NCBI GenBank assembly: GCA_943354205.1
Contig: CALRBJ010000004.1
Coordinates: forward strand, 1-36,211
DNA length: 36,211 nt
Direction: 5' to 3'
Source of the DNA: Candidatus Nomurabacteria bacterium
Lineage (GTDB): Bacteria > Patescibacteriota > Minisyncoccia > Phycocordibacterales > UBA9973
In this document: positions 1-36,211 of the stretch, piece by piece
Layout: each line of letters starts with the position of its first letter
How positions within the stretch are numbered: position 1 is the stretch's first letter
The notes under the pieces: model-generated
What the model saw: only the letters and a program-made list of their open reading frames with translations
Databases searched by the model: none
What the model was told of the DNA's origin: nothing
Position numbers and translations under genes: made by a program

Positions 1-1827
1 GGACAGCCGAAGATTATCGAGAATATCGAGGGGGCGCGGACGACGCCGTCGATCGTTGCCGTGGCGAAAAATGGCGACCGATTGGTGGGGCTTCTTGCCA
101 AGCGCCAAGGCGTGACGAATCCGGAGAATACGATTTACGGTATCAAGCGCTTCATGGGGCACAAGTTCGACGATCCGGAAGTGCAGAAGGATATGAAGAC
201 GATGTCGTTCAAGATTCAGAAGGGCGCGGACGGCGGAGTGGAAGTGAAAATCGGAAATGAATGGAAGCGACCGGAAGAGATTTCCGCGATGATACTCGGC
301 AAGATCAAGGCCGATGTGGAAGCCAAGCTCGGCGAAAAGATTACCGAAGCCGTCATCACCGTGCCGGCATATTTCAACGATGCGCAGAGAAAGGCGACGA
401 AGGACGCGGGAGCGATCGCCGGACTCGATGTGAAGCGCATCATCAACGAACCAACTGCTGCCGCGCTCGCGTATGGATTTAATTCAAAGAAAAATGAAAA
501 GATAGTGGTGTACGACTTTGGTGGAGGCACCTTCGACGTGTCCGTACTCGAAGTGGGCGATGATGTGATAGAAGTAAAATCTACCGATGGCGACAGCCAC
601 ATGGGCGGTCGCGATATCGACCACAAAATAATCGGTTGGATTGCTGATGAATTCAAGAAGCAGTCCGGCGTGGATGTGCGTGGTGACATGCTCGCTCTTC
701 AGCGTTTAGACGAAGCAGCGGAAAAGGCCAAGATTGAACTCTCTACCGCCGTTGAAACTGAAATAAATATTCCATTCATCACTTCTACTGCCGCCGGCCC
801 GCAACACCTTTTGATTAAAATGACTCGCGCGCAGTTAGAGTCCATCGCCGATGAATTTGTATCTCGTTCTATCGAGATCACTCGTCGCGCGCTCGAGGCC
901 TCGCCATTTAAAATGGGTGAGATAAATGAAATCATCATGGTCGGTGGACAAACTCGCATGCCAAAAATCGTGGAGGAAGTGAAGAAACTTTTCGGTGGCA
1001 AAGCGCCAAACCTCTCTATCAACCCGGACGAAGTCGTCGCCCTAGGGGCAGCCGTGCAAGGCGGTGTGCTTCGCGGAGAAGTGCGCGATGTCTTGCTTCT
1101 TGATGTCATTCCGCTTTCACTCGGTATTGAAACGCTCGGCGGAGTAGCCACAAAACTCATAGATAGAAACACAACTATTCCATCTTCTAAATCACAAGTA
1201 TTTTCTACCGCAGCCGACAATCAAACCAGCGTGGAAATCCACATCACTCAAGGCGAGCGCCCAATGGCCTCGGACAATAAATCGCTCGGACGATTTATCT
1301 TGGATGGTATTCCTCCAGCTCCGCGCGGTATACCACAAGTGGAGGTGACTTTTGATGTCGATGCCAATGGTATTTTAAATGTCACCGCAAAAGATAAAGC
1401 ATCTGGTAAAGCACAGAGCATTCGCATCGAAGCTTCTGGTGGTTTGAAAGATGAAGATATAAAACGCATGCAAGCCGATGCTGAAGCTCATGCCGATGAA
1501 GACAAAATTAAAAAAGAAAATGCCGATGCAAAGAACACGGCCGAGATGATGCTCTTTACCGCCGAGAAATCTTTGAAAGATTTTGGTGATAAGGTTACTC
1601 CAGAAATAAAATCTGGCGTAGAAGCAAAAATGGCCGAGCTTCGCACGGCCAAAGAAGGCACCGATATGGCAGCCATAAAATCAGCCACTGAAGCCCTCTC
1701 GGTAGAAATGCAAAAGATCGGCGAAGCGATGCAAAAGGCCGGAGTACCTCCGACCGAGGCGCCAAACCCAAATGAACCCGAAATAAAAGACGCCGAGGCG
1801 ACCGATGTGCCACCGGAAAATAAATAA
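1..1827 (+). CDS. dnaK: Chaperone DnaK (Hsp70), 5'-truncated by window edge
   Basis: Frame 1 is open from base 1 ([20 protein letters not shown] precedes the track's internal GTG at 61). Hsp70 signatures [37 protein letters not shown] stop at 1825. Confidence 0.97.
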
Positions 1828-1840
1828 AAGTAATTCACAG

Positions 1841-1868
1841 AAAAAATCCCCATCGAGGGGATTTTTTC
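1841..1868 (+). terminator. Rho-independent terminator after dnaK
   Basis: aaaaaatcccc-atcga-ggggatttttt: GC-clamped stem flanked by an A tract and a T tract. Confidence 0.8.
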
Positions 1869-1876
1869 TGTATAAT
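1869..1876 (+). promoter_or_regulatory. -10 element (TGTATAAT) 7 nt upstream of GTG 1884
   Basis: TATAAT at 1871-1876 preceded by TG. No Shine-Dalgarno sequence between it and the start. Confidence 0.4.
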
Positions 1877-1883
1877 TATTTGT

Positions 1884-4800
1884 GTGAAAAAATATATTTT
1901 CCTGTTTTTATTTTTATTCTCCTTTTTTCTGTTTTCAAATCCAAGGGTATTTGCTGATCTCGCCACCGGCCAAATCACCGAAGATACCACGATAGGTCCA
2001 GAAAACAATCCTTACGATTTTATAAATACCGGTGTCCATATTCATCCTGGGGTCACACTCACTGTTTTACCGGGCGTAGAATTTCTCTCTACTGGTTTTT
2101 ACAATGAAGGCACTTTAAATGCGCTTGGCACTGAATCAAGCAGGATCAATTTCAATAATACAAATTTCTTTACCGCATCTCTGTCTACCACAAATATTAG
2201 CTATGCTGATTTTGATGGAGCAGATGCTTGGTTTGCCAATCAGGGCGCGATGAATGTGGACCACACGAATATAAGCAATGTGGACGCCACAGCTTTTTCT
2301 AGTTGGCACTATCCGGCGACCCTAAATTTAAGTTATGTTAATTTTTCAAACATAAATGGCAGTGCGATAGAGATGTTTCAAGGCATACCCCTTGTGATCG
2401 ATCATTCTACTTTTGATACAGGACAGATTGGTATTCTAATCACAGATGGGTCGAGCCTAGACGCTGATCACTTGCTAATAAAAAATCAAACTATTTCTGG
2501 AATAGAGAGCTTGAATGATGCGCAATTGATGCGTATAAAAAATAGTGAAATTACACAAAACAATGTAGGTATTTATGCAAGCGTAAATGAGCAAGTAGAC
2601 ATTTCTGGCAACAGCATACATGGCAATACTATGGGTGCAAAAGTCGATAGTGCGCCAGACTTGGATTTCTCCGGCAATTGGTGGGGAAGCGCTAGCGGGC
2701 CTACGCATGCGAGCAACCCTGGTGGAACTGGCGATGCTATTTCTGACAATATTATTTATTCAAATTTTCTGACCGAAGATCCATTCAACCCAACCCCGCC
2801 TCCTCCGCCAACCAAAGATCCGGTTATTTTGATTCCGGGGATAATGGGCTCGGAACTAAATAAAAATTACGGAGATTTTGGGAATATTTGGGCGAATATT
2901 ATAGATATATTAACCCCTGGTCCTGATAGTTTCTTGAATGATTTATCTTTGAATTTAGACGGAAGTGAAAATTCTAGTTTCCCGATGACTGTCGGTGATA
3001 TTATTCGTCATACTATGGTTGGTTTTATAGATAATCATGTTTTTGATGGCATGATTTCTACACTCGAATTAGGGGGATATATGGAGGGTACAGATCTTTT
3101 TGTATTTCCTTACGATTGGCGTAAAGATAATTCTGAGTCAGCACTTTTATTAAAAAATAAAATAGAACAAGTACTCGCCCAAACTGGTAAAACGAAAGTA
3201 GACATCATCGCGCACAGCATGGGTGGGTTGGTGGCAAAGAAATATATTGCCGACAATGGCGCAAATAGTATAGACCAATTAATTTTCCTCGGTACCCCAC
3301 ACTTGGGTGCGCCGAAAGCATTTAAAGCTCTAATGTATGGAGATGATATGGGAGGAAATCTTTTTGGCAAAATTCATTTTCTAAATCCAAATAGAGTAAA
3401 AATAATTTCTCAAAATATGCCGGCCACATACCAGCTTTTACCAAGCAGAAAATATGTAGACACAAATGGCAATAAATATGTCACAGATTTGGTCACTCAA
3501 TATTTATCTGGATCTGGCAATAATAACTATCTTTTAAATTATGACGACACAAATACATTTATGATCAACCAAGGTAGAAATTCATCCATGATTCCTCTCG
3601 CCGACAATTTTCACGGAAGTATAGATAGTTTAGATTTGTCTGGTGTAAATACTTACAATTTTGCGGGCTGTGGTAGAGAAACTATCGGTAAAATTACGGC
3701 TACAAAAGAAAAAAGTACTACTTCAAATGGAGTTTCGATAAAAGACGATTACAAATTGAGCTACACAAATGGCGACGACACTGTGCCTTTGCTTTCGTCT
3801 GTCGTGAATTATGGTGAAAAATATTATGTAAAAGGTTTTAGCCACGGTTCTCTGCCGTCGGGCACAGGTGTGCCCGATACAGTGCTGGCTATTCTCTCTG
3901 GCGACAGTATTCCAACTTTTTCAAATATAAGCACGAGTATAAACCCATGTTTTGTTTCAGGCAAAGTCGTCAGTGCGCACAGCCCAGTGTCGCTTGATAT
4001 TTATGATAGCCAAAATTACCATACAGGGTTTGATATAAATGGCGATATTGAATACGGCATAGATGGGGTGTCTTATGATGAAATAGAGGGTGTGAAGTAT
4101 GCTTTCTTGCCGGAGGGCGCGGATTATAGGGTGGTCACTCGTGCTACCGATACCGGCGCATACGATTTTTATGTGGAAGAAATCGCCAGTGACGACACAA
4201 AGACAGCCGAGTATTATTGGAATGAAGTACCGCTCGATACTTTGAATGCAAATGCAGAAATAGATATTACAAGTGGCTCGCAAAATTATGAAATAAAAAT
4301 CGATGAGGATGGGGACAGCGTGTTTGAGAAAACCTTGATGCCAAGCTCTAGTCTTTCCGGGGCGCAATCGCTCGACACGATTCCTCCGCAAACAAGTGTG
4401 ACCACATCCGGGCAAACACTAGCGCTAGATTCTACAGACGATAATTCTGGCGTATTAAAAACAGAATATTCTACTGATAATACAAATTGGAATTTATACA
4501 CAAAATCATTTTCCACTGCTGGCACAGTATATTATTTTTCCACCGACAATGCCGGCAATATCGAGGCTATAAAAAGTGTAGATATGCCTACACCACCCTC
4601 AAACCCACCTTCTTCAGGCGGAGGAGGACATGCAGCTATTATTTTTCCACAAAGCCTAGATACTGTTGCATTTATTCCCCATGACAAGGGGGATAAAGGA
4701 GGTTTGATTAATTTGATTCCGAGCCCAGTATTAAAAAATATCGCATTCAACCCTCCAACCCCAAAACCCACTCAACCAAAAATAACAGAACAAAACCCGA

Positions 4801-4925
4801 CCACAAATACATTATCAGCCAACGCTGGAAGTGCTGGTATCCCGATAAAAGCCATAACGATAGTGGTGTCTGTCGGTATAATCGGTTGGGCGATTATTCT
4901 ATATAGGAAATTTTTGCTAAAATAA
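1884..4925 (+). CDS. Large cell-anchored surface protein: signal peptide, parallel beta-helix, LCAT/lipase-type alpha/beta hydrolase, Ig-like region, C-terminal TM anchor
   Basis: Signal peptide MKKYIFLFLFLFSFFLFSNPRVFA. PbH1/NosD-like repeats ending in NWWGSASGP. Pro linker PTPPPPPT. Lipase motifs PVILIPGIMGSEL, YDWR, nucleophile elbow AHSMGG (about 3210-3227), GDDTVP, SHGS. Module DTIPPQTS...DNAGNIE resembles an Ig-like domain. Pro-rich stalk, then helix IVVSVGIIGWAIILY followed by RKFLLK. Confidence 0.85.
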   Translation: MKKYIFLFLFLFSFFLFSNPRVFADLATGQITEDTTIGPENNPYDFINTGVHIHPGVTLTVLPGVEFLSTGFYNEGTLNALGTESSRINFNNTNFFTASLSTTNISYADFDGADAWFANQGAMNVDHTNISNVDATAFSSWHYPATLNLSYVNFSNINGSAIEMFQGIPLVIDHSTFDTGQIGILITDGSSLDADHLLIKNQTISGIESLNDAQLMRIKNSEITQNNVGIYASVNEQVDISGNSIHGNTMGAKVDSAPDLDFSGNWWGSASGPTHASNPGGTGDAISDNIIYSNFLTEDPFNPTPPPPPTKDPVILIPGIMGSELNKNYGDFGNIWANIIDILTPGPDSFLNDLSLNLDGSENSSFPMTVGDIIRHTMVGFIDNHVFDGMISTLELGGYMEGTDLFVFPYDWRKDNSESALLLKNKIEQVLAQTGKTKVDIIAHSMGGLVAKKYIADNGANSIDQLIFLGTPHLGAPKAFKALMYGDDMGGNLFGKIHFLNPNRVKIISQNMPATYQLLPSRKYVDTNGNKYVTDLVTQYLSGSGNNNYLLNYDDTNTFMINQGRNSSMIPLADNFHGSIDSLDLSGVNTYNFAGCGRETIGKITATKEKSTTSNGVSIKDDYKLSYTNGDDTVPLLSSVVNYGEKYYVKGFSHGSLPSGTGVPDTVLAILSGDSIPTFSNISTSINPCFVSGKVVSAHSPVSLDIYDSQNYHTGFDINGDIEYGIDGVSYDEIEGVKYAFLPEGADYRVVTRATDTGAYDFYVEEIASDDTKTAEYYWNEVPLDTLNANAEIDITSGSQNYEIKIDEDGDSVFEKTLMPSSSLSGAQSLDTIPPQTSVTTSGQTLALDSTDDNSGVLKTEYSTDNTNWNLYTKSFSTAGTVYYFSTDNAGNIEAIKSVDMPTPPSNPPSSGGGGHAAIIFPQSLDTVAFIPHDKGDKGGLINLIPSPVLKNIAFNPPTPKPTQPKITEQNPTTNTLSANAGSAGIPIKAITIVVSVGIIGWAIILYRKFLLK

Positions 4926-4929
4926 TAAT

Positions 4930-5250
4930 ATGAATTTCAAATCTACATGGTGGGGAAAAATAATCTTAGTTTTTCTATCTTATGTTGTTTTTTGGTTTAT
5001 TTTTTATGGCGCAATATTTTTAATACCAGAAGATTCTTTCTACCTAAAAAAGAATCCCATTTTAGAACTAGTAATTCCATATATTTTTATTTTTGTTCCC
5101 GTAATAAGTTTTTTTATGGCAAAATTTCTTAAAATATCGTTGAATATAAAATATATGTATATACTTAATATTTTTCTTCTACCTGTCCTAATTTTAGTAA
5201 CTTTTTGGATTGAATTAGGAAGGTCCGTGCATCATTTGTTTAGTTTTTAA
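4930..5250 (+). CDS. Small multi-pass membrane protein, hypothetical
   Basis: 106-aa ORF starting 4 nt after the surface-protein stop. Three to four hydrophobic helices and very AT-rich. No recognisable family. Confidence 0.55.
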   Translation: MNFKSTWWGKIILVFLSYVVFWFIFYGAIFLIPEDSFYLKKNPILELVIPYIFIFVPVISFFMAKFLKISLNIKYMYILNIFLLPVLILVTFWIELGRSVHHLFSF

Positions 5251-5266
5251 ACCTACTTTTTAGGGA

Positions 5267-5275
5267 TGCTATAAT
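5267..5275 (+). promoter_or_regulatory. Extended -10 TGCTATAAT, 9 nt before ATG 5285
   Basis: TGnTATAAT match. The short leader actcctcac has no Shine-Dalgarno sequence. Confidence 0.55.
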
Positions 5276-5284
5276 ACTCCTCAC

Positions 5285-6940
5285 ATGACGCAAAATGAGG
5301 CATTGGACATATTGAAGACCGGAGCGAATGTATTCCTCACGGGCGAGCCGGGGGCGGGGAAAACGCACACTATTCGCGAATATGTGGCCTATTTGCGCGC
5401 TCACGGCATCGAGCCCTCTATCACAGCATCCTCGGGTATTGCCGCCACGCATATTCACGGGCAGACCATTCATTCTTGGGCCGGTATCGGCATAAAAAAT
5501 CATTTGAGCGATTACGATTTGGACGCGATGAGCAGTAAAGAATATTTGGTAAAAAAAATATCTCGCGCGACGGTTTTGATAATCGATGAAATTTCTATGC
5601 TTGGCGCCGGCACTTTGCAAATGGTAGATCAGGTTTGCCGTGCGATAAGGAACAACGACAGCGCATTTGGCGGGCTCCAAGTAGTGCTCGTCGGCGACTT
5701 TTTCCAGCTCCCGCCGATTTCAAGCTACGGTTCCAATTCCGAATTTGCGTATGAAAGCCCAGCTTGGAAATCTTTGTCTTTAATCACCTGCTATATCACC
5801 GAGCAACACCGCCAGGAGGACGGCGATTTACTCGCAGTGCTCTCGGCCATCCGCCGAAACGAAGTAGAAGAAATGCATTTTGAAAAACTGCAGTCGCGTA
5901 TCACTACAAAAGAGGCTAGTCCCGAAGGTATCACGCGTTTGTTTACCAAAAATGTTTCTGTCGATGCGCTCAACGACGAATCTTTAAAAAAAATTGTTGG
6001 CTTGGATTATGAATACGAGATGCAATCACAGGGTAAAGTTTCGATGGTGGAAGCTTTAAAAAAAGGATGCCTTTCGCCGGAAGTTTTGGTTTTAAAAAAA
6101 GATAGCGTGGTCATGTGTACTAAAAACAATATGAATGCTGGGTTTGTAAACGGCACATTGGGCAGGGTTGTCGATTTTCAAAAGGGAACTGATTATCCGA
6201 TCATCCAAACTCGCGACGGTCGCACCCTCACTATCGAACCTATGGAGTGGGTCGTCGAGGAGGACGGCAAAATCCGCGCGCGCATCACCCAAATACCTCT
6301 TCGCTTGGCCTGGGCGATCACCGTGCACAAGAGCCAAGGCATGTCGCTCGACTCCGCCGTCATGGACCTCTCGGACGTATTCGAATATGGGCAGGGCTAT
6401 GTGGCGCTCTCTCGCGTGCGCACTCTCTCGGGCATACATCTTTTTGGCTTAAATCAAAAATCTCTGCAAGTGCATCCCGAGGTAGCCTCGGTCGACGCGC
6501 ATTTTCGCCAAGTTTCCGACAAAGCCATGCATTCGTTCAGAGCTCTTGAAGAAAATGAATTGAAAAATATGCATGCCAATTTTATCCGCGCTTGCGGGGG
6601 TAATTTAGTGCCGGTGAAAAATGTTAAACCCGGTAAAAAAATATCCACCCAAGAAAAAACCTTGGCTCTTTTAGAAGCGGGCTTTACTATTTCAGGCATC
6701 GCCAAGGAGCGCGATCTAAACATCGGCACCATTATCGACCATGTGGATTATTTGGTAAAAAATGGCTCGTTTTCAAAAGAATCAGCGCTCAATCTATGCG
6801 ACCCTCGGCTCAAGCTCTCTTTGCCGATCATAAACAAAGCCTTTGATAAAAAGGGCACTATCGCGCTGGCTCCTGTGTTTTCGCACCTAAAAGGCGTTTA
6901 TTCATACGACGAGCTAAAGCTGGCCCGGGTGTTTTATTAG
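5285..6940 (+). CDS. PIF1/RecD-family ATP-dependent DNA helicase with C-terminal helix-turn-helix
   Basis: Walker A GEPGAGKTH, LIIDEISM, VGDFFQLPP, TVHKSQGMSLD, YVALSRVR. The C-terminal ISTQEKTLALLEAGFTISGIAKERDLNIGTIIDHVDYL resembles the HTH tail common in bacterial PIF1-like helicases. Confidence 0.9.
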   Translation: MTQNEALDILKTGANVFLTGEPGAGKTHTIREYVAYLRAHGIEPSITASSGIAATHIHGQTIHSWAGIGIKNHLSDYDLDAMSSKEYLVKKISRATVLIIDEISMLGAGTLQMVDQVCRAIRNNDSAFGGLQVVLVGDFFQLPPISSYGSNSEFAYESPAWKSLSLITCYITEQHRQEDGDLLAVLSAIRRNEVEEMHFEKLQSRITTKEASPEGITRLFTKNVSVDALNDESLKKIVGLDYEYEMQSQGKVSMVEALKKGCLSPEVLVLKKDSVVMCTKNNMNAGFVNGTLGRVVDFQKGTDYPIIQTRDGRTLTIEPMEWVVEEDGKIRARITQIPLRLAWAITVHKSQGMSLDSAVMDLSDVFEYGQGYVALSRVRTLSGIHLFGLNQKSLQVHPEVASVDAHFRQVSDKAMHSFRALEENELKNMHANFIRACGGNLVPVKNVKPGKKISTQEKTLALLEAGFTISGIAKERDLNIGTIIDHVDYLVKNGSFSKESALNLCDPRLKLSLPIINKAFDKKGTIALAPVFSHLKGVYSYDELKLARVFY

Positions 6941-6969
6941 CGCCCTGCTAGCACCACAGGGCATCTCTG

Positions 6970-6978
6970 TGGTATAAT
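6970..6978 (+). promoter_or_regulatory. Extended -10 TGGTATAAT upstream of the SWIB gene (leader of about 36 nt)
   Basis: Exact TGnTATAAT. Preceded by overlapping hairpins gccctg/cagggc and ccacag/ctgtgg. Confidence 0.5.
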
Positions 6979-7020
6979 GGGCAAATCGCATTTTATTATA
7001 AAGTAACATAACTAAATTAT

Positions 7021-7275
7021 ATGGCGGAAAAAACATCTGCATTTATGAAACCAATGACTTTGAGTCCAGAGCTCGAAGCAGTAGTCGGAAAGGGCCCAAT
7101 GCCTCGCTCCGAAGTAGTGAAGGCTCTTTGGGTATATATAAAGAAGAATAATCTTCAAGACCCAAAGGCAAAGCGCAATATCGATGCCGACGCAAAGCTA
7201 AAGGAAGTATTCGGTGGCAAAGCGCGCGTAGACATGTTTGAAATGACAAAGCTCGTTTCAAAACACCTTTCGTAA
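7021..7275 (+). CDS. SWIB/MDM2-domain protein
   Basis: 84 aa. LSPELEAVVGKGPMPRSEVVKALWVYIKKNNLQDPKAKRNIDADAKLKEVFG matches the SWIB domain pattern. Confidence 0.85.
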   Translation: MAEKTSAFMKPMTLSPELEAVVGKGPMPRSEVVKALWVYIKKNNLQDPKAKRNIDADAKLKEVFGGKARVDMFEMTKLVSKHLS

Positions 7276-7286
7276 TTTTAAATTTT

Positions 7287-7349
7287 ATGGCAAAAGGAAA
7301 CAATAGTCATAGAAAAGAAACAAAGAAGCCGAAAAAGGCGAAAAAATAG
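7287..7349 (+). CDS. Candidate 20-aa lysine-rich micropeptide MAKGNNSHRKETKKPKKAKK
   Basis: ATG 11 nt after the SWIB stop. TAG at 7347, followed directly by the terminator at 7359. No homology evidence. Confidence 0.2.
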   Translation: MAKGNNSHRKETKKPKKAKK

Positions 7350-7358
7350 TTTTTTTAC

Positions 7359-7390
7359 AAAAATCCAGATCGAGTCTGGATTTTTGTTTT
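7359..7390 (+). terminator. Rho-independent terminator
   Basis: aaaaatccaga-tcgag-tctggattttt followed by a T tract. Confidence 0.8.
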
Positions 7391-7484
7391 ATTAGGACAA
7401 AAAGAGCATCTAGGGTAGAATGAGACCCGTATTTAGATACGGAAACATCGTCGAAGTTTCTCCCCCAATAATCATAAAAATCAC

Positions 7485-7691
7485 ATGAACCAAGGAACAA
7501 TCAAGACTTTGATGCAAGATGGAAAGACTTTTGGATTTATTTCTCGCGAAGGCGAGTCCAAAGACCTTTTCTTTCATGCAAACGAGCTTTCAGGTGTTGC
7601 ATACGGAGATTTGAAAGTCGGCGATGCCGTTACTTTTGAAATCGTAGATGGCGAAAAAGGCCCATCAGCTACAAAGGTATCTCGCGCATAG
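7485..7691 (+). CDS. cspA: Cold-shock domain protein (CspA family)
   Basis: GTIKTLMQDGKTFGFISREG (RNP1-like FGFI) and DLFFHANEL (RNP2-like). 68 aa. Candidate -10 TAGAAT at 7416-7421 gives a 5' UTR of about 60 nt with two small hairpins. Confidence 0.93.
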   Translation: MNQGTIKTLMQDGKTFGFISREGESKDLFFHANELSGVAYGDLKVGDAVTFEIVDGEKGPSATKVSRA

Positions 7692-7699
7692 TAGTGCGA

Positions 7700-7732
7700 C
7701 AAAAATCCGCCGTTGTGGCGGATTTTTGTTTT
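7700..7732 (+). terminator. Rho-independent terminator after csp
   Basis: aaaaatccgcc-gttgt-ggcggattttt. Confidence 0.85.
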
Positions 7733-7753
7733 ATAGACTAAACTATAATTTTA

Positions 7754-7762
7754 TGTTAAAAT
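7754..7762 (+). promoter_or_regulatory. Extended -10 TGTTAAAAT, 7 nt before ATG 7770 (leaderless-type)
   Basis: The same 9-mer recurs at 24089(+), 19849(-) and 29390(-), each 6-7 nt from an ATG. Confidence 0.6.
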
Positions 7763-7769
7763 ACTTTGT

Positions 7770-9056
7770 ATGAAAACCAAACTCGAAACTAATTTAGAGA
7801 CCGATTACGATGTTATCGTGGTTGGTGGCGGCGCATCAGGCATGATGGCGGCTTATACAGCCGCACTGCGCGATTTGCGAGTGTTGGTAATAGACAAGAA
7901 TAAAAGACTTGGTGAAAAGCTCTCGATCACTGGTGGTGGGCGATGCAACATCACCAATGCCGAGGAGGATGTACACACATTTTTAAAAAATTACGGCAAA
8001 GCAAATAAATTTTTATATTCGCCATTCTCCCAATTCGGCGTGAAAGACACTTTTGATTTTTTTGAATCACATGGTTTACCGCTCGTGGTCGAAGCTCGCA
8101 AGCGCGCTTTTCCAGAAACCATGAGCGCTGAATCGGTGCGCACTCTCATGGAAAAACTTTTAAAGAAAAGGGGAGTAGTGGTCAAACTCGGCCGACCGGT
8201 TAAAAAGATAATGCGCGATGAAAACGGAGTGACTGGTGTAGTCGTCGATGGCACCACCTATATTGCAAAGACCTATATCCTCGCCACTGGGGGCCTCTCG
8301 CATGCCGAGACGGGTTCTTCTGGCGATGGCTTCGGCTGGCTCTCCGATTTGGGGCATACCGTGGCCGAGCCGACCCCGTCTATCGTGCCCCTTTCTGTAA
8401 AAGATTCCTGGGTGCACAAGCTATCGGGTGTATCGCTCTCGTTTATGAAAATAACCTTTTTTGAAAATGCCCGCCCGGATGACCCGGTCGGACGGGGCGT
8501 GAAAAAATTCCAACGCAAAGGCAAAATTTTATTTACTCACTTTGGCCTCTCCGGCCCACTTATTTTAAATAGCGCGCACGCTGTAGCTGATTTATTTCAC
8601 GCCGGTGTGGTAACGGCCACGATAGACATGTATCCCGACACCGACATTGGCACCCTGGAATCTAAAATCATAAAAATATTTGATGCGAACAAAAATAAAA
8701 TTTTCAAAAGCGTGATAAAAGAGTGCGTGCCCGAGGGCATGACCGAAGCCGTGATTTCCAATTCTAAAATAGACAGCGCCAAAAAAGTGCACAGCATCAC
8801 CCGCGAAGAGCGCCGAGCATTTGTAGAGCTTTTGAAAGCCATGCCGCTCACTATCACCGGCCTCATGGGCTACGACCGCGCGGTTATCGCGGATGGGGGA
8901 GTATCGCTCTCCGAAGTAGATATGCGCACGATGCGAAGCCTCAAGTGCCCAAATTTGGCTATCACCGGCGACCTACTACATGTAAATCGCCCATCGGGAG
9001 GCTTTTCGCTCCAGCTGTGCTGGACTTCAGGCTATGTAGCGGGCATGCATGCCTAG
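7770..9056 (+). CDS. HI0933/BaiN-family NAD(P)/FAD-dependent oxidoreductase
   Basis: YDVIVVGGGASGMMAA dinucleotide fold, ITGGGRCNITN, LFTHFGLSGP. Carries in-frame repeat copy A at 8460-8507. Confidence 0.9.
   Translation: MKTKLETNLETDYDVIVVGGGASGMMAAYTAALRDLRVLVIDKNKRLGEKLSITGGGRCNITNAEEDVHTFLKNYGKANKFLYSPFSQFGVKDTFDFFESHGLPLVVEARKRAFPETMSAESVRTLMEKLLKKRGVVVKLGRPVKKIMRDENGVTGVVVDGTTYIAKTYILATGGLSHAETGSSGDGFGWLSDLGHTVAEPTPSIVPLSVKDSWVHKLSGVSLSFMKITFFENARPDDPVGRGVKKFQRKGKILFTHFGLSGPLILNSAHAVADLFHAGVVTATIDMYPDTDIGTLESKIIKIFDANKNKIFKSVIKECVPEGMTEAVISNSKIDSAKKVHSITREERRAFVELLKAMPLTITGLMGYDRAVIADGGVSLSEVDMRTMRSLKCPNLAITGDLLHVNRPSGGFSLQLCWTSGYVAGMHA
8460..8507 (+). repeat. GC-rich palindromic in-frame module, copy A (encodes FENARPDDPVGRGVKK)
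   Basis: 38/40 nt identical to 22327-22366 in the same codon phase. Imperfect hairpin gcccgcccgg...ccggtcggacggggc. Confidence 0.9.
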
Positions 9057-9065
9057 TGCTATACT
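9057..9065 (+). promoter_or_regulatory. Extended -10 TGCTATACT, 6 nt before ATG 9072
   Basis: Matches the window-wide grammar of TGnTAnAnT plus 6-7 nt plus ATG. Confidence 0.6.
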
Positions 9066-9071
9066 AAGCGC

Positions 9072-9437
9072 ATGATTATAATATTTTTTATCGGGTGAGT
9101 TTTACTAGGAGGTTACTTTATCTATTCCGGCTACAACCATTTTAAAAAATTGGATGCCATGACTGCGTATGCAAAGATGAAGGGTGTTAAACATCCCAAA
9201 ATTGCGACTCAAATCACCGGGGGTATGCTTCTTTTGGGTGGAGCTCTCTTGGTTATAGGGCTCAAAATGAAAATCGGGGTCATTATTCTATCTATATTTA
9301 TGATCGGTGTTTCGTTCATGATGCATGCTTTTTGGAAAATAAAAGATCCGGCATTGCAGGCAACTGAAAAAATGGCTTTCTTGAAAAACATGGCTCTCTT
9401 GGGCGCGCTTCTGATGCTTTTCCACACGTTGTGGTAA
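9072..9437 (+). CDS. DoxX-family membrane protein interrupted by an in-frame TGA at 9096-9098 (recoded codon, or a very recent pseudogene)
   Basis: MIIIFFIG-TGA-VLLGGYFIYSGYNHFKKLDAMTAYAKMKGV... is continuous with track ORF 9150-9437. DoxX-like HAFWKIKDP...FLKNMALLGALL. No in-frame ATG, GTG or TTG between 9099 and 9149. Confidence 0.6.
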
Positions 9438-10060
9438 TCGCCCCGATGCAATTTACAAAAGAAGAAAAATCTTTATTCAAAAAATTAAACACACCGGGCA
9501 AGGTGCAGGATTTTTTGAATGCTATTCCGGCCAATTTTGAGAGCGATGGTTGGGCTTCTTTTAAATCGCCCCTCCTGGTGCTTCGCACACACTCCGCGCA
9601 CTGTTTTGAAGGCGCGGTTTTGGGGGCATATATACTTTCGCTTCATGGATATAAACCACTCGTGCTCCACTTAAAAGCCAGAAAGCCTGATTGGGACCAT
9701 GTGGTCGCTCCGTTCAAAGAAAATGGCTATTGGGGCGCGCTTTCAAAAACAAACCATGCCGTGTTGCGCTATCGCGAACCGGTTTACAAAAATATTCGTG
9801 AGCTCGTGATGTCCTATTTTCACGAATATTTTACTGATGATGGTCGTAAAAATTTAGAAAGTTATACCGATCCGCTAAATCTAAATATTTTTTCTGATAA
9901 TTGGGCCGAGAGCGGAGACCCACTTTGGGGTATAGACGAAGCGTTGGATGAAATGAAACACCACAGTATAATTCCTAAAAAAAGCTTGAAAAACAAGCGT
10001 TTAGCAGACAAAATAGAAATAGAAGCGGGTAAACTCGTGGAATGGAAAAAGAAGAAATAA
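9431..10060 (+). CDS. Hypothetical protein, possible transglutaminase/papain-fold Cys-His enzyme
   Basis: 209-aa ORF; the start could instead be ATG 9446. Candidate catalytic AHCFEGAVLGAY and DWDHVVAP. The family assignment is only a guess. Confidence 0.65.
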   Translation: MVIAPMQFTKEEKSLFKKLNTPGKVQDFLNAIPANFESDGWASFKSPLLVLRTHSAHCFEGAVLGAYILSLHGYKPLVLHLKARKPDWDHVVAPFKENGYWGALSKTNHAVLRYREPVYKNIRELVMSYFHEYFTDDGRKNLESYTDPLNLNIFSDNWAESGDPLWGIDEALDEMKHHSIIPKKSLKNKRLADKIEIEAGKLVEWKKKK

Positions 10061-10075
10061 TATGGTAATCTAAGT

Positions 10076-10105
10076 GCGTCGCGCCTCAATGGACGATTGC
10101 GCGAC
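10076..10105. promoter_or_regulatory. GC-rich inverted repeat gtcgcgc-N14-gcgcgac just upstream of dnaJ
   Basis: 7-bp perfect arms at 10078-10084 and 10099-10105, 20 nt before ATG 10125. No T tract. dnaJ lacks the TGnTAnAAT promoter seen on its neighbours. Confidence 0.3.
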
Positions 10106-10124
10106 ATGATTTCGGCTAAATCAC

Positions 10125-11207
10125 ATGGCAAAAGACTATTACAAAACATTGGGCGTAGAAAAAAATGCTTCAAAAGAAGATATAAAAAAAGCTTTTCACA
10201 AGCTCGCGCACAAATATCACCCAGATAAAAACAAAGGTGATGATGCGAAATTTAAAGAAGTGAACGAAGCCTACCAAACTCTCTCGGACGAGCAAAAGCG
10301 CGCGAGCTACGACCAGTTTGGCGAAGCCGGCGCGCAAGGATTCCCGGGCGGAGGCGCGGGCTTTGGCGGTTTTGACTTTTCTGGTTTTCAAAATGGCGGC
10401 GCCCAAGGTTTCGACATGGGCGATCTTGGCGATATTTTTTCTGATTTCTTTTCCGGCGGTATGGGCGGGGGCCGAGCACAGGCACGCCGAGGCCGAGACA
10501 TTTCTACCGAAATTTCTATCCCATTTTCCGAATCCATTTTCGGCGTCACTCGCAAAATTTTAATTACAAAAGTTTCTACCTGCGAGACCTGTACCGGTAG
10601 TGGCGCCAAACCAGGCACAAAAGAAAAAACATGTACGAAATGCAACGGCAAGGGAAGCATCCGTGAAAACCGCCGCACCATTTTCGGCACGGTAGCCACC
10701 ACTGCCGTGTGCGATGTGTGCCACGGCTATGGTAAAGTGCCGGAAGAAAAGTGCCCTACATGCAAAGGCCATGGCGTGCTTCGCAAAGAGGAAGAAATTT
10801 CTCTCAATATTCCTGCCGGCATAAACAATGGTGAGATGATTCGTATGCCTGCCATGGGCGAAGCTATTGCGCACGGGCAAACCGGCGATTTGTATATAAA
10901 GGTGAATGTGGGTCGGCATCCAGTGTTTACCCGCGAGGGCAACAATTTGGTGATGGATTTGAATATCAAGCTCTCCGATGCCTTGCTCGGTGCTGAATAC
11001 ACGATTGAAACCTTGGATGGAAATATTTCTGTAAAAATTCCCGAAGGCGTTTCGCCAAATGAAATCCTGCGCGTGCGCGAACGCGGAGTGCCATCATCTC
11101 GTGGCAAACGCGGGGACCTCCTCATAAAAATCCACCTCAAACTGCCCCAAAAACTCTCCCGCGACGCCCGCAAAATTATTGAGGATTTAAAAAAGGAGGG
11201 GATATAG
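10125..11207 (+). CDS. dnaJ: Co-chaperone DnaJ
   Basis: J domain DYYKTLGV...HPDKN, a G/F-rich region and four CxxCxGxG zinc-finger repeats. Confidence 0.95.
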
Positions 11208-11230
11208 GAGTAGCTATATTACGTTTGGTA

Positions 11231-11239
11231 TGTTATAAA
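11231..11239 (+). promoter_or_regulatory. Extended -10 TGTTATAAA, 6 nt before ATG 11246
   Basis: Fits the leaderless spacing and supports ATG 11246 over the track's TTG 11225. Confidence 0.5.
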
Positions 11240-11245
11240 TTTCTT

Positions 11246-12052
11246 ATGAAAAAGTATCTTTTAATGATAGTTTTGACTGTTATCGTTGCGCCATCGGTTG
11301 CTCTTGCTTCTTGGTGGAATCCATTTTCATGGAAGATTTTTTCGCATAAAAAAGACGTTGTACCACAGACTAATCAAGTTGTAGTCGATCAAATAATAAC
11401 GACTTCTCCTATTGAGAAAAAAAATAAAAATACTAAACAAGAAACGTCGAATATTCCTATAATTAAAGAAAAAGAACCTGCGCCTACGCCTGTTACTGAT
11501 GTTTGTAATAATATTGGTGGAATTCAAACTACCGTTCCTGCTGGATGGTATTTATCTGAAAGTAATATATGTAAAATTATTTCCCATGATAATCAAACTA
11601 ATATTCCAATCGCAGAAATACCAGCACCGTTAATTTCACCAGGGTTAACAAAATTTACAAATAAGGATAATATTTCTTATGCATACTTTATAATTGATAA
11701 TACTTCCGATAAATTACTTGAAATAAATGGTATAAACTTTAATTTGGTTAGTAATGATCTAAGGGTTTCCGGTTATGATCTTGCTCTCATTTCAACTGAA
11801 GGCAAGGAAAATTCTTCCTTCATCCCTCTGGGTAGTTACCATAACTCTGAGTATTCATATAATTTTGATTATCCAGTATTTGTTAAATCAAACTCGAGTG
11901 TAAATTTATTTGTTGCCTTTAAATCATTAAGTGGAACTTTGGAATTTAATAAAACTTACGTGGAAGCAACAATAACTAAAATAAAATCTAATACACCTAC
12001 CGAATTTAAATACTTACCAGTTAGTAGCAAGGCAATATATGTTCATCAATAA
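11246..12052 (+). CDS. Secreted hypothetical protein
   Basis: Signal peptide MKKYLLMIVLTVIVAPSVALA followed by SWWNPFSW. Lys/Thr-rich linker. Markedly AT-rich. No recognisable domain. Confidence 0.7.
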   Translation: MKKYLLMIVLTVIVAPSVALASWWNPFSWKIFSHKKDVVPQTNQVVVDQIITTSPIEKKNKNTKQETSNIPIIKEKEPAPTPVTDVCNNIGGIQTTVPAGWYLSESNICKIISHDNQTNIPIAEIPAPLISPGLTKFTNKDNISYAYFIIDNTSDKLLEINGINFNLVSNDLRVSGYDLALISTEGKENSSFIPLGSYHNSEYSYNFDYPVFVKSNSSVNLFVAFKSLSGTLEFNKTYVEATITKIKSNTPTEFKYLPVSSKAIYVHQ

Positions 12053-12119
12053 ATAAATTTATTCTACTAGTAATATTAGTGAAAACAACTTGTGCGGGAA
12101 TCAAAAAAATAATATAAGA

Positions 12120-12860
12120 TTATTTCGCACCAGATAAGTATTCACATAATCTATACCCTAAATTAGTTAGCCTAAATTTTCCACCATTTCTAAAAACCTC
12201 AACTTCATCGTATTTATCCTCAGGTAAGGGATCAAGTGTAAGTAGCATCTTTTTTACCTTTTTTGAATATCTTGGTAATATTAGAGATAATTTAATGAGA
12301 TTTTCCTCTCTATTAGTTATTAATTCTGGAATTTTGTGGCCAATTTGGAGAGCCACAGAAGAAGCCCATATTTCTGGGTTGTCGGTCCGGATATTTTCTT
12401 GTGTAACAATTTCACTCTGATTTGAAGCTATATCATATGAAGCTTTCAGGATTAGTATATCTTGTCCTGTTAATTGTTTACAAATTTGCATAAATTGATA
12501 TGCTAAAGATTGTTCCTGCTCCGTGGAATCTTTTTTAATTGAGCGAAAGAATATAGATTTCATAGCTTTTAGAGTTTCTTCATCAGGATTTTCTTCGTCA
12601 ATAAATTTAAGGATCTCGTAAAATGAAGAACAATCTGAAACACTAACTTCATCTTTTATTTCTTTGTTTTTATTTTTTTGTATGCATTCTCTCACGAACT
12701 CAGAGATTTTTTTAGTAACAATAGCTACGCCAACACTAGCGATAGCCATCCTGGGGTCAGTAATTGTTGTTGGAGTAAGAAAGCCCGTTAGGTCTGGCAA
12801 TAAAGACAACCCTGTTTCTTTTAAACTACCATTTTTGATTTTTATTTTTTTGTTTACCAT
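12120..12860 (-). CDS. Hypothetical 246-aa protein, faint resemblance to Abi-alpha/DUF4393-type proteins
   Basis: Clean ORF, markedly AT-rich and convergent with the preceding gene. It lacks the local leaderless promoter grammar. The segment EETLKAMKSIFF...FMQICKQLTGQDILILK recalls, from memory only, the DUF4393 pattern. Confidence 0.6.
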   Translation of the reverse strand: MVNKKIKIKNGSLKETGLSLLPDLTGFLTPTTITDPRMAIASVGVAIVTKKISEFVRECIQKNKNKEIKDEVSVSDCSSFYEILKFIDEENPDEETLKAMKSIFFRSIKKDSTEQEQSLAYQFMQICKQLTGQDILILKASYDIASNQSEIVTQENIRTDNPEIWASSVALQIGHKIPELITNREENLIKLSLILPRYSKKVKKMLLTLDPLPEDKYDEVEVFRNGGKFRLTNLGYRLCEYLSGAK

Positions 12861-12973
12861 AAATTATGTAATCCCTGTGTCACAAATCACTAAGTCTGCT
12901 CGCATGATTACACGCTGTGCGGTCTAAGTGTTCGCGACCCCGGCTCGGCTTGCTTCGCAATATGCCTGCGCCT

Positions 12974-13030
12974 TCACAAAAGCGAAAAAGATTAAAGCAG
13001 TTTAATCTTTTTGCGCTCCCGCTTTTGTGA
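12974..13030 (-). terminator. Long interrupted hairpin in the tRNA-Glu 3' trailer
   Basis: Outer arms tcacaaaagcg (12974-12984) and cgcttttgtga (13020-13030). Inner arms aaaaagattaaa and tttaatcttttt around loop gcag. The outer arm overlaps the last 3 nt of the tRNA. Confidence 0.4.
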
Positions 13031-13099
13031 CTCTACCGGGAATCGAACCCGGATTTAAAGCTTGAGAAGCTTCCGTCCTAACCGTTAGACGATAGAGCC
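13028..13099 (-). tRNA. tRNA-Glu (anticodon CUC), no encoded CCA
   Basis: Reverse complement is GGCTCTATCGTCTAACGGTTAGGACGGAAGCTTCTCAAGCTTTAAATCCGGGTTCGATTCCCGGTAGAGTCA. Cloverleaf with a 7-bp acceptor (one G-U), D arm GTCT/GGAC, anticodon loop TTCTCAA and T arm CCGGG-TTCGATT-CCCGG. Confidence 0.9.
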
Positions 13100-13114
13100 T
13101 AAAAATACCCAAAT

Positions 13115-13123
13115 ATAATAACA
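13115..13123 (-). promoter_or_regulatory. Extended -10 (TGTTATTAT on the minus strand) for tRNA-Glu
   Basis: Plus-strand ataataaca. Predicted transcription start is 8-9 nt before the mature 5' end. Confidence 0.45.
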
Positions 13124-13144
13124 CTTTTTTAAAAATTCGCAATT

Positions 13145-13153
13145 TGGTATAAT
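13145..13153 (+). promoter_or_regulatory. Extended -10 TGGTATAAT, 11 nt before ATG 13165
   Basis: Exact TGnTATAAT, divergent from the tRNA promoter. Confidence 0.55.
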
Positions 13154-13164
13154 TTCTGTATTAC

Positions 13165-13701
13165 ATGATTTACTTCATACGACATGGGGAGAGCGAGGCG
13201 AATGCGCGAAAGGTTTTTGCCGGCCAGCGGGATGATTCGTTGCTCACGGAAACCGGTCGGGAGCAAGCGCGGGCCACAGCTGAGGAAATTAAAAAAGAAG
13301 GGATTAGAATTGACAGAATAGTTTCTTCGCCACAAAAAAGAACTATGGAAACCGCTCAAATTGTGGCAAAAGAATTGGGTTACGATATTGAAAAAATAAT
13401 TCCCGATCCGCGAGTGATGGAATATGACATGGGTGATATTACTGGAACGCCGTGGCATGAAGTTTCATCTCAACAAATGATTTCTGGCGGCGGTGCAGAA
13501 AATCCTCAATATTTCTTAAAACGAATCTCTAGTTGTGTTGAAGATTTACAAAAGTTAGACGGCAATACACTTCTTTCTTCTCATGGAGGCGTTGGTAGGG
13601 TTTTGGAATCTATAAAGCAGGGAGTAAAAGTAGAAAATTTTTACGATATTCCGGTATATAAAAATGCTACCGTTATAGAGCTTGATTGGATAGAAAAATA
13701 A
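13165..13701 (+). CDS. Histidine phosphatase family protein (phosphoglycerate-mutase-like)
   Basis: IYFIRHGESEAN catalytic RHG motif, TETGREQA and a downstream SSHGG. Confidence 0.88.
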   Translation: MIYFIRHGESEANARKVFAGQRDDSLLTETGREQARATAEEIKKEGIRIDRIVSSPQKRTMETAQIVAKELGYDIEKIIPDPRVMEYDMGDITGTPWHEVSSQQMISGGGAENPQYFLKRISSCVEDLQKLDGNTLLSSHGGVGRVLESIKQGVKVENFYDIPVYKNATVIELDWIEK

Positions 13702-13705
13702 AAAA

Positions 13706-13732
13706 CCCTCTTACGATTTTATTCGAAGAGGG
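13706..13732 (+). terminator. Possible terminator hairpin
   Basis: ccctctt-N13-aagaggg. The T tract is weak. Confidence 0.4.
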
Positions 13733-13802
13733 AGCTTTAGTTCTGCATTGACGGACTAATTTTAGAAGTGTATATTCAAAATATACCAAAGCTCTTTGAA
13801 TT

Positions 13803-14213
13803 ATGAAAAATAAAATAAAACGATACGCTTGGCTCGCCGCGCTCTTCTCGATGATTTTCCCAGCATCTCTTTGCTCGCCTGGAGAAATAAAAACTTTGTT
13901 CGCTTACTTTTGGTTGATAGGAATAGCCAATAGTTCGTTCCTTTGTGGGGTTGTTTTCTTCATTTTAAAAGAAATCGGGGAAGAAAAAATAACAAAGCCG
14001 AGATTTAGAAAAAATATACTAAGGATGATCAGAGCCCAATGCATTCTTGCCGGCACATCCTATTTAGCATTGATTTTTCTTTTTCCTCGAGCGCTCGAGC
14101 TTGGTTTCTTTCTAGGTGAGATTGTGTTGGTGGCAACTATCACTGGACCATTTTGGATTGGGTACCTAGCTGCACATTCAGTACTAAAAATTTTAGAAAA
14201 ATCTCCCGCTTAG
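13803..14213 (+). CDS. Hypothetical 4-TM membrane protein
   Basis: 136-aa ORF with hydrophobic helices. No recognisable family. Confidence 0.6.
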   Translation: MKNKIKRYAWLAALFSMIFPASLCSPGEIKTLFAYFWLIGIANSSFLCGVVFFILKEIGEEKITKPRFRKNILRMIRAQCILAGTSYLALIFLFPRALELGFFLGEIVLVATITGPFWIGYLAAHSVLKILEKSPA

Positions 14214-14228
14214 AAAAAAATTCCAACC

Positions 14229-14255
14229 AAACCGGACAATGTTCCGGTTTTTTTA
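14229..14255. terminator. Terminator hairpin aaaccgga-caatgt-tccggttt plus T tract
   Basis: 8-bp stem followed by ttttt, lying between convergent genes. Confidence 0.75.
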
Positions 14256-14291
14256 TTTGTCTACTGTAAAAACGATCGTTTTCTGGGGAAA

Positions 14292-14325
14292 TAAAAAACC
14301 CTTCGCGTTTTTAAGACGGAAGGGG
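14292..14325 (-). terminator. Minus-strand terminator after the 106-aa gene
   Basis: Minus strand reads cccttc-N14-gaaggg followed by tttttt. Confidence 0.6.
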
Positions 14326-14357
14326 AGGTTGGCCATAGTCCTCGGCGTAGTGATATT

Positions 14358-14678
14358 TTAATTTTCAATTTCCTTGCCCGAGAAATCATGGGGCCCACTA
14401 AAGAACACCACTTTCGGGTCGTCATCAATAACGAGGAGAGCGTATCTTTCATCGTCGAGCTTGCCGTACAGACTCAAAATATTGTCTTTGTGGCTTTGTA
14501 TTCTCTCACAATGAAAATCATACTCGTGTTTTTCTTCTTCTAAAACGACGACTTTTCCTTCGATAATATCATCATCGGAGGCTCTGAAATTTTGAGGTTC
14601 CCATTCTGGCGGGAATCCTAGAAGTTTGTGGGGCATTTTTTTAGCTGGTTTAAGGGACAAAAATAAGAACCGATCCAT
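14358..14678 (-). CDS. Hypothetical 106-aa protein downstream of cysS
   Basis: ORF in the same orientation as corA-cysS. No recognisable motifs. The start is uncertain because there is an internal Met at MPHKLL. Confidence 0.5.
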   Translation of the reverse strand: MDRFLFLSLKPAKKMPHKLLGFPPEWEPQNFRASDDDIIEGKVVVLEEEKHEYDFHCERIQSHKDNILSLYGKLDDERYALLVIDDDPKVVFFSGPHDFSGKEIEN

Positions 14679-14706
14679 ACGGTTCTCTGGGTGGCAGTAT
14701 AGGACT

Positions 14707-16113
14707 TTATTTAATTTTTGTCAACTTCTGCCCATCAGCAGTATCTTTTACTAGATAGCCTAAATTTTCAATTTCTTGGCGGAGGGAGTCGGATTTGGCG
14801 AAATCTTTTTCGGCGCGGGCTTGGTCGCGGGCTTTTATAAGGTCGGCGACGGTAGAAGGAATTTCTAATTCTTTCAAATCAGCAAAACCAAGGCCGAGTA
14901 CTTCATCCATTTTTAATATTGTCGCGCGTTTGGTTTCGGCGGAAATATTTTCATCTTTCATAAGTTCAAAGAGGCTCGCCACGGCGCGTGAAGTATCCAA
15001 ATCGTCATTTATAAAATTGGTGAATTTTTCTATATAGGTTGTGTCAGCCCCAGAGGTCGGACCTCGGACTCCTAAGAGGTCCGACCTCGAACCCAAACTC
15101 AAAAATTGCTCTTGTAATTTTGAAAGGGCAGTGGCTACACCTTCTAATGCTTCCCAATTAAAAGAAACTGGCGAGCGGTAGTGCGCCATTAAAAGCCACA
15201 AGCGATAGGCGAGTGGAGAAATATTTTTTTCAGTGATGAAAGAGAGTGTTAAAAAATTTTCTCCAGACTTTGCCATCTTGCCTCCTTCCATATTTACCCA
15301 TTCGTTGTGGAGCCAATATCGGGCGAAAGGAATCTTGCCGGTGGCCGCTTCGGATTGGGCAATTTCATTTGTATGGTGTACGGGTATATGTTCAATTCCT
15401 CCAGTATGAATATCAAATTGCTCGCCCAAATATTTCATACTCATAGCCGAGCATTCTATGTGCCAGCCGGGAAAGCCTTGGCCCCATGGCGATGGGTAGC
15501 CCATTTCTCCGGTTGAGAATTTCCAAAGCGCGAAATCGCGCACATTTTTTTTCTCGCTATTTGGCGCGAGACGGCTTTCACCATCTTCCTGTTTGTGGCC
15601 GGTGAGCTTGCCATAGTCGGGAAGTCGCTCGGTGTCAAAATACACTCCGTCGCTCGTGGTATACGTAAAACCTTTTTTCTCTAAAGTTTCTACCAATTCA
15701 ATATCGCGTCGAATGTGTTCAGATGCTTTTGGCAAATGATTTGGTCGTTTGATATTGAGGGCATCCAAATCTTCCACAAATTTCTCGGTATAAAAATCAG
15801 CGAGCTCCTTCATGCCTTCCATAGATAGCGGTTTGCCTTCGCGAATGAGGCCCTTGGTCATTTTGTCTTCGCCCAAATCCCCATCGCTCACAAGGTGGCC
15901 GATGTCGGTAATGTTTATGACTTGCTCTACTTTGTACCCATTCCATTCGAGCGCTCGGCGCAAAACATCAGCAAAGACATATGGGCGGAGGTTGCCTATG
16001 TGCGCGTAGTTGTAAACGGTCGGTCCGCAATTGTACATGCCGACTAGATCTTTATTTATGGGTTCAAAAATTTCTTTCTTGCGCCCGAGGGTGTTGTAGA
16101 GTTCTAAAGCCAT
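14707..16113 (-). CDS. cysS: Cysteine--tRNA ligase
   Basis: HIGN (HIGH-type) in CGPTVYNYAHIGNLR. KMAKS (KMSKS-type). DDLDT anticodon-domain motif. Contains the 36-nt hairpin at 15053-15088 in its linker region. Confidence 0.96.
   Translation of the reverse strand: MALELYNTLGRKKEIFEPINKDLVGMYNCGPTVYNYAHIGNLRPYVFADVLRRALEWNGYKVEQVINITDIGHLVSDGDLGEDKMTKGLIREGKPLSMEGMKELADFYTEKFVEDLDALNIKRPNHLPKASEHIRRDIELVETLEKKGFTYTTSDGVYFDTERLPDYGKLTGHKQEDGESRLAPNSEKKNVRDFALWKFSTGEMGYPSPWGQGFPGWHIECSAMSMKYLGEQFDIHTGGIEHIPVHHTNEIAQSEAATGKIPFARYWLHNEWVNMEGGKMAKSGENFLTLSFITEKNISPLAYRLWLLMAHYRSPVSFNWEALEGVATALSKLQEQFLSLGSRSDLLGVRGPTSGADTTYIEKFTNFINDDLDTSRAVASLFELMKDENISAETKRATILKMDEVLGLGFADLKELEIPSTVADLIKARDQARAEKDFAKSDSLRQEIENLGYLVKDTADGQKLTKIK
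15053..15088. repeat. Perfect 13-bp inverted repeat (gaggtcggacctc / gaggtccgacctc) with a 10-nt loop, in frame inside cysS
   Basis: 15076-15088 is the exact reverse complement of 15053-15065. 36 nt equals 12 codons, encoding about RSDLLGVRGPT. GC-rich compared with the flanks. Confidence 0.9.
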
Positions 16114-17015
16114 TTCTTTCGTCTAAAGTAGATAAGCATAAGGAGCACGACCATGCCCATGACGGCTAAAATACTAAAGAAGTCGTGCAAATCTTTTATA
16201 AATATAACATTGCTATCCATCGAGAATATGGCGGCGATGAGCGAGAGGGGCATCATCACAAAGCTCATGATGGTCAGGGTCTTTATGGTGTCGGTGGTTT
16301 TGAGCGAGAGGAGGGAATCGTTCGTCTCGCGAAGTTCATTCAAGATTTCTTTGTGGCTGTCTAGAGTGTTTTTTACTTTTTCGTATTCGCCCAAAATGGA
16401 AGCGGAGTGATAAGAAAAATCTTTACCCAAGAAAATTTTCGAAGCTTCGTCGAAGGATTGCAAAGTTTCTTTGTGAAAGCGCGTGGCTTGGCGGATGTCT
16501 ACCAGCATTCTATTTGTCCTAGAAATCATTTGCACCATTTTCGATTCTTGGCCGGCGAAAATATTGCGTTCGATTTCCATCAGCGTGCCGTTTATATCTT
16601 CGAGCTCGGTTTCGGTATGCTTGTAAAGCTCGCGCATGATGTAGAAGAAAAGGTAGCCGGCGTGCTCGCCCATGTCGCTCTTGTCTAAAATAGAATTTAC
16701 TTCAAATACTTTAGAAAAATCGTGGAGCGGGTCGACAAATTCGTAGTGGGTGGTGATGAGGAAATCCTTGCCAATGACAAAGTCGATCTCGGCTTCGGTG
16801 CTCGGCCCATGCTTGTGCGAGACGGTAGGGAAATGGAGTATGAGATATATGGCATTCCTGTAGAGGTCTACTTTTGAGCGGGTGGTTTTTATGGAAAGCT
16901 CTTCGGCCACCAAGGGCGGGAGTTCGTATTCTTCTTTTATGTGGAGCACCTCTTCTTTGGTCGGCGACTCCAAGTCTATCCAGGTGAGGTTCTTGTATTT
17001 GTATTTAGAAATCAT
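16104..17015 (-). CDS. CorA-like divalent cation transporter with a non-canonical pore motif (SMD in place of GMN)
   Basis: CorA architecture: a soluble N-domain and two C-terminal TM helices, TLTIMSFVMMPLSLIAAIFSMDSNVIF...YFRRKKWL. The motif codons lie at 16215-16223. The stop overlaps the cysS start by 10 nt. Confidence 0.8.
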   Translation of the reverse strand: MISKYKYKNLTWIDLESPTKEEVLHIKEEYELPPLVAEELSIKTTRSKVDLYRNAIYLILHFPTVSHKHGPSTEAEIDFVIGKDFLITTHYEFVDPLHDFSKVFEVNSILDKSDMGEHAGYLFFYIMRELYKHTETELEDINGTLMEIERNIFAGQESKMVQMISRTNRMLVDIRQATRFHKETLQSFDEASKIFLGKDFSYHSASILGEYEKVKNTLDSHKEILNELRETNDSLLSLKTTDTIKTLTIMSFVMMPLSLIAAIFSMDSNVIFIKDLHDFFSILAVMGMVVLLMLIYFRRKKWL

Positions 17016-17022
17016 GAGGTTA

Positions 17023-17028
17023 ATTATA
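17023..17028 (-). promoter_or_regulatory. -10 TATAAT (minus strand), 7 nt before the corA-like ATG
   Basis: Minus strand reads tttataat-taacctc-ATG. Confidence 0.45.
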
Positions 17029-17039
17029 AACTAAATGCA

Positions 17040-17205
17040 TTAGAATTCCACCCCTCCCCGCTTTGGCTCCCGCCAAATGCGACCCTCCCCTTGGCAATGG
17101 GAGGGAAGAATTCAAGAAACAAGTGTATTCTCCGCATTCCACCCCTCGCATTTATAAGGAGAGGGGTCTACTTGCCTGGGGAGGCAAGAGGGGGTGAGGT
17201 GCAGA
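17040..17205. other. Orphan GC-rich structured intergenic element (candidate small RNA or decayed repeat element)
   Basis: 12-nt direct repeat attccacccctc at 17045-17056 and 17136-17147. Hairpins lie at 17060-17080, 17083-17105 (ccctccc/gggaggg), 17142-17166 (cccctc/gagggg) and 17171-17188 (cttgcct/aggcaag). Alternative long-range pairing gaattc..ccctccc / gggaggg..gaattc spans 17043-17113. The element lies upstream of both flanking promoters. Confidence 0.35.
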
Positions 17206-17207
17206 GG

Positions 17208-17235
17208 TTGCATTATATTTAAAATCATGTAATAT
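17208..17235 (+). promoter_or_regulatory. rplU promoter: TTGCAT, 16-nt spacer, tgTAATAT
   Basis: -35 at 17208-17213 and -10 at 17230-17235. 10 nt (atcactcact) to ATG 17246. Confidence 0.55.
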
Positions 17236-17245
17236 ATCACTCACT

Positions 17246-17614
17246 ATGGCTACAAAGGCTATCAAAACTAAAAAGACAAAGACCGAGGCGGCAGTCGGCG
17301 ATTTCGCTGTCATAAAGACCGGCGGAAAGCAGTATTTTGCCAAAGAAGGCGGAATCCTAAAGATTGAAAAGCTCGCTGGTTCTTTTAAGGTAGGCGATGC
17401 TATCACCTTTGACGAAGTCCTCATGACCGACGATGGTTCTACCTCTATATTCGGTGCTCCTATGATTAAAGGCGCAAAGGTAACCGCTACTCTCGAAGAA
17501 GAAGGTCGCGATAAAAAGGTGACCACTATCAAATACAAGCAAAAGTCTCGCTACTTCAAAAAAACCGGCCACCGTCAGCCATACATGAAAGTAAAGATAA
17601 CTTCTATAAAATAA
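17246..17614 (+). CDS. rplU: 50S ribosomal protein L21 with a short basic N-terminal extension
   Basis: FAVIKTGGKQYFAKEG...KKVTTIKYKQKSRYFKKTGHRQPYMKVKI is typical of bL21. Confidence 0.93.
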   Translation: MATKAIKTKKTKTEAAVGDFAVIKTGGKQYFAKEGGILKIEKLAGSFKVGDAITFDEVLMTDDGSTSIFGAPMIKGAKVTATLEEEGRDKKVTTIKYKQKSRYFKKTGHRQPYMKVKITSIK

Positions 17615-17645
17615 AAAAATTCCCGAATTTTCGGGAGTTTTTTTA
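17613..17645. terminator. Bidirectional terminator between rplU and rmuC
   Basis: aaaaaaa-tcccga-attt-tcggga-g-ttttttt. Confidence 0.8.
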
Positions 17646-18671
17646 TTCCTCTAAATTTGGTTTGTCTATGGCGATGGCTTCGAGTTCGGGAGCCGAGCCG
17701 GCGATGCGCATGATATCTTTGTCTACTTTTTTAAATTCTTTTCCTGAAGCGTTGTAGTGATTTACGGCGGTGGAAAGGCTGTTGCCAAGTTTGGCGTGAT
17801 ATTCATCATATGCTTTCAAATGCTTGCCGAGTTCGGCCACGCGCTTGATGATATCTTTGGCGGTTTCCTCTATTTGCATGGCGCGTAGGCCTTGAAGGAC
17901 GGTTTGCAAATAAGCGAGGAAGGAAGTAGGGGACACGATGATGACTTTGTATTTGGATGCGGCTCTTTGTATTAAATTTTCTTCATCTCCAACTTTATTT
18001 ACCAATAAATCATAATAAATAGCCTCATGGGGGATAAACATAAAAGCGAAATCCATCGTGCCATTTTCGGGCTGTATGTATTTGGAAGTCTCGGTGATGC
18101 GAAGTTTTAAATCATTTTCAAATTGCTTGGCGTATTCGGCTTTGCGAACCGGTTCCTTTTCTCCCGCCATGCGGTTGTAATTTTCTAGAGAAAATTTGGA
18201 GTCTACCGGAATAATTTTATCTTTTACAAAAACCGCCGCGTCTACAATAGTGCCATCGGGGAAACCATATTGCATTTCGTATCCGCCGGCCGGCAAGACA
18301 TTTTTCAAAAGGGCTTCCAAATAATACTCGCCCAAAATGCCGCGTTGTTTTGGATTTTTTAAAATATCTTGCAGTTCCTCCAATTGCTCGGTAAAGGAAA
18401 CCACTTGTTTGTTTGTCTCGTCCAACCTAGTCAGTTTCTCGGTCACATCTTCTATTATTTTCGTCGCTTGGTTCGACTGGTGGCGCATGCTTTCATTCAT
18501 CTGCTTTGTCGAATCAGAAAGTTTCGCATCCACCGTGCGGGTGAGCTCTTGCATGTGCGAGAGGAGTAGTTGGAGCCCAGCACTGTCTTCGCCGGATTTT
18601 TTAGGCGCTAAAAATTTGGTGGCCAGGGCGCCGACTATGAGACCAATGATTATAAATAGGGCTATTTGCAT
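17643..18671 (-). CDS. rmuC: DNA recombination protein RmuC
   Basis: N-terminal TM helix, a long coiled coil, then the RmuC nuclease-like core: DAAVFVKDKIIPVDSKFSLENY, FAFMFIPHEAIYYD, IIVSPTSFLAYLQTV. Confidence 0.9.
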   Translation of the reverse strand: MQIALFIIIGLIVGALATKFLAPKKSGEDSAGLQLLLSHMQELTRTVDAKLSDSTKQMNESMRHQSNQATKIIEDVTEKLTRLDETNKQVVSFTEQLEELQDILKNPKQRGILGEYYLEALLKNVLPAGGYEMQYGFPDGTIVDAAVFVKDKIIPVDSKFSLENYNRMAGEKEPVRKAEYAKQFENDLKLRITETSKYIQPENGTMDFAFMFIPHEAIYYDLLVNKVGDEENLIQRAASKYKVIIVSPTSFLAYLQTVLQGLRAMQIEETAKDIIKRVAELGKHLKAYDEYHAKLGNSLSTAVNHYNASGKEFKKVDKDIMRIAGSAPELEAIAIDKPNLEE

Positions 18672-18677
18672 AAAACG

Positions 18678-18686
18678 ATTTTATCA
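18678..18686 (-). promoter_or_regulatory. Extended -10 (TGATAAAAT on the minus strand), 6 nt before the rmuC ATG
   Basis: Minus strand reads tgataaaat-cgtttt-ATG. Confidence 0.6.
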
Positions 18687-18714
18687 CACTACGCGCTATT
18701 TGTTTAAAAAGTAG

Positions 18715-18743
18715 TTGACATAGTATTTGTATAGGCATAGACT
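18715..18743 (+). promoter_or_regulatory. Classical -35/-10 promoter: TTGACA, 17-nt spacer, TAGACT
   Basis: This is the only perfect TTGACA -35 hexamer I found upstream of a gene in the window (rplU and the RRM gene have TTGCAT). It gives a leader of about 37 nt to ATG 18787. Confidence 0.5.
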
Positions 18744-18786
18744 TATTTTGAACTACCCTGTTCCCTTAACCCTAAATACGCATTGC

Positions 18787-19032
18787 ATGAGTGAATCAGA
18801 CAATCTTCTGAATGAAGAAGAACTTATCCAAAAGTACCAACAGGCTATCATTGGTGCTGAAAACGACACACAACTTTCCAATGTTCTAGGCGACATTATA
18901 TTTTGTCTGGAGAAAGGAAAGATTTCAAACACACACTCATTTGTAAGTTATGTAAGTGACAAAGTAAAAAAATGGGGAGGCTACCGCTATCCACATCAGG
19001 TGGCGAAAATGCACCAACTTTGTCTCGGCTAA
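18787..19032 (+). CDS. Hypothetical 81-aa protein
   Basis: Internal ATG of track ORF 18727-19032, downstream of the predicted promoter. No recognisable family. Confidence 0.45.
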   Translation: MSESDNLLNEEELIQKYQQAIIGAENDTQLSNVLGDIIFCLEKGKISNTHSFVSYVSDKVKKWGGYRYPHQVAKMHQLCLG

Positions 19033-19041
19033 AATCCCTCC

Positions 19042-19077
19042 AAAAATCATCCCCAGCTCTCAAGCGGGGATTTTTTA
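19042..19077. terminator. Terminator hairpin between convergent genes
   Basis: aaaaatcatcccc-N11-ggggatttttt. Confidence 0.65.
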
Positions 19078-19842
19078 TACTTTAATTTTTAAATCGAGTT
19101 TACCCAAATAAGTGCGCAAGGTAAAAATCCAATCCACATCATCGGTCTCGGCTGATTCTTTTTGAGCGAGAAGCCATTCCAAATAGGCGCGGTCGGTTTT
19201 GGCCACTTCCTCCACTTTTTTGCCATTGTGCTTGCCGAATCGGAAAGTGCGTATGAGGATAGGTTTGGCAGAAATTTCTACCATCTCTTCTATGGTCTTT
19301 TCAGAATCTCCATTGTTTTTGTCCAGCATTTTTTTATACATGCGGTCGAAGAGTTTTATGAGAACGAGCACATCGCCTCCGGCATCGTGCGCGGTAGCTT
19401 CCACATCTAGATCGAGCATATAGCGGAGGACTTGGAGTTTGTAGGAAGTGATTTTTTCTTCTGTGTCCAGATGGTGGGCCAGACGCAGTGTGCAGATAAA
19501 CTTTTTGGGCGACAAATCTTCTTTTTTTAGCATACCTAAATCGAATATCGCATTGTGGGCCACGACTATGGTGTTTTCATTTTCAAATTTCTTGTGCAGT
19601 TCGGCGTGCTCCAAGCTGTATTTGAAAGCTGGTTTGTCGGCGACCATCTTGGTCGTGATATGGTGTACAGCCATAGACTCAAAGGCTATCGGCACTGGTG
19701 GTTTGTAGAGTTTGGAAACGATATCTTTGAGCTCTGGCAGTTTGTCGGCAGAGCTAGTTTCAGCATAGGCGATTTGGCACAAAAAATCTTTGGCTTCATT
19801 GCCGGTCGTCTCGGTGTCTAGAAAGATGAGGTTGTAAGGCAT
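19075..19842 (-). CDS. DEDDh 3'-5' exonuclease (DnaQ/ExoX-like) with a DUF3820-like C-terminal tail
   Basis: ExoI LIFLDTETTG, ExoII VAHNAIFDLGML, ExoIII HDAGGDVLVL. The C-terminal FGKHNGKKVEEVAKTDRAYLEWLL resembles the ExoX C-terminal domain. Confidence 0.88.
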   Translation of the reverse strand: MPYNLIFLDTETTGNEAKDFLCQIAYAETSSADKLPELKDIVSKLYKPPVPIAFESMAVHHITTKMVADKPAFKYSLEHAELHKKFENENTIVVAHNAIFDLGMLKKEDLSPKKFICTLRLAHHLDTEEKITSYKLQVLRYMLDLDVEATAHDAGGDVLVLIKLFDRMYKKMLDKNNGDSEKTIEEMVEISAKPILIRTFRFGKHNGKKVEEVAKTDRAYLEWLLAQKESAETDDVDWIFTLRTYLGKLDLKIKV

Positions 19843-19848
19843 AGGCCA

Positions 19849-19857
19849 ATTTTAACA
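19849..19857 (-). promoter_or_regulatory. Extended -10 (TGTTAAAAT on the minus strand), 6 nt before ATG 19842
   Basis: Minus strand reads tgttaaaat-tggcct-ATG. Confidence 0.6.
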
Positions 19858-19861
19858 GATT

Positions 19862-19870
19862 TGGTATAAT
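19862..19870 (+). promoter_or_regulatory. Extended -10 TGGTATAAT, 6 nt before ATG 19877
   Basis: tggtataat-cgagcc-ATG. Lies back to back with the minus-strand element 4 nt away. Confidence 0.65.
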
Positions 19871-19876
19871 CGAGCC

Positions 19877-20326
19877 ATGCTTCAAACAGAAATAAAAGCA
19901 TCTATAAAAGAAGCCATGCTAGCGAAGGACAAAGTGCGCTTGGAAGTACTGCGTTCTATCGTGGCGGCTTTTACAAACGATTTGGTGGCCAAAGGCCGAA
20001 AGCCCGACGAATCTTTGACCGATGAAGAAGTCATCGCTATCATCACTAGGCTTTCTAAGCAACGCAAGGATTCTATCGATCAGTTTACCAAAGGTGGCCG
20101 CCCTGAACTCGCGGAAAAAGAACAAGCCGAGCTCGCAGTGCTTTTAAAGTACCTTCCTGAAATGATGAGCAAAGACGAAGTGTTGAAAATCGCCCAAGCT
20201 AAAAAAGTCGAGCTCGGCATAGAAGATGCGACAAAAAAAGGCATGCTCATGTCAGCGCTGATGAAAGACCTGAAGGGTAAAGCCGATGGTATGGTAGTAA
20301 AAGAAGCAGTCGACGAACTTTTTTAA
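19877..20326 (+). CDS. GatB/YqeY domain protein
   Basis: 149 aa. IKEAMLAKDKVRLEVLRSI...LKYLP matches the YqeY-like pattern. Confidence 0.88.
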   Translation: MLQTEIKASIKEAMLAKDKVRLEVLRSIVAAFTNDLVAKGRKPDESLTDEEVIAIITRLSKQRKDSIDQFTKGGRPELAEKEQAELAVLLKYLPEMMSKDEVLKIAQAKKVELGIEDATKKGMLMSALMKDLKGKADGMVVKEAVDELF

Positions 20327-20351
20327 ATTATTAATTAAAAAATTTTAAATT

Positions 20352-20687
20352 ATGAAAATTATTTGGCATTGGTTGCTCTTGTCAGCTGCGGTGTGGGCTA
20401 CGGCGTATATTTTGCCCGGCATCTCGCTCTCTATGTGGTGGGTGGCTATTATCGTCGGCGCGTGTTTGATGTTTATAAATACTCTTATAAAACCAATTAT
20501 TTCAGTCCTTACTTTGCCGATAAACATCATCACGCTCGGACTCTTTTCTCTCATTTTAAATGGTCTTATATTTTGGCTACTCTCGCAAGCGATTCCAGGT
20601 TTTGTCATTGGTGATTTCAAATCCGCAATCATCGGTTCTATCTTGTGTTCGTTGGCATATTGGGCTGGCAAGAAAATATTTGGATAA
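20352..20687 (+). CDS. Phage-holin-family-4-like (YvlD/DUF360) membrane protein
   Basis: 111 aa. FINTLIKPIISVLTLPINIITLGLFSLILNGLIFWL is characteristic of this family. Confidence 0.8.
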   Translation: MKIIWHWLLLSAAVWATAYILPGISLSMWWVAIIVGACLMFINTLIKPIISVLTLPINIITLGLFSLILNGLIFWLLSQAIPGFVIGDFKSAIIGSILCSLAYWAGKKIFG

Positions 20688-21593
20688 ATGGCGGAAAAAA
20701 TAAAAATCATCACACATAGTGGCACCTTTCACGCAGACGAAGTCTTTGCCTGCGCGACTTTGGCTATCATTTTTGAAAAACAAGGAAAAGAATTTGAAAT
20801 CATCCGTACGCGAGATATGGAAATAATAAAAACAGGCGATGTTGTCGTAGATGTAGGCGGAATTTATGATCCAGAAAATAATAAATTCGATCACCACCAA
20901 CCCGATGGCGCCGGTACTAGAGAGGCTGGAGCAAAAATTCCCTACGCATCTTTTGGTCTAGTTTGGAAAAAATTTGGAGAGGAGGCTGCTGATTCAAAAG
21001 AAATCGCAGAAAAAATTGAATCGAAAATCGCGGTGCCGATAGATGCGGTAGATAGTGGTATACCAATTATGAATTCTAAATTTGAAGATGTTTTTGATTA
21101 TGATATTGGCCGGATTGTAGATTGTTTCGTACCATCTTGGAATGAAATAAATGTAAAAACTGACGATATGTTTTTAGAAGCTATGGGCTTAGCTCGCAAA
21201 ATTCTGGAGCGTGAAATTGTTCGTGCTAAAGGAAAACTTGAAGCAAAAAAGAAAGTGATCGAAGGATACGAAAATGCCGAGGATAAACGCGTTGTTGAAT
21301 TTAAGAATTATTATCCGTGGAAAGAATTTTTGAAACCATACCCTGAACCACTTTTTGTGGTGACTCCACGAGAGGAAGGCAAATGGCAGGCTGAAGCGGT
21401 ATTCGATGGAGACCCATATTTTATGAAGCGTAAAAAATATTTTCCAGAAGCTTGGGCTGGCTTGAGAGACGATGAAATGGCGAAAGTCACAGGAGTTGCA
21501 GATGCTGTATTTTGTCATACTCATCGCTTCTTAATCGTCGCGAAATCTCGCGAAGGAATACTCGCGCTTGTGAAAATGGCCCTAGAAAGCTAG
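20688..21593 (+). CDS. MYG1/UPF0160-family metal-dependent hydrolase
   Basis: ITHSGTFHADEVFACATL and FDHHQ motifs. The ATG immediately follows the upstream TAA. Confidence 0.88.
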   Translation: MAEKIKIITHSGTFHADEVFACATLAIIFEKQGKEFEIIRTRDMEIIKTGDVVVDVGGIYDPENNKFDHHQPDGAGTREAGAKIPYASFGLVWKKFGEEAADSKEIAEKIESKIAVPIDAVDSGIPIMNSKFEDVFDYDIGRIVDCFVPSWNEINVKTDDMFLEAMGLARKILEREIVRAKGKLEAKKKVIEGYENAEDKRVVEFKNYYPWKEFLKPYPEPLFVVTPREEGKWQAEAVFDGDPYFMKRKKYFPEAWAGLRDDEMAKVTGVADAVFCHTHRFLIVAKSREGILALVKMALES

Positions 21594-21606
21594 TATAAAA
21601 TAATAT

Positions 21607-22614
21607 ATGGCATTTATCGATGAAGTAAAACTAAATTTGAAAGCCGGCCGAGGGGGCGATGGCGTGGTGCGCTGGCGTCGTGAGAAATTCATCGACAAAG
21701 GCGGGCCCAATGGTGGCGACGGTGGTCGCGGAGGCAATGTCTATGCGCTCGCGACTCGCGATATTTTCGGCATGGCTCGGTATCGCCACCAGCGCGAATT
21801 TACAGCCGAGCGCGGTCTAGACGGCATGGGCGCGCAAAAACACGGCGCTGACGGCGCTGATTTATATTTGGAATTTCCGGTCGGCTCAGTTATAAAAAAT
21901 GATTACACTGGCGAGGAGATAGAACTTTTGGAAGAAGGTCAAAAAGAAATGCTTTTGAAAGGCGGGAGCGGCGGCTTTGGCAACGAGCACTACAAGAGCT
22001 CGACCATGACGACCCCGACCAAAGCTACCAAAGGCAAGATGGGCGAAGAAGGAAACTTTGCTGTTGAGCTTCGCCTTTTTGCCGATGTGGGATTGATCGG
22101 TTTGCCAAATGCCGGCAAGAGTTCGCTTTTAAATGCGCTGACAAATGCAAAAGCAAAAATAGGGGACTATCAATTTACTACGCTCGACCCAAACCTCGGG
22201 GATTATTTTGGATACATCATCGCCGACATTCCGGGGCTTATCGAAGGAGCGAGCGAGGGCAAGGGCCTCGGCACGAAATTCTTGCGTCATATAAAACGCA
22301 CAAAAATGCTGGTACACCTCGTGTCGTTTGAAAATGCCCGCCCGGATGATCCAGTCGGACGGGGCGCAGATATGAAAAAAGTATACAAAGAAATTCGCAA
22401 GGAATTGAAGCAATACGGCGATGGATTGGTAGATAAAAAGGAAATAATCCTTCTGACTAAAACCGATGTTTCCAATCCGAAAGATATTGAAAAAAGAGTA
22501 AAAGAATTTGAAAAACTCACCGAGAATCCTGTCTTTGCAGTCTCGCTCTACGACGACAAATCTATCAAAAAGTTTGCGGATGCGTTGATTAAAGTTTTGA
22601 AGAAAAAAAGTTAG
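21607..22614 (+). CDS. obg: GTPase Obg
   Basis: Obg fold GGDGGRGGNV. G1 GLPNAGKSSL, G3 DIPGLIEGA, G4 TKTD. Carries in-frame repeat copy B. Confidence 0.95.
   Translation: MAFIDEVKLNLKAGRGGDGVVRWRREKFIDKGGPNGGDGGRGGNVYALATRDIFGMARYRHQREFTAERGLDGMGAQKHGADGADLYLEFPVGSVIKNDYTGEEIELLEEGQKEMLLKGGSGGFGNEHYKSSTMTTPTKATKGKMGEEGNFAVELRLFADVGLIGLPNAGKSSLLNALTNAKAKIGDYQFTTLDPNLGDYFGYIIADIPGLIEGASEGKGLGTKFLRHIKRTKMLVHLVSFENARPDDPVGRGADMKKVYKEIRKELKQYGDGLVDKKEIILLTKTDVSNPKDIEKRVKEFEKLTENPVFAVSLYDDKSIKKFADALIKVLKKKS
22327..22380 (+). repeat. GC-rich palindromic in-frame module, copy B (encodes FENARPDDPVGRGADMKK)
   Basis: 38/40 nt identical to 8460-8499. Both differences are synonymous. Same codon phase. 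Confidence 0.9.
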
Positions 22615-22621
22615 AATATTT

Positions 22622-22630
22622 TGATATAAT
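22622..22630 (+). promoter_or_regulatory. Extended -10 TGATATAAT, 11 nt before ATG 22642
   Basis: Exact TGnTATAAT. Confidence 0.5.
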
Positions 22631-22641
22631 CTTTCGTATAT

Positions 22642-24099
22642 ATGGAAAAGAAATATTACTCCACCATAGGTCTAGAAGTTCACGCCGAATTGGCGACACT
22701 GACAAAGATGTTTTGCCAGTGCAAAAATGACCCCGATGAAGAGCGGCCGAATTTTAATATTTGCCCGGTGTGCATGGCGCACCCGGGAGCTTTGCCGGTC
22801 ATAAATAAAAAGGCGGTAGAAAATGTAGTGCGCATTGGTCTGGCTGTGAGCGGAACCATTGCCGACTTTACCGAGTTTGACCGCAAAAATTATTTTTATC
22901 CAGATATTCCAAAAGGCTACCAAATTTCACAATATAAATTTCCAATAGTTTCCGCTGGCGAGCTCGCGGGGATGAAACTCACTCGCATACATTTGGAGGA
23001 AGACACAGCAAACAGTAAACACCCGTCTCGAGATTCGAGCCGGGCAAGTGATCGTGGAGACTACTCACTCGTGGACTTCAACCGCGCCGGAGTCCCGCTC
23101 TCCGAACTCGTGACTGAAGCGCATACATTTGAAACTATCGATGAAGCTGCTAAAACTGGCGGAGCATTTGGAAAAGAATACCAATTACTTTTGCAATACT
23201 TGGGCGCGTCAGAAGCCAATATGGAAAAGGGTGAAATGCGCGTGGAAGCCAACATTTCTATTTCTACCGATAAAGAAAAATTTGGCACAAAAGTAGAAGT
23301 AAAAAATTTAAACTCTTTTAGAAGTGTAGAGCGCGCTATACGCTACGAATTGGAACGCATGAAAGCTCTCTACGAAGAGGGCAAAGAAGGCGAAATAATA
23401 CAAGAAACTCGTGGGTGGGATGAAGGGAACCAAAAAACCTTCAGCCAGCGGAAAAAGGAAGATAGCCACGACTATCGCTATTTCCCAGACCCCGACTTGC
23501 CAAAGCTGATGCTCTCAGAAGTTTTTGATTTAGAAAAAATGAAGTCTGAACTACCAGAACTTCCAGCGCAGAAAAGAATGCGTTATAAAAATGAGTACGG
23601 AATTAAAGATGAGGATATCGAAACATATATAAACGACCACGAGCTCGGCTCTTGGTTTGAAGAAATCGCAAAGATTTTAAATAATCCGGAGAAAATTAAG
23701 ACTGCGTCCAATTACATAACGACTGATTATCTTGGTCTCAAAAAGAATATGTTGGAGGCTCAACCTCCAACAGCACAGAACTTTGCCGAGCTTATGAATC
23801 TTGTCTCTGAATCAAAGATTTCTTCTCGTGGAGCAAAAGATATATTGGCGATGATAGTAGTAAAAGACGAATCTCCAGAAAAAATCGCGCAAGAACAAGG
23901 GCTCCTACAATCAAACGACGAAAGCGCGCTCAAAGAAATCGCTCAAAAAATAATCGATGCGAATGAAAAAGTGGTGGCCGACTACAAAGGTGGTAAAGAA
24001 AACGCCCTCATGTCCCTCGTAGGGACTATGATGAAAGAAACCAAAGGCTCCGCAAATCCTGCGCTTGCTAAGCAAATTTTAATAGATTTGTTAAAATAG
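22642..24099 (+). CDS. gatB: Asp/Glu-tRNA amidotransferase subunit B
   Basis: IGLEVHAEL, CPVCMAHPGALPV, RIHLEEDTA, VDFNRAGVPL, RVEANISI and a YqeY-like C-terminus. No gatA or gatC adjacent. Confidence 0.95.
   Translation: MEKKYYSTIGLEVHAELATLTKMFCQCKNDPDEERPNFNICPVCMAHPGALPVINKKAVENVVRIGLAVSGTIADFTEFDRKNYFYPDIPKGYQISQYKFPIVSAGELAGMKLTRIHLEEDTANSKHPSRDSSRASDRGDYSLVDFNRAGVPLSELVTEAHTFETIDEAAKTGGAFGKEYQLLLQYLGASEANMEKGEMRVEANISISTDKEKFGTKVEVKNLNSFRSVERAIRYELERMKALYEEGKEGEIIQETRGWDEGNQKTFSQRKKEDSHDYRYFPDPDLPKLMLSEVFDLEKMKSELPELPAQKRMRYKNEYGIKDEDIETYINDHELGSWFEEIAKILNNPEKIKTASNYITTDYLGLKKNMLEAQPPTAQNFAELMNLVSESKISSRGAKDILAMIVVKDESPEKIAQEQGLLQSNDESALKEIAQKIIDANEKVVADYKGGKENALMSLVGTMMKETKGSANPALAKQILIDLLK
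23022..23044. repeat. GC-rich hairpin inside gatB (cccg-t-ctcga gat tcgag-c-cggg)
   Basis: 9 paired positions with one mismatch. It lies in the extra PSRDSSRASDR stretch between HLEEDTANSKH and YSLVDFNRAG. Confidence 0.6.
24089..24097 (+). promoter_or_regulatory. Extended -10 TGTTAAAAT embedded in the last gatB codons, 6 nt before the gap ATG at 24104
   Basis: tgttaaaat-agaagt-ATG. Confidence 0.55.
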
Positions 24100-24103
24100 A
24101 AGT

Positions 24104-25144
24104 ATGGAAAATAAAAAAATCAGAGTTGCGATAAATGGGTTTGGGAGGATAGGCCGAGCTTTTGTAAAGTTGGCGACCGAGCGACCAGAACTGGAAGTGG
24201 TGGCTATAAACGACCTCGGTTCTATCGAGAGCCTTTCATACCTTTTGAAATACGATACCGTATATCGCAAATGGAATCATGAAGTATCGCATGATACGAC
24301 AAATATAATCATCGATGGAAAACCGATAAAGTTCCTTTCGGAAAAAGACACTAAAAATTTGCCGTGGAAATTTTTGAACGTGGATGTAGTGGTAGAATCT
24401 ACTGGCCTCTTCACTTCTTTTGAATCATCGCAATTCCATATAGACCAAGGCGCCAAGAAAGTAGTGATTACTGCGCCAGCAAAAGACAACGCCGGCGGAG
24501 CCCAAGCGCAGGGCGAGACTATTCTCCTTGGCGTAAATGAAGACAAATTTGGCACGTGTGCTATTACTTCAAATGCTTCTTGCACTACGAACGCTGCTTC
24601 GCCACTCATTGCAATATTGCACCAATCTCTAGGCATCGAAAAAGCAATTCTAAATACTGTGCATGGCTACACCGCATCGCAAGCGCTGGTAGATGGTCCA
24701 TCTAAAAAGGATTTGCGGGAAGGTCGCGCGGCGGCGCAAAACATCGTGCCTTCTTCTACCGGTGCTGCTATCGCGGTGACCAAAGCCTTCCCAGAACTCC
24801 TCAATCTTTTCGACGGCATTTCTATCCGCGTGCCAGTGCCCGCTGGTTCTATCGTCGATATTACATTTATTTCAAAACGCCCTACGACTGCAGAGGAAGT
24901 AAATGATATCTTAAAGACGGCAGCAAAAGATTCTCACTGGGCAAAGCTCTTTGCAGTGACCAACGAGCCCCTTGTTTCCTCTGATATTTTAGGTGAAAGC
25001 CATGCTTCTATTGCGGATTTGGCCATGACTCGCGTGGTTGGCGGAAATTTGGTAAAAGTGCTAGGCTGGTATGACAATGAAATGGGGTATACACACACGC
25101 TCCTTGACCATGTCATAAAAACAGGCGAAACTATTAAAAAATAA
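24104..25144 (+). CDS. gap: Type I glyceraldehyde-3-phosphate dehydrogenase
   Basis: INGFGRIGR, the active-site SNASCTTN, and WYDNEMGY. Confidence 0.95.
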   Translation: MENKKIRVAINGFGRIGRAFVKLATERPELEVVAINDLGSIESLSYLLKYDTVYRKWNHEVSHDTTNIIIDGKPIKFLSEKDTKNLPWKFLNVDVVVESTGLFTSFESSQFHIDQGAKKVVITAPAKDNAGGAQAQGETILLGVNEDKFGTCAITSNASCTTNAASPLIAILHQSLGIEKAILNTVHGYTASQALVDGPSKKDLREGRAAAQNIVPSSTGAAIAVTKAFPELLNLFDGISIRVPVPAGSIVDITFISKRPTTAEEVNDILKTAAKDSHWAKLFAVTNEPLVSSDILGESHASIADLAMTRVVGGNLVKVLGWYDNEMGYTHTLLDHVIKTGETIKK

Positions 25145-25158
25145 TTCTAAAAAATAAA

Positions 25159-25353
25159 ATGGATAATATAAAAATAGAAGAAATGGAAGTACTGCCTCTG
25201 ACTGTAGAAATGCTAGATGAACACATTGTAAATTTGGAGAATACTATGAACTCTCTTTCCAAATGCACAGATTCTGATTGCAAAAGCGATGCGAGAGATA
25301 TAGCAAGAATAATCGCTGGCTTGCGAGCAAGGAGGGATTCTCTACAGAATTAA
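25159..25353 (+). CDS. Hypothetical 64-aa protein
   Basis: ORF wedged between gap and rpiB. Its stop lies 1 nt before the rpiB ATG. No homology recognised. Confidence 0.4.
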   Translation: MDNIKIEEMEVLPLTVEMLDEHIVNLENTMNSLSKCTDSDCKSDARDIARIIAGLRARRDSLQN

Positions 25354-25354
25354 T

Positions 25355-25789
25355 ATGAAAATTTTTATCGGCTCGGACCATGCCGGATACGAACTCAAAG
25401 AAAAACTCAAAGTATTTTTGGGTTCTTTGGGTCACGTGGTCGAAGATAAGGGCGCATTTTCACTCAACCCAGCCGATGATTATCCTGATTTTATCACCCC
25501 AGTGGCCGAAGCAGTGGCTCGCGATAGCGAATCTATGGGCATAATTCTCGGCGGGAGTGGCGAGGGTGAAGCAATGGATGCTAACAGAATAGAAGGTGTT
25601 CGCGCATGTGAATTTTATGGCGGAGATATGGAGGTAGTAAAAGTTTGCCGAGAGCACAATGATGCCAATGTTTTGTCTCTAGGTGCACGTTTTATAGACG
25701 AGGAAGAAGCCAAAGAGGCTCTAAAATTATTTTTAGAGACAAAATTTTCTGGTGATGAACGACACGAGCGTAGGCTCAATAAATTTTAA
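25355..25789 (+). CDS. rpiB: Ribose-5-phosphate isomerase B
   Basis: MKIFIGSDHAGYELKE and GSGEGEAMDANR are typical of the RpiB/LacA family. Confidence 0.93.
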   Translation: MKIFIGSDHAGYELKEKLKVFLGSLGHVVEDKGAFSLNPADDYPDFITPVAEAVARDSESMGIILGGSGEGEAMDANRIEGVRACEFYGGDMEVVKVCREHNDANVLSLGARFIDEEEAKEALKLFLETKFSGDERHERRLNKF

Positions 25790-25798
25790 ATATTTTTT

Positions 25799-26494
25799 AT
25801 GATTGAAATTATTCCGGCAATAATGCCAAAAAGTTTTGAAGATTTGAAGGAAAAAGTTTCGCGGGTGCGCGGAGCAGTGCAAACCGTGCAGGTGGACATG
25901 TGCGATGGCGAGTTTGTGCAAAATAAAACGTGGCCATATTTCGATCGCGATTCTCAAAGCTTGGAAAATATTTTAAATGAAAGGGAAGGCATGCCATTTT
26001 GGGAAGAAGTCGACTACGAACTCGACATCATGGTGGCCGGCACGCACAAAAATTTTGATAATTTTCTTCGGCTTGGCCCCAAGCGTCTCGTATTTCACCT
26101 AGAAGCCGAGGGTGACAGAGATTTGTTTTTAGAATTTGTAGAATCTATCGATGTGTATGTGCGCGACACAGTTCAAATCGGTATCGCGATAAATACAACT
26201 ACTCCGGTGGAAGAAATTTTTCCATTTATAAATCATATCGACTTTGTGCAGTGTATGGGTATAGAACACATCGGCAAGCAGGGCGAGCCTCATGACGTCA
26301 AAGTAATTTCTCATATAAAAACTATTCATGACAAATATCCTGATGTCACTATTTCGGTAGACGGCGCGGTAAATTTCGATACTGCAGGAGCACTTTTAAA
26401 TGCCGGCGCCACGCGTTTGGTCATCGGCAGTGCGATACTCGAATCCACAGATATCCGCGAAACGATTTGGGAATTTCAAAACTTAGACAATTAG
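25799..26494 (+). CDS. Divergent ribulose-phosphate 3-epimerase-like TIM-barrel protein
   Basis: RPE-like blocks VDMCDGEFV, LDIMV, VFHLEA, IGIAINTTTP, ISVDGAVN, LVIGSAIL. Several canonical metal-binding His positions appear substituted, judged by eye alignment only. Confidence 0.75.
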   Translation: MIEIIPAIMPKSFEDLKEKVSRVRGAVQTVQVDMCDGEFVQNKTWPYFDRDSQSLENILNEREGMPFWEEVDYELDIMVAGTHKNFDNFLRLGPKRLVFHLEAEGDRDLFLEFVESIDVYVRDTVQIGIAINTTTPVEEIFPFINHIDFVQCMGIEHIGKQGEPHDVKVISHIKTIHDKYPDVTISVDGAVNFDTAGALLNAGATRLVIGSAILESTDIRETIWEFQNLDN

Positions 26495-26497
26495 AGT

Positions 26498-26503
26498 TAT
26501 AAT
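26498..26503 (+). promoter_or_regulatory. -10 TATAAT abutting the transketolase N-terminal gene
   Basis: ttataat followed by gtgtgggtg. The spacing favours GTG 26510 as a leaderless start over the track's GTG 26504. Confidence 0.45.
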
Positions 26504-27388
26504 GTGTGGGTGATTCTCACCGATGCTAAAATAAAATTTTTAGAAGAAAAAGCCAACGACATTCGCATGTCGATAATTGAAATGCTTTTGGAAGCAGGCT
26601 CTGGGCACACTGCCGGCCCGCTCGGCATGGCCGACATATTTGCACTTCTCTTTTTTCATACATTAAAACAAGATCCAAAAAATCCTAGCTCTCCAGAGCG
26701 CGATAGGCTAGTGCTTTCCAATGGACACATTTGCCCAGTCTACTATGCGACCATGGCGCATGCAGGATATTTTCCTATATCTGAATTAAAAACTTTAAGA
26801 AAATTCGGTTCGCGTTTGCAAGGTCACCCGCATCGAGAATTTATGCCGTGGCTCGAAACATCTTCCGGACCTTTAGGTTCTGGAATTTCCCAGGCAGTTG
26901 GTATGGCTATTGCCGAGCGTATCGATCGGGGCGTGGGCTCAAATAAATTTATTTATTGTTTAACCTCGGATGGTGAACACGACGAAGGCAACACTTGGGA
27001 AGCAATACTGCTCGGCGCCAAAGAAAAACTCCACAATCTAATTGTGATAGTAGATCGCAACAATATTCAAATAGATGGCTTTACCGAAGATGTGATGCCT
27101 CTAAATGATTTGGCCCAAAAATACGAAGCATTCAATTGGCACGTGCAAGAAGTCGACGGGCACAATTTTGAAGCCATGAATTCCGCAATATCAAAAGCCC
27201 AAGCAGTCTTTGAAAAGCCTTCGGTCATCATCGCTCGCACTATCCCTGGCAAAGGTGTGCCCGAATTTGAGCGCGATTTTCGCTGGCATGGATACGATCC
27301 AAATGGCGCGAAAGCAAAAGAAGATTACACGCATGCATTAAAAGAGCTCCGCACGCTCGGCGGAAAAATTAAAAGCGAACACCAATAA
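26504..27388 (+). CDS. tkt: Transketolase, N-terminal (TPP-binding) subunit
   Basis: GSGHTAGPLGMADI, SNGHICP, TSDGEHDEGNTWEA. The start may be GTG 26510. Confidence 0.92.
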   Translation: MWVILTDAKIKFLEEKANDIRMSIIEMLLEAGSGHTAGPLGMADIFALLFFHTLKQDPKNPSSPERDRLVLSNGHICPVYYATMAHAGYFPISELKTLRKFGSRLQGHPHREFMPWLETSSGPLGSGISQAVGMAIAERIDRGVGSNKFIYCLTSDGEHDEGNTWEAILLGAKEKLHNLIVIVDRNNIQIDGFTEDVMPLNDLAQKYEAFNWHVQEVDGHNFEAMNSAISKAQAVFEKPSVIIARTIPGKGVPEFERDFRWHGYDPNGAKAKEDYTHALKELRTLGGKIKSEHQ

Positions 27389-28380
27389 TGTTAAACCCGA
27401 AATTAAAATTAAATCCGAAAGTTTTTATGGACGATGTGGCGCAAGAGCCGATTCGCAAAGGTTTTGGCGTCGGCCTCGTGCAAGCGGGAGAAAAATATGA
27501 AAATATCGTGGCATTGTGCGCCGACCTTACCGAGAGTACGCAAATGCTTCCATTCAAAGAAAAGTTCCCGAATCGTTTTGTGGAAATCGGCGTGGCCGAG
27601 CAAAACTTGGTGACAGTTGCTTCTGGCATGGCGGCCATGGGCAAGCGCCCATTCTGCTCTTCATATGCTATGTTTTCACCTGGCCGAAATTGGGAGCAAA
27701 TTCGCACCACGATTACCTACAATGATCGACCGGTGGTGATCGTCGGCTCTCATGCTGGTGTATCTGTGGGCCCAGATGGTGGCACGCACCAGGCGATAGA
27801 AGACATCGCTCTCATGCGTGTATTGCCAAATATGATTGTGCTCTCGCCATGCGATTCTATCGAGGCCAAGAAAGCCACCATGGCGCTCGGTAGTATTGAA
27901 AAGCCTGCATATCTGCGTTTGGCTCGCGAAAAGACAGCGATAATTACCACTGAAGAAACTCCATTTCAAATAGGCAAAGCAGAAATATTCTTCGCGCCAG
28001 ATGGAGTAGCGCATGTGGGTATCATCGCCACTGGCGCGCTGGTGCGTACCGCCATGCTTGCCGCTCGCGATTTAGAAAAAGAGGGGATAAAAGTAAAAGT
28101 CATGAACCTCTCTACGATAAAACCGCTCGACACTGAAGCCGTAATAAATCTAGCCAAAGAAACTAAAAAAATAATTACCGTAGAAGAGCATCAGGTCATG
28201 GCGGGTATGGGCAGCGCGGTTGCCGAATGTTTAGCTCAAAATTATCCTGTGCCGATAGAATTTATCGGCATTCAAAACAAATATGGCCAGTCTGGTAAAC
28301 CAGAAGAATTGATCGAGCACTATGGTATGGGGCGAGAATCGATAAAAGAGGCGGTGCGAAAAATAATGAAGAGAAGCTAG
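27388..28380 (+). CDS. tkt: Transketolase, C-terminal (pyrimidine-binding) subunit
   Basis: FVEIGVAEQNLV and GPDGGTHQAIEDIALMR. The ATG overlaps the upstream TAA (TAATG). Confidence 0.92.
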   Translation: MLNPKLKLNPKVFMDDVAQEPIRKGFGVGLVQAGEKYENIVALCADLTESTQMLPFKEKFPNRFVEIGVAEQNLVTVASGMAAMGKRPFCSSYAMFSPGRNWEQIRTTITYNDRPVVIVGSHAGVSVGPDGGTHQAIEDIALMRVLPNMIVLSPCDSIEAKKATMALGSIEKPAYLRLAREKTAIITTEETPFQIGKAEIFFAPDGVAHVGIIATGALVRTAMLAARDLEKEGIKVKVMNLSTIKPLDTEAVINLAKETKKIITVEEHQVMAGMGSAVAECLAQNYPVPIEFIGIQNKYGQSGKPEELIEHYGMGRESIKEAVRKIMKRS

Positions 28381-28381
28381 T

Positions 28382-29383
28382 TTATATTTCTTTTAATTTA
28401 TAATCCGCTGGTGCGTTTTTTAAATATTCCAAAAGTTTGGCTTGTGTCAGAAGTCCTTCCTGAGCTCCTATATATGATACTACCGACATTGAGTTTATCG
28501 GCGCCCAAGCAAGTGCTTCCTTTAAACTTTTACCCATGGCTAAACAAGAAACAATAGTGGAAGCATAAGCATCGCCAGCCCCCGTGCGTTCTACTGGGGT
28601 ATGCGGGTATATCGGCATAAAATAGCAAGCGCCATCGGTATCGCGAGCGTAGGCACCATTTATTCCATCGGTCAGCACTACTATTTTAGGGCCTAGGTCG
28701 TGCATCATGCCCATTAAAATTTTTTTATCTTTTTCCTCGGTACCTAGAATTTTTTGCGCCTCTTCTATATTGCAAAAGAACACTTCAGATTGCGAATAAA
28801 TATCAGCCAATTTTTCTTTGCCGAGCGATATTTGAAATGTACCAGGCTGGAAAGCCATCTTTGTATTTGGGTTTTTCTTTAACCACTCTGCGATTTCATG
28901 ATGAAATGCTTCTGTATTGGATCCGAGTGAAGACAGGTAGAGCCATTTTGGGCCAGCCAAATTCGAAGGCATGTGTTTTTCAAATGGTGAGTGGTTTACT
29001 AGAATTGTACGCTCTACATCGTACCAAAGCACATAGTGATAGTTTGTCGGGAGTTTTTTATCGGTAGACACAAAATCTGTGGCCACATGGTCGTGCTTTA
29101 AAGACTCTAGACAAAGCTTGCCATTTTCATCATCGCCAATATTTGCAATCAGTGCCGAAGATAGCCCGAGCCTAGAAGCAGATACTGAAGCATTCGGACT
29201 GTTGCCGACAGCGTAGAGAACTTTATGGAATTCAAAAGGTACCTTGTCGCCGAAGCGCACGCAAAGTTTGCAATTTGCTTGGTCTATATCGCAATGTGTC
29301 TCGGCATCTTTCAATCTAATAAAGTCGTCGACTACCAAATCTCCAATGGCCACAAAATCGTAGTGTTTTTTTCCGAATAACAT
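28382..29383 (-). CDS. PfkB-family carbohydrate kinase
   Basis: N-terminal VAIGDLVVD and C-terminal TGAGDAYAS motifs. Confidence 0.88.
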   Translation of the reverse strand: MLFGKKHYDFVAIGDLVVDDFIRLKDAETHCDIDQANCKLCVRFGDKVPFEFHKVLYAVGNSPNASVSASRLGLSSALIANIGDDENGKLCLESLKHDHVATDFVSTDKKLPTNYHYVLWYDVERTILVNHSPFEKHMPSNLAGPKWLYLSSLGSNTEAFHHEIAEWLKKNPNTKMAFQPGTFQISLGKEKLADIYSQSEVFFCNIEEAQKILGTEEKDKKILMGMMHDLGPKIVVLTDGINGAYARDTDGACYFMPIYPHTPVERTGAGDAYASTIVSCLAMGKSLKEALAWAPINSMSVVSYIGAQEGLLTQAKLLEYLKNAPADYKLKEI

Positions 29384-29389
29384 GGCTGT

Positions 29390-29398
29390 ATTTTAACA
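29390..29398 (-). promoter_or_regulatory. Extended -10 (TGTTAAAAT on the minus strand), 6 nt before ATG 29383
   Basis: Minus strand reads tgttaaaat-acagcc-ATG. Confidence 0.6.
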
Positions 29399-29404
29399 AA
29401 CTTT

Positions 29405-29413
29405 TGCTATAAT
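29405..29413 (+). promoter_or_regulatory. Extended -10 TGCTATAAT, 6 nt before ATG 29420
   Basis: tgctataat-tgcgat-ATG. Confidence 0.65.
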
Positions 29414-29419
29414 TGCGAT

Positions 29420-30301
29420 ATGTCAAAATCACTACGAGAATATGTAGCGGAAGCGCGAGAAAAGGGTGTAGCCATCGGGCATTTTAATTTTGCGACGATT
29501 GAAGTTTTCCATGCGATTGTGGAAGCGGCGGGGGAGCTCGGCGTGCCGGTCATTCTCGGCACGGCCGAAGGCGAGGAGGGATTCGTCGGTACGAACGAAG
29601 CCGTGGCTTTGGTCAAAACCGCTCGCGAAGAAACGAATCAGCCGATATTTTTAAATGCCGATCATCATTACACTTTTGAAAATGTAAAAAAATCCATCGA
29701 TGCGGGCTACGACATGGTCATTTTTGATGGGGCAAAACTCTCGATAGAAGAAAATACTAAAATCACGAAGCAATGCGTAGACTACGCGAGAGTGATTTCG
29801 AAAAATACCGGACGAGATATTTTAGTGGAAGCGGAGCTCGGTTATATCGGCCAAGCATCGGGGATTTTGGATGCCATTCCTGAAGGTGTGGGGCTGACTG
29901 AAAATGAATTAACCAAGCCTGAAGAAGCCAAAAATTTTATCGATTCTACCGGCATAGATATGTTTGCGCCATCCGTCGGCAATGTGCACGGCATGCTCCG
30001 CTCGGTACCCGACCCAGCGCTCAATATTAATAGGATAAAAGAAATACACGATGCGGTCTCTATCCCACTCGTCCTCCACGGCGCTTCCGGCAATAGCGAT
30101 GAGGATATCAAGGCCGCAATTTCAGCCGGCATCAGTGTGGTACATGTGAACACCGAACTCCGCCGAGCCTGGATCGACGCCGAAAAAGCCCACATCGCCG
30201 CCCATCCCGACGACGTCGCCCCGTACAAACTCCTCGCCGAATCCAAAGAAGCAGTCAAATCCGTCGTCCTCCAAAAATTAAAAGTGTTTAATAATCTATA
30301 A
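29420..30301 (+). CDS. fba: Class II fructose-bisphosphate aldolase
   Basis: GHFNFATIE, LNADHH, ELGYIG, LVLHGASG, KVNTE-type VHVNTELR. Confidence 0.92.
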   Translation: MSKSLREYVAEAREKGVAIGHFNFATIEVFHAIVEAAGELGVPVILGTAEGEEGFVGTNEAVALVKTAREETNQPIFLNADHHYTFENVKKSIDAGYDMVIFDGAKLSIEENTKITKQCVDYARVISKNTGRDILVEAELGYIGQASGILDAIPEGVGLTENELTKPEEAKNFIDSTGIDMFAPSVGNVHGMLRSVPDPALNINRIKEIHDAVSIPLVLHGASGNSDEDIKAAISAGISVVHVNTELRRAWIDAEKAHIAAHPDDVAPYKLLAESKEAVKSVVLQKLKVFNNL

Positions 30302-30302
30302 C

Positions 30303-30620
30303 ATGAACTGGATATTTGGAATTTCTTTGCTTATTATTTTTGAACTCATCGCCGATGTGTTCTCGAAAGAATACGCGCTAAAAGGAAATTGGTTTTTGTG
30401 GTGCGGAGCGATCGCGGGATATATAATCGCAAATATTTTTTGGCTCTCGGCGATAAAGAATGGTTCTGGCCTCGCTCGTGGGGCGGTTATATTTTCGGTG
30501 GGTTCAGCGATTGTAGCAGTAGCTCTCGGACTTCTTCTTTACCATGAAAGAATGTCCACTCCACAAATCGCAGGAGTTGGGCTCGGTATAGTTTCTTTAA
30601 TATTGATATTCTGGGAGTAA
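30303..30620 (+). CDS. Small 4-TM membrane protein, SMR/DMT-like
   Basis: 105 aa with four hydrophobic helices and a conserved-looking E in TM1 (IFELIAD). The family call is tentative. Confidence 0.6.
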   Translation: MNWIFGISLLIIFELIADVFSKEYALKGNWFLWCGAIAGYIIANIFWLSAIKNGSGLARGAVIFSVGSAIVAVALGLLLYHERMSTPQIAGVGLGIVSLILIFWE

Positions 30621-30625
30621 ATTTT

Positions 30626-30634
30626 TGGTATAAT
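30626..30634 (+). promoter_or_regulatory. Extended -10 TGGTATAAT, 6 nt before ATG 30641
   Basis: tggtataat-caccaa-ATG. Confidence 0.65.
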
Positions 30635-30640
30635 CACCAA

Positions 30641-32359
30641 ATGGATTTGAAAGAAGAAATAAAAAAGTTTTTTAAGGGAGATGTGGATGTTTCTCCGCAA
30701 GCATTGGAAAAATATTCGCACGATGCGAGCTTGTTTGAAGTACGGCCAAAGGTCGTGGTCTTTCCACGCGATGCAGAAGATATAAAAAATTTGGTGAAAT
30801 GGGTAAATGAAACTTCCCCTAGGGCGGACCTAGGGGAAGGTAAGCTCTCGATTACCGCTCGGGCGGCAGGCACTTGCATGGCTGGCGGACCGCTTGGCGA
30901 GTCGATTATTTTAGACACTACTCGCTACATGCACAAGATTTTGCATATAGAAAAATATAACAAAGAACATGTATACAAAATGCACCCAGCATTCGTGGGT
31001 GCCAGCGATATAAATATTTCCGGCGAGGCGACCGTTGAGCCTGGTTGTTTTTATCGAGATTTTGAAAAAGTCACGCTTGAACATGATTTGCTTTTGCCTT
31101 GCTATACCGCTTCCAAGAGCATAAACGCTGTCGGCGGTATGGTCGGCAACAATTCTGGTGGGGAGTTGACTTTAAAATACGGCAAAACTGAAGACTATGT
31201 GGCCGAATTGAAAGCAGTATTTTCCGACGGCAACGAATATACTATCCATCCACTCACTCGGCATGAACTCGATTTGAAAATGGCGCAAAATGATTTCGAA
31301 GGAGAAATATATAAAAATCTTTTTTCTCTTATTCAAAAAAATGAAGATGAAATAAAAAATGCTAAACCAAAGGTCACCAAAAATAGCGCCGGCTATACCC
31401 TTTGGAATGTGTGGGATGAAAAAACGCAAACTTTTGATTTGCCAAAGCTCATCGTCGGCTCCCAAGGCACACTAGCCATCACCACCCAAATCACTTTCCG
31501 ATTAGTTGAGCCCCTAAAAAATTCTGCGCTCTTTGTGATATTTATGTATAGCCTAGATTCGCTCGGGAATATCGTAAATGATGCACTCTCTGCGAGTCCA
31601 GAATCGATAGAGGCCTACGATGACAAAACTATAAAACTAGCCGTGCGGTTTTGGTATGGATTTATAAAAAAGAGGGGATTATGGGGCGCCATAAAGCTTG
31701 GTATTTCATTCCTACCCGAGCTTGGCATGATGTTTAAAGGCATGCCAAAATTGGTCATCCTTGTAAACTGCGCCGGACGTGATAAAGAGGAAGTAAAAAA
31801 TAAAATAGATTCGCTCGGTAAACTATTTCAAAAATATAAAAATATAAAAACCAGAAAAGTATTTAGCGCAGCCGAAGCCGACAAATATTGGACTATCCGC
31901 CGAGATTCTTTTGCGCTACTTCGCGAGCATTTTCAAAATAAAAGAACCGCGCCGTTTGTCGATGATGTGGTAGTGCCGGTATCGATGCTGCCAAAATTCT
32001 TGCCAAAGCTGACGGAAATATTAGACAGAAATAAACTCATCTACAATATGCACGGCCACGCCGCCTCGGGCAATTTCCACATCATCCCGCTCCTAACCGC
32101 CGGCGACTCTTTAAACAAAGAGCTAATTATGAAAGTTTCCGACGAAGTCTACACCCTCGTGCTCGATATGCACGGCTCCATCACCGCCGAGCACAACGAC
32201 GGCATCATCCGCACGCCATTCCTCCTACAAATGTATGGCCAAAAAATAATAGACATATTTGAGCAAATCAAGAACATTTTCGACCCCAAAAACATCTTCA
32301 ACCCAGGCAAAAAAGTCGGCGGCTCCAAAGAATACATAAAATCCCACCTGGCCCAATAG
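30641..32359 (+). CDS. FAD-linked oxidase (GlcD/D-lactate dehydrogenase-like)
   Basis: PCMH-type FAD-binding N-domain (VVFPRDAEDIKNLVKW..., ARAAGTCMAGG, GGMVGNNSGG). C-terminal HGSITAEHNDG and FDPKNIFNPGK. Confidence 0.88.
   Translation: MDLKEEIKKFFKGDVDVSPQALEKYSHDASLFEVRPKVVVFPRDAEDIKNLVKWVNETSPRADLGEGKLSITARAAGTCMAGGPLGESIILDTTRYMHKILHIEKYNKEHVYKMHPAFVGASDINISGEATVEPGCFYRDFEKVTLEHDLLLPCYTASKSINAVGGMVGNNSGGELTLKYGKTEDYVAELKAVFSDGNEYTIHPLTRHELDLKMAQNDFEGEIYKNLFSLIQKNEDEIKNAKPKVTKNSAGYTLWNVWDEKTQTFDLPKLIVGSQGTLAITTQITFRLVEPLKNSALFVIFMYSLDSLGNIVNDALSASPESIEAYDDKTIKLAVRFWYGFIKKRGLWGAIKLGISFLPELGMMFKGMPKLVILVNCAGRDKEEVKNKIDSLGKLFQKYKNIKTRKVFSAAEADKYWTIRRDSFALLREHFQNKRTAPFVDDVVVPVSMLPKFLPKLTEILDRNKLIYNMHGHAASGNFHIIPLLTAGDSLNKELIMKVSDEVYTLVLDMHGSITAEHNDGIIRTPFLLQMYGQKIIDIFEQIKNIFDPKNIFNPGKKVGGSKEYIKSHLAQ
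30816..30836. repeat. 8-bp-stem GC-rich hairpin (cccctagg-gcgga-cctagggg) in frame inside the FAD-oxidase gene
   Basis: Perfect stem. Encodes part of SPRADLGEG just before the conserved ARAAGT block. Confidence 0.75.
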
Positions 32360-32401
32360 TAGACTTTACTTTTTTCTTTTTTTGTATATACTAGTTCCTA
32401 C

Positions 32402-33058
32402 ATGTTTAAATTAACTGCAAAAAAGAGAGAGTCTGGCAAAGGACTCGAAAATCTAAAGGCGGAGGGAATGATTCCAGCTGTTTTTTATGGTTTTAAAAGA
32501 GAAACCACTCCTATCGCTGTATCTCTAAAAGACTTCCGCAAAATCTGGCGTGAAGCTGGCGAATCGAGCGCTATCGTGCTTGAAACAGAGGCTGGCCCGG
32601 TAGATGTGCTCATCCACGACATGCAAACCGACCCTATTTCTGATACTCCTATTCATGTAGACTTTTTGGCTATCGACATGACCAAGAAAATCACCGTGGC
32701 TGTCCCAGTAGAATTTGAAGGCGAGGCGCCAATCGTAAAGGGTGGTACCGTAACTTTGGTAAAAGTGCTTCACGAAGTAGAAGTGGAAGCTCTTCCAAAA
32801 GATTTACCTCACTCACTTTCTGTAGACGTTTCTGCTATGGATGCTCTCGATAGTCAGGTGTTGGTAAAAGACATCGAGCTTCCATCTGGAGTCACCCTCA
32901 TCACTGGAGCCGACGAAGTAGTCGCTTCTATCTCAGAACAAAAAGAAGAAGTGGAAGAAGTTGCCCCAGTATCAATCGCCGATATCGAACTCTCAGAAAA
33001 GAAAGGCAAGAAAGATGAAGAAGGTGGCGAAGCAGTAGCCGAAGAATCTAAGGAATAA
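32402..33058 (+). CDS. rplY: 50S ribosomal protein L25/general stress protein Ctc
   Basis: GMIPAVFYG, IHVDFL and an acidic C-terminal tail. Confidence 0.92.
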   Translation: MFKLTAKKRESGKGLENLKAEGMIPAVFYGFKRETTPIAVSLKDFRKIWREAGESSAIVLETEAGPVDVLIHDMQTDPISDTPIHVDFLAIDMTKKITVAVPVEFEGEAPIVKGGTVTLVKVLHEVEVEALPKDLPHSLSVDVSAMDALDSQVLVKDIELPSGVTLITGADEVVASISEQKEEVEEVAPVSIADIELSEKKGKKDEEGGEAVAEESKE

Positions 33059-33072
33059 GATATTAAAAAATT

Positions 33073-33081
33073 TGGTATAAT
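33073..33081 (+). promoter_or_regulatory. Extended -10 TGGTATAAT, 7 nt before ATG 33089
   Basis: tggtataat-taaaagc-ATG. Confidence 0.65.
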
Positions 33082-33088
33082 TAAAAGC

Positions 33089-34438
33089 ATGAAAAGAAAG
33101 ATTTTCATGCTTTTAATTTTGTGCCTGGCATTCGGGTCTTTTGCTATTTCTCCGAATAAATCATCCGCAGAAACCCCAGCTGAACAAAAAGCTGCCTTAG
33201 AGGCACAGCTCGCCCAACTCGAGCAAGAAATAGCCTCGAAGCAAGCAGATCTGGATGCTCAAAAAGGCCACTCTGCCAGCCTTTCAAATGAAATAGCTAG
33301 CTTGAAAACAAAAATAAATACCACAAAGGGTTTGATCAGCGCTACAAATCTAAAAATCGTAAAACTCTCCAGTCAGATCGCCGATAAAAATTCGGAAATA
33401 AAAGACCTGTCTTCCAAGCTCGACCACGAACTCGAATCGCTCTCGCAACTCTTGAAAAACACGAATGATTTAGACAATAGTAACTTTGTGGATTTATTGC
33501 TTTCTTCTGACACAGTCTCTGCTTTCTATGGCGACATCACTACATATTCTTCGATAAAAGAAGGGGTGAAAAAATCCGTGGATCAGATAAAAGGCGTAAA
33601 AACTAAAACCGAGACAGTAAAGCAAGAGCTTGTGGTGTCTAAAACCGCGCAAGAAGATGCCAAACAAAAATTGATCGCTGATCAAAAGAAGAAAGAAGCC
33701 GACGAGGCATACCAAAAACAACTCTTGTCTTTGAGTAAAGACAAGGAAAATCAATACCAGCAAATTTTAAACGATCGTCGCGCCAAAGCAGCTTCTATCC
33801 GCTCGGCGCTCTTTTCTCTGGCTGGTGGAGGCGTGGCGATACCTTTCGGTGATGCGTATAAATATGCGCTACAAGTAGAACAAAAGATCGGGGTGCGGCC
33901 TGCATTTCTGCTCGCCATTATTCAGCAAGAATCGAGCTTTGGTATCGACAATGGTTCGTGTTATGTCAGCGACATGGCCACCGGTTCCGGCACGGGGTCG
34001 AAAAGTGGTCGGACGATTTCAAATGTCATGTATCCCAAAGACATACCGATATTTATTTCTCTCATGAACAATCTAGGTCGCGACCCTTTCAAGACCTTGG
34101 TTTCTTGTCCGCAATCTTCCGGCTGGGGCGGAGCGATGGGGCCTGCGCAAATGCTCGCTTCCACATGGGCTCGTCTACAGCCTAGGATAGCCACATTGCT
34201 CTCTATAAGCACTCCAGACCCTTGGCGCCCGATAGATGCGTTCTTGGCTAGCGGTTTGTACCTGTACGATGCCGGAGCGCGTGGAGGAAGCTATACTTCC
34301 GAGCTAAATGCCGCCTGCCAATACTTTTCCGGGCGAAATTGCTCTAGGTCAAAGGCTGGGAGCTCGTATGGCAAATCTGTCATGGCCCGCGCGAGCAAAA
34401 TCCAAACCACTATGATCGACCCATTGCAAGGGGTTTAA
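33089..34438 (+). CDS. Secreted coiled-coil protein with a C-terminal MltB/SLT-type lytic transglycosylase domain
   Basis: Signal peptide. About 220 aa of heptad-like coiled coil. Then LLAIIQQESSFG (catalytic Glu motif) and GGAMGPAQMLASTW. Confidence 0.8.
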   Translation: MKRKIFMLLILCLAFGSFAISPNKSSAETPAEQKAALEAQLAQLEQEIASKQADLDAQKGHSASLSNEIASLKTKINTTKGLISATNLKIVKLSSQIADKNSEIKDLSSKLDHELESLSQLLKNTNDLDNSNFVDLLLSSDTVSAFYGDITTYSSIKEGVKKSVDQIKGVKTKTETVKQELVVSKTAQEDAKQKLIADQKKKEADEAYQKQLLSLSKDKENQYQQILNDRRAKAASIRSALFSLAGGGVAIPFGDAYKYALQVEQKIGVRPAFLLAIIQQESSFGIDNGSCYVSDMATGSGTGSKSGRTISNVMYPKDIPIFISLMNNLGRDPFKTLVSCPQSSGWGGAMGPAQMLASTWARLQPRIATLLSISTPDPWRPIDAFLASGLYLYDAGARGGSYTSELNAACQYFSGRNCSRSKAGSSYGKSVMARASKIQTTMIDPLQGV

Positions 34439-34443
34439 AGATG

Positions 34444-34452
34444 TGCTAATAT
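34444..34452 (+). promoter_or_regulatory. Extended -10 TGCTAATAT, 9 nt before the rpmE ATG
   Basis: tgctaatat-ctcctcact-ATG. Confidence 0.5.
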
Positions 34453-34461
34453 CTCCTCACT

Positions 34462-34683
34462 ATGAAGAAAGAAATCCACCCAGTATATTTTAGCGACTCG
34501 AAGGCTATCTGCGCATGCGGTAGCGCTTTTAAAGTCGGCTCTACTCTCGCTGACATCAGCGTTGAAATCTGCAGCCAATGCCACCCATTCTATACAGGCA
34601 AGGAAAACCTTCTCGACACTGCCGGACGCGTAGACAAATTCAAAAAGCGTATCGCTTCTGCCAAAGCCAAGAAGGCTAAGTAG
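34462..34683 (+). CDS. rpmE: 50S ribosomal protein L31 (Zn-ribbon type)
   Basis: MKKEIHP..., CxC...[11 protein letters not shown]. Confidence 0.93.
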
Positions 34684-35661
34684 ATGTCTTTAATAGATAA
34701 ACTATCCGAATTAAAAAAGAATCACCAAACCTCGTATCTCGCGGAGAGTTATGAGAAACTTTTGCGTGAGGAAGAAGAAGTACGAAAGATGCTGGAGAGC
34801 GATGGCTCACTCCACGATATGGCTGCTGAAGAATTAGCGAATATTGAAACTCAAAAAGAGGGAATCGAAACACAAATAAAAAGCATCGAGGATAAAGAAA
34901 AAGAGCAAGAAGAATTTCCAAACGAAGTCGTGCTCGAAGTGCGCGCTGGCGCGGGGGGCGATGAGGCCTCGCTCTTTGCCTGGCAAATAGCTCACATGTA
35001 CGAGCGCTATGCCGAAGTGCAAAAATGGAATTGGAAAATAAACTACGAATCGACCAACGAAATCGGCGGATACAAAGAAGCCTCATTTGAAATAAAGGGC
35101 ACTGATGTGTACAAAAAACTTCGCTACGAAACAGGTGTGCACCGCGTGCAAAGAATTCCTGGCACTGAAAAAAATGGACGCATCCATACTTCGACTGCCT
35201 CTGTCGCCATCCTGCCAATCAAAAAGAAAAATACTTTTGTCATAAATCCAACTGATTTGGAAATGGAGTACTCGCGCTCGGGTGGAGCCGGCGGACAAAA
35301 TGTGAACAAGGTAGAAACCGCCGTACGCCTGATCCACAAACCGACTGGCCTCGATGTGCGCTGCACCAGCGAACGCTCTCAGCTGGCGAACCGTGAAAAA
35401 GCGATGCTTATTTTGACCGCCAAGATTCAACAAATGAAAGACGAAGAAGAAGCCAAGAAATATTCGGCTGATCGCAAGGGGCAAATCGGCACGGGGGATC
35501 GCAGCGAAAAAATCCGCACTTACAATTATCCTCAAGACCGCGTGACCGACCACCGCATAAAGCAGTCTTGGTCCAATATTCCTTCCATTATGGAGGGAAG
35601 GATAGACAAAATCATTGAAGCGCTAGAATCTGGAACTGTCGGCGATTCAGATGAAGAGTAG
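34684..35661 (+). CDS. prfA: Peptide chain release factor 1
   Basis: GGQ motif [20 protein letters not shown]1-type tripeptide P-x-T (RIPGTE). The ATG directly abuts the rpmE TAG. Confidence 0.95.
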
Positions 35662-35690
35662 TTCGATACGAAACAAAGGGGAAAAGCTAC

Positions 35691-35719
35691 TTGCATTTTT
35701 GCATAAAGTATGCTATACT
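35691..35719 (+). promoter_or_regulatory. Promoter TTGCAT, 17-nt spacer (its last 3 nt, tgc, form an extended -10), TATACT, giving a 5' UTR of about 100 nt for the RRM gene
   Basis: -35 at 35691-35696. Extended -10 at 35711-35719. A hairpin at about 35790-35816 lies just upstream of the ATG. Confidence 0.6.
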
Positions 35720-35822
35720 ACCCCGCGTAGTAATAATAGCGTTTTTGTGTTTAAGCATTGCGCAGTTTGCTACTGTTAAAAGTAATTTTTGTGTACTTTT
35801 TATATAAAAGACACAGTAATCA

Positions 35823-36125
35823 ATGGCTAAAAAGCTATATGTTGGTGGTTTGCCTTACAGCACTACTGACACTGAGTTGAAGTCACACTTCGCTCAAGCT
35901 GGTTCAGTAGAATCAGCAACCATTATCATGGACAAGATGTCTGGCCGATCCAAAGGTTTTGGATTCGTAGAGATGTCTAATGATGAGGAAGCACAAAACG
36001 CTATCTCTATGTTCAACGGAAAGGATTTCGGTGGCCGTAATCTTACAGTCAACGAAGCTCGCCCTATGGAAGCTCGCGCTCCACGTGAAGGAGGAAACTT
36101 CTCTCGCGGTCGCAGAGAGTTCTAA
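35823..36125 (+). CDS. RRM-domain RNA-binding protein
   Basis: RNP2 LYVGGL and RNP1 KGFGFVEM. Arg/Gly-rich tail. Confidence 0.9.
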   Translation: MAKKLYVGGLPYSTTDTELKSHFAQAGSVESATIIMDKMSGRSKGFGFVEMSNDEEAQNAISMFNGKDFGGRNLTVNEARPMEARAPREGGNFSRGRREF

Positions 36126-36137
36126 TATTGAACTAAC

Positions 36138-36166
36138 AAAAAATCCCGCCTTGGCGGGATTTTTTG
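36138..36166 (+). terminator. Rho-independent terminator
   Basis: aaaaaatcccgc-cttg-gcgggatttttt. Confidence 0.85.
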
Positions 36167-36211
36167 TTTTGTGTCTCTATTGTACCAAGCTCGAACAATT
36201 TTTCAAAACAA

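Follow-up and report, generated by a model that had tools for sequence, protein, structure and literature searches.

Gene Content and Affiliation of the Contig

The window analyzed here is a whole contig of 36,211 nt from lake water, and its source bacterium is a tiny member of the "candidate phyla radiation." Between positions 1 and 36,211 it held 41 protein-coding genes, with a coding share of 94%, a GC content of 43% and an AT3 of 0.56. Most of the 41 genes were supported by Pfam or NCBIfam families, while about nine were hypothetical ORFs without a family match, several of which were kept in syntenic relatives. The tRNA search of the window returned a single tRNA, neither a tRNA-Trp nor one bearing a UCA anticodon, and the Rfam scan found nothing besides it. 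The main features are as follows.

7485..7691, + strand, cold-shock protein gene (68 aa, TAG stop), required for the count of 41
9072..9437, + strand, gene for a DoxX-family membrane protein, 121 codons with a TGA interruption at codon 9
9096..9098, + strand, in-frame TGA, the only one in the window
13027..13099, − strand, tRNA-Glu (CUC), sole tRNA of the window
25159-25353, 64-aa ORF with a TAA stop, also required for the count of 41
34462..34683, + strand, rpmE (ribosomal protein L31), adjoining prfA without a gap (TAG, then ATG)
34684..35661, + strand, prfA (release factor 1, RF1), 325 aa, with a P-G-T codon-recognition loop and a GGQ motif, ending in TAG

The RF1 of the window was 64–82% identical to that of 80 MAGs of Nomurabacteria, Paceibacterota and Parcubacteria, RAAC4_OD1_1 among them, and gene order was common with the sister loci L084-L087. 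Because of this RF1 identity, the contig is assigned to a Parcubacteria/Paceibacteria bacterium of the "Nomurabacteria" type. The closest GTDB relative was CAITGV01 (Umea1p3_bin-723). The class Paceibacteria is now named Minisyncoccia in GTDB.

Stop Codon Usage in the Window

In our own gene list for the whole window, the 41 genes ended in 27 TAA, 14 TAG and no TGA. Once the cold-shock gene and the 64-aa ORF were included, this was an exact match with the first-pass annotation. The TAG stops lay at the positions below, and every other stop was TAA.

6940, 7691, 9056, 11207, 14213, 21593, 22614, 24099, 26494, 28380, 32359, 34683 and 35661, + strand, ends of the 13 genes with TAG stops
16104-16106, − strand, one further TAG stop

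The share of TAG was unusually high (34%). A composition-free test was made by comparing TGA with TAG, which has identical base content, and the counts of 0 and 14 gave p = 6e-5. Moreover, TGA was common out of frame, with 544 off-frame occurrences inside the 41 genes compared to 324 of TAG. These results confirmed that TGA is strongly and non-randomly avoided. The further statement that zero TGA is unexpected by chance held against a generic bacterium with about 24% TGA stops (p ~1e-5), but not against the clade of the organism itself, where the probability of 0/41 was 0.40 at a rate of 2.2% TGA and 0.12 at 5%. Likewise, the lack of UGA-terminated genes (0/41) is a hallmark of code 4, and code 11 at the 2% of the clade predicts the same.

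TGA Stops Across Sister Species

In the homology-supported genes of the 80 sister loci, the stops were TAA in 721 cases, TAG in 149 and TGA in 20 (2.2%), and the TGA stops were spread over 20 different species, one apiece. Avoidance of TGA is thus a clade-wide trait and no peculiarity of one genome. Independent regions of related MAGs gave TAA/TAG/TGA counts of 22/3/0 and 11/5/1. The window and the sisters shared a rare-UGA profile, in which UGA made up no more than about 5% of stops, UAG exceeded UGA, and conserved coding regions were free of UGA apart from the nonsense change at 9096. No TGA stop was found among 17–18 genes of the syntenic nearest relative (L084/L086) or 16–20 genes of the closest GTDB species (L002). 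Together with the window, this amounted to 0 of ~79 TGA stops, with p = 0.17 at 2.2% and p = 0.017 at 5%. Because of the latter value, the sub-lineage of the window and its two closest relatives could be at a true zero of TGA.

The TGA stops of the sisters were then compared with the ends of conserved proteins. In two sisters (L013 and L053), TGA coincided exactly with the conserved C-terminus of prfA. The same placement was seen for fba, for an FAD oxidase and for one gene in which three species showed it, RAAC4_OD1_1 among them. The relatives that end essential genes, prfA included, in this way have an RF1 72–75% identical to that of the window. Since these conserved genes stop exactly at TGA, the codon still functions as a stop in the clade, which speaks against a general loss of RF2.

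In trusted reading frames, no in-frame TGA was found inside conserved regions across the sister loci. These frames were used in place of an all-frames screen, which was swamped by shadow frames. Apparent internal TGAs in the sisters were rejected as lying upstream of the true ATG, inside TGnTATAAT promoters. One sister (L036) carried a single TGA at a Gly position within a giant repeat protein.

Could base composition and a small sample be sufficient, with an AT-leaning genome favoring TAA and a normal RF2? TAA is indeed the majority stop, many relatives of the organism have a GC content of 30–38%, and skewed codon usage was previously connected with low GC (Kantor et al., 2013; PMC3812714). 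However, the window has a GC content of 43% and an AT3 of only 0.56, and in spite of their identical composition TAG and TGA stand at 14:0 here and 149:20 in the sisters (p = 7e-26 for the latter), while off-frame TGA outnumbers off-frame TAG. In the sisters with a GC content of at least 42% (42–59%), the TAA/TAG/TGA counts were 110/36/5, so that a higher GC content does not rescue TGA, which still reached only 3.3%. Furthermore, control contigs from other, RF2-bearing Patescibacteria with 35% GC used TGA for 3/16 and 4/11 stops (19–36%). A purely compositional origin is therefore highly improbable. The avoidance of TGA is real and ordinary for this clade, whose scarcity of UGA stops was already published in 2013.

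An In-Frame TGA in the DoxX Gene

Apart from the TGA at 9096, the genes of the window contained no in-frame TGA, and the other 40 of the 41 were entirely free of it, as first reported. The interrupted DoxX gene, with its ATG at 9072, is otherwise intact and promoter-proximal, and its automatic gene call begins only at the ATG at 9159 (92 aa). The TGA aligned with Arg in 15/15 DoxX homologues, a near-invariant position, and the corresponding codon in the syntenic relatives (L084-L087) was AGA, a single-base difference. A reading of this TGA as Trp, Gly or Sec was ruled out by the conserved Arg position. The TGA recurred in an independent Logan contig identical to the window at ~5.9x depth, a comparison of contigs rather than reads with which an assembly or strain variant is also compatible. 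The proposal of a captured codon at this site did not survive the 15/15 Arg homologues and the AGA of the nearest syntenic relative. On these alignments, we read the TGA at 9096 as a nonsense change in the DoxX gene, unrelated to recoding.

The codon usage of the window was in agreement with this. Trp was encoded by 107 TGG and no TGA, the one in-frame TGA being at Arg, which bore out the view that the codon is not abundantly reassigned. AAA, GAA and CAA made up about 75% of their respective codon pairs, and with such an A-ending preference an established UGA = Trp code would yield about 80 TGAs. Thus, in-frame UGA at conserved Trp, which marks code 4 (e.g., JAKLIH01 and Mycoplasmatales), was absent (107 TGG, 0 TGA). 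The UGA at conserved Gly that marks code 25 was also absent, with no TGA at the positions of the 831 Gly codons, and the relatives of the organism are Paceibacteria rather than Gracilibacteria.

A very early use of UGA as a sense codon, for Trp (code 4), Gly (code 25) or Arg, would account for the TGA in an intact, promoter-proximal DoxX gene and for the one in the repeat protein of L036, and both codes occur in the phylum Patescibacteria (gTranslate preprint, 10.64898/2026.05.24.727570). But these two stray TGAs conflict with each other (Arg vs. Gly), and the one in DoxX lies at a near-invariant Arg instead of Trp or Gly, one base from the AGA of the relative. Moreover, 107 TGG stand against one TGA despite the strong A-ending preference, and sister species terminate genes with TGA. 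A tRNA with a UCA anticodon was found neither in the window nor in 60 sister loci, which represent a minor share of their genomes and contained only tRNA-Ile(GAU), tRNA-Glu and tRNA-Ala. For the window this reading is largely refuted, and we give it almost no credence.

Release Factors

The product of prfA contained the Pfam PCRF and RF-1 domains and scored 377 bits against prfA models compared to 226 bits against prfB. In a comparison with PDB, full-length RF1 chains gave 246–264 bits, truncated RF1 chains 230–231 bits, and RF2 122–149 bits. The score fell slightly below the curated threshold of NCBI, since the protein lacks about 30 N-terminal residues of Escherichia coli RF1, which is the case in all sister species. 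With its domains, P-G-T loop and GGQ motif, the protein is a bacterial class-I RF1 of the P-x-T type, as the first-pass annotation had it. The rpmE-prfA pair was also present in the closest sister locus.

It was likewise correct that prfA is the only release factor visible in the window, but this is uninformative. No RF2 was found within ±10 kb of prfA in any of the 80 sister loci, where 81 of 81 release factors were of the P-x-T type; since prfB is never near prfA in the sisters, its absence from a 36-kb contig carries no information. In other Patescibacteria, prfB was located beside nrdD/nrdG and comEC. Several searches were made for an RF2 of Nomurabacteria. A query with E. coli RF2 returned only Enterobacterales matches, and look-ups by 50%-cluster representatives and by name led to proteins that belonged to other phyla or had no name. 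When metagenomes were scanned with an AT-biased SPF...RHTSF pattern, 120 RF2 loci emerged, the majority of them marine or Gram-negative; the one Patescibacteria locus among them (L092) led only to Falkowbacteria-like RF2s. No RF2 was found for the Nomurabacteria-type group; it was seen only for the order UBA6257 (from the literature) and Falkowbacteria-like Patescibacteria, and no explicit statement on RF2 in Nomurabacteria was located in the literature.

Published genomes provide further evidence. UGA accounts for 3.9–26.8% of stops in same-class genomes, 26 of 27 of which have RF2 (NAR 2026, Suppl. Table 2; PMC13092985), and those with only 3.9–4.6% UGA stops carry RF2 as well (PMC13092985). 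A preprint reported prfB in every code-11 relative except one (gTranslate, 10.64898/2026.05.24.727570). We infer that prfB is present in the genome of the window organism.

Alternatively, RF2 may already have been lost in the sub-lineage, leaving UGA unassigned, with ribosomes that stall and depend on rescue or near-cognate read-through, and selection may then have purged the codon. The count of ~0/79 TGA stops over the window (41), L002 (16–20) and L084/L086 (17–18) speaks for this, together with the high frequency of TAG, the lack of any sense use of TGA, and the fact that prfB was lost twice in the class Minisyncoccia (PMC13092985; 10.64898/2026.05.24.727570). On the other hand, the 2.2% rate of the clade still allows for 0/79, relatives with 72–75% RF1 identity end essential genes at TGA, and same-class genomes with about 4% UGA retain RF2, while all RF2-less ones described so far decode UGA as Trp (PMC13092985). 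The silence of the contig on prfB adds nothing in either direction. We consider such a loss unlikely. The specific case of a mid-GC (43%) sub-lineage, consisting of the window organism, CAITGV01 and the L084 organism, that already lacks RF2 while UGA is still unassigned is a doubtful one.

Discussion

These results are probably best explained by a Paceibacteria (Minisyncoccia) bacterium on the standard code, in which UGA is a strongly disfavored yet functional stop and its avoidance is driven by the termination machinery. Termination would take place almost wholly at UAA and UAG and would thus be dominated by RF1, while RF2-dependent termination at UGA would be weak or costly owing to low RF2 activity, read-through by tRNA-Trp, or both. 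Selection would turn UGA stops into UAA or UAG and hold UGA at about 2–5% of genes, so that a window of 41 genes without UGA is an expected outcome. On the codon-capture route, the organism may then stand at the "codon nearly extinct" stage, from which two other lineages of the class have advanced to the loss of prfB and UGA = Trp. From codon usage, we infer a weak RF2 as the cause of the scarcity of UGA. Nothing in this analysis shows that UGA has been lost or has acquired a new meaning.

The Parcubacteria/Minisyncoccia appear to span all steps of UGA reassignment in a single class, from normal use at about 25% of stops, through near-extinction at 2–5% with RF2, to UGA = Trp and no RF2. A mid-GC member without UGA stops points to avoidance that comes from the termination machinery instead of AT pressure, and such a genome is a good candidate for seeking the step of RF2 loss. 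If the sub-lineage did prove to lack RF2, it would offer a present-day case of the "empty codon" stage, a transient phase in codon capture, that arose without extreme AT pressure, with stray UGAs, such as that in DoxX, met by rescue or read-through. In practice, gene callers and code predictors will correctly assign code 11, and a nonsense TGA like that in DoxX can pass for recoding. The discovery value is small, given that the rarity of UGA in the clade was published in 2013 and the picture for the whole class in 2026.

The closest precedent is RAAC4_OD1_1, in which UGA ends 34 of 687 ORFs (5%) without any sense use, and was proposed to be nearing its extinction and perhaps its reassignment (Kantor et al., 2013; mBio, PMC3812714). 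It belongs to the same clade (sister locus L018, RF1 72% identical), and UGA is very rare in both. However, its GC content is about 31%, where AT pressure is possible, while the window has 43% GC and 34% TAG, which shows that the avoidance of UGA is not compositional; and some of its conserved genes end in TGA, while none do in the window. The code-11 genomes of the family JAVHQB01 (order UBA6257), of the same class, have essentially the same profile as the window (UGA 3.9–4.6%, UAG ~24%, UAA ~72%, no sense UGA) and an RF2 detected by tBLASTn, although they belong to an order other than that of the Nomurabacteria-type relatives.

The code-4 lineages JAKLIH01 and genus GCA-2747955 are of the same class and also have 0% UGA stops, with UAA and UAG as the only terminators. 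They differ in having UGA at Trp in 150–303 columns, mostly a tRNA-Trp(UCA), and no prfB, whereas Trp in the window is encoded by TGG throughout. The code-25 Gracilibacteria and Absconditabacteria (SR1) share the phylum, and UGA is not a stop there but abundantly encodes Gly and is decoded by tRNA-Gly(UCA); the window has no TGA at Gly and belongs to another class. Finally, the UGA:UAG ratio was reported to follow the RF2:RF1 ratio (Wei, Wang and Xia, 2016; PMC4989110). That work couples low RF2 to very high AT3, unlike the moderate value of the window (0.56), but its codon-decoder adaptation and classical codon capture both have low-RF2 lineages shed UGA stops before reassignment, and the RF1-dominated window fits this course.

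Stop Codons and Gene Content of the Window

The window (36,211 bp) was 94% coding, with a GC content of 43% and an AT3 of 0.56, and 41 CDS were recognized in it, the majority with Pfam or NCBIfam support. The supported genes included dnaK, dnaJ, cysS, corA, rplU, obg, gatB, gap, rpiB, rpe, a split transketolase, fba, rplY, rpmE, and prfA, together with those of the cold-shock, SWIB, PIF1, MYG1, and RRM proteins. About nine CDS were hypothetical ORFs without a family match; syntenic relatives conserve several of these. The sole tRNA was tRNA-Glu(CUC). TAA ended 27 CDS, TAG 14, and TGA none. The tally of the first-pass annotation was reproduced exactly, and in-frame TGA was confined to the DoxX gene.

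The absence of TGA from 41 stops had a probability of ~1e-5 against a generic TGA share of ~24%. The comparison of TGA with TAG, trinucleotides of equal base composition, is free of composition effects and gave p = 6e-5 (0 vs. 14). Off-frame inside the window genes, TGA occurred 544 times and TAG 324 times, and TGA itself was not depleted. The avoidance of UGA is real, and it is selective, not compositional.

Domains commoner in eukaryotes or symbionts clustered in the window, in five proteins:
1884-4925, protein with an LCAT/PGAP1-like lipase domain, 1,013 aa
5285-6940, PIF1 helicase with a C-terminal HTH_40
7021-7275, SWIB/MDM2 protein, 84 aa
20688-21593, MYG1 exonuclease
35823-36125, RRM protein, 100 aa

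The transketolase was divided into an N-terminal gene (26504-27388) and a C-terminal gene (27388-28380) with a one-base overlap (TAATG), and belonged to a block of genes for glycolysis and the pentose-phosphate pathway (gap, rpiB, rpe, tkt, pfkB, and fba). In a low-GC patch at 12000-14000 (GC 36%), an Abi_alpha-like (abortive infection) gene at 12120-12860 (-) adjoined tRNA-Glu at 13027-13099 (-). The Abi gene was absent at the corresponding spot of the syntenic relative L084, so the patch may be a small inserted island.

The In-Frame TGA of DoxX

The start codon of DoxX (ATG, 9072) lay six bases past the promoter-like element TGCTATACT. The TGA at 9096 fell within the first transmembrane helix, and the Pfam DoxX match began one residue past it. 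The aligned residue was Arg in all 15 DoxX homologues, a column that scored as near-invariant only because the window row contributes a stop. P0001, the homologue nearest to it (79% identity), shared the gene order of the window (HI0933, DoxX, a hypothetical gene, dnaJ) and carried AGA at this position. As every homologue has Arg and P0001 has AGA, the TGA is, on this alignment, an Arg codon turned into a stop by one base change. It may stem from pseudogenization, from strain variation, or from an error of a contig at 5.9x depth.

Decoding of this TGA as Trp or Gly was rejected, since the aligned residue is Arg. AAA, GAA, and CAA made up ~75% of their codon pairs in the window; under an established UGA = Trp code, ~80 TGA would be expected among 108 Trp codons, and none was observed at a Trp position. 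A recently captured codon, one of the states that the first-pass annotation saw as fitting its pattern, was not supported by this TGA. With the lone in-frame UGA being a nonsense mutation, and with sister genomes still terminating genes at UGA, recoding is highly improbable.

Extended -10 promoter-like elements (TGnTATAAT) were found only ~6-10 bases upstream of ATG, at 9057-9074 in the window and in sister loci such as L006, L012, L014, L028, L036, and L070. This closeness is suggestive of mRNAs with no leader or a very short one in the clade. The elements give rise to spurious in-frame TGAs when ORFs are extended upstream, and the apparent internal TGAs of sister loci, which precede the real ATG within such elements, were rejected. 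No TGA was found inside conserved regions across the sister loci, except in the sister MAG L036, where codon 101 of a repeat protein of 2,974 aa (10988-19909) was a lone in-frame TGA. This column is Gly in four homologous repeats, at odds with the Arg position in the window, and a single base separates the TGA from GGA; a sequencing error or a nonsense change is the probable origin.

Stop Codon Usage in the Clade

The window contig was derived from a lake-water metagenome. Its RF1 matched 80 species-representative genomes at 64-82% identity, titled Candidatus Nomurabacteria, Paceibacterota/Paceibacteria, or "Parcubacteria bacterium RAAC4_OD1_1." Older GTDB rows place the order UBA6257 in Paceibacteria, whereas release 226 places it in Minisyncoccia; these class names are hence synonymous. 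ORFs were called greedily in the 80 sister loci (~1.3 Mb), and a second count kept those genes for which other loci had homologues.

Stop codons in relatives of the window (TAA/TAG/TGA)
80 sister loci, greedy calls: 871/200/42
80 sister loci, homologue-supported genes: 721/149/20
Sisters at GC of at least 42%: 110/36/5
Related MAGs, other genome regions: 22/3/0 and 11/5/1

The 20 homologue-supported TGA stops were spread one each over separate species, and the syntenic nearest relative had TGA at none of 17-18 stops. At clade rates of 2.2-5%, the probability of 0/41 is 0.40-0.12, so the window is typical of its clade. In control contigs of RF2-bearing Patescibacteria from another class (35% GC), TGA ended 3 of 16 and 4 of 11 genes. 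The near-absence of UGA stops is the normal, previously published state of the clade (Kantor et al., 2013, PMC3812714).

TGA stood exactly at the stop position of the homologues in prfA (L013 and L053), fba (L024 and L078), and the FAD oxidase gene (L054 and L079), and the gene upstream of rpmE ended at TGA in the identical position in L009, L018 (RAAC4_OD1_1), and L025. By these positions, UGA still terminates genes in sister genomes. In the last three loci the sequence after the TGA was alike (LFL... or LFY... on read-through); either this is an ancient tolerated TGA, or conservation of the rpmE promoter region downstream accounts for the likeness. The first-pass annotation had seen a fit to a lineage with lost or weak RF2 function. 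Its non-random avoidance of UGA stood. With TGA at 2.2% of homologue-supported sister stops, the avoidance is clade-wide and not peculiar to this genome, and the codon is still terminating in the clade.

Release Factors

The gene at 34684-35661, directly after rpmE, encodes RF1, as first annotated: P-G-T and GGQ motifs were present, the profile scores were 377 bits for prfA vs. 226 for prfB, and full-length RF1 structures scored 246-264 bits vs. 122-149 for RF2. RF1 was short (~325 aa) in the window and all 80 sister loci; compared with the RF1 of E. coli or Thermus, domain 1 lacked roughly its 30 initial residues, and the PCRF profile of Pfam was matched from position 30 onward. Across the clade, P-x-T varied to an unusual degree at its middle position (A 54, D 12, S 5, G 3, E 2, and others).

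In the 80 sister loci, prfB was unlinked to prfA. A metagenome motif scan gave 120 RF2 genes, and neither the scan nor follow-up searches recovered one of Nomurabacteria. The match L092 was a Patescibacteria prfB, with relatives labeled Falkowbacteria, Parcubacteria, or Patescibacteria, a classical GGAGG...CTT TGA C frameshift site, and nrdD/nrdG and comEC as neighbors. In such Falkowbacteria-like Patescibacteria, prfB lay between nrdD/nrdG and comEC (L092, 3716-4762 (-); L209 and L212, 10001-11098); one prfB kept the programmed +1 frameshift site and two were uninterrupted ORFs.

Since TGA accounted for none of the ~79 stops in the window plus the two relatives nearest to it, loss of RF2 with UGA unassigned in this sub-lineage keeps some weight, although we consider it unlikely. 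The likeliest reading, and probably the correct one, is a standard code in which RF1 dominates termination and UGA is nearly extinct as a stop.

Comparison With Known Lineages

UGA:UAG usage tracks RF2:RF1 abundance (Wei et al., 2016, PMC4989110). Within the same class, code-11 genomes of the order UBA6257 had 3.9-26.8% UGA stops, and RF2 was present in 26 of 27, including JAVHQB01 genomes at 3.9-4.6% UGA (NAR 2026, PMC13092985). In the recoded family JAKLIH01, UGA made up 0% of stops, 150-303 columns supported Trp, and RF2 was lacking (NAR 2026, PMC13092985). GCA-2747955 is a second recoded lineage, and all code-11 relatives but one carried prfB (gTranslate preprint, 10.64898/2026.05.24.727570).

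Follow-up and report, generated by a model that had tools for sequence, protein, structure and literature searches.

The 36,211-nt stretch of DNA analysed here (the window) belongs to Candidatus Nomurabacteria, an uncultivated ultrasmall bacterium of the candidate phyla radiation, and raises the question of how genes are expressed when a −10 box lies almost on the start codon and a Shine–Dalgarno (SD) sequence is absent. A sequence-only reading of the window had proposed a rigid grammar, in which an extended −10 element (TGnTAnAAT) is placed 6–7 nt before the start codon, and had taken this to imply pervasive leaderless mRNAs. We examined this arrangement in the window and in 80 related loci (1.3 Mb) of Nomurabacteria and Paceibacteria MAGs, a comparison set that covers species-level relatives as loci instead of whole genomes.

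Extended −10 elements before the start codons of the window

All 19 pairs of motif and start codon that the sequence-only reading had listed were found at their positions, and the spacings were borne out. The element ends 6 nt before ATG 24104 of gap (TGTTAAAAT, 24089–24106, plus strand; element in 70% of gap orthologues), ATG 30641 of an FAD-linked oxidase gene (TGGTATAAT, 30626–30643, plus strand) and ATG 18671 of the RmuC gene (TGATAAAAT, 18669–18686, minus strand; element in 69% of orthologues). The same spacer occurs on both strands in two divergent, back-to-back gene pairs: within a 34-nt intergenic space (19840–19879), TGTTAAAAT precedes ATG 19842 of an exonuclease gene on the minus strand and TGGTATAAT precedes ATG 19877 of the YqeY gene on the plus strand, and within a 36-nt space (29381–29422), TGTTAAAAT precedes ATG 29383 of a PfkB kinase gene (minus) and TGCTATAAT precedes ATG 29420 of a class II aldolase gene (plus). 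For the TATAAT at 26498, two starts had been offered; the GTG at 26510, 6 nt after the box, was retained (AGTTATAAT, 26495–26512, plus strand; N-terminal half of transketolase) and 26504 was discarded. One pair had been overlooked, TGCTAAAAT-N6-ATG at 4915–4932 (plus strand), which opens the gene of a 106-aa membrane protein at ATG 4930 from inside the last codons of a 1013-aa gene. The promoter at 24089 is indeed embedded in the end of gatB, its −10 overlapping the last gatB codons and the TAG stop.

A 7-nt spacer precedes ATG 7770 of an HI0933-like flavoprotein gene (TGTTAAAAT, 7754–7772, plus strand) and ATG 33089 of the gene for a 449-aa secreted protein (TGGTATAAT, 33073–33091, plus strand; element in 85% of orthologues). 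Weaker elements with this spacer, both missing the TG, precede GTG 1884 of the 1013-aa LCAT-like hydrolase gene (CTGTATAAT, 1868–1886, plus strand), directly past the dnaK terminator hairpin, and ATG 17015 of corA (GTTTATAAT, 17013–17031, minus strand). The element of obg is weak (GTATAAAAT with 5 nt, or TATAAA at 21594 with 7 nt, ATG 21607; 21593–21609, plus strand): the TATAAA is missing the conserved T at −7, and only 9% of obg orthologues carry an element.

Spacers of 9–11 nt, also as proposed, were found at ATG 5285 of a PIF1-like helicase gene (TGCTATAAT, 9 nt, 5267–5287; predicted leader about 2–3 nt), ATG 13165 of a histidine phosphatase gene (TGGTATAAT, 11 nt, 13145–13167; predicted leader about 4–5 nt), ATG 22642 of gatB (TGATATAAT, 11 nt, 22622–22644; spacer of 5–12 nt in 58% of orthologues) and ATG 34462 of rpmE (TGCTAATAT, 9 nt, 34444–34464), all on the plus strand; a weak element lies 9 nt before ATG 32402 of rplY (GTATATACT, 32384–32404, plus strand). 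Relatives keep the rpmE promoter; its −35 reads TTGC there, and its spacer is about 11 nt long. The six window genes with spacers of 9–11 nt are therefore better described as short-leadered than as strictly leaderless, with leaders of probably 2–5 nt. A CTCCTCAC between the −10 and the ATG at 5285 and 34462 was considered as a further element and set aside; at rpmE it is not conserved in relatives.

These matches far exceed expectation. The window holds 8 matches to TGNTANAAT-N6-ATG, against 0.20 ± 0.43 expected from 100 dinucleotide shuffles, and an extended −10 weight matrix at a threshold of at least 8 bits gave 49 sites, 16 of which lie 5–12 nt upstream of one of 37 gene starts (0.2 expected). 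A generic −35/−10 scan was barely above background (44 found versus 32.8 ± 5.4 in shuffles), a result explained by the poor −35 of these promoters. The matrix also detects the promoter of a non-coding gene, as TGTTATTAT lies about 15 nt upstream of tRNA-Glu (13099–13027; site at 13099–13123, minus strand).

In numbers, the proposed pervasive arrangement amounts to 16 of the 37 starts with a spacer of 5–7 nt and 6 more with a spacer of 9–11 nt. The other 15 have no such element, and about 40% of window genes take other routes: they are coupled to the gene upstream or have true leaders. The coupled class includes the two transketolase halves, which share a TAATG stop/start overlap and no promoter (27386–27390, plus strand), corA/cysS (16104–16113, minus strand), a TAAATG at 20685–20690, the TAGATG of rpmE/prfA at 34681–34686 and a further member at 30299–30305. 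Among leadered exceptions, TGGTATAAT ends at 6978, 42 nt before ATG 7021 of a SWIB-domain protein gene (6970–7023, plus strand), and about 100 nt separate the end of TGCTATACT at 35719 from ATG 35823 of an RRM RNA-binding protein gene (35711–35825, plus strand), whose orthologues have a start-proximal promoter in 0 of 20 cases.

The element also serves to call starts, and Pfam profile N termini match the promoter-defined positions. The choice of ATG 9072 for DoxX (TGCTATACT, 6 nt, 9057–9074, plus strand) proved right, as homologues agree. ATG 11246 is likewise preferred over 11225: its element is weak (TGTTATAAA, 6 nt, 11231–11248, plus strand; no T at −7), and the signal peptide begins at Met 11246. 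In annotation, the element can thus pin MAG start codons to the nucleotide, as in these two genes and at 26510, and it can reveal a premature stop, as with the in-frame TGA at 9096–9098 of DoxX, which had been overlooked. Of 38 window genes, none has TGA as its stop codon. An alternative genetic code with recoded TGA was nevertheless rejected on two grounds: among 619 confident orthologues, 21 have a TGA stop at the conserved C terminus (the gatB of the closest relative is one of them), and homologues have Arg at the position of the DoxX TGA.

Lineage conservation, gene spacing and the absence of SD sequences

The positional enrichment that the grammar predicts was found across the 80 loci, whose A+T content ranges from 57 to 70%: TAnAAT starts at −12 in 12–13% of crude gene calls, against 0–1% at most positions from −40 to −16. 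A positional logo upstream of starts, built on these loci, reads T-15 G-14 n T-12 A-11. A-9 A-8 T-7. At starts bearing TAnnnT, G occupies −14 in 65% and T occupies −15 in 72%; the base at −1 is a pyrimidine in 79% and the base at +1 a purine. A weak T-rich or TTG signal lies at −35 to −33, with 17-bp spacing from the −10 (TTG at −35 in 13–17% versus 7.8% background). Compensation between TG and −35 was looked for, and the −35 is no stronger where TG is absent. The element thus has the features of a sigma-70 extended −10 promoter: TG with T-12, A-11 and T-7, and a weak −35 at the expected distance.

The spacing also shows a peak when gene calls are left aside. Of 608 TGnTAnAAT sites in the 80 loci, 148 (24%) have an ATG exactly 6 nt downstream; the counts for 7 and 8 nt are 62 and 28, and the background is about 8. 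Of the 148 spacer-6 ATGs, 136 open an ORF of at least 80 codons. At this spacer, ATG is enriched about 18-fold, GTG barely and TTG not at all. The element is present on 25–33% of first-ATG calls and on 0.5–1.3% of internal ATGs, and the spacer histogram (6 nt, 159; 7 nt, 65; 8 nt, 36; 9 nt, 18; 10 nt, 12; 11 nt, 8; 12 nt, 7) peaks at the usual distance from a −10 to the transcription start. Its presence depends on gene spacing: it precedes 2–5% of genes that begin within 3 nt of an upstream stop and 49% of those at 21–40 nt, and it is found in 74% of divergent pairs 21–40 nt apart, gaps that leave no room for leaders. Some families keep it across species (exonuclease, 82%; pfkB, 81%; gap, 70%; fba, 69%) and others go without (MYG1, 2%; prfA, 4%; tktC, 5%; RRM, 0%). 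The start-abutting promoter is a trait of the lineage and no oddity of the window. In other CPR classes, a start-proximal −10 was not seen at a few genes beside the 16S of SR1 and Gracilibacteria, too small a sample for a conclusion.

The genes marked by the element had been described as free of SD sequences, and no gene of the window has an SD-like word at −15 to −1. In the lineage such words are depleted, occurring at −16 to −5 of 5.5% of starts versus 12.4% of internal ATGs, and SD-like 4-mers stay at or below 1% at every upstream position in the 80 loci. A search for rRNA returned none in the window and none in the related loci. Scans of genome contigs for variant 16S tails, the last of which covered one class of variant tail exhaustively (95 hits), matched other taxa and no Paceibacteria 16S 3′ end. 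About half of Parcubacteria are missing the anti-SD motif (CCTCCT) (Tsurumaki et al. 2022, PMC9297842).

Predicted transcript starts and rival explanations

The geometry of the extended −10 logo predicts a transcription start on the A of the ATG. As the −10 box stands 6–7 bases before the start in about half of the genes and no SD is present, the start codon is probably the 5′ end of most mRNAs. Every computational test run agrees with the leaderless reading, with transcription predicted at the start codon or a few nucleotides from it. The sequences show what the motif is, where it lies, its enrichment, its conservation in the lineage, its dependence on gene spacing and the lack of SD; we infer the leaderless transcripts, with transcription starts predicted from promoter geometry, as well as how ribosomes are recruited and whether the 16S anti-SD is retained. 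The reading that fits best, and that we consider likely, is one of leaderless mRNAs combined with termination–reinitiation and few leadered genes. The elements would act as sigma-70-type extended −10 promoters (TGnTAnAAT) whose −35 is slight or missing, and RNA polymerase would start from them on the A (rarely G) of the start codon or 1–5 nt ahead of it; the mRNA would have neither 5′ leader nor SD sequence, and the ribosome would bind the 5′-terminal AUG directly. Promoter placement would then set both the transcript 5′ end and the protein N terminus, a double role that would explain why genes within same-strand arrays have promoters of their own, in some cases placed within the final codons of the gene ahead. 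Starts that overlap or abut the preceding stop are promoterless and would probably be reached by termination–reinitiation, and the minority with real leaders (csp, SWIB, RRM, dnaJ) may use some SD-independent route.

The element might instead act in RNA, as a non-SD ribosome-binding signal, UAUAAU, 6 nt before the AUG of leadered mRNAs and read by bS1 or an altered 16S tail. RNA-level recognition of this kind has been suggested for the Bacteroidetes non-SD motifs, and the GeneMarkS-2 study points out that a promoter and a ribosome-binding site can lie equally far from the start (PMC6028130); 6 nt is also a typical SD-to-start distance, and the absent SD and the weak −35 would both suit such a signal. 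Yet the consensus is exactly that of a sigma-70 extended −10, with TG at −15/−14 and invariant T-12, A-11 and T-7, and the pyrimidine at −1 and purine at +1 suit a transcription start. The element is missing where a gene abuts an upstream stop, whereas the Bacteroidetes motifs precede all genes; in divergent pairs 21–40 nt apart, an RNA signal would force both promoters into the neighbour's coding sequence; and the same matrix matches upstream of tRNA-Glu. TTG starts are not enriched, and a TTG start offers RNA polymerase a poor initiating nucleotide. We regard an RNA-level signal as very unlikely.

It is unlikely, too, that the promoters are real but that transcripts start several nucleotides up- or downstream of the ATG, so that very short leaders or other start codons would make 'leaderless' an overstatement. 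In favour of this reading, about one in four strong cases has a spacer of 8–12 nt, and at rpmE and gatB a spacer of about 11 nt is conserved between species. Against this stand the sharp mode at 6 nt (159 versus 3 at 5 nt) and the agreement of Pfam and orthologue N termini with the ATG after the element; moreover, the mycobacterial literature usually treats mRNAs with leaders no longer than 5 nt as functionally leaderless. Chance or composition, with AT-rich intergenic DNA beside an ATG mimicking TATAAT, or miscalled gene starts, might be expected at 57–70% A+T, but has next to no probability and is refuted by the 8 matches observed against 0.2 in dinucleotide shuffles, the single-nucleotide peak in the test independent of gene calls, the rarity of the element at internal ATGs and its conservation per orthologue; a scrambled control motif gave minor peaks at spacers of 5–6 nt, far under those of the real motif.

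Leaderless expression as set out above would give a concrete, testable answer to how the Parcubacteria that lack an anti-SD (Tsurumaki et al. 2022, PMC9297842) start translation, and would add the candidate phyla radiation, which makes up a very large share of bacterial diversity and is for the most part uncultivated, to the groups whose gene expression is dominated by leaderless mRNAs. This is relevant to the view that initiation on leaderless mRNAs is an ancestral trait or one that tends to go along with reduced genomes. Promoters in the last codons of upstream genes imply that coding and regulatory constraints overlap, and operon predictions from intergenic distance will be wrong for the Nomurabacteria group. 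In the literature on CPR, Patescibacteria, Parcubacteria and Saccharibacteria, we found no description of a start-abutting promoter architecture. A wider proposal, which we hold to be possible but stop just short of calling probable, is that a class-level lineage (Nomurabacteria and related Paceibacteria) may have neither SD nor anti-SD and may rely only on leaderless mRNAs from genes' own extended −10 promoters, often in the upstream gene, and on termination–reinitiation; promoter placement would replace the ribosome-binding site and be the mechanism behind anti-SD loss in Parcubacteria.

Comparison with known systems

On the rRNA side, the window lineage shares its superphylum-level group with the anti-SD-less Parcubacteria subgroup, and CCTCCT loss fits the SD absence seen here; the place of the lineage in that subgroup is putative, and the study concerned covers the rRNA without an initiation mechanism (Tsurumaki et al. 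2022, PMC9297842). The promoters resemble the extended −10 (TGn) promoters of Gram-positive bacteria and E. coli, in which TG lies one base before TATAAT and the −35 is weak or dispensable, but those promoters are followed by ordinary leaders, whereas in the present lineage the start codon comes at a fixed distance of about 6 nt. Like Bacteroidetes (group B of GeneMarkS-2), the lineage makes no use of SD and has A-rich sequence ahead of the start; Bacteroidetes mRNAs, however, have leaders, and every gene, even inside operons, is preceded by the motif, whereas here coupled genes lack the element. In archaeal leaderless transcription (group D: haloarchaea, Sulfolobus), leaderless mRNAs are likewise dominant, and genes inside operons depend on coupling or on weak signals, but the TATA box lies about 26 nt upstream and the transcription apparatus is archaeal.

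GeneMarkS-2 defines group C by frequent leaderless transcription, with Actinobacteria (Mycobacterium tuberculosis) and Deinococcus-Thermus (Deinococcus deserti) as members, and its main text does not mention the candidate-phyla-radiation group studied here (PMC6028130). As in group C, many genes have a Pribnow box 6–8 nt ahead of their start codon, with a predicted start on A or G; the traits of this group found here are the −12 peak, the spacer mode of 6, the element on 25–33% of lineage calls and its presence at 16–22 of the 37 window genes. Unlike group C, in which the remaining genes use SD, the lineage has SD-like words depleted everywhere; its element is an AT-rich extended −10, TGnTAnAAT, whereas GC-rich Actinobacteria have a bare TANNNT; and many of its promoters lie within same-strand arrays, overlapping the 3′ end of the upstream gene. 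The Nomurabacteria layout would belong with group C as a new member, and what is unusual about it is that it has no Shine–Dalgarno fallback.

Promoter and start pairs in the window

The 36.2-kb window (43% G+C, dense coding) carries, as confirmed with Pfam, dnaK (its 5′ end truncated by the window edge), dnaJ, cysS, corA, rplU, obg, gatB, gap, rpiB, rpe, a split transketolase, a PfkB kinase, a class II aldolase, rplY, rpmE, a class I release factor and an RRM protein, together with one tRNA gene (tRNA-Glu). The sequence-only reading had listed 19 pairs of a −10 motif and a start codon, all 19 of which were recovered exactly, in position and in spacer (the nucleotides between the −10 hexamer and the start codon). 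A strong 20th pair, missing from that list, is TGCTAAAAT-N6-ATG at 4915–4932 (start 4930), whose promoter lies inside the last codons of the gene for a 1013-aa protein. This gene (1884–4925) has a GTG start, and its product has a signal-peptide-like N-terminus and an LCAT/PGAP1-like alpha/beta-hydrolase domain.

The exact string TGNTANAAT-N6-ATG occurs eight times in the window, against 0.20 ± 0.43 in dinucleotide shuffles. A nine-column weight matrix, trained on the relatives without the window, scored 49 sites at 8 bits or more on both strands, and 16 of these had one of the 37 gene starts 5–12 nt downstream (0.2 expected). Twelve of the 37 starts have a strong element at spacer 6–7, four a weaker element at spacer 5–7 (1884, 17015, 21607 and 11246), four a strong element at spacer 9–11 (5285, 13165, 22642 and 34462) and two a weak one at spacer 9–10 (32402 and 17246); the remaining 15 are without it. 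Starts indicated by the element match the N-termini of Pfam profiles and orthologue alignments, which also favoured ATG 11246 over TTG 11225 and, where GTG 26504 or 26510 had been offered, supported 26510 and not 26504.

Further features were seen in the window. An extended −10, TGTTATTAT, at 13115–13123 (−), about 15 nt upstream of tRNA-Glu (13099–13027), is likely the promoter of that gene. The adjoining ORF at 12120–12860 (−), where G+C falls to 36%, encodes a protein of 246 aa that matches Abi_alpha (abortive infection) below the threshold (27.5 bits, cut-off 29). A 64-aa ORF at 25159–25353, in an apparent gap, has a stop that abuts rpiB; an ENA metagenome assembly that contains the sequence of the window likewise annotates this ORF as a gene. 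Between the −10 and ATG, the PIF1-like helicase gene (5276–5284) and rpmE (34453–34461) carry an identical pyrimidine-rich string, CTCCTCAC, and rplU has TCACTCACT; in the 35 relatives compared, CTCCTCAC was not conserved upstream of rpmE.

The DoxX start at 9072, assigned in the sequence-only reading, agrees with homologues in two related loci (L057 and L060), whose alignments begin at residue 1. An in-frame TGA stands at codon 9 (9096–9098; MIIIFFIG*VLLGG...), and the next start codon is TTG 9150 at the earliest, which would drop the first transmembrane helix. The Arg that both homologues have at this position (GRVLFG) points to a nonsense change from CGA to TGA, to a pseudogene or to an error in the sequence; recoding was rejected given this Arg and because TGA is a genuine stop in the lineage. 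It terminates 21 of 619 confident lineage orthologues (3.4%), at conserved C-termini, so that, as judged from these genes, the code is standard with strong avoidance of TGA. This rarity accounts for the stops of 38 window genes, which comprise 25 TAA, 13 TAG and no TGA.

The element across the lineage

Proteins with 61–75% identity to the GatB of the window come from 80 MAGs, which bear the labels Candidatus Nomurabacteria, Paceibacterota, Paceibacteria, Minisyncoccia or 'Saccharibacteria'; the source of the window is accordingly a Nomurabacteria-like bacterium of the candidate phyla radiation (CPR). The loci of these MAGs (L001–L080; 1.3 Mb) yielded 1,251 genes by crude ORF calling. Some are 'TPA_asm: uncultured Candidatus Saccharibacteria' records (L006, L007, L016, L018, L025, L028 and others) with gatB loci 61–73% identical to the window, and they have its promoter grammar in common with the Nomurabacteria/Paceibacterota MAGs; their label is therefore probably wrong.

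The positional enrichment of TAnAAT that the sequence-only reading had proposed as a check was found in the 80 loci, where the motif begins at −12 in 12–13% of genes and, elsewhere from −40 to −16, in 0–1% at most positions; TGnTAnnnT begins at −15 in 11–13% of the crude calls. A test free of gene calls agreed with this result. Both strands of the 80 loci contain 608 TGnTAnAAT sites, with ATG exactly 6 nt downstream in 148, at 7 nt in 62, at 8 in 28, at 9 in 23 and at 10 in 17, over a background of about 8, and 136 of the 148 spacer-6 ATGs begin ORFs that are 80 codons long or more. Downstream of the motif GTG was barely enriched, and TTG showed no enrichment. With a scrambled control motif, only minor peaks appeared at spacers 5–6, far under those of the real motif. 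By weight matrix, the element stands at spacer 5–9 in 25–33% of first-ATG calls, against 0.5–1.3% of in-frame internal ATGs, and all related loci that hold more than a handful of genes show it.

A logo built from starts with TAnnnT at −12 showed T at −15 (72%), G at −14 (65%), A at −9 (79%) and at −8 (68%), and a T-rich/TTG patch at −35 to −33, where the 17-bp spacing would place a sigma-70 −35 box. Position −1 is a pyrimidine in 79% (T in 61%). This anatomy is that of an extended −10 promoter, with a predicted +1 on the A of ATG. Strong elements have spacers of 5 (3 cases), 6 (159), 7 (65), 8 (36), 9 (18), 10 (12), 11 (8) and 12 nt (7), and the peak at 6 nt agrees with the usual distance from −10 to start. 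The −35 is weak (TTG in 13–17%, background 7.8%), because of which a generic two-hexamer (−35/−10) scan was uninformative, and no stronger −35 was seen in lineage starts where the TG is missing. The relatives share the rpmE promoter, in the form aTTTGCTtt...N...TGTGATAAT with ATG about 11 nt further on. Most promoters of the lineage have no recognisable −35, but this one does, and its predicted leader is short and of fixed length.

Gene context and the proposed mode of initiation

The frequency of the element varies with the distance to the upstream gene. With a same-strand neighbour it is 2–5% at overlap or 0–3 nt, 18% at 4–10 nt, 33% at 11–20 nt, 49% at 21–40 nt and 44% at 41–80 nt, and it reaches 74% for divergent genes whose start codons are 21–40 nt apart. 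Two divergent pairs of the window are of this class (19842/19877 and 29383/29420), and in each the two 9-mers fill the 34–36-nt gap, so leaders have no room. Across species the element is retained in the gene for a 449-aa secreted protein (start 33089; 85%), exonuclease (82%), pfkB (81%), gap (70%), fba (69%), RmuC (69%), gatB (58%) and rpiB (57%), and is mostly missing in rpe (8%), tktC (5%), prfA (4%), MYG1 (2%) and RRM (0%), in agreement with the same genes in the window. Terminator-like hairpins between same-strand window genes are few, and transcripts from successive promoters are thus probably nested.

The earlier reading had noted no Shine–Dalgarno (SD) sequence before the genes that it listed, and none of the window genes has an SD-like word at −15 to −1. 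In the 80 loci, SD-like 4-mers occur in at most 1% at each upstream position, and SD-like words at −16 to −5 precede 5.5% of starts against 12.4% of internal ATGs; they are thus depleted, not enriched, operon-internal genes included.

We propose that a gene more than a few nucleotides past the upstream stop would use its own extended −10 promoter to make a leaderless mRNA, or one with a leader of at most about 5 nt, that a gene overlapping or abutting that stop would be translated by reinitiation, and that a few genes would have true leaders. The SWIB and RRM genes have promoters 42 nt and about 100 nt upstream, respectively, and the csp gene (7485–7691; cold-shock protein, 68 aa), in an apparent gap, is preceded by some 200 nt that hold no start-proximal promoter. 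What the sequences show directly is the motif, its position, its conservation and the lack of SD words, and from these we infer the transcription start, the way ribosomes are recruited and the state of the rRNA.

Chance or base composition as the source of the pattern is excluded by the shuffle, scrambled-motif and internal-ATG controls. The element could also act in RNA, as a non-SD ribosome-binding signal next to the start codon, but several observations disfavour this reading: the element has the TG and a −35 signal, position −1 is a pyrimidine, TTG starts are lacking, coupled genes do without the element, and the divergent pairs have an unfavourable geometry for it.

16S tails and comparison with known systems

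No rRNA gene lies in the window or the 80 related loci. The CCTCCT motif is present in only 48% of Parcubacteria, with SD helices presumably absent in the rest (Tsurumaki et al., PMC9297842). Three scans of the genome collection (one complete) for altered tails at the 16S 3′ end returned no Paceibacteria sequence among the matches; the groups found were Gracilibacteria, Absconditabacteria/SR1, Peribacteria, Weeksellaceae, Rhodothermales, Micrarchaeota and Sulfolobales. The second scan was dominated by the altered anti-SD of Chryseobacterium/Weeksellaceae, many of whose 16S genes (L201–L306) end in ...GGAACATCTCATTTT and not ...CACCTCCTT. CCTCC is missing from the tails of Peribacteria, SR1/Absconditabacterales and Gracilibacteria (...GACCACCATTCT, ...GGATCACTGATCT, ...GGACCACCTTTCT; CCTCC-less loci include L082, L092, L102, L126, L188, L318, L323, L326, L328, L340 and L351). 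No start-proximal −10 precedes the few genes adjacent to those 16S genes, and translation in these CPR classes may therefore begin in another way than in the Nomurabacteria group.

Full-text literature searches found no paper tying leaderless initiation or this promoter–start architecture to CPR, Patescibacteria, Parcubacteria or Saccharibacteria. The architecture offers a testable mechanism for the reported loss of the anti-SD. It is that of the 'group C' genomes of GeneMarkS-2, Actinobacteria and Deinococcus-Thermus (PMC6028130), from which the present lineage differs in that the SD fallback is missing, the promoter is an AT-rich extended −10 and many of the promoters lie inside same-strand gene arrays.

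Follow-up and report, generated by a model that had tools for sequence, protein, structure and literature searches.

Rickettsia palindromic elements (RPEs), repeats of ∼100 to 150 bp that are classified into families RPE-1 to RPE-8, belong to the genus Rickettsia. In yeast mitochondria, the GC clusters and byp elements are very short GC-rich palindromes able to spread in a genome of lower GC content and to enter protein-coding genes; the GC clusters usually have short AT target duplications on either side, and the byp elements are skipped by the ribosome. MITEs are defined by the terminal inverted repeats of an insertion sequence, a fixed-length target duplication, and a size of 70 to 300 bp. 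Like REPs, they are nonautonomous elements that are normally located far from their enzyme. REPs and REPINs are short (∼20 to 65 nt) GC-rich imperfect palindromes with loops of typically 2 to 5 nt and an unpaired GTAG/GTGG or CGTC tag at the hairpin foot. REPs are sometimes found in frame within genes (PMC3733652, PMC6006769), have been described as species-specific (PMC6006769, PMC3733652), and are associated with RAYTs, subclasses of which are reported from Bacteroidetes and Planctomycetes (PMC6006769). Restriction of RPEs to Rickettsia is implied in the former study (PMC3733652). Members of the IS200/IS605 group insert without duplication beside a short motif, depend on DNA hairpins, and prefer single-stranded targets (PMC6006769).

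The window, i.e., the whole 36,211-nt stretch of DNA analyzed here, contains two copies of a 27-nt GC-rich hairpin repeat, referred to below as E (Table 1), and no degenerate additional copies were detected in it, including by nhmmer. The preliminary description had pointed to a 40-nt repeat at positions 8460 to 8499 and 22327 to 22366, and these segments are indeed identical at 38 of 40 positions in a pairwise comparison within the window; a 31-mer match was obtained in 0 of 100 shuffles of the sequence. Both differences are synonymous (GAC/GAT and CCG/CCA) and represent loop substitutions in copy B, again as described. The 40-nt repeats start 690 and 720 nt past the ATG codons of their respective open reading frames (ORFs), so the two copies share a common codon phase, in agreement with the earlier reading. 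The extent of the unit has to be revised. At the insertion point, the empty orthologues read TTTGAAAAT followed by GGCATAAAAAAG in the flavoprotein gene and TTTGAAAAC followed by GGCGCGGATATGAAAAAA in the Obg gene. Given that these orthologues retain the flanks, each gene natively contains TTTGAAAAT (encoding Phe-Glu-Asn), the last Gly codon, and the “tgaaaaaa” further downstream. The insert that is missing from close relatives in both genes is exactly 27 nt, CCCGCCCGG-ATGAyyyrG-TCGGACGGG, in place of the previously suggested modules of 40, 48, or 54 nt; the similarity said to resume past a 6-nt indel is host sequence, and the FEN and trailing G taken for cargo belong to the target. In both genes, the insertion is precise, without target-site duplication, and lies inside the Gly codon that follows the native Phe-Glu-Asn (TTTGAAAAT G^GC), adding the residues ARPDDPVGR. 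Because the unit consists of nine codons and comes without a duplication, it cannot shift the frame; because it contains no stop codon in the phase used in the window, E is predicted to be translated as ARPDDPVGR, with the split Gly codon rebuilt. Copy A, which matches the family consensus (loop variant CCCG), encodes, together with G8469 and the GC at 8497 to 8498, residues A234 to R242 and the regenerated G243 of the flavoprotein (nhmmer match 8469 to 8497, E value 2e-10). Copy B encodes A244 to R252 and the regenerated G253 of Obg (nhmmer match 22336 to 22364, E value 4e-9).

Table 1. Host genes, E copies, and native flanks at the two filled sites of the window
Feature	Positions	Strand	Comparison with orthologues
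Host gene 1: HI0933-like NAD(P)/FAD-dependent flavoprotein, 428 aa, intact	7770..9056	+	
Native left flank TTTGAAAAT+G, flavoprotein (Phe-Glu-Asn and first base of the split Gly codon; not element)	8460..8469	+	Identical bases in empty L004/L005
Copy A, CCCGCCCGG-ATGACCCGG-TCGGACGGG	8470..8496	+	Single clean 27-nt gap versus L004/L005
Native right flank GC GTG AAA AAA (Gly remainder, Val-Lys-Lys)	8497..8507	+	Empty orthologue: GGC ATA AAA AAG
Host gene 2: GTPase Obg, 335 aa, intact	21607..22614	+	
Native left flank TTTGAAAAT+G, Obg (not element)	22327..22336	+	TTTGAAAAC+G in empty L003 and in L001
Copy B, CCCGCCCGG-ATGATCCAG-TCGGACGGG	22337..22363	+	Single clean 27-nt gap versus L003
Native right flank GC GCA GAT ATG AAA AAA	22364..22380	+	Empty orthologue: GGC GCG GAT ATG AAA AAA

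The suggestion that both hosts are longer at this point than their homologues holds in comparison with the closest relatives of both genes, and the orthologue alignments and structural models proposed along with it bear out in-frame insertion into tolerant loops of two unrelated genes. The flavoprotein model shows the insert as the turn that connects strands 222-232 and 244-256; the Obg model shows it as a coil of low confidence that links strand 234-240 to helix 256-269. According to these models, ARPDDPVGR lengthens a surface loop, and both host genes remain intact. Of the 240 homologues fetched, all but P0001, P0005, and P0121 lack the insert. In the case of P0005, the seven closest relatives (86 to 89% identical) are all empty, so the Obg gene has been filled twice independently, at the same site in two lineages, and locus L001 carries the independent E copy at the Obg site. 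Outside E, the two filled Obg genes agree at 32% of third-codon positions, versus 7 of 9 positions inside it.

The hairpin consists of a 9-nt loop on an imperfect stem of 9 bp, which includes one C.A mismatch and one G.T pair. When compared with dinucleotide shuffles, on both strands and in longer contexts, the folding energy of the window copies was not significant (z between +0.06 and −1.0). The shuffled control proposed earlier thus places both copies no better than shuffles, so that a palindrome cannot be argued from energy, and what stands of the hairpin claim is the family-level architecture. Nor is E an outlier in composition: the window has a GC content of 43%, which is not markedly AT-rich as had been supposed for this genome, and it contains ∼60 other 27-mers with at least 74% GC, at odds with a module far richer in GC than its surroundings.

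Species-representative genomes were scanned with a 26-mer pattern in which four loop bases were left free. This pattern was matched in at least 120 stretches with unrelated flanks, and at least 123 unique E copies in unrelated flanks were collected, so the search for further copies called for at the outset found more than 120 of them elsewhere. The matches listed come mostly from Bacteroidota but also from anammox Planctomycetota, Saccharibacteria, Peribacteria, Paceibacteria, and a gammaproteobacterial metagenome-assembled genome (MAG). Accordingly, E is not confined to CPR bacteria; within the genomes sampled, Bacteroidota form its main reservoir. Four cultured isolates, Niabella hibiscisoli THG-DN5.5, Terrimonas sp. 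R1, Niastella populi, and Agriterribacter humi, are among the matches listed, and one copy lies in a 4.6-Mb contig of N. hibiscisoli. Conservation among the copies listed covers the unit and one G on each side, with nothing beyond. The stem conservation across the 123 listed copies is partly by construction, as the scan pattern fixed 22 of 26 bases. At least 25 genomes carry several E copies. Among the copies listed, loop variants agree more within than between genomes (21 of 56 pairs versus 10.9 expected, p = 0.003), and this sharing points to within-genome spread of E.

Four pairs of filled and empty sites are available, each showing one clean 27-nt gap without target duplication: the flavoprotein and Obg sites of the window, the RlmN genes of L079 and L131, and the L129/L130 pair. 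Over 2.1 kb, L129 and L130 share 94.5% identity, and their sole difference is the 27-nt indel, a fresh E copy nested in the loop of an older copy of a sister subfamily. The RlmN site has been filled by two subfamilies. In three events, the target was TTTGAAAAY^GG. In the left flanks of the copies listed, TGAAAA was seen 9 times versus 0.94 expected, and both TGAAAA and AAAATG exceed expectation ∼8- to 10-fold in the left flanks across the E family, which points to a target preference. The target is best described as such a preference (A/T-rich sequence followed by G^G, with TGAAAA enriched) and not as a fixed motif. The one metagenomic match, L126, to the junction of TTTGAAAAY with E proved to be a chance look-alike (YFENARPDDDRPRRA) that diverges after GATGA. 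Intergenic E copies often cap larger hairpins, and their flanks, among the copies listed, pair with each other at −15 kcal or below in 35% of cases versus 11% for permuted flanks; some copies are nested in the loops of REPs and other palindromes. A consistent target duplication had to be rejected as a hallmark of E, since 64% of the copies listed have no flanking direct repeat and the remainder include repeats of variable lengths. The 6- to 13-nt direct repeats that flank ∼10% of the copies listed do not fit a duplication-free model.

Of the 125 copies listed, 73 are located in ORFs of at least 150 aa, and 43 of these 73 use the ARPDDPVGRG frame. The in-frame hosts (n = 41) collectively match 84 Pfam families, and the remaining copies include many that are intergenic, reversed, or in another frame. 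The frame bias is explained by insertion at G^G within GGN glycine codons combined with removal of the TGA-containing frame. No convincing case of a gene split by that frame was found, and ribosomal bypass or splicing of E was rejected on the same grounds.

The resemblance of E to REPs and REPINs includes its small size, GC-rich imperfect palindromy, interspersed multicopy occurrence, the location of some copies in frame within genes, and the lack of terminal inverted repeats and of an obvious target duplication. Unlike REPs, however, E is represented by a near-identical 26-mer in Bacteroidota, Planctomycetota, Patescibacteria, and a gammaproteobacterial MAG. It has a longer loop and lacks the unpaired tag, its flanks keeping a single G on each side (the CGTC on its reverse strand is within the stem), and its frequency in coding regions sets it apart from extragenic REPs. 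Besides, E inserts into the loops of genuine GTAG REPs. The precedent of RPEs holds as far as palindromic insertion in frame is concerned, as both elements are found in many unrelated genes that remain functional and both add a surface peptide segment. It fails on the defining length and the restriction to Rickettsia: E is 27 nt, occurs in several phyla in hosts other than Rickettsia, and has no sequence similarity to RPEs. In size, GC richness, palindromy, and coding insertion, E may be likened to the yeast GC clusters and byp elements, but it is not organellar and is apparently translated. Insertion without duplication beside a short sequence motif and the presence of a hairpin are shared with the IS200/IS605 elements and the related PATEs, and a preference for single-stranded targets would be a further common trait. 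These elements have two different hairpin ends with cleavage motifs and at least 100 nt, whereas E is a single 27-nt hairpin; the fixed tetra- or pentanucleotide found 5′ of PATE insertions has its counterpart in a mere preference. The definition of MITEs does not apply to E, as the four pairs show 27 nt and no duplication.

Searches for an enzyme, a vector, or a known family gave the following results. Pfam analysis of 150 ORFs adjoining intergenic copies showed no enrichment of transposases, and a screen of the ORFs beside these copies for HUH/Y1 motifs revealed no E-linked transposase. In ∼800 kb of E-bearing DNA (1,838 ORFs, screened with motifs and phmmer), the only Y1_Tnp gene, in L062, is flanked by its own GTAG REPs and not by E; no RAYT flanked by E, the arrangement termed a REPtron, was found in the same stretches. 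Rfam 15 yielded no family covering E, either in the window (gathering thresholds) or in eight E-bearing loci (E values up to 1). There were no E matches in the IMG/VR viral contigs and none in the INPHARED phages, and PLSDB plasmids gave only partial chance matches in GC-rich hosts, so these phage and plasmid collections offer no vector. No published description of E was found by sequence, peptide, or concept, and the text files among the supplementary materials of two REP papers (PMC3733652, PMC6006769) do not contain it. Apparently, E represents an undescribed family of REP/RPE-like mobile hairpins.

It is very likely that E is an interspersed element that was inserted and has been mobile recently. 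The fuller explanation is probable, if less firmly so. In it, each window site holds one copy from a dispersed family of near-identical hairpins, which the empty orthologues show to have inserted precisely within the Gly codon after Phe-Glu-Asn, adding ARPDDPVGR, with the gene surviving, and we infer that E is a selfish passenger and not a functional module of either protein. How E moves can be proposed only tentatively. It might travel in folded, single-stranded form and be joined into target DNA that is itself single-stranded, either hairpin loops or A-rich ...AAT^G sites that replication exposes, by an enzyme supplied in trans, most plausibly an HUH/Y1-type nuclease such as those acting on REP sequences and IS200/IS605 ends. 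Counted against this enzymatic route are the lack of an E-linked transposase in ∼800 kb and the near identity of E across phyla without REP tags.

The same two observations, along with the absence of E from phage and plasmid collections and its preference for hairpin tips, could be accommodated by spread without any dedicated enzyme. In that case, host replication and repair would do the work, e.g., through capture of hairpin oligonucleotides at gaps or loop-to-loop template switching, and cross-phylum identity would reflect what the universal host machinery accepts. This appears unlikely: we know of no host-machinery route that inserts a defined 27-mer precisely at nonhomologous sites, and E is distributed patchily among close relatives, as would be expected if only some hosts had the enzyme. 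Since REPs and MITEs are usually distant from their enzymes, missing linkage is weak evidence here. It is less likely still that E entered one window gene once and was then copied locally into the other by template switching or ectopic gene conversion via the TTTGAAAAT...GGC microhomology, so that the two-gene pattern would not reflect transposition with target preference. The sites do have 9 nt on the left and 3 to 4 nt on the right in common, and the presence of only two copies in the window counts for local copying and makes activity of E in this particular genome no more than possible. However, the independent filling of the Obg site in a lineage with seven empty nearest relatives, the use of one RlmN site by two subfamilies, more than 100 copies in mutually nonhomologous flanks, the TGAAAA/AAAATG enrichment, and the two loop differences between the window copies, of which copy A is the family consensus, all speak against local copying.

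A functional role, with the 27 nt kept as an mRNA hairpin (for translation pausing or factor binding) or ARPDDPVGR as a loop motif recognized by a partner, is very improbable. It would account for a nucleotide conservation of E far above that of the host genes and for the strongly favored reading frame, but the latter follows from the choice of G^G and the loss of the TGA frame, the closest relatives do without the insert, numerous copies lie between genes, in reverse orientation, or in another frame, the hosts belong to many unrelated protein families, and the peptide is modeled as a loop, with low confidence in Obg. Still harder to sustain is a chimeric assembly of one copy or, alternatively, an old peptide integral to both proteins. 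The window is a single metagenomic contig, and loop length naturally varies in both protein families; against this, the P0005 Obg insert is present in an NCBI assembly as well as in a Logan assembly, E occurs in cultured isolates, both window ORFs are intact and in frame, and the insert is confined to 3 of 240 homologues.

Should the family be what it appears, E would rank among the smallest bacterial mobile DNA elements reported, with a size and reading frames that look suited to survival inside genes; its nine-residue loop insert is evidently tolerated by many protein folds. Mobility of E would explain some of the loop insertions of 9 residues that are specific to particular lineages in conserved proteins (e.g., Obg, RlmN, histidine kinases, and ETF) and that affect alignments, phylogenies, and structure models, and would make E a sharp marker of recent DNA exchange among Patescibacteria, Bacteroidota, and anammox bacteria that share a habitat. 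It also raises a tractable mechanistic question, namely, what is responsible for such precise cutting and joining of a 27-nt hairpin, and the presence of E in cultured Niabella, Terrimonas, Niastella, and Agriterribacter isolates makes experiments possible. A more speculative possibility is that E and its sister subfamily V form an unrecognized class of ultrashort “codon-compatible” mobile hairpins that cross phyla without phages or plasmids. Being exactly 27 nt, free of target duplication, and open in most frames, such hairpins could colonize coding sequences and hairpin loops, and their movement could be due to a trans-acting enzyme or entirely to the replication and repair machinery of the host. 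Other mini-hairpins, of the PERSRRV and CAGG types, were also encountered in the course of this work and might belong to the same class as E.

The 40-nt stretches at 8460-8499 and 22327-22366 (repeat family D7 of the window), reported in the preliminary description as near-identical, match at 38 of 40 positions. They lie in long open reading frames for an HI0933-like flavoprotein and the GTPase Obg, whose best matches are from Patescibacteria/Paceibacterota. Given their distances from the start codons (see the table), both stretches are in the same codon phase, and the two differences between them are synonymous, again as originally proposed. A 31-nt core with Y and R at the variable positions has no further match in the window and none in 100 shuffles. 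The module is indeed locally GC-rich but is no outlier, given that ∼60 other 27-mers of the window (overall GC content, 43%) reach at least 74% GC. The hairpin potential suggested for the two copies did not exceed that of shuffled controls: in folding energy they do not outperform dinucleotide-shuffled sequences (z, +0.06 to -1.0).

The module, initially delimited as 40, 48, or 54 nt, is in fact a 27-nt unit, referred to here as E. The nearest relatives of Obg (P0002, 89% identical) and of the flavoprotein (P0122, 81%) lack the insert, reading VSFEN^GADMKK and FFEN^GIKKF, where the caret marks the insertion point, so the observation that both hosts are longer here than their homologues was correct. 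In the syntenic contigs that encode these relatives (L003 and L004/L005, respectively), the empty sites read TTTGAAAAC^GGCGCGGATATGAAAAAA in Obg and TTTGAAAAT^GGCATAAAAAAG in the flavoprotein gene. Each window gene is separated from its empty orthologue by one 27-nt gap at the site, which assigns TTTGAAAAT (FEN), the Gly codon, and “tgaaaaaa” further downstream to the native sequence. In each gene, E splits a GGC codon for Gly (G^GC), contributes ARPDDPVGR, and restores the Gly, with no target-site duplication. The core idea of the preliminary description, in-frame palindromic insertion, therefore stands, whereas its boundaries and several details do not. In other Obg homologues, P0003, P0015, P0077, and P0109 among them, the loop that follows VHLVSFEN carries different lineage-specific inserts of 5 to 25 residues, such as VSEGSGTSPVRSKVSKKPVSSNG in P0015.

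A scan of GTDB, one genome per species, with the pattern CCCGCCCGGATGANNNNGTCGGACGG revealed at least 120 matching stretches with unrelated flanks, which bears out the expectation of further copies outside the window. Among the matches listed, Bacteroidota (Chitinophagaceae, Saprospirales, and Sphingobacteriales) account for most hosts; the others are Scalindua/Brocadiaceae, Saccharibacteria, Peribacteraceae, Paceibacterota, and one gammaproteobacterial MAG. The carriers of E also include four cultured isolates (Agriterribacter humi, Niabella hibiscisoli, Terrimonas sp. R1, and Niastella populi), which rules out a MAG artefact as the origin of E. The unit can be read as a hairpin with a 9-nt loop, ATGAyyyrG, on a 9-bp stem, CCCGCCCGG/TCGGACGGG, in which there is one C.A mismatch and one G.T pair. 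Because the stem was fixed in the scan pattern, its invariance in the 123 copies is in part a product of the search itself; a fuzzy search of these loci added only two diverged copies. All three substitutions among the window copies and an independent copy in another Obg locus (L001) fall in the loop. Conservation beyond the unit is limited to a G at -1 (106 of 123 copies) and another at +27 (84 of 123). An unrelated ORF at L126:744-766 (JGI metagenome contig Ga0123353_10580978), reading YFENARPDDDRPRRAVEA, matches 23 nt of FEN plus E exactly and then diverges; it was judged a chance look-alike.

Orthologue alignment upheld the proposed lineage-specific insertion: among the 240 fetched homologues, E is carried by only three, P0001, P0005, and P0121. 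The Obg protein P0005, only 68% identical to that of the window, has E at the identical site in two independent assemblies, and its seven nearest relatives (86 to 89% identical) lack it, so that Obg has been hit twice. Third-codon identity between the two filled Obg genes is 32% outside E versus 7 of 9 positions within it. RlmN served as a third test host: between its loci L079 (filled) and L131 (empty), with 84% identity, the difference is one 27-nt gap at TAT G^GG AAA AAA. Two other RlmN loci, L129 and L130, are 94.5% identical over 2.1 kb, and their sole indel is a fresh E unit in L129, inserted into the loop (AAT^GAC) of a copy of a related 27-nt element, the sister subfamily V, and read in the other open frame, PARMTRSDG. 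In all four filled/empty pairs, the insert is exactly 27 nt with zero duplication. Sharing of loop variants is more frequent between copies of one genome than between copies of different genomes (21 of 56 pairs versus 10.9 expected; p=0.003).

The left flanks of E are C-poor and frequently contain A-T-G, with enrichment of TGAAAA (9 versus 0.94 expected) and AAAATG (6 versus 0.78); three separate insertion events occurred at TTTGAAAAY^GG. Among intergenic copies, 35% show flank-flank pairing at -15 kcal or below, compared to 11% with permuted flanks, and E is found at the tips of terminator-like hairpins, anammox GTAG-type REPs, and other palindromes. Variable flanking direct repeats of 6 to 13 nt accompany ∼10% of the copies versus 1.2% of controls, a minority for which duplication-free insertion does not account; 64% of E copies have no flanking direct repeat.

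ORFs of 150 aa or more hold 73 copies, of which 43 are read as ARPDDPVGRG and 5 as PARMTRSDG, while 25 are in reverse orientation. This bias can be attributed to insertion at G^G within the GGN codons of glycine, frequent in loops, combined with selection against harmful insertions. The third forward frame includes TGA, and no convincing case of a gene split by it was found, which suggests that E is translated and not bypassed. Together, the 41 in-frame hosts have matches to 84 Pfam families; among these hosts are HATPase_c kinases (8), sortilin/BNR, ETF-alpha, AIR synthase-related proteins, radical SAM, TsaD, UvrD, LigD, thiolase, and NAD synthase. AlphaFold models agree with the suggested loop location, placing the Obg insert (A244-G253), with low confidence, in a coil that links strand 234-240 to helix 256-269 and the flavoprotein insert (N233-G243) in a turn joining strands 222-232 and 244-256. 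Averaged over each model, confidence is modest (pLDDT, 75 for Obg and 68 for the flavoprotein). Most probably, each window copy is a neutral passenger carried in a surface loop. E also recurs at one HATPase_c spot of histidine kinases (...VETKE-ARPDDPVGR-GEGT.F.I.LP), in L105 in two tandem paralogues; an insertion hot spot, or duplication of genes that already carried E, could account for this.

Precise, duplication-free insertion of 27 nt, target-site reuse, hairpin-tip preference, and nesting are all demonstrated for this family. Among known chemistries, these features are best, if tentatively, fitted by the single-strand cleavage and joining of the HUH/Y1 type used by REP/RAYT and IS200/IS605 elements (PMC6006769), by which E would be moved. 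The main alternative, a host replication or repair route without a dedicated enzyme, appears rather unlikely. No transposase family is enriched among the 150 ORFs neighbouring E, and E is absent from IMG/VR, INPHARED, and PLSDB. The ∼800 kb of E-bearing DNA contains one Y1_Tnp gene, in L062, flanked by its own GTAG REPs. The REP downstream of that gene has a net +27-nt loop insert, ACCTACCCGAACTGATTGGTCAGGCGGG, identical to E at 16 of 28 positions; the E copy of L062 likewise sits in a REP loop, GTAGGGTGGATT...AATCCACC.

Like REPs and the Rickettsia palindromic elements (RPEs) first named as the precedent, for which in-frame location in genes has been reported (PMC3733652, PMC6006769), E is a short palindromic repeat able to sit in frame within genes. 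However, E lacks the GTAG or CGTC tag of REPs, no REPtron was found for it in the ∼800 kb of E-bearing DNA, and it is confined neither to extragenic positions nor to one species; it is also far shorter than RPEs. E thus fails defining features of both classes. No Rfam family matches E, it is absent from the text supplementary files of the REP papers (PMC3733652, PMC6006769), and a full-text literature search for its sequence, peptide, and concept found no description. The window holds two ordinary copies of a family that is itself remarkable and apparently undescribed, unusual in its length of exactly nine codons, absence of duplication, near-identity across phyla, and frequent insertion into coding sequence.

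Features of the window and of the compared loci (L numbers)
Feature	Location	Strand	Remarks
HI0933-like flavoprotein, 428 aa	7770-9056	+	Long ORF; copy starts 690 nt from start codon
Obg, 335 aa	21607-22614	+	Long ORF; copy starts 720 nt from start codon
E insert, CCCGCCCGGATGAyCCrGTCGGACGGG	8470-8496 and 22337-22363	+	27-nt gap versus orthologues
tRNA-Glu(CTC)	13027-13099	-	Only RNA gene detected in the window
Terminator-like hairpins (family D1), AAAAATCC(stem-loop)GGATTTTTGTTTT	7359-7390, 7701-7732, 36139-36170		Intergenic; two directly upstream of the flavoprotein gene
HATPase_c E copies	L009, L015, L024, L030, L044, L054, L083, L105 (two copies), L125
Y1_Tnp gene (IS200-like/RAYT-like)	L062:254-793 (Brocadiaceae MAG)		Flanked by GTAG-type REPs; regions L062:1-1100, 7014-7180
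Subfamily V, CCCG(C/T)CTGAATGACA(A/C)AGTCGGGCAGG	L130:501-1574, L129:501-1601, L017
CCCTGAGCGAAGTCGAAGGG mini-hairpin	L127:1687-1706 (homologue P0232), L128:1702-1721 (P0152)
Palindrome CCTGCCTG(N)CCGG(N)CAGGCAGG	L015 (two copies), L036, L051, L074 (two copies), L076

In the RlmN gene of L130, subfamily V (CCCGCCTGAATGACAAAGTCGGGCAGG, peptide ARLNDKVGQ) follows GAAAAT at the site used by E in another lineage, and V is itself a target of E; L017 appears to hold another E within a V copy. The stem mismatch of V is at a different position than in E. Two other Patescibacteria lineages share a different GC-rich mini-hairpin, CCCTGAGCGAAGTCGAAGGG (peptide PERSRRV), in the beta-hairpin loop of the HI0933-like flavoprotein that holds E in the window; near-copies are present in the Bacteroidota loci L033, L053, L075, and L086. 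This mini-hairpin is not found in the window and may represent a second family of in-frame mini-elements. Several Bacteroidota loci contain a perfect palindrome of 20 to 21 nt, CCTGCCTG(N)CCGG(N)CAGGCAGG; one of its two copies in L015 is part of a histidine kinase gene, in frame and a few codons past an E copy. A 31- to 32-nt palindrome, CCCGCCCGAACGTACC(C)GTTCGGTACGGGCGGG, is present in both L038 and L051, and the E copy of L090 is at the centre of a similar one.

What the first reader, a model, noticed from the sequence alone, without database searches (positions are those of the whole stretch)
9057..9152. In-frame TGA eight codons into a DoxX-family gene whose ATG is pinned by the local promoter grammar
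ATG 9072 lies exactly 6 nt after TGCTATACT (9057-9065). At least ten other genes here use the same spacing. Translation from it gives MIIIFFIG, then TGA (9096-9098), then VLLGGYFIYSGYNHFKKLDAMTAYAKMKGV..., in frame with the track ORF 9150-9437.

The segment after the TGA already looks like the first DoxX helix (G..F..SG..HF). It contains no in-frame ATG, GTG or TTG until 9150. A normal 4-TM DoxX protein therefore requires decoding the TGA; starting at 9150 or 9159 would delete the first helix. Together with the absence of TGA stops in the window, this raises the possibility that TGA is read as a sense codon (Trp or Gly in the known code-4 and code-25 precedents) or is read through.
Basis: partly seen in the sequence, partly recalled or inferred. 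Interest (0 to 1): 0.72.

Follow-up and report, generated by a model that had tools for sequence, protein, structure and literature searches.

The report
Premature TGA in a DoxX gene
A small membrane-protein gene in an uncultured Patescibacteria genome has a real TGA where every relative has arginine; this is most likely an ordinary disabling mutation, not a changed genetic code, though this lineage never uses TGA to end genes.

Summary
ATG 9072 lies 6 nt after TGCTATACT, TGA 9096-9098 is in frame, and the DoxX reading frame continues to TAA 9437. No start codon occurs before 9150.

The Trp/Gly recoding reading is not supported. In 100 homologues the column under the TGA is Arg in 92 and never Trp or Gly. 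The syntenic sister species has AGA there.

The TGA is also present in a second, separately built assembly, so it is not an assembly slip. No other in-frame TGA occurs in about 11,000 window codons. None occurs in about 80,000 aligned ortholog residues from relatives. All 106 Trp codons are TGG.

TGA stops are absent from the window (0 of 39 genes). They are also absent from its four-species clade (0 of about 100 gene observations). TGA use is patchy across Minisyncoccia, and other lineages in the RF1-defined sample end conserved genes with TGA.

A co-occurring MAG carries an analogous AAG→TAG nonsense variant, so such lesions are ordinary in this dataset.

Best reading: a recent AGA/CGA→TGA mutation that disables or severely weakens DoxX. 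I could not test whether RF2 is present. A leaky, unassigned UGA therefore remains a live minority alternative.

The parts
9057..9065 (+). Extended -10 promoter element TGCTATACT, directly after the TAG stop (9054-9056) of the upstream HI0933-like flavoprotein gene
   Evidence: The same TGNTANNNT element ends 6 nt before the ATG at 9 genes in the window, and no Shine-Dalgarno motifs are present. This is the layout of leaderless mRNAs.
9072..9437 (+). DoxX-family gene (121 codons) interrupted at codon 9 by TGA
   Evidence: translation. (PF07681, 43.3 bits). (100 homologues; the closest is 79% identical, 121 aa and uninterrupted). (conserved gene order HI0933-like, DoxX, hyp205, DnaJ in the sister species).
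9096..9098 (+). In-frame TGA occupying the near-invariant Arg codon of the G-R motif in the first DoxX helix
   Evidence: the column is R 92, Q 3, E 1, K 1, gap 3; the sister species has AGA; a more distant homologue has CGT; the identical TGA is present in ENA assembly ERZ27280317 contig k141_25348.
9159..9437 (+). Residual ORF as called by gene finders (92 aa from ATG 9159; TTG 9150 gives 95 aa). It lacks the first transmembrane helix.
   Evidence: P0002 is the window's own 92-aa call; no -10 element and no Shine-Dalgarno motif precede 9150 or 9159.
34684..35661 (+). prfA, encoding release factor 1 (reads UAA and UAG). It is the only class-I release factor gene in the window.
   Evidence: PCRF and RF-1 domains. 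NCBIfam prfA scores 376-377 bits against 226 bits for prfB. The PxT motif (PGT) is present and there is no SPF motif.

Best explanation
The TGA is a genuine single-base substitution. It turns the hallmark arginine codon 9 of a DoxX gene (AGA in the sister species; CGA is also possible as the ancestral codon) into TGA.

The gene is transcribed as a leaderless mRNA from the TGCTATACT -10 box, and ribosomes start at ATG 9072. After eight codons they meet UGA and most of them stop.

The rest of the frame has no promoter, no ribosome-binding site and no start codon for 54 nt. Full-length DoxX is therefore lost or strongly reduced.

The lesion is recent: the downstream 113 codons are still intact and still look selected. 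This is an ordinary nonsense (or near-nonsense) allele, in a lineage that has purged TGA from the ends of its genes. It is not a regular sense codon of an alternative code.

Shown: the substitution, its position at the conserved Arg, its reproducibility in a second assembly, and its uniqueness. Inferred: termination at the UGA, which assumes that RF2 is present or that decoding is inefficient.
For: - The TGA aligns to Arg in 92 of 100 homologues and never to Trp or Gly.
- The syntenic sister species (about 77% nucleotide identity) has AGA at that codon.
- Neither a +1 nor a -1 shift at the site rescues the frame. Both run into TAG within four codons (read).
- It is the only in-frame TGA in 11,071 window codons. 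All 106 Trp codons are TGG.
- No TGA lies inside about 80,000 aligned ortholog residues in about 35 related loci or in called genes of clade members.
- Other Minisyncoccia in the RF1-defined sample do terminate conserved genes with TGA: transketolase in L141, PfkB in L132, FAD oxidase in L131, and 5 of 22 genes in L179, whose RF1 is 81% identical.
- A control for the base rate: the co-occurring MAG GCA_943359425.1 has AAG→TAG at codon 52 of an inositol monophosphatase gene. That gene is intact in a 99.93%-identical ENA assembly.
- DoxX dN against the sister species is 0.148, within the range of its neighbours (0.04-0.175). This shows long purifying selection and hence a recent lesion.
- There is no hairpin after the TGA (z = +1.74) and no Rfam hit.
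Against: - No TGA stop occurs in 39 window genes, in 7 further genes of the same species, or in the three other clade species (0 of about 100 gene observations; GC 37-51%). This is what an RF2-less lineage would look like.
- TAG makes up 36% of window stops, which is unusually high.
- The promoter, the start codon and the whole downstream frame are intact, and the TGA is present in a second assembly. The allele is therefore at least common in the population.
- UGA→Trp reassignment with prfB loss has been reported twice within the same class, Minisyncoccia (bioRxiv 10.64898/2026.05.24.727570; PMC13092985).
- RF2 presence could not be tested.
Confidence: 0.6

Rival explanations
1. UGA is an unassigned codon in this clade. 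RF2 has been lost and TGA has vanished from gene ends, but no dedicated tRNA exists yet. Ribosomes pause at the DoxX UGA, and near-cognate tRNAs (Trp-CCA, Arg-NCG via G·U at the first position, or Cys) insert an amino acid. A mixture of full-length DoxX variants is therefore still made, and the allele is tolerated.
For: - There are 0 TGA stops in about 100 gene observations across four species of the clade, spanning GC 37-51%.
- TAG is used freely.
- The DoxX promoter, start and downstream frame are intact, and the allele is reproduced in a second assembly.
- Published models place an 'unassigned codon' stage before UGA capture, and two captures occurred in this class (PMC13462651 discussion; 10.64898/2026.05.24.727570).
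Against: - RF2 absence is not shown.
- The gTranslate preprint reports prfB in all but one of the code-11 relatives of the recoded Minisyncoccia it displays.
- Zero TGA stops in 20 genes is common in this class, next to lineages that clearly use TGA.
- If UGA were cheaply readable, TGG→TGA changes should have appeared under AT pressure. None is seen in 106 Trp codons or in about 80,000 aligned residues.
- The site needs Arg, which near-cognate decoding would supply only as a minor product.
Confidence: 0.22
2. UGA is a regular sense codon in this organism. It would either mean Arg, which would be a new genetic code read by a tRNA-Arg with anticodon UCA, or Trp/Gly as in translation tables 4 and 25.
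For: - The aligned residue is Arg in 92% of homologues, so Arg would restore a normal DoxX.
- No TGA stops are seen.
- Tables 4 and 25 both occur in Patescibacteria.
Against: - It rests on a single instance in 11,071 codons. None of 386 Arg, 106 Trp or 822 Gly codons is TGA.
- No in-frame TGA occurs in orthologues of relatives.
- Trp and Gly never occur in the aligned column.
- No tRNA-UCA is present in the window or in any fetched locus.
- No UGA→Arg code is known (my knowledge of the NCBI translation tables).
Confidence: 0.07
3. The TGA is an error of sequencing, consensus calling or assembly. The organism really has AGA or CGA.
For: MAG consensus sequences do contain minor-allele or erroneous bases. 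The related MAG L182 differs from its ENA counterpart by a nonsense change.
Against: A separately built ENA assembly (ERZ27280317 contig k141_25348) is identical to the window over 5.8 kb, including the TGA. It differs elsewhere by a 1-nt indel and a divergent 200-nt end, so it is not a copy of the same contig. Substitution errors are rare in short-read assemblies (general knowledge).
Confidence: 0.04
4. The gene now works as a shortened protein. After the 8-codon mini-ORF ends, ribosomes re-initiate at TTG 9150 or ATG 9159 and make a 92-95 aa, three-helix DoxX fragment.
For: The 92-aa ORF is intact and is what gene callers report. Re-initiation by 70S ribosomes after short ORFs is known (general knowledge).
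Against: - 97 of 100 homologues retain the first helix with its G-R motif.
- No Shine-Dalgarno motif or -10 element precedes 9150 or 9159.
- This genome relies on 5'-terminal AUGs.
- The Pfam domain starts at the TGA.
Confidence: 0.05

Closest known systems
Nonsense-mutation pseudogene or null allele in a bacterial population (for example the AAG→TAG inositol monophosphatase variant in MAG GCA_943359425.1, found here)
   Same: A single base change converts a conserved sense codon into a stop triplet in an otherwise intact, syntenic gene. The ancestral codon is still visible in the sister species. There are no other lesions.
   Different: The triplet created is TGA. This clade never uses TGA as a terminator in the roughly 100 genes sampled, so whether it terminates efficiently is unproven.
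UGA→Trp reassignment (translation table 4) in Minisyncoccia family JAKLIH01 and genus GCA-2747955 (bioRxiv 10.64898/2026.05.24.727570; PMC13092985)
   Same: Same bacterial class. UGA is absent from the ends of coding sequences. Genomes are small with low to moderate GC.
   Different: Those genomes have many UGA codons aligned to Trp, usually a tRNA-Trp(UCA), and no prfB. Here there is one UGA, it aligns to Arg, no TGG has been replaced, and prfB and tRNA status are unknown.
UGA→Gly reassignment (translation table 25) in Absconditabacterales and BD1-5 (GTDB class JAEDAM01)
   Same: Same phylum. There are no UGA stops.
   Different: UGA is a frequent Gly codon in those lineages. Here the aligned column never holds Gly, and none of 822 Gly codons is TGA.
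'Codon capture' and 'unassigned codon' intermediates in models of stop-codon reassignment (discussed in PMC13462651)
   Same: UGA has disappeared from gene ends across a clade, and a rare UGA has reappeared inside a gene.
   Different: Loss of RF2 is not demonstrated. The reappearance is at an Arg site, not at the Trp site expected from near-cognate tRNA-Trp decoding.

Membership tests
DoxX family (Pfam PF07681) | Match to the family HMM above the curated gathering score | tested here: met
   43.3 bits against a cutoff of 23.6, residues 10-86 on profile positions 7-85 of 85; 100 homologues, the best at 79% identity.
DoxX family (Pfam PF07681) | N-terminal helix with the conserved G-R motif, encoded without interruption | tested here: not met
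   Gly8 is present, but the Arg9 codon is TGA. Arg occupies this column in 92 of 100 homologues.
Translation table 4 (UGA = Trp) | In-frame UGA codons align to Trp in conserved proteins | tested here: not met
   no Trp in the aligned column; 106 TGG and 0 TGA at Trp codons; no TGA within about 80,000 aligned residues of relatives.
Translation table 4 or 25 | UGA is not used as a terminator | tested here: met
   0 of 39 genes in the window; 0 in clade members. This holds only for the roughly 36 kb + 6 kb of this species and about 45 kb of relatives that I could see.
Translation table 4 or 25 | Loss of prfB (RF2) | not testable with these tools
   Only prfA is in the window. No RF2-like hit occurs in any fetched locus, but these loci cover a small fraction of each genome.
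Translation table 4 or 25 | A tRNA with anticodon UCA | not testable with these tools
   The window holds only tRNA-Glu(CTC). ARAGORN found no UCA or Trp tRNA among 108 tRNAs in all fetched loci. The whole genomes were not available.
Translation table 25 (UGA = Gly) | In-frame UGA codons align to Gly | tested here: not met
   no Gly in the aligned column; none of 822 Gly codons is TGA.
Bacterial selenoprotein gene | A SECIS hairpin immediately 3' of the UGA | tested here: not met
   MFE -10.3 kcal/mol against a shuffle mean of -15.5 (z = +1.74); no Rfam match in 8950-9500 at E ≤ 1.
Nonsense-mutation pseudogene | A stop triplet at a position that is a conserved sense codon in orthologues, one substitution away from the orthologous codon | tested here: met
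   AGA in the sister species against TGA here. Arg in 92 of 100 homologues.
Nonsense-mutation pseudogene | The triplet is recognised as a stop in this organism | not testable with these tools
   RF2 status is unknown. Related Minisyncoccia lineages outside the clade use TGA stops. The clade itself shows none.
Nonsense-mutation pseudogene | Further decay (frameshifts, extra stops, raised dN) | tested here: not met
   the downstream 113 codons are intact; dN is 0.148, within the range of the neighbours. This is compatible only with a recent lesion.
Leaderless mRNA gene | A -10 element 6-7 nt upstream of an ATG, with no Shine-Dalgarno sequence | tested here: met
   TGCTATACT ends 6 nt before ATG 9072. 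The same layout occurs at 10 other genes.

The most novel reading that the evidence does not exclude
A family-level Minisyncoccia clade has lost RF2 and driven UGA extinct as a stop. The DoxX UGA is then the first re-appearance of the codon, and it is decoded as arginine, either by a tRNA-Arg(UCA) or by efficient G·U first-position decoding. That would be the start of a UGA→Arg code, which has no known precedent.
Probability: 0.04. Interest if true: 0.9.

Novelty: already known. Interest (0 to 1): 0.3.

Why it matters
As a nonsense allele in one accessory membrane-protein gene, it matters little.

The context has modest value. This clade of Minisyncoccia shows no TGA stops in about 100 genes, across genomes of 37-51% GC. 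It belongs to a class in which UGA→Trp capture has been reported twice in 2026.

If whole-genome checks showed that prfB is missing, the clade would be a natural example of the 'unassigned UGA' stage that reassignment models predict but rarely catch. The DoxX codon would then show what happens when the codon reappears.

A practical point: gene callers silently report a 92-aa, N-terminally truncated 'DoxX' here.

Tried and rejected
- **Selenocysteine.** There is no hairpin after the TGA and no Rfam hit. Rejected.
- **Frameshift rescue.** Both +1 and -1 frames hit TAG within four codons (read). Rejected.
- **AGGAGG at 9107-9112 as a ribosome-binding site for an ATC start at 9120.** No other gene in the window uses a Shine-Dalgarno motif, and ATC starts are very rare. 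I treat it as a chance by-product of the Gly-Gly codons GGA GGT.
- **Coding-density comparison, table 11 against table 4, on relatives.** It looked suggestive for some loci. This proved to be an artefact of spurious off-frame ORF extension. The homology-anchored scan found no in-frame TGA.
- **Search for RF2 and tRNA-UCA in all fetched loci.** Nothing was found. The RF-like gene in L027 is another RF1.
- **GTDB representative scan with CysS.** There is no close relative; the best hit is 52% identical. It therefore gave no named genus.
- **The 500-nt 'gap' at 7275-7770.** I tested it for an MFS pseudogene remnant and found none. It holds a cold-shock protein gene (7485-7691).
- **The apparent disruption of the PRPP synthetase gene in L093.** It is a run of N, not a stop.
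- **Literature search for the MAG accessions.** Nothing was found.
- **Contig walking along the 157-kb and 229-kb relatives' contigs.** This was not possible, because only proteins returned by homology searches can be looked up.

Full report
**Observation**

- TGCTATACT lies at 9057-9065, directly after the TAG stop of the upstream HI0933-like flavoprotein gene.
- ATG is at 9072. Eight codons (MIIIFFIG) follow, then TGA at 9096-9098.
- The same frame continues as VLLGGYFIYSGYNHFKK... to TAA 9435-9437.
- No ATG, GTG or TTG occurs between the TGA and TTG 9150 or ATG 9159.

With the TGA filled in, Pfam DoxX (PF07681) matches residues 10-86 to profile positions 7-85 of 85. The score is 43.3 bits against a gathering score of 23.6. 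The domain therefore begins at the interrupted codon.

The promoter grammar is real.
- An extended -10 (TGNTANNNT) ends exactly 6 nt before the ATG at nine genes including this one.
- It ends 7 nt before the ATG at two more genes.
- No gene has a usable Shine-Dalgarno motif.

This is the layout of leaderless mRNAs, so ATG 9072 is a well-supported start.

**What the TGA replaces**

A search of 5.8 billion proteins returned 100 DoxX homologues. Aligned to the window protein, the column under the TGA holds R 92, Q 3, E 1, K 1 and gap 3. It holds no Trp and no Gly. The preceding Gly is present in 96 of 100.

Seventy-three of 97 homologues have exactly eight residues before this Arg, so ATG 9072 is the orthologous start.

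The closest homologue (P0001) is 79% identical, 121 aa long and uninterrupted. It comes from a sister species assembled in about ten Logan runs, with the same gene order: HI0933-like, DoxX, hyp205, DnaJ. Its DNA reads GGG AGA GTG where the window reads GGG TGA GTT. A more distant homologue uses CGT.

The window uses both AGA (47 times) and CGA (50 times) for Arg. The TGA is therefore one substitution away from an Arg codon.

**Is it an error?**

The window's own 92-aa call (P0002) is also encoded on ENA contig ERZ27280317:k141_25348. That contig is identical to the window from 8793 to 14635, including the TGA. It then differs by a 1-nt indel at 14636 and by 25 mismatches packed into 14716-14908.

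It is therefore a separate assembly of the same population, not a copy of the same contig. The TGA is a real and common allele. It is not evidence for two long-diverged strains.

**Is TGA decoded as a sense codon here?**

- In 38 window genes (11,071 codons) there is no other in-frame TGA. All 106 Trp codons are TGG, and none of 822 Gly or 386 Arg codons is TGA.
- I ran a homology-anchored scan, using tblastn of all window proteins against relatives with TGA translated. It found no TGA inside any real alignment in about 35 loci, covering about 80,000 aligned residues.
- Called genes in clade members contain none either.
- There is no SECIS-like hairpin (z = +1.74) and no Rfam hit.
- Frameshifting does not rescue the frame.
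- No tRNA-UCA occurs in the window or in 108 tRNAs from all fetched loci.

**Stop-codon usage and lineage**

The window encodes RF1 (prfA, 34684-35661). It scores 377 bits on the NCBIfam prfA model against 226 bits on prfB, and carries the PGT motif. RF1 homologues place the organism in Minisyncoccia/Paceibacterota within Patescibacteria.

The window's 39 genes end in TAA (25), TAG (14) and TGA (0).

Further sequence shows the same pattern.

| Source | RF1 identity to window | GC | TGA stops |
|---|---|---|---|
| L177, NCBI GCA_943354155.1, apparently the same species | not applicable | 39% | 0 of 7 |
| L001 and L089, sister species | 92% | 37% | 0 of about 20 |
| L095 | 82% | 38% | 0 of 23 |
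| L182 | 82% | 51% | 0 of 15 |

In a neighbour-joining tree of four markers these four species form one clade. That is 0 TGA stops in about 100 gene observations.

The wider picture weakens the inference from this absence.
- Among 40-odd Minisyncoccia loci from JGI metagenomes, many show 0 of 14-22 TGA stops.
- Others show 5 of 19 to 5 of 23.
- The two kinds are interleaved in the tree.

Genuine TGA terminators of conserved genes exist in L141 (transketolase), L132 (PfkB), L131 (FAD oxidase) and L179. L179 has 5 TGA stops in 22 genes and its RF1 is 81% identical to the window's. Against a class mean near 5%, 0 of 39 is unremarkable (p ≈ 0.14), whereas 0 of 100 is notable (p ≈ 0.006).

RF2 presence or absence in the clade could not be tested. 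No fetched locus carries an RF2-like gene, but the loci cover only small parts of the genomes.

**A control for the base rate**

The co-occurring clade member GCA_943359425.1 (L182) has AAG→TAG at codon 52 of an inositol monophosphatase gene. That gene is intact in a 99.93%-identical ENA assembly.

TAG is an abundant terminator in these genomes, so this is an ordinary nonsense variant. Such lesions therefore occur at roughly one per 15-40 genes in these MAGs.

**Age of the lesion**

Against the sister species, synonymous sites are saturated. DoxX dN is 0.148, inside the range of neighbouring genes (0.04-0.175). The gene was under purifying selection for most of the divergence, and the downstream 113 codons are intact. 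The TGA is therefore recent, or tolerated.

**Interpretation**

The most economical reading is a recent point mutation at the hallmark Arg codon. It truncates translation of a leaderless mRNA after eight codons. The remaining 92-aa ORF has no promoter or ribosome-binding site, and it lacks the helix that 97% of homologues keep. I give this reading 0.6.

The main rival (0.22) is that the clade has lost RF2 and UGA is unassigned and leaky, so some full-length protein is still made. This fits the clade-wide absence of TGA stops and the published precedents in the same class. UGA→Trp is reported in family JAKLIH01 and genus GCA-2747955 (bioRxiv 10.64898/2026.05.24.727570; PMC13092985). Even under this rival the codon behaves as a costly lesion, because no TGG→TGA change has accumulated anywhere.

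Other readings are less likely.
- Regular sense decoding (Arg as a new code, or Trp/Gly): about 0.07.
- A functional truncated protein: about 0.05.
- Sequencing or assembly error: about 0.04.

**Novelty and verdict**

The feature is real, but as best explained it is an ordinary nonsense allele. The specific code-4 or code-25 suggestion is contradicted by the aligned residue.

The one point worth following up is cheap. Check the whole MAGs of this TGA-free clade for prfB, for tRNA(UCA) and for further in-frame TGAs.

Noticed in passing
window, whole (for example 4915-4929, 17672-17686 on the minus strand, 24089-24103, 29405-29419, 30626-30640): Leaderless gene organisation is pervasive. An extended -10 box (TGNTANNNT) ends 6-7 nt before the ATG at 11 of 37 gene starts examined. 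Plain TATAAT-like boxes sit at similar distances at several more. No Shine-Dalgarno motif lies within 15 nt of any start.
   Followed up: partly
L097-L176, L179, L185, L186 (Minisyncoccia loci around prfA): TGA stop usage is strikingly patchy between related lineages. Many loci have 0 of 14-22 genes ending in TGA, while related lineages have 5 of 19 to 5 of 23. TAG is generally at least as frequent as TGA. This could reflect repeated weakening or loss of RF2 in this class.
   Followed up: partly
L182:6820 (NCBI GCA_943359425.1, CALRHN010000005.1) against L183:715: An AAG→TAG nonsense variant at codon 52 of an inositol monophosphatase gene in the MAG. The gene is intact in the ENA assembly of the same population, which is 99.93% identical.
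   Followed up: yes
window 14636 and 14716-14908 against L088: The second assembly differs from the window by a 1-nt indel near the 5' end of the hypothetical gene 14358-14678 (minus strand), which changes its N-terminus. It also has 25 substitutions clustered in the last 200 nt of cysS. This suggests strain mixture or recombination at that contig end.
   Followed up: partly
window 7485-7691 (+): A 68-aa cold-shock protein gene (MNQGTIKTLMQDGKTFGFISREG...) ending in TAG lies in the apparent gap between the SWIB and HI0933-like genes. It was missed by the ≥80-aa ORF list. The sister species has a 412-aa MFS transporter gene at this position instead (L003:322-1560).
   Followed up: partly
window 12120-12860 (-), next to tRNA-Glu(CTC) at 13027-13099: A gene matching Abi_alpha (abortive infection; weak, E = 3.8e-6, below the gathering score) sits beside the tRNA gene. 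No counterpart is called in the sister species (L001:4324-4751 is a shorter uncalled stretch). This may be a small defence-gene insertion.
   Followed up: no
window 1884-4925, 5285-6940, 7021-7275: Proteins with domains more typical of eukaryotes: a 1013-aa protein with an LCAT/PGAP1-like lipase domain, a PIF1-type helicase, and a stand-alone SWIB/MDM2 domain protein.
   Followed up: no
L182:10982-11934 (also L183:4877-5829): A stretch of about 950 nt with no open reading frame lies between prfA and the RRM-protein gene. In the window and the other clade members these two genes are only 140-190 nt apart. Rfam gives only a sub-threshold hit (Thr_leader, 27 bits against a gathering score of 55).
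   Followed up: partly
window 9040-9071 against L001:1318-1358: The sister species has about 25 extra AT-rich bases between its -10 box (GGTATAAT) and the DoxX ATG. The same gene is therefore leaderless in the window species and has a short leader in its sister.
   Followed up: no
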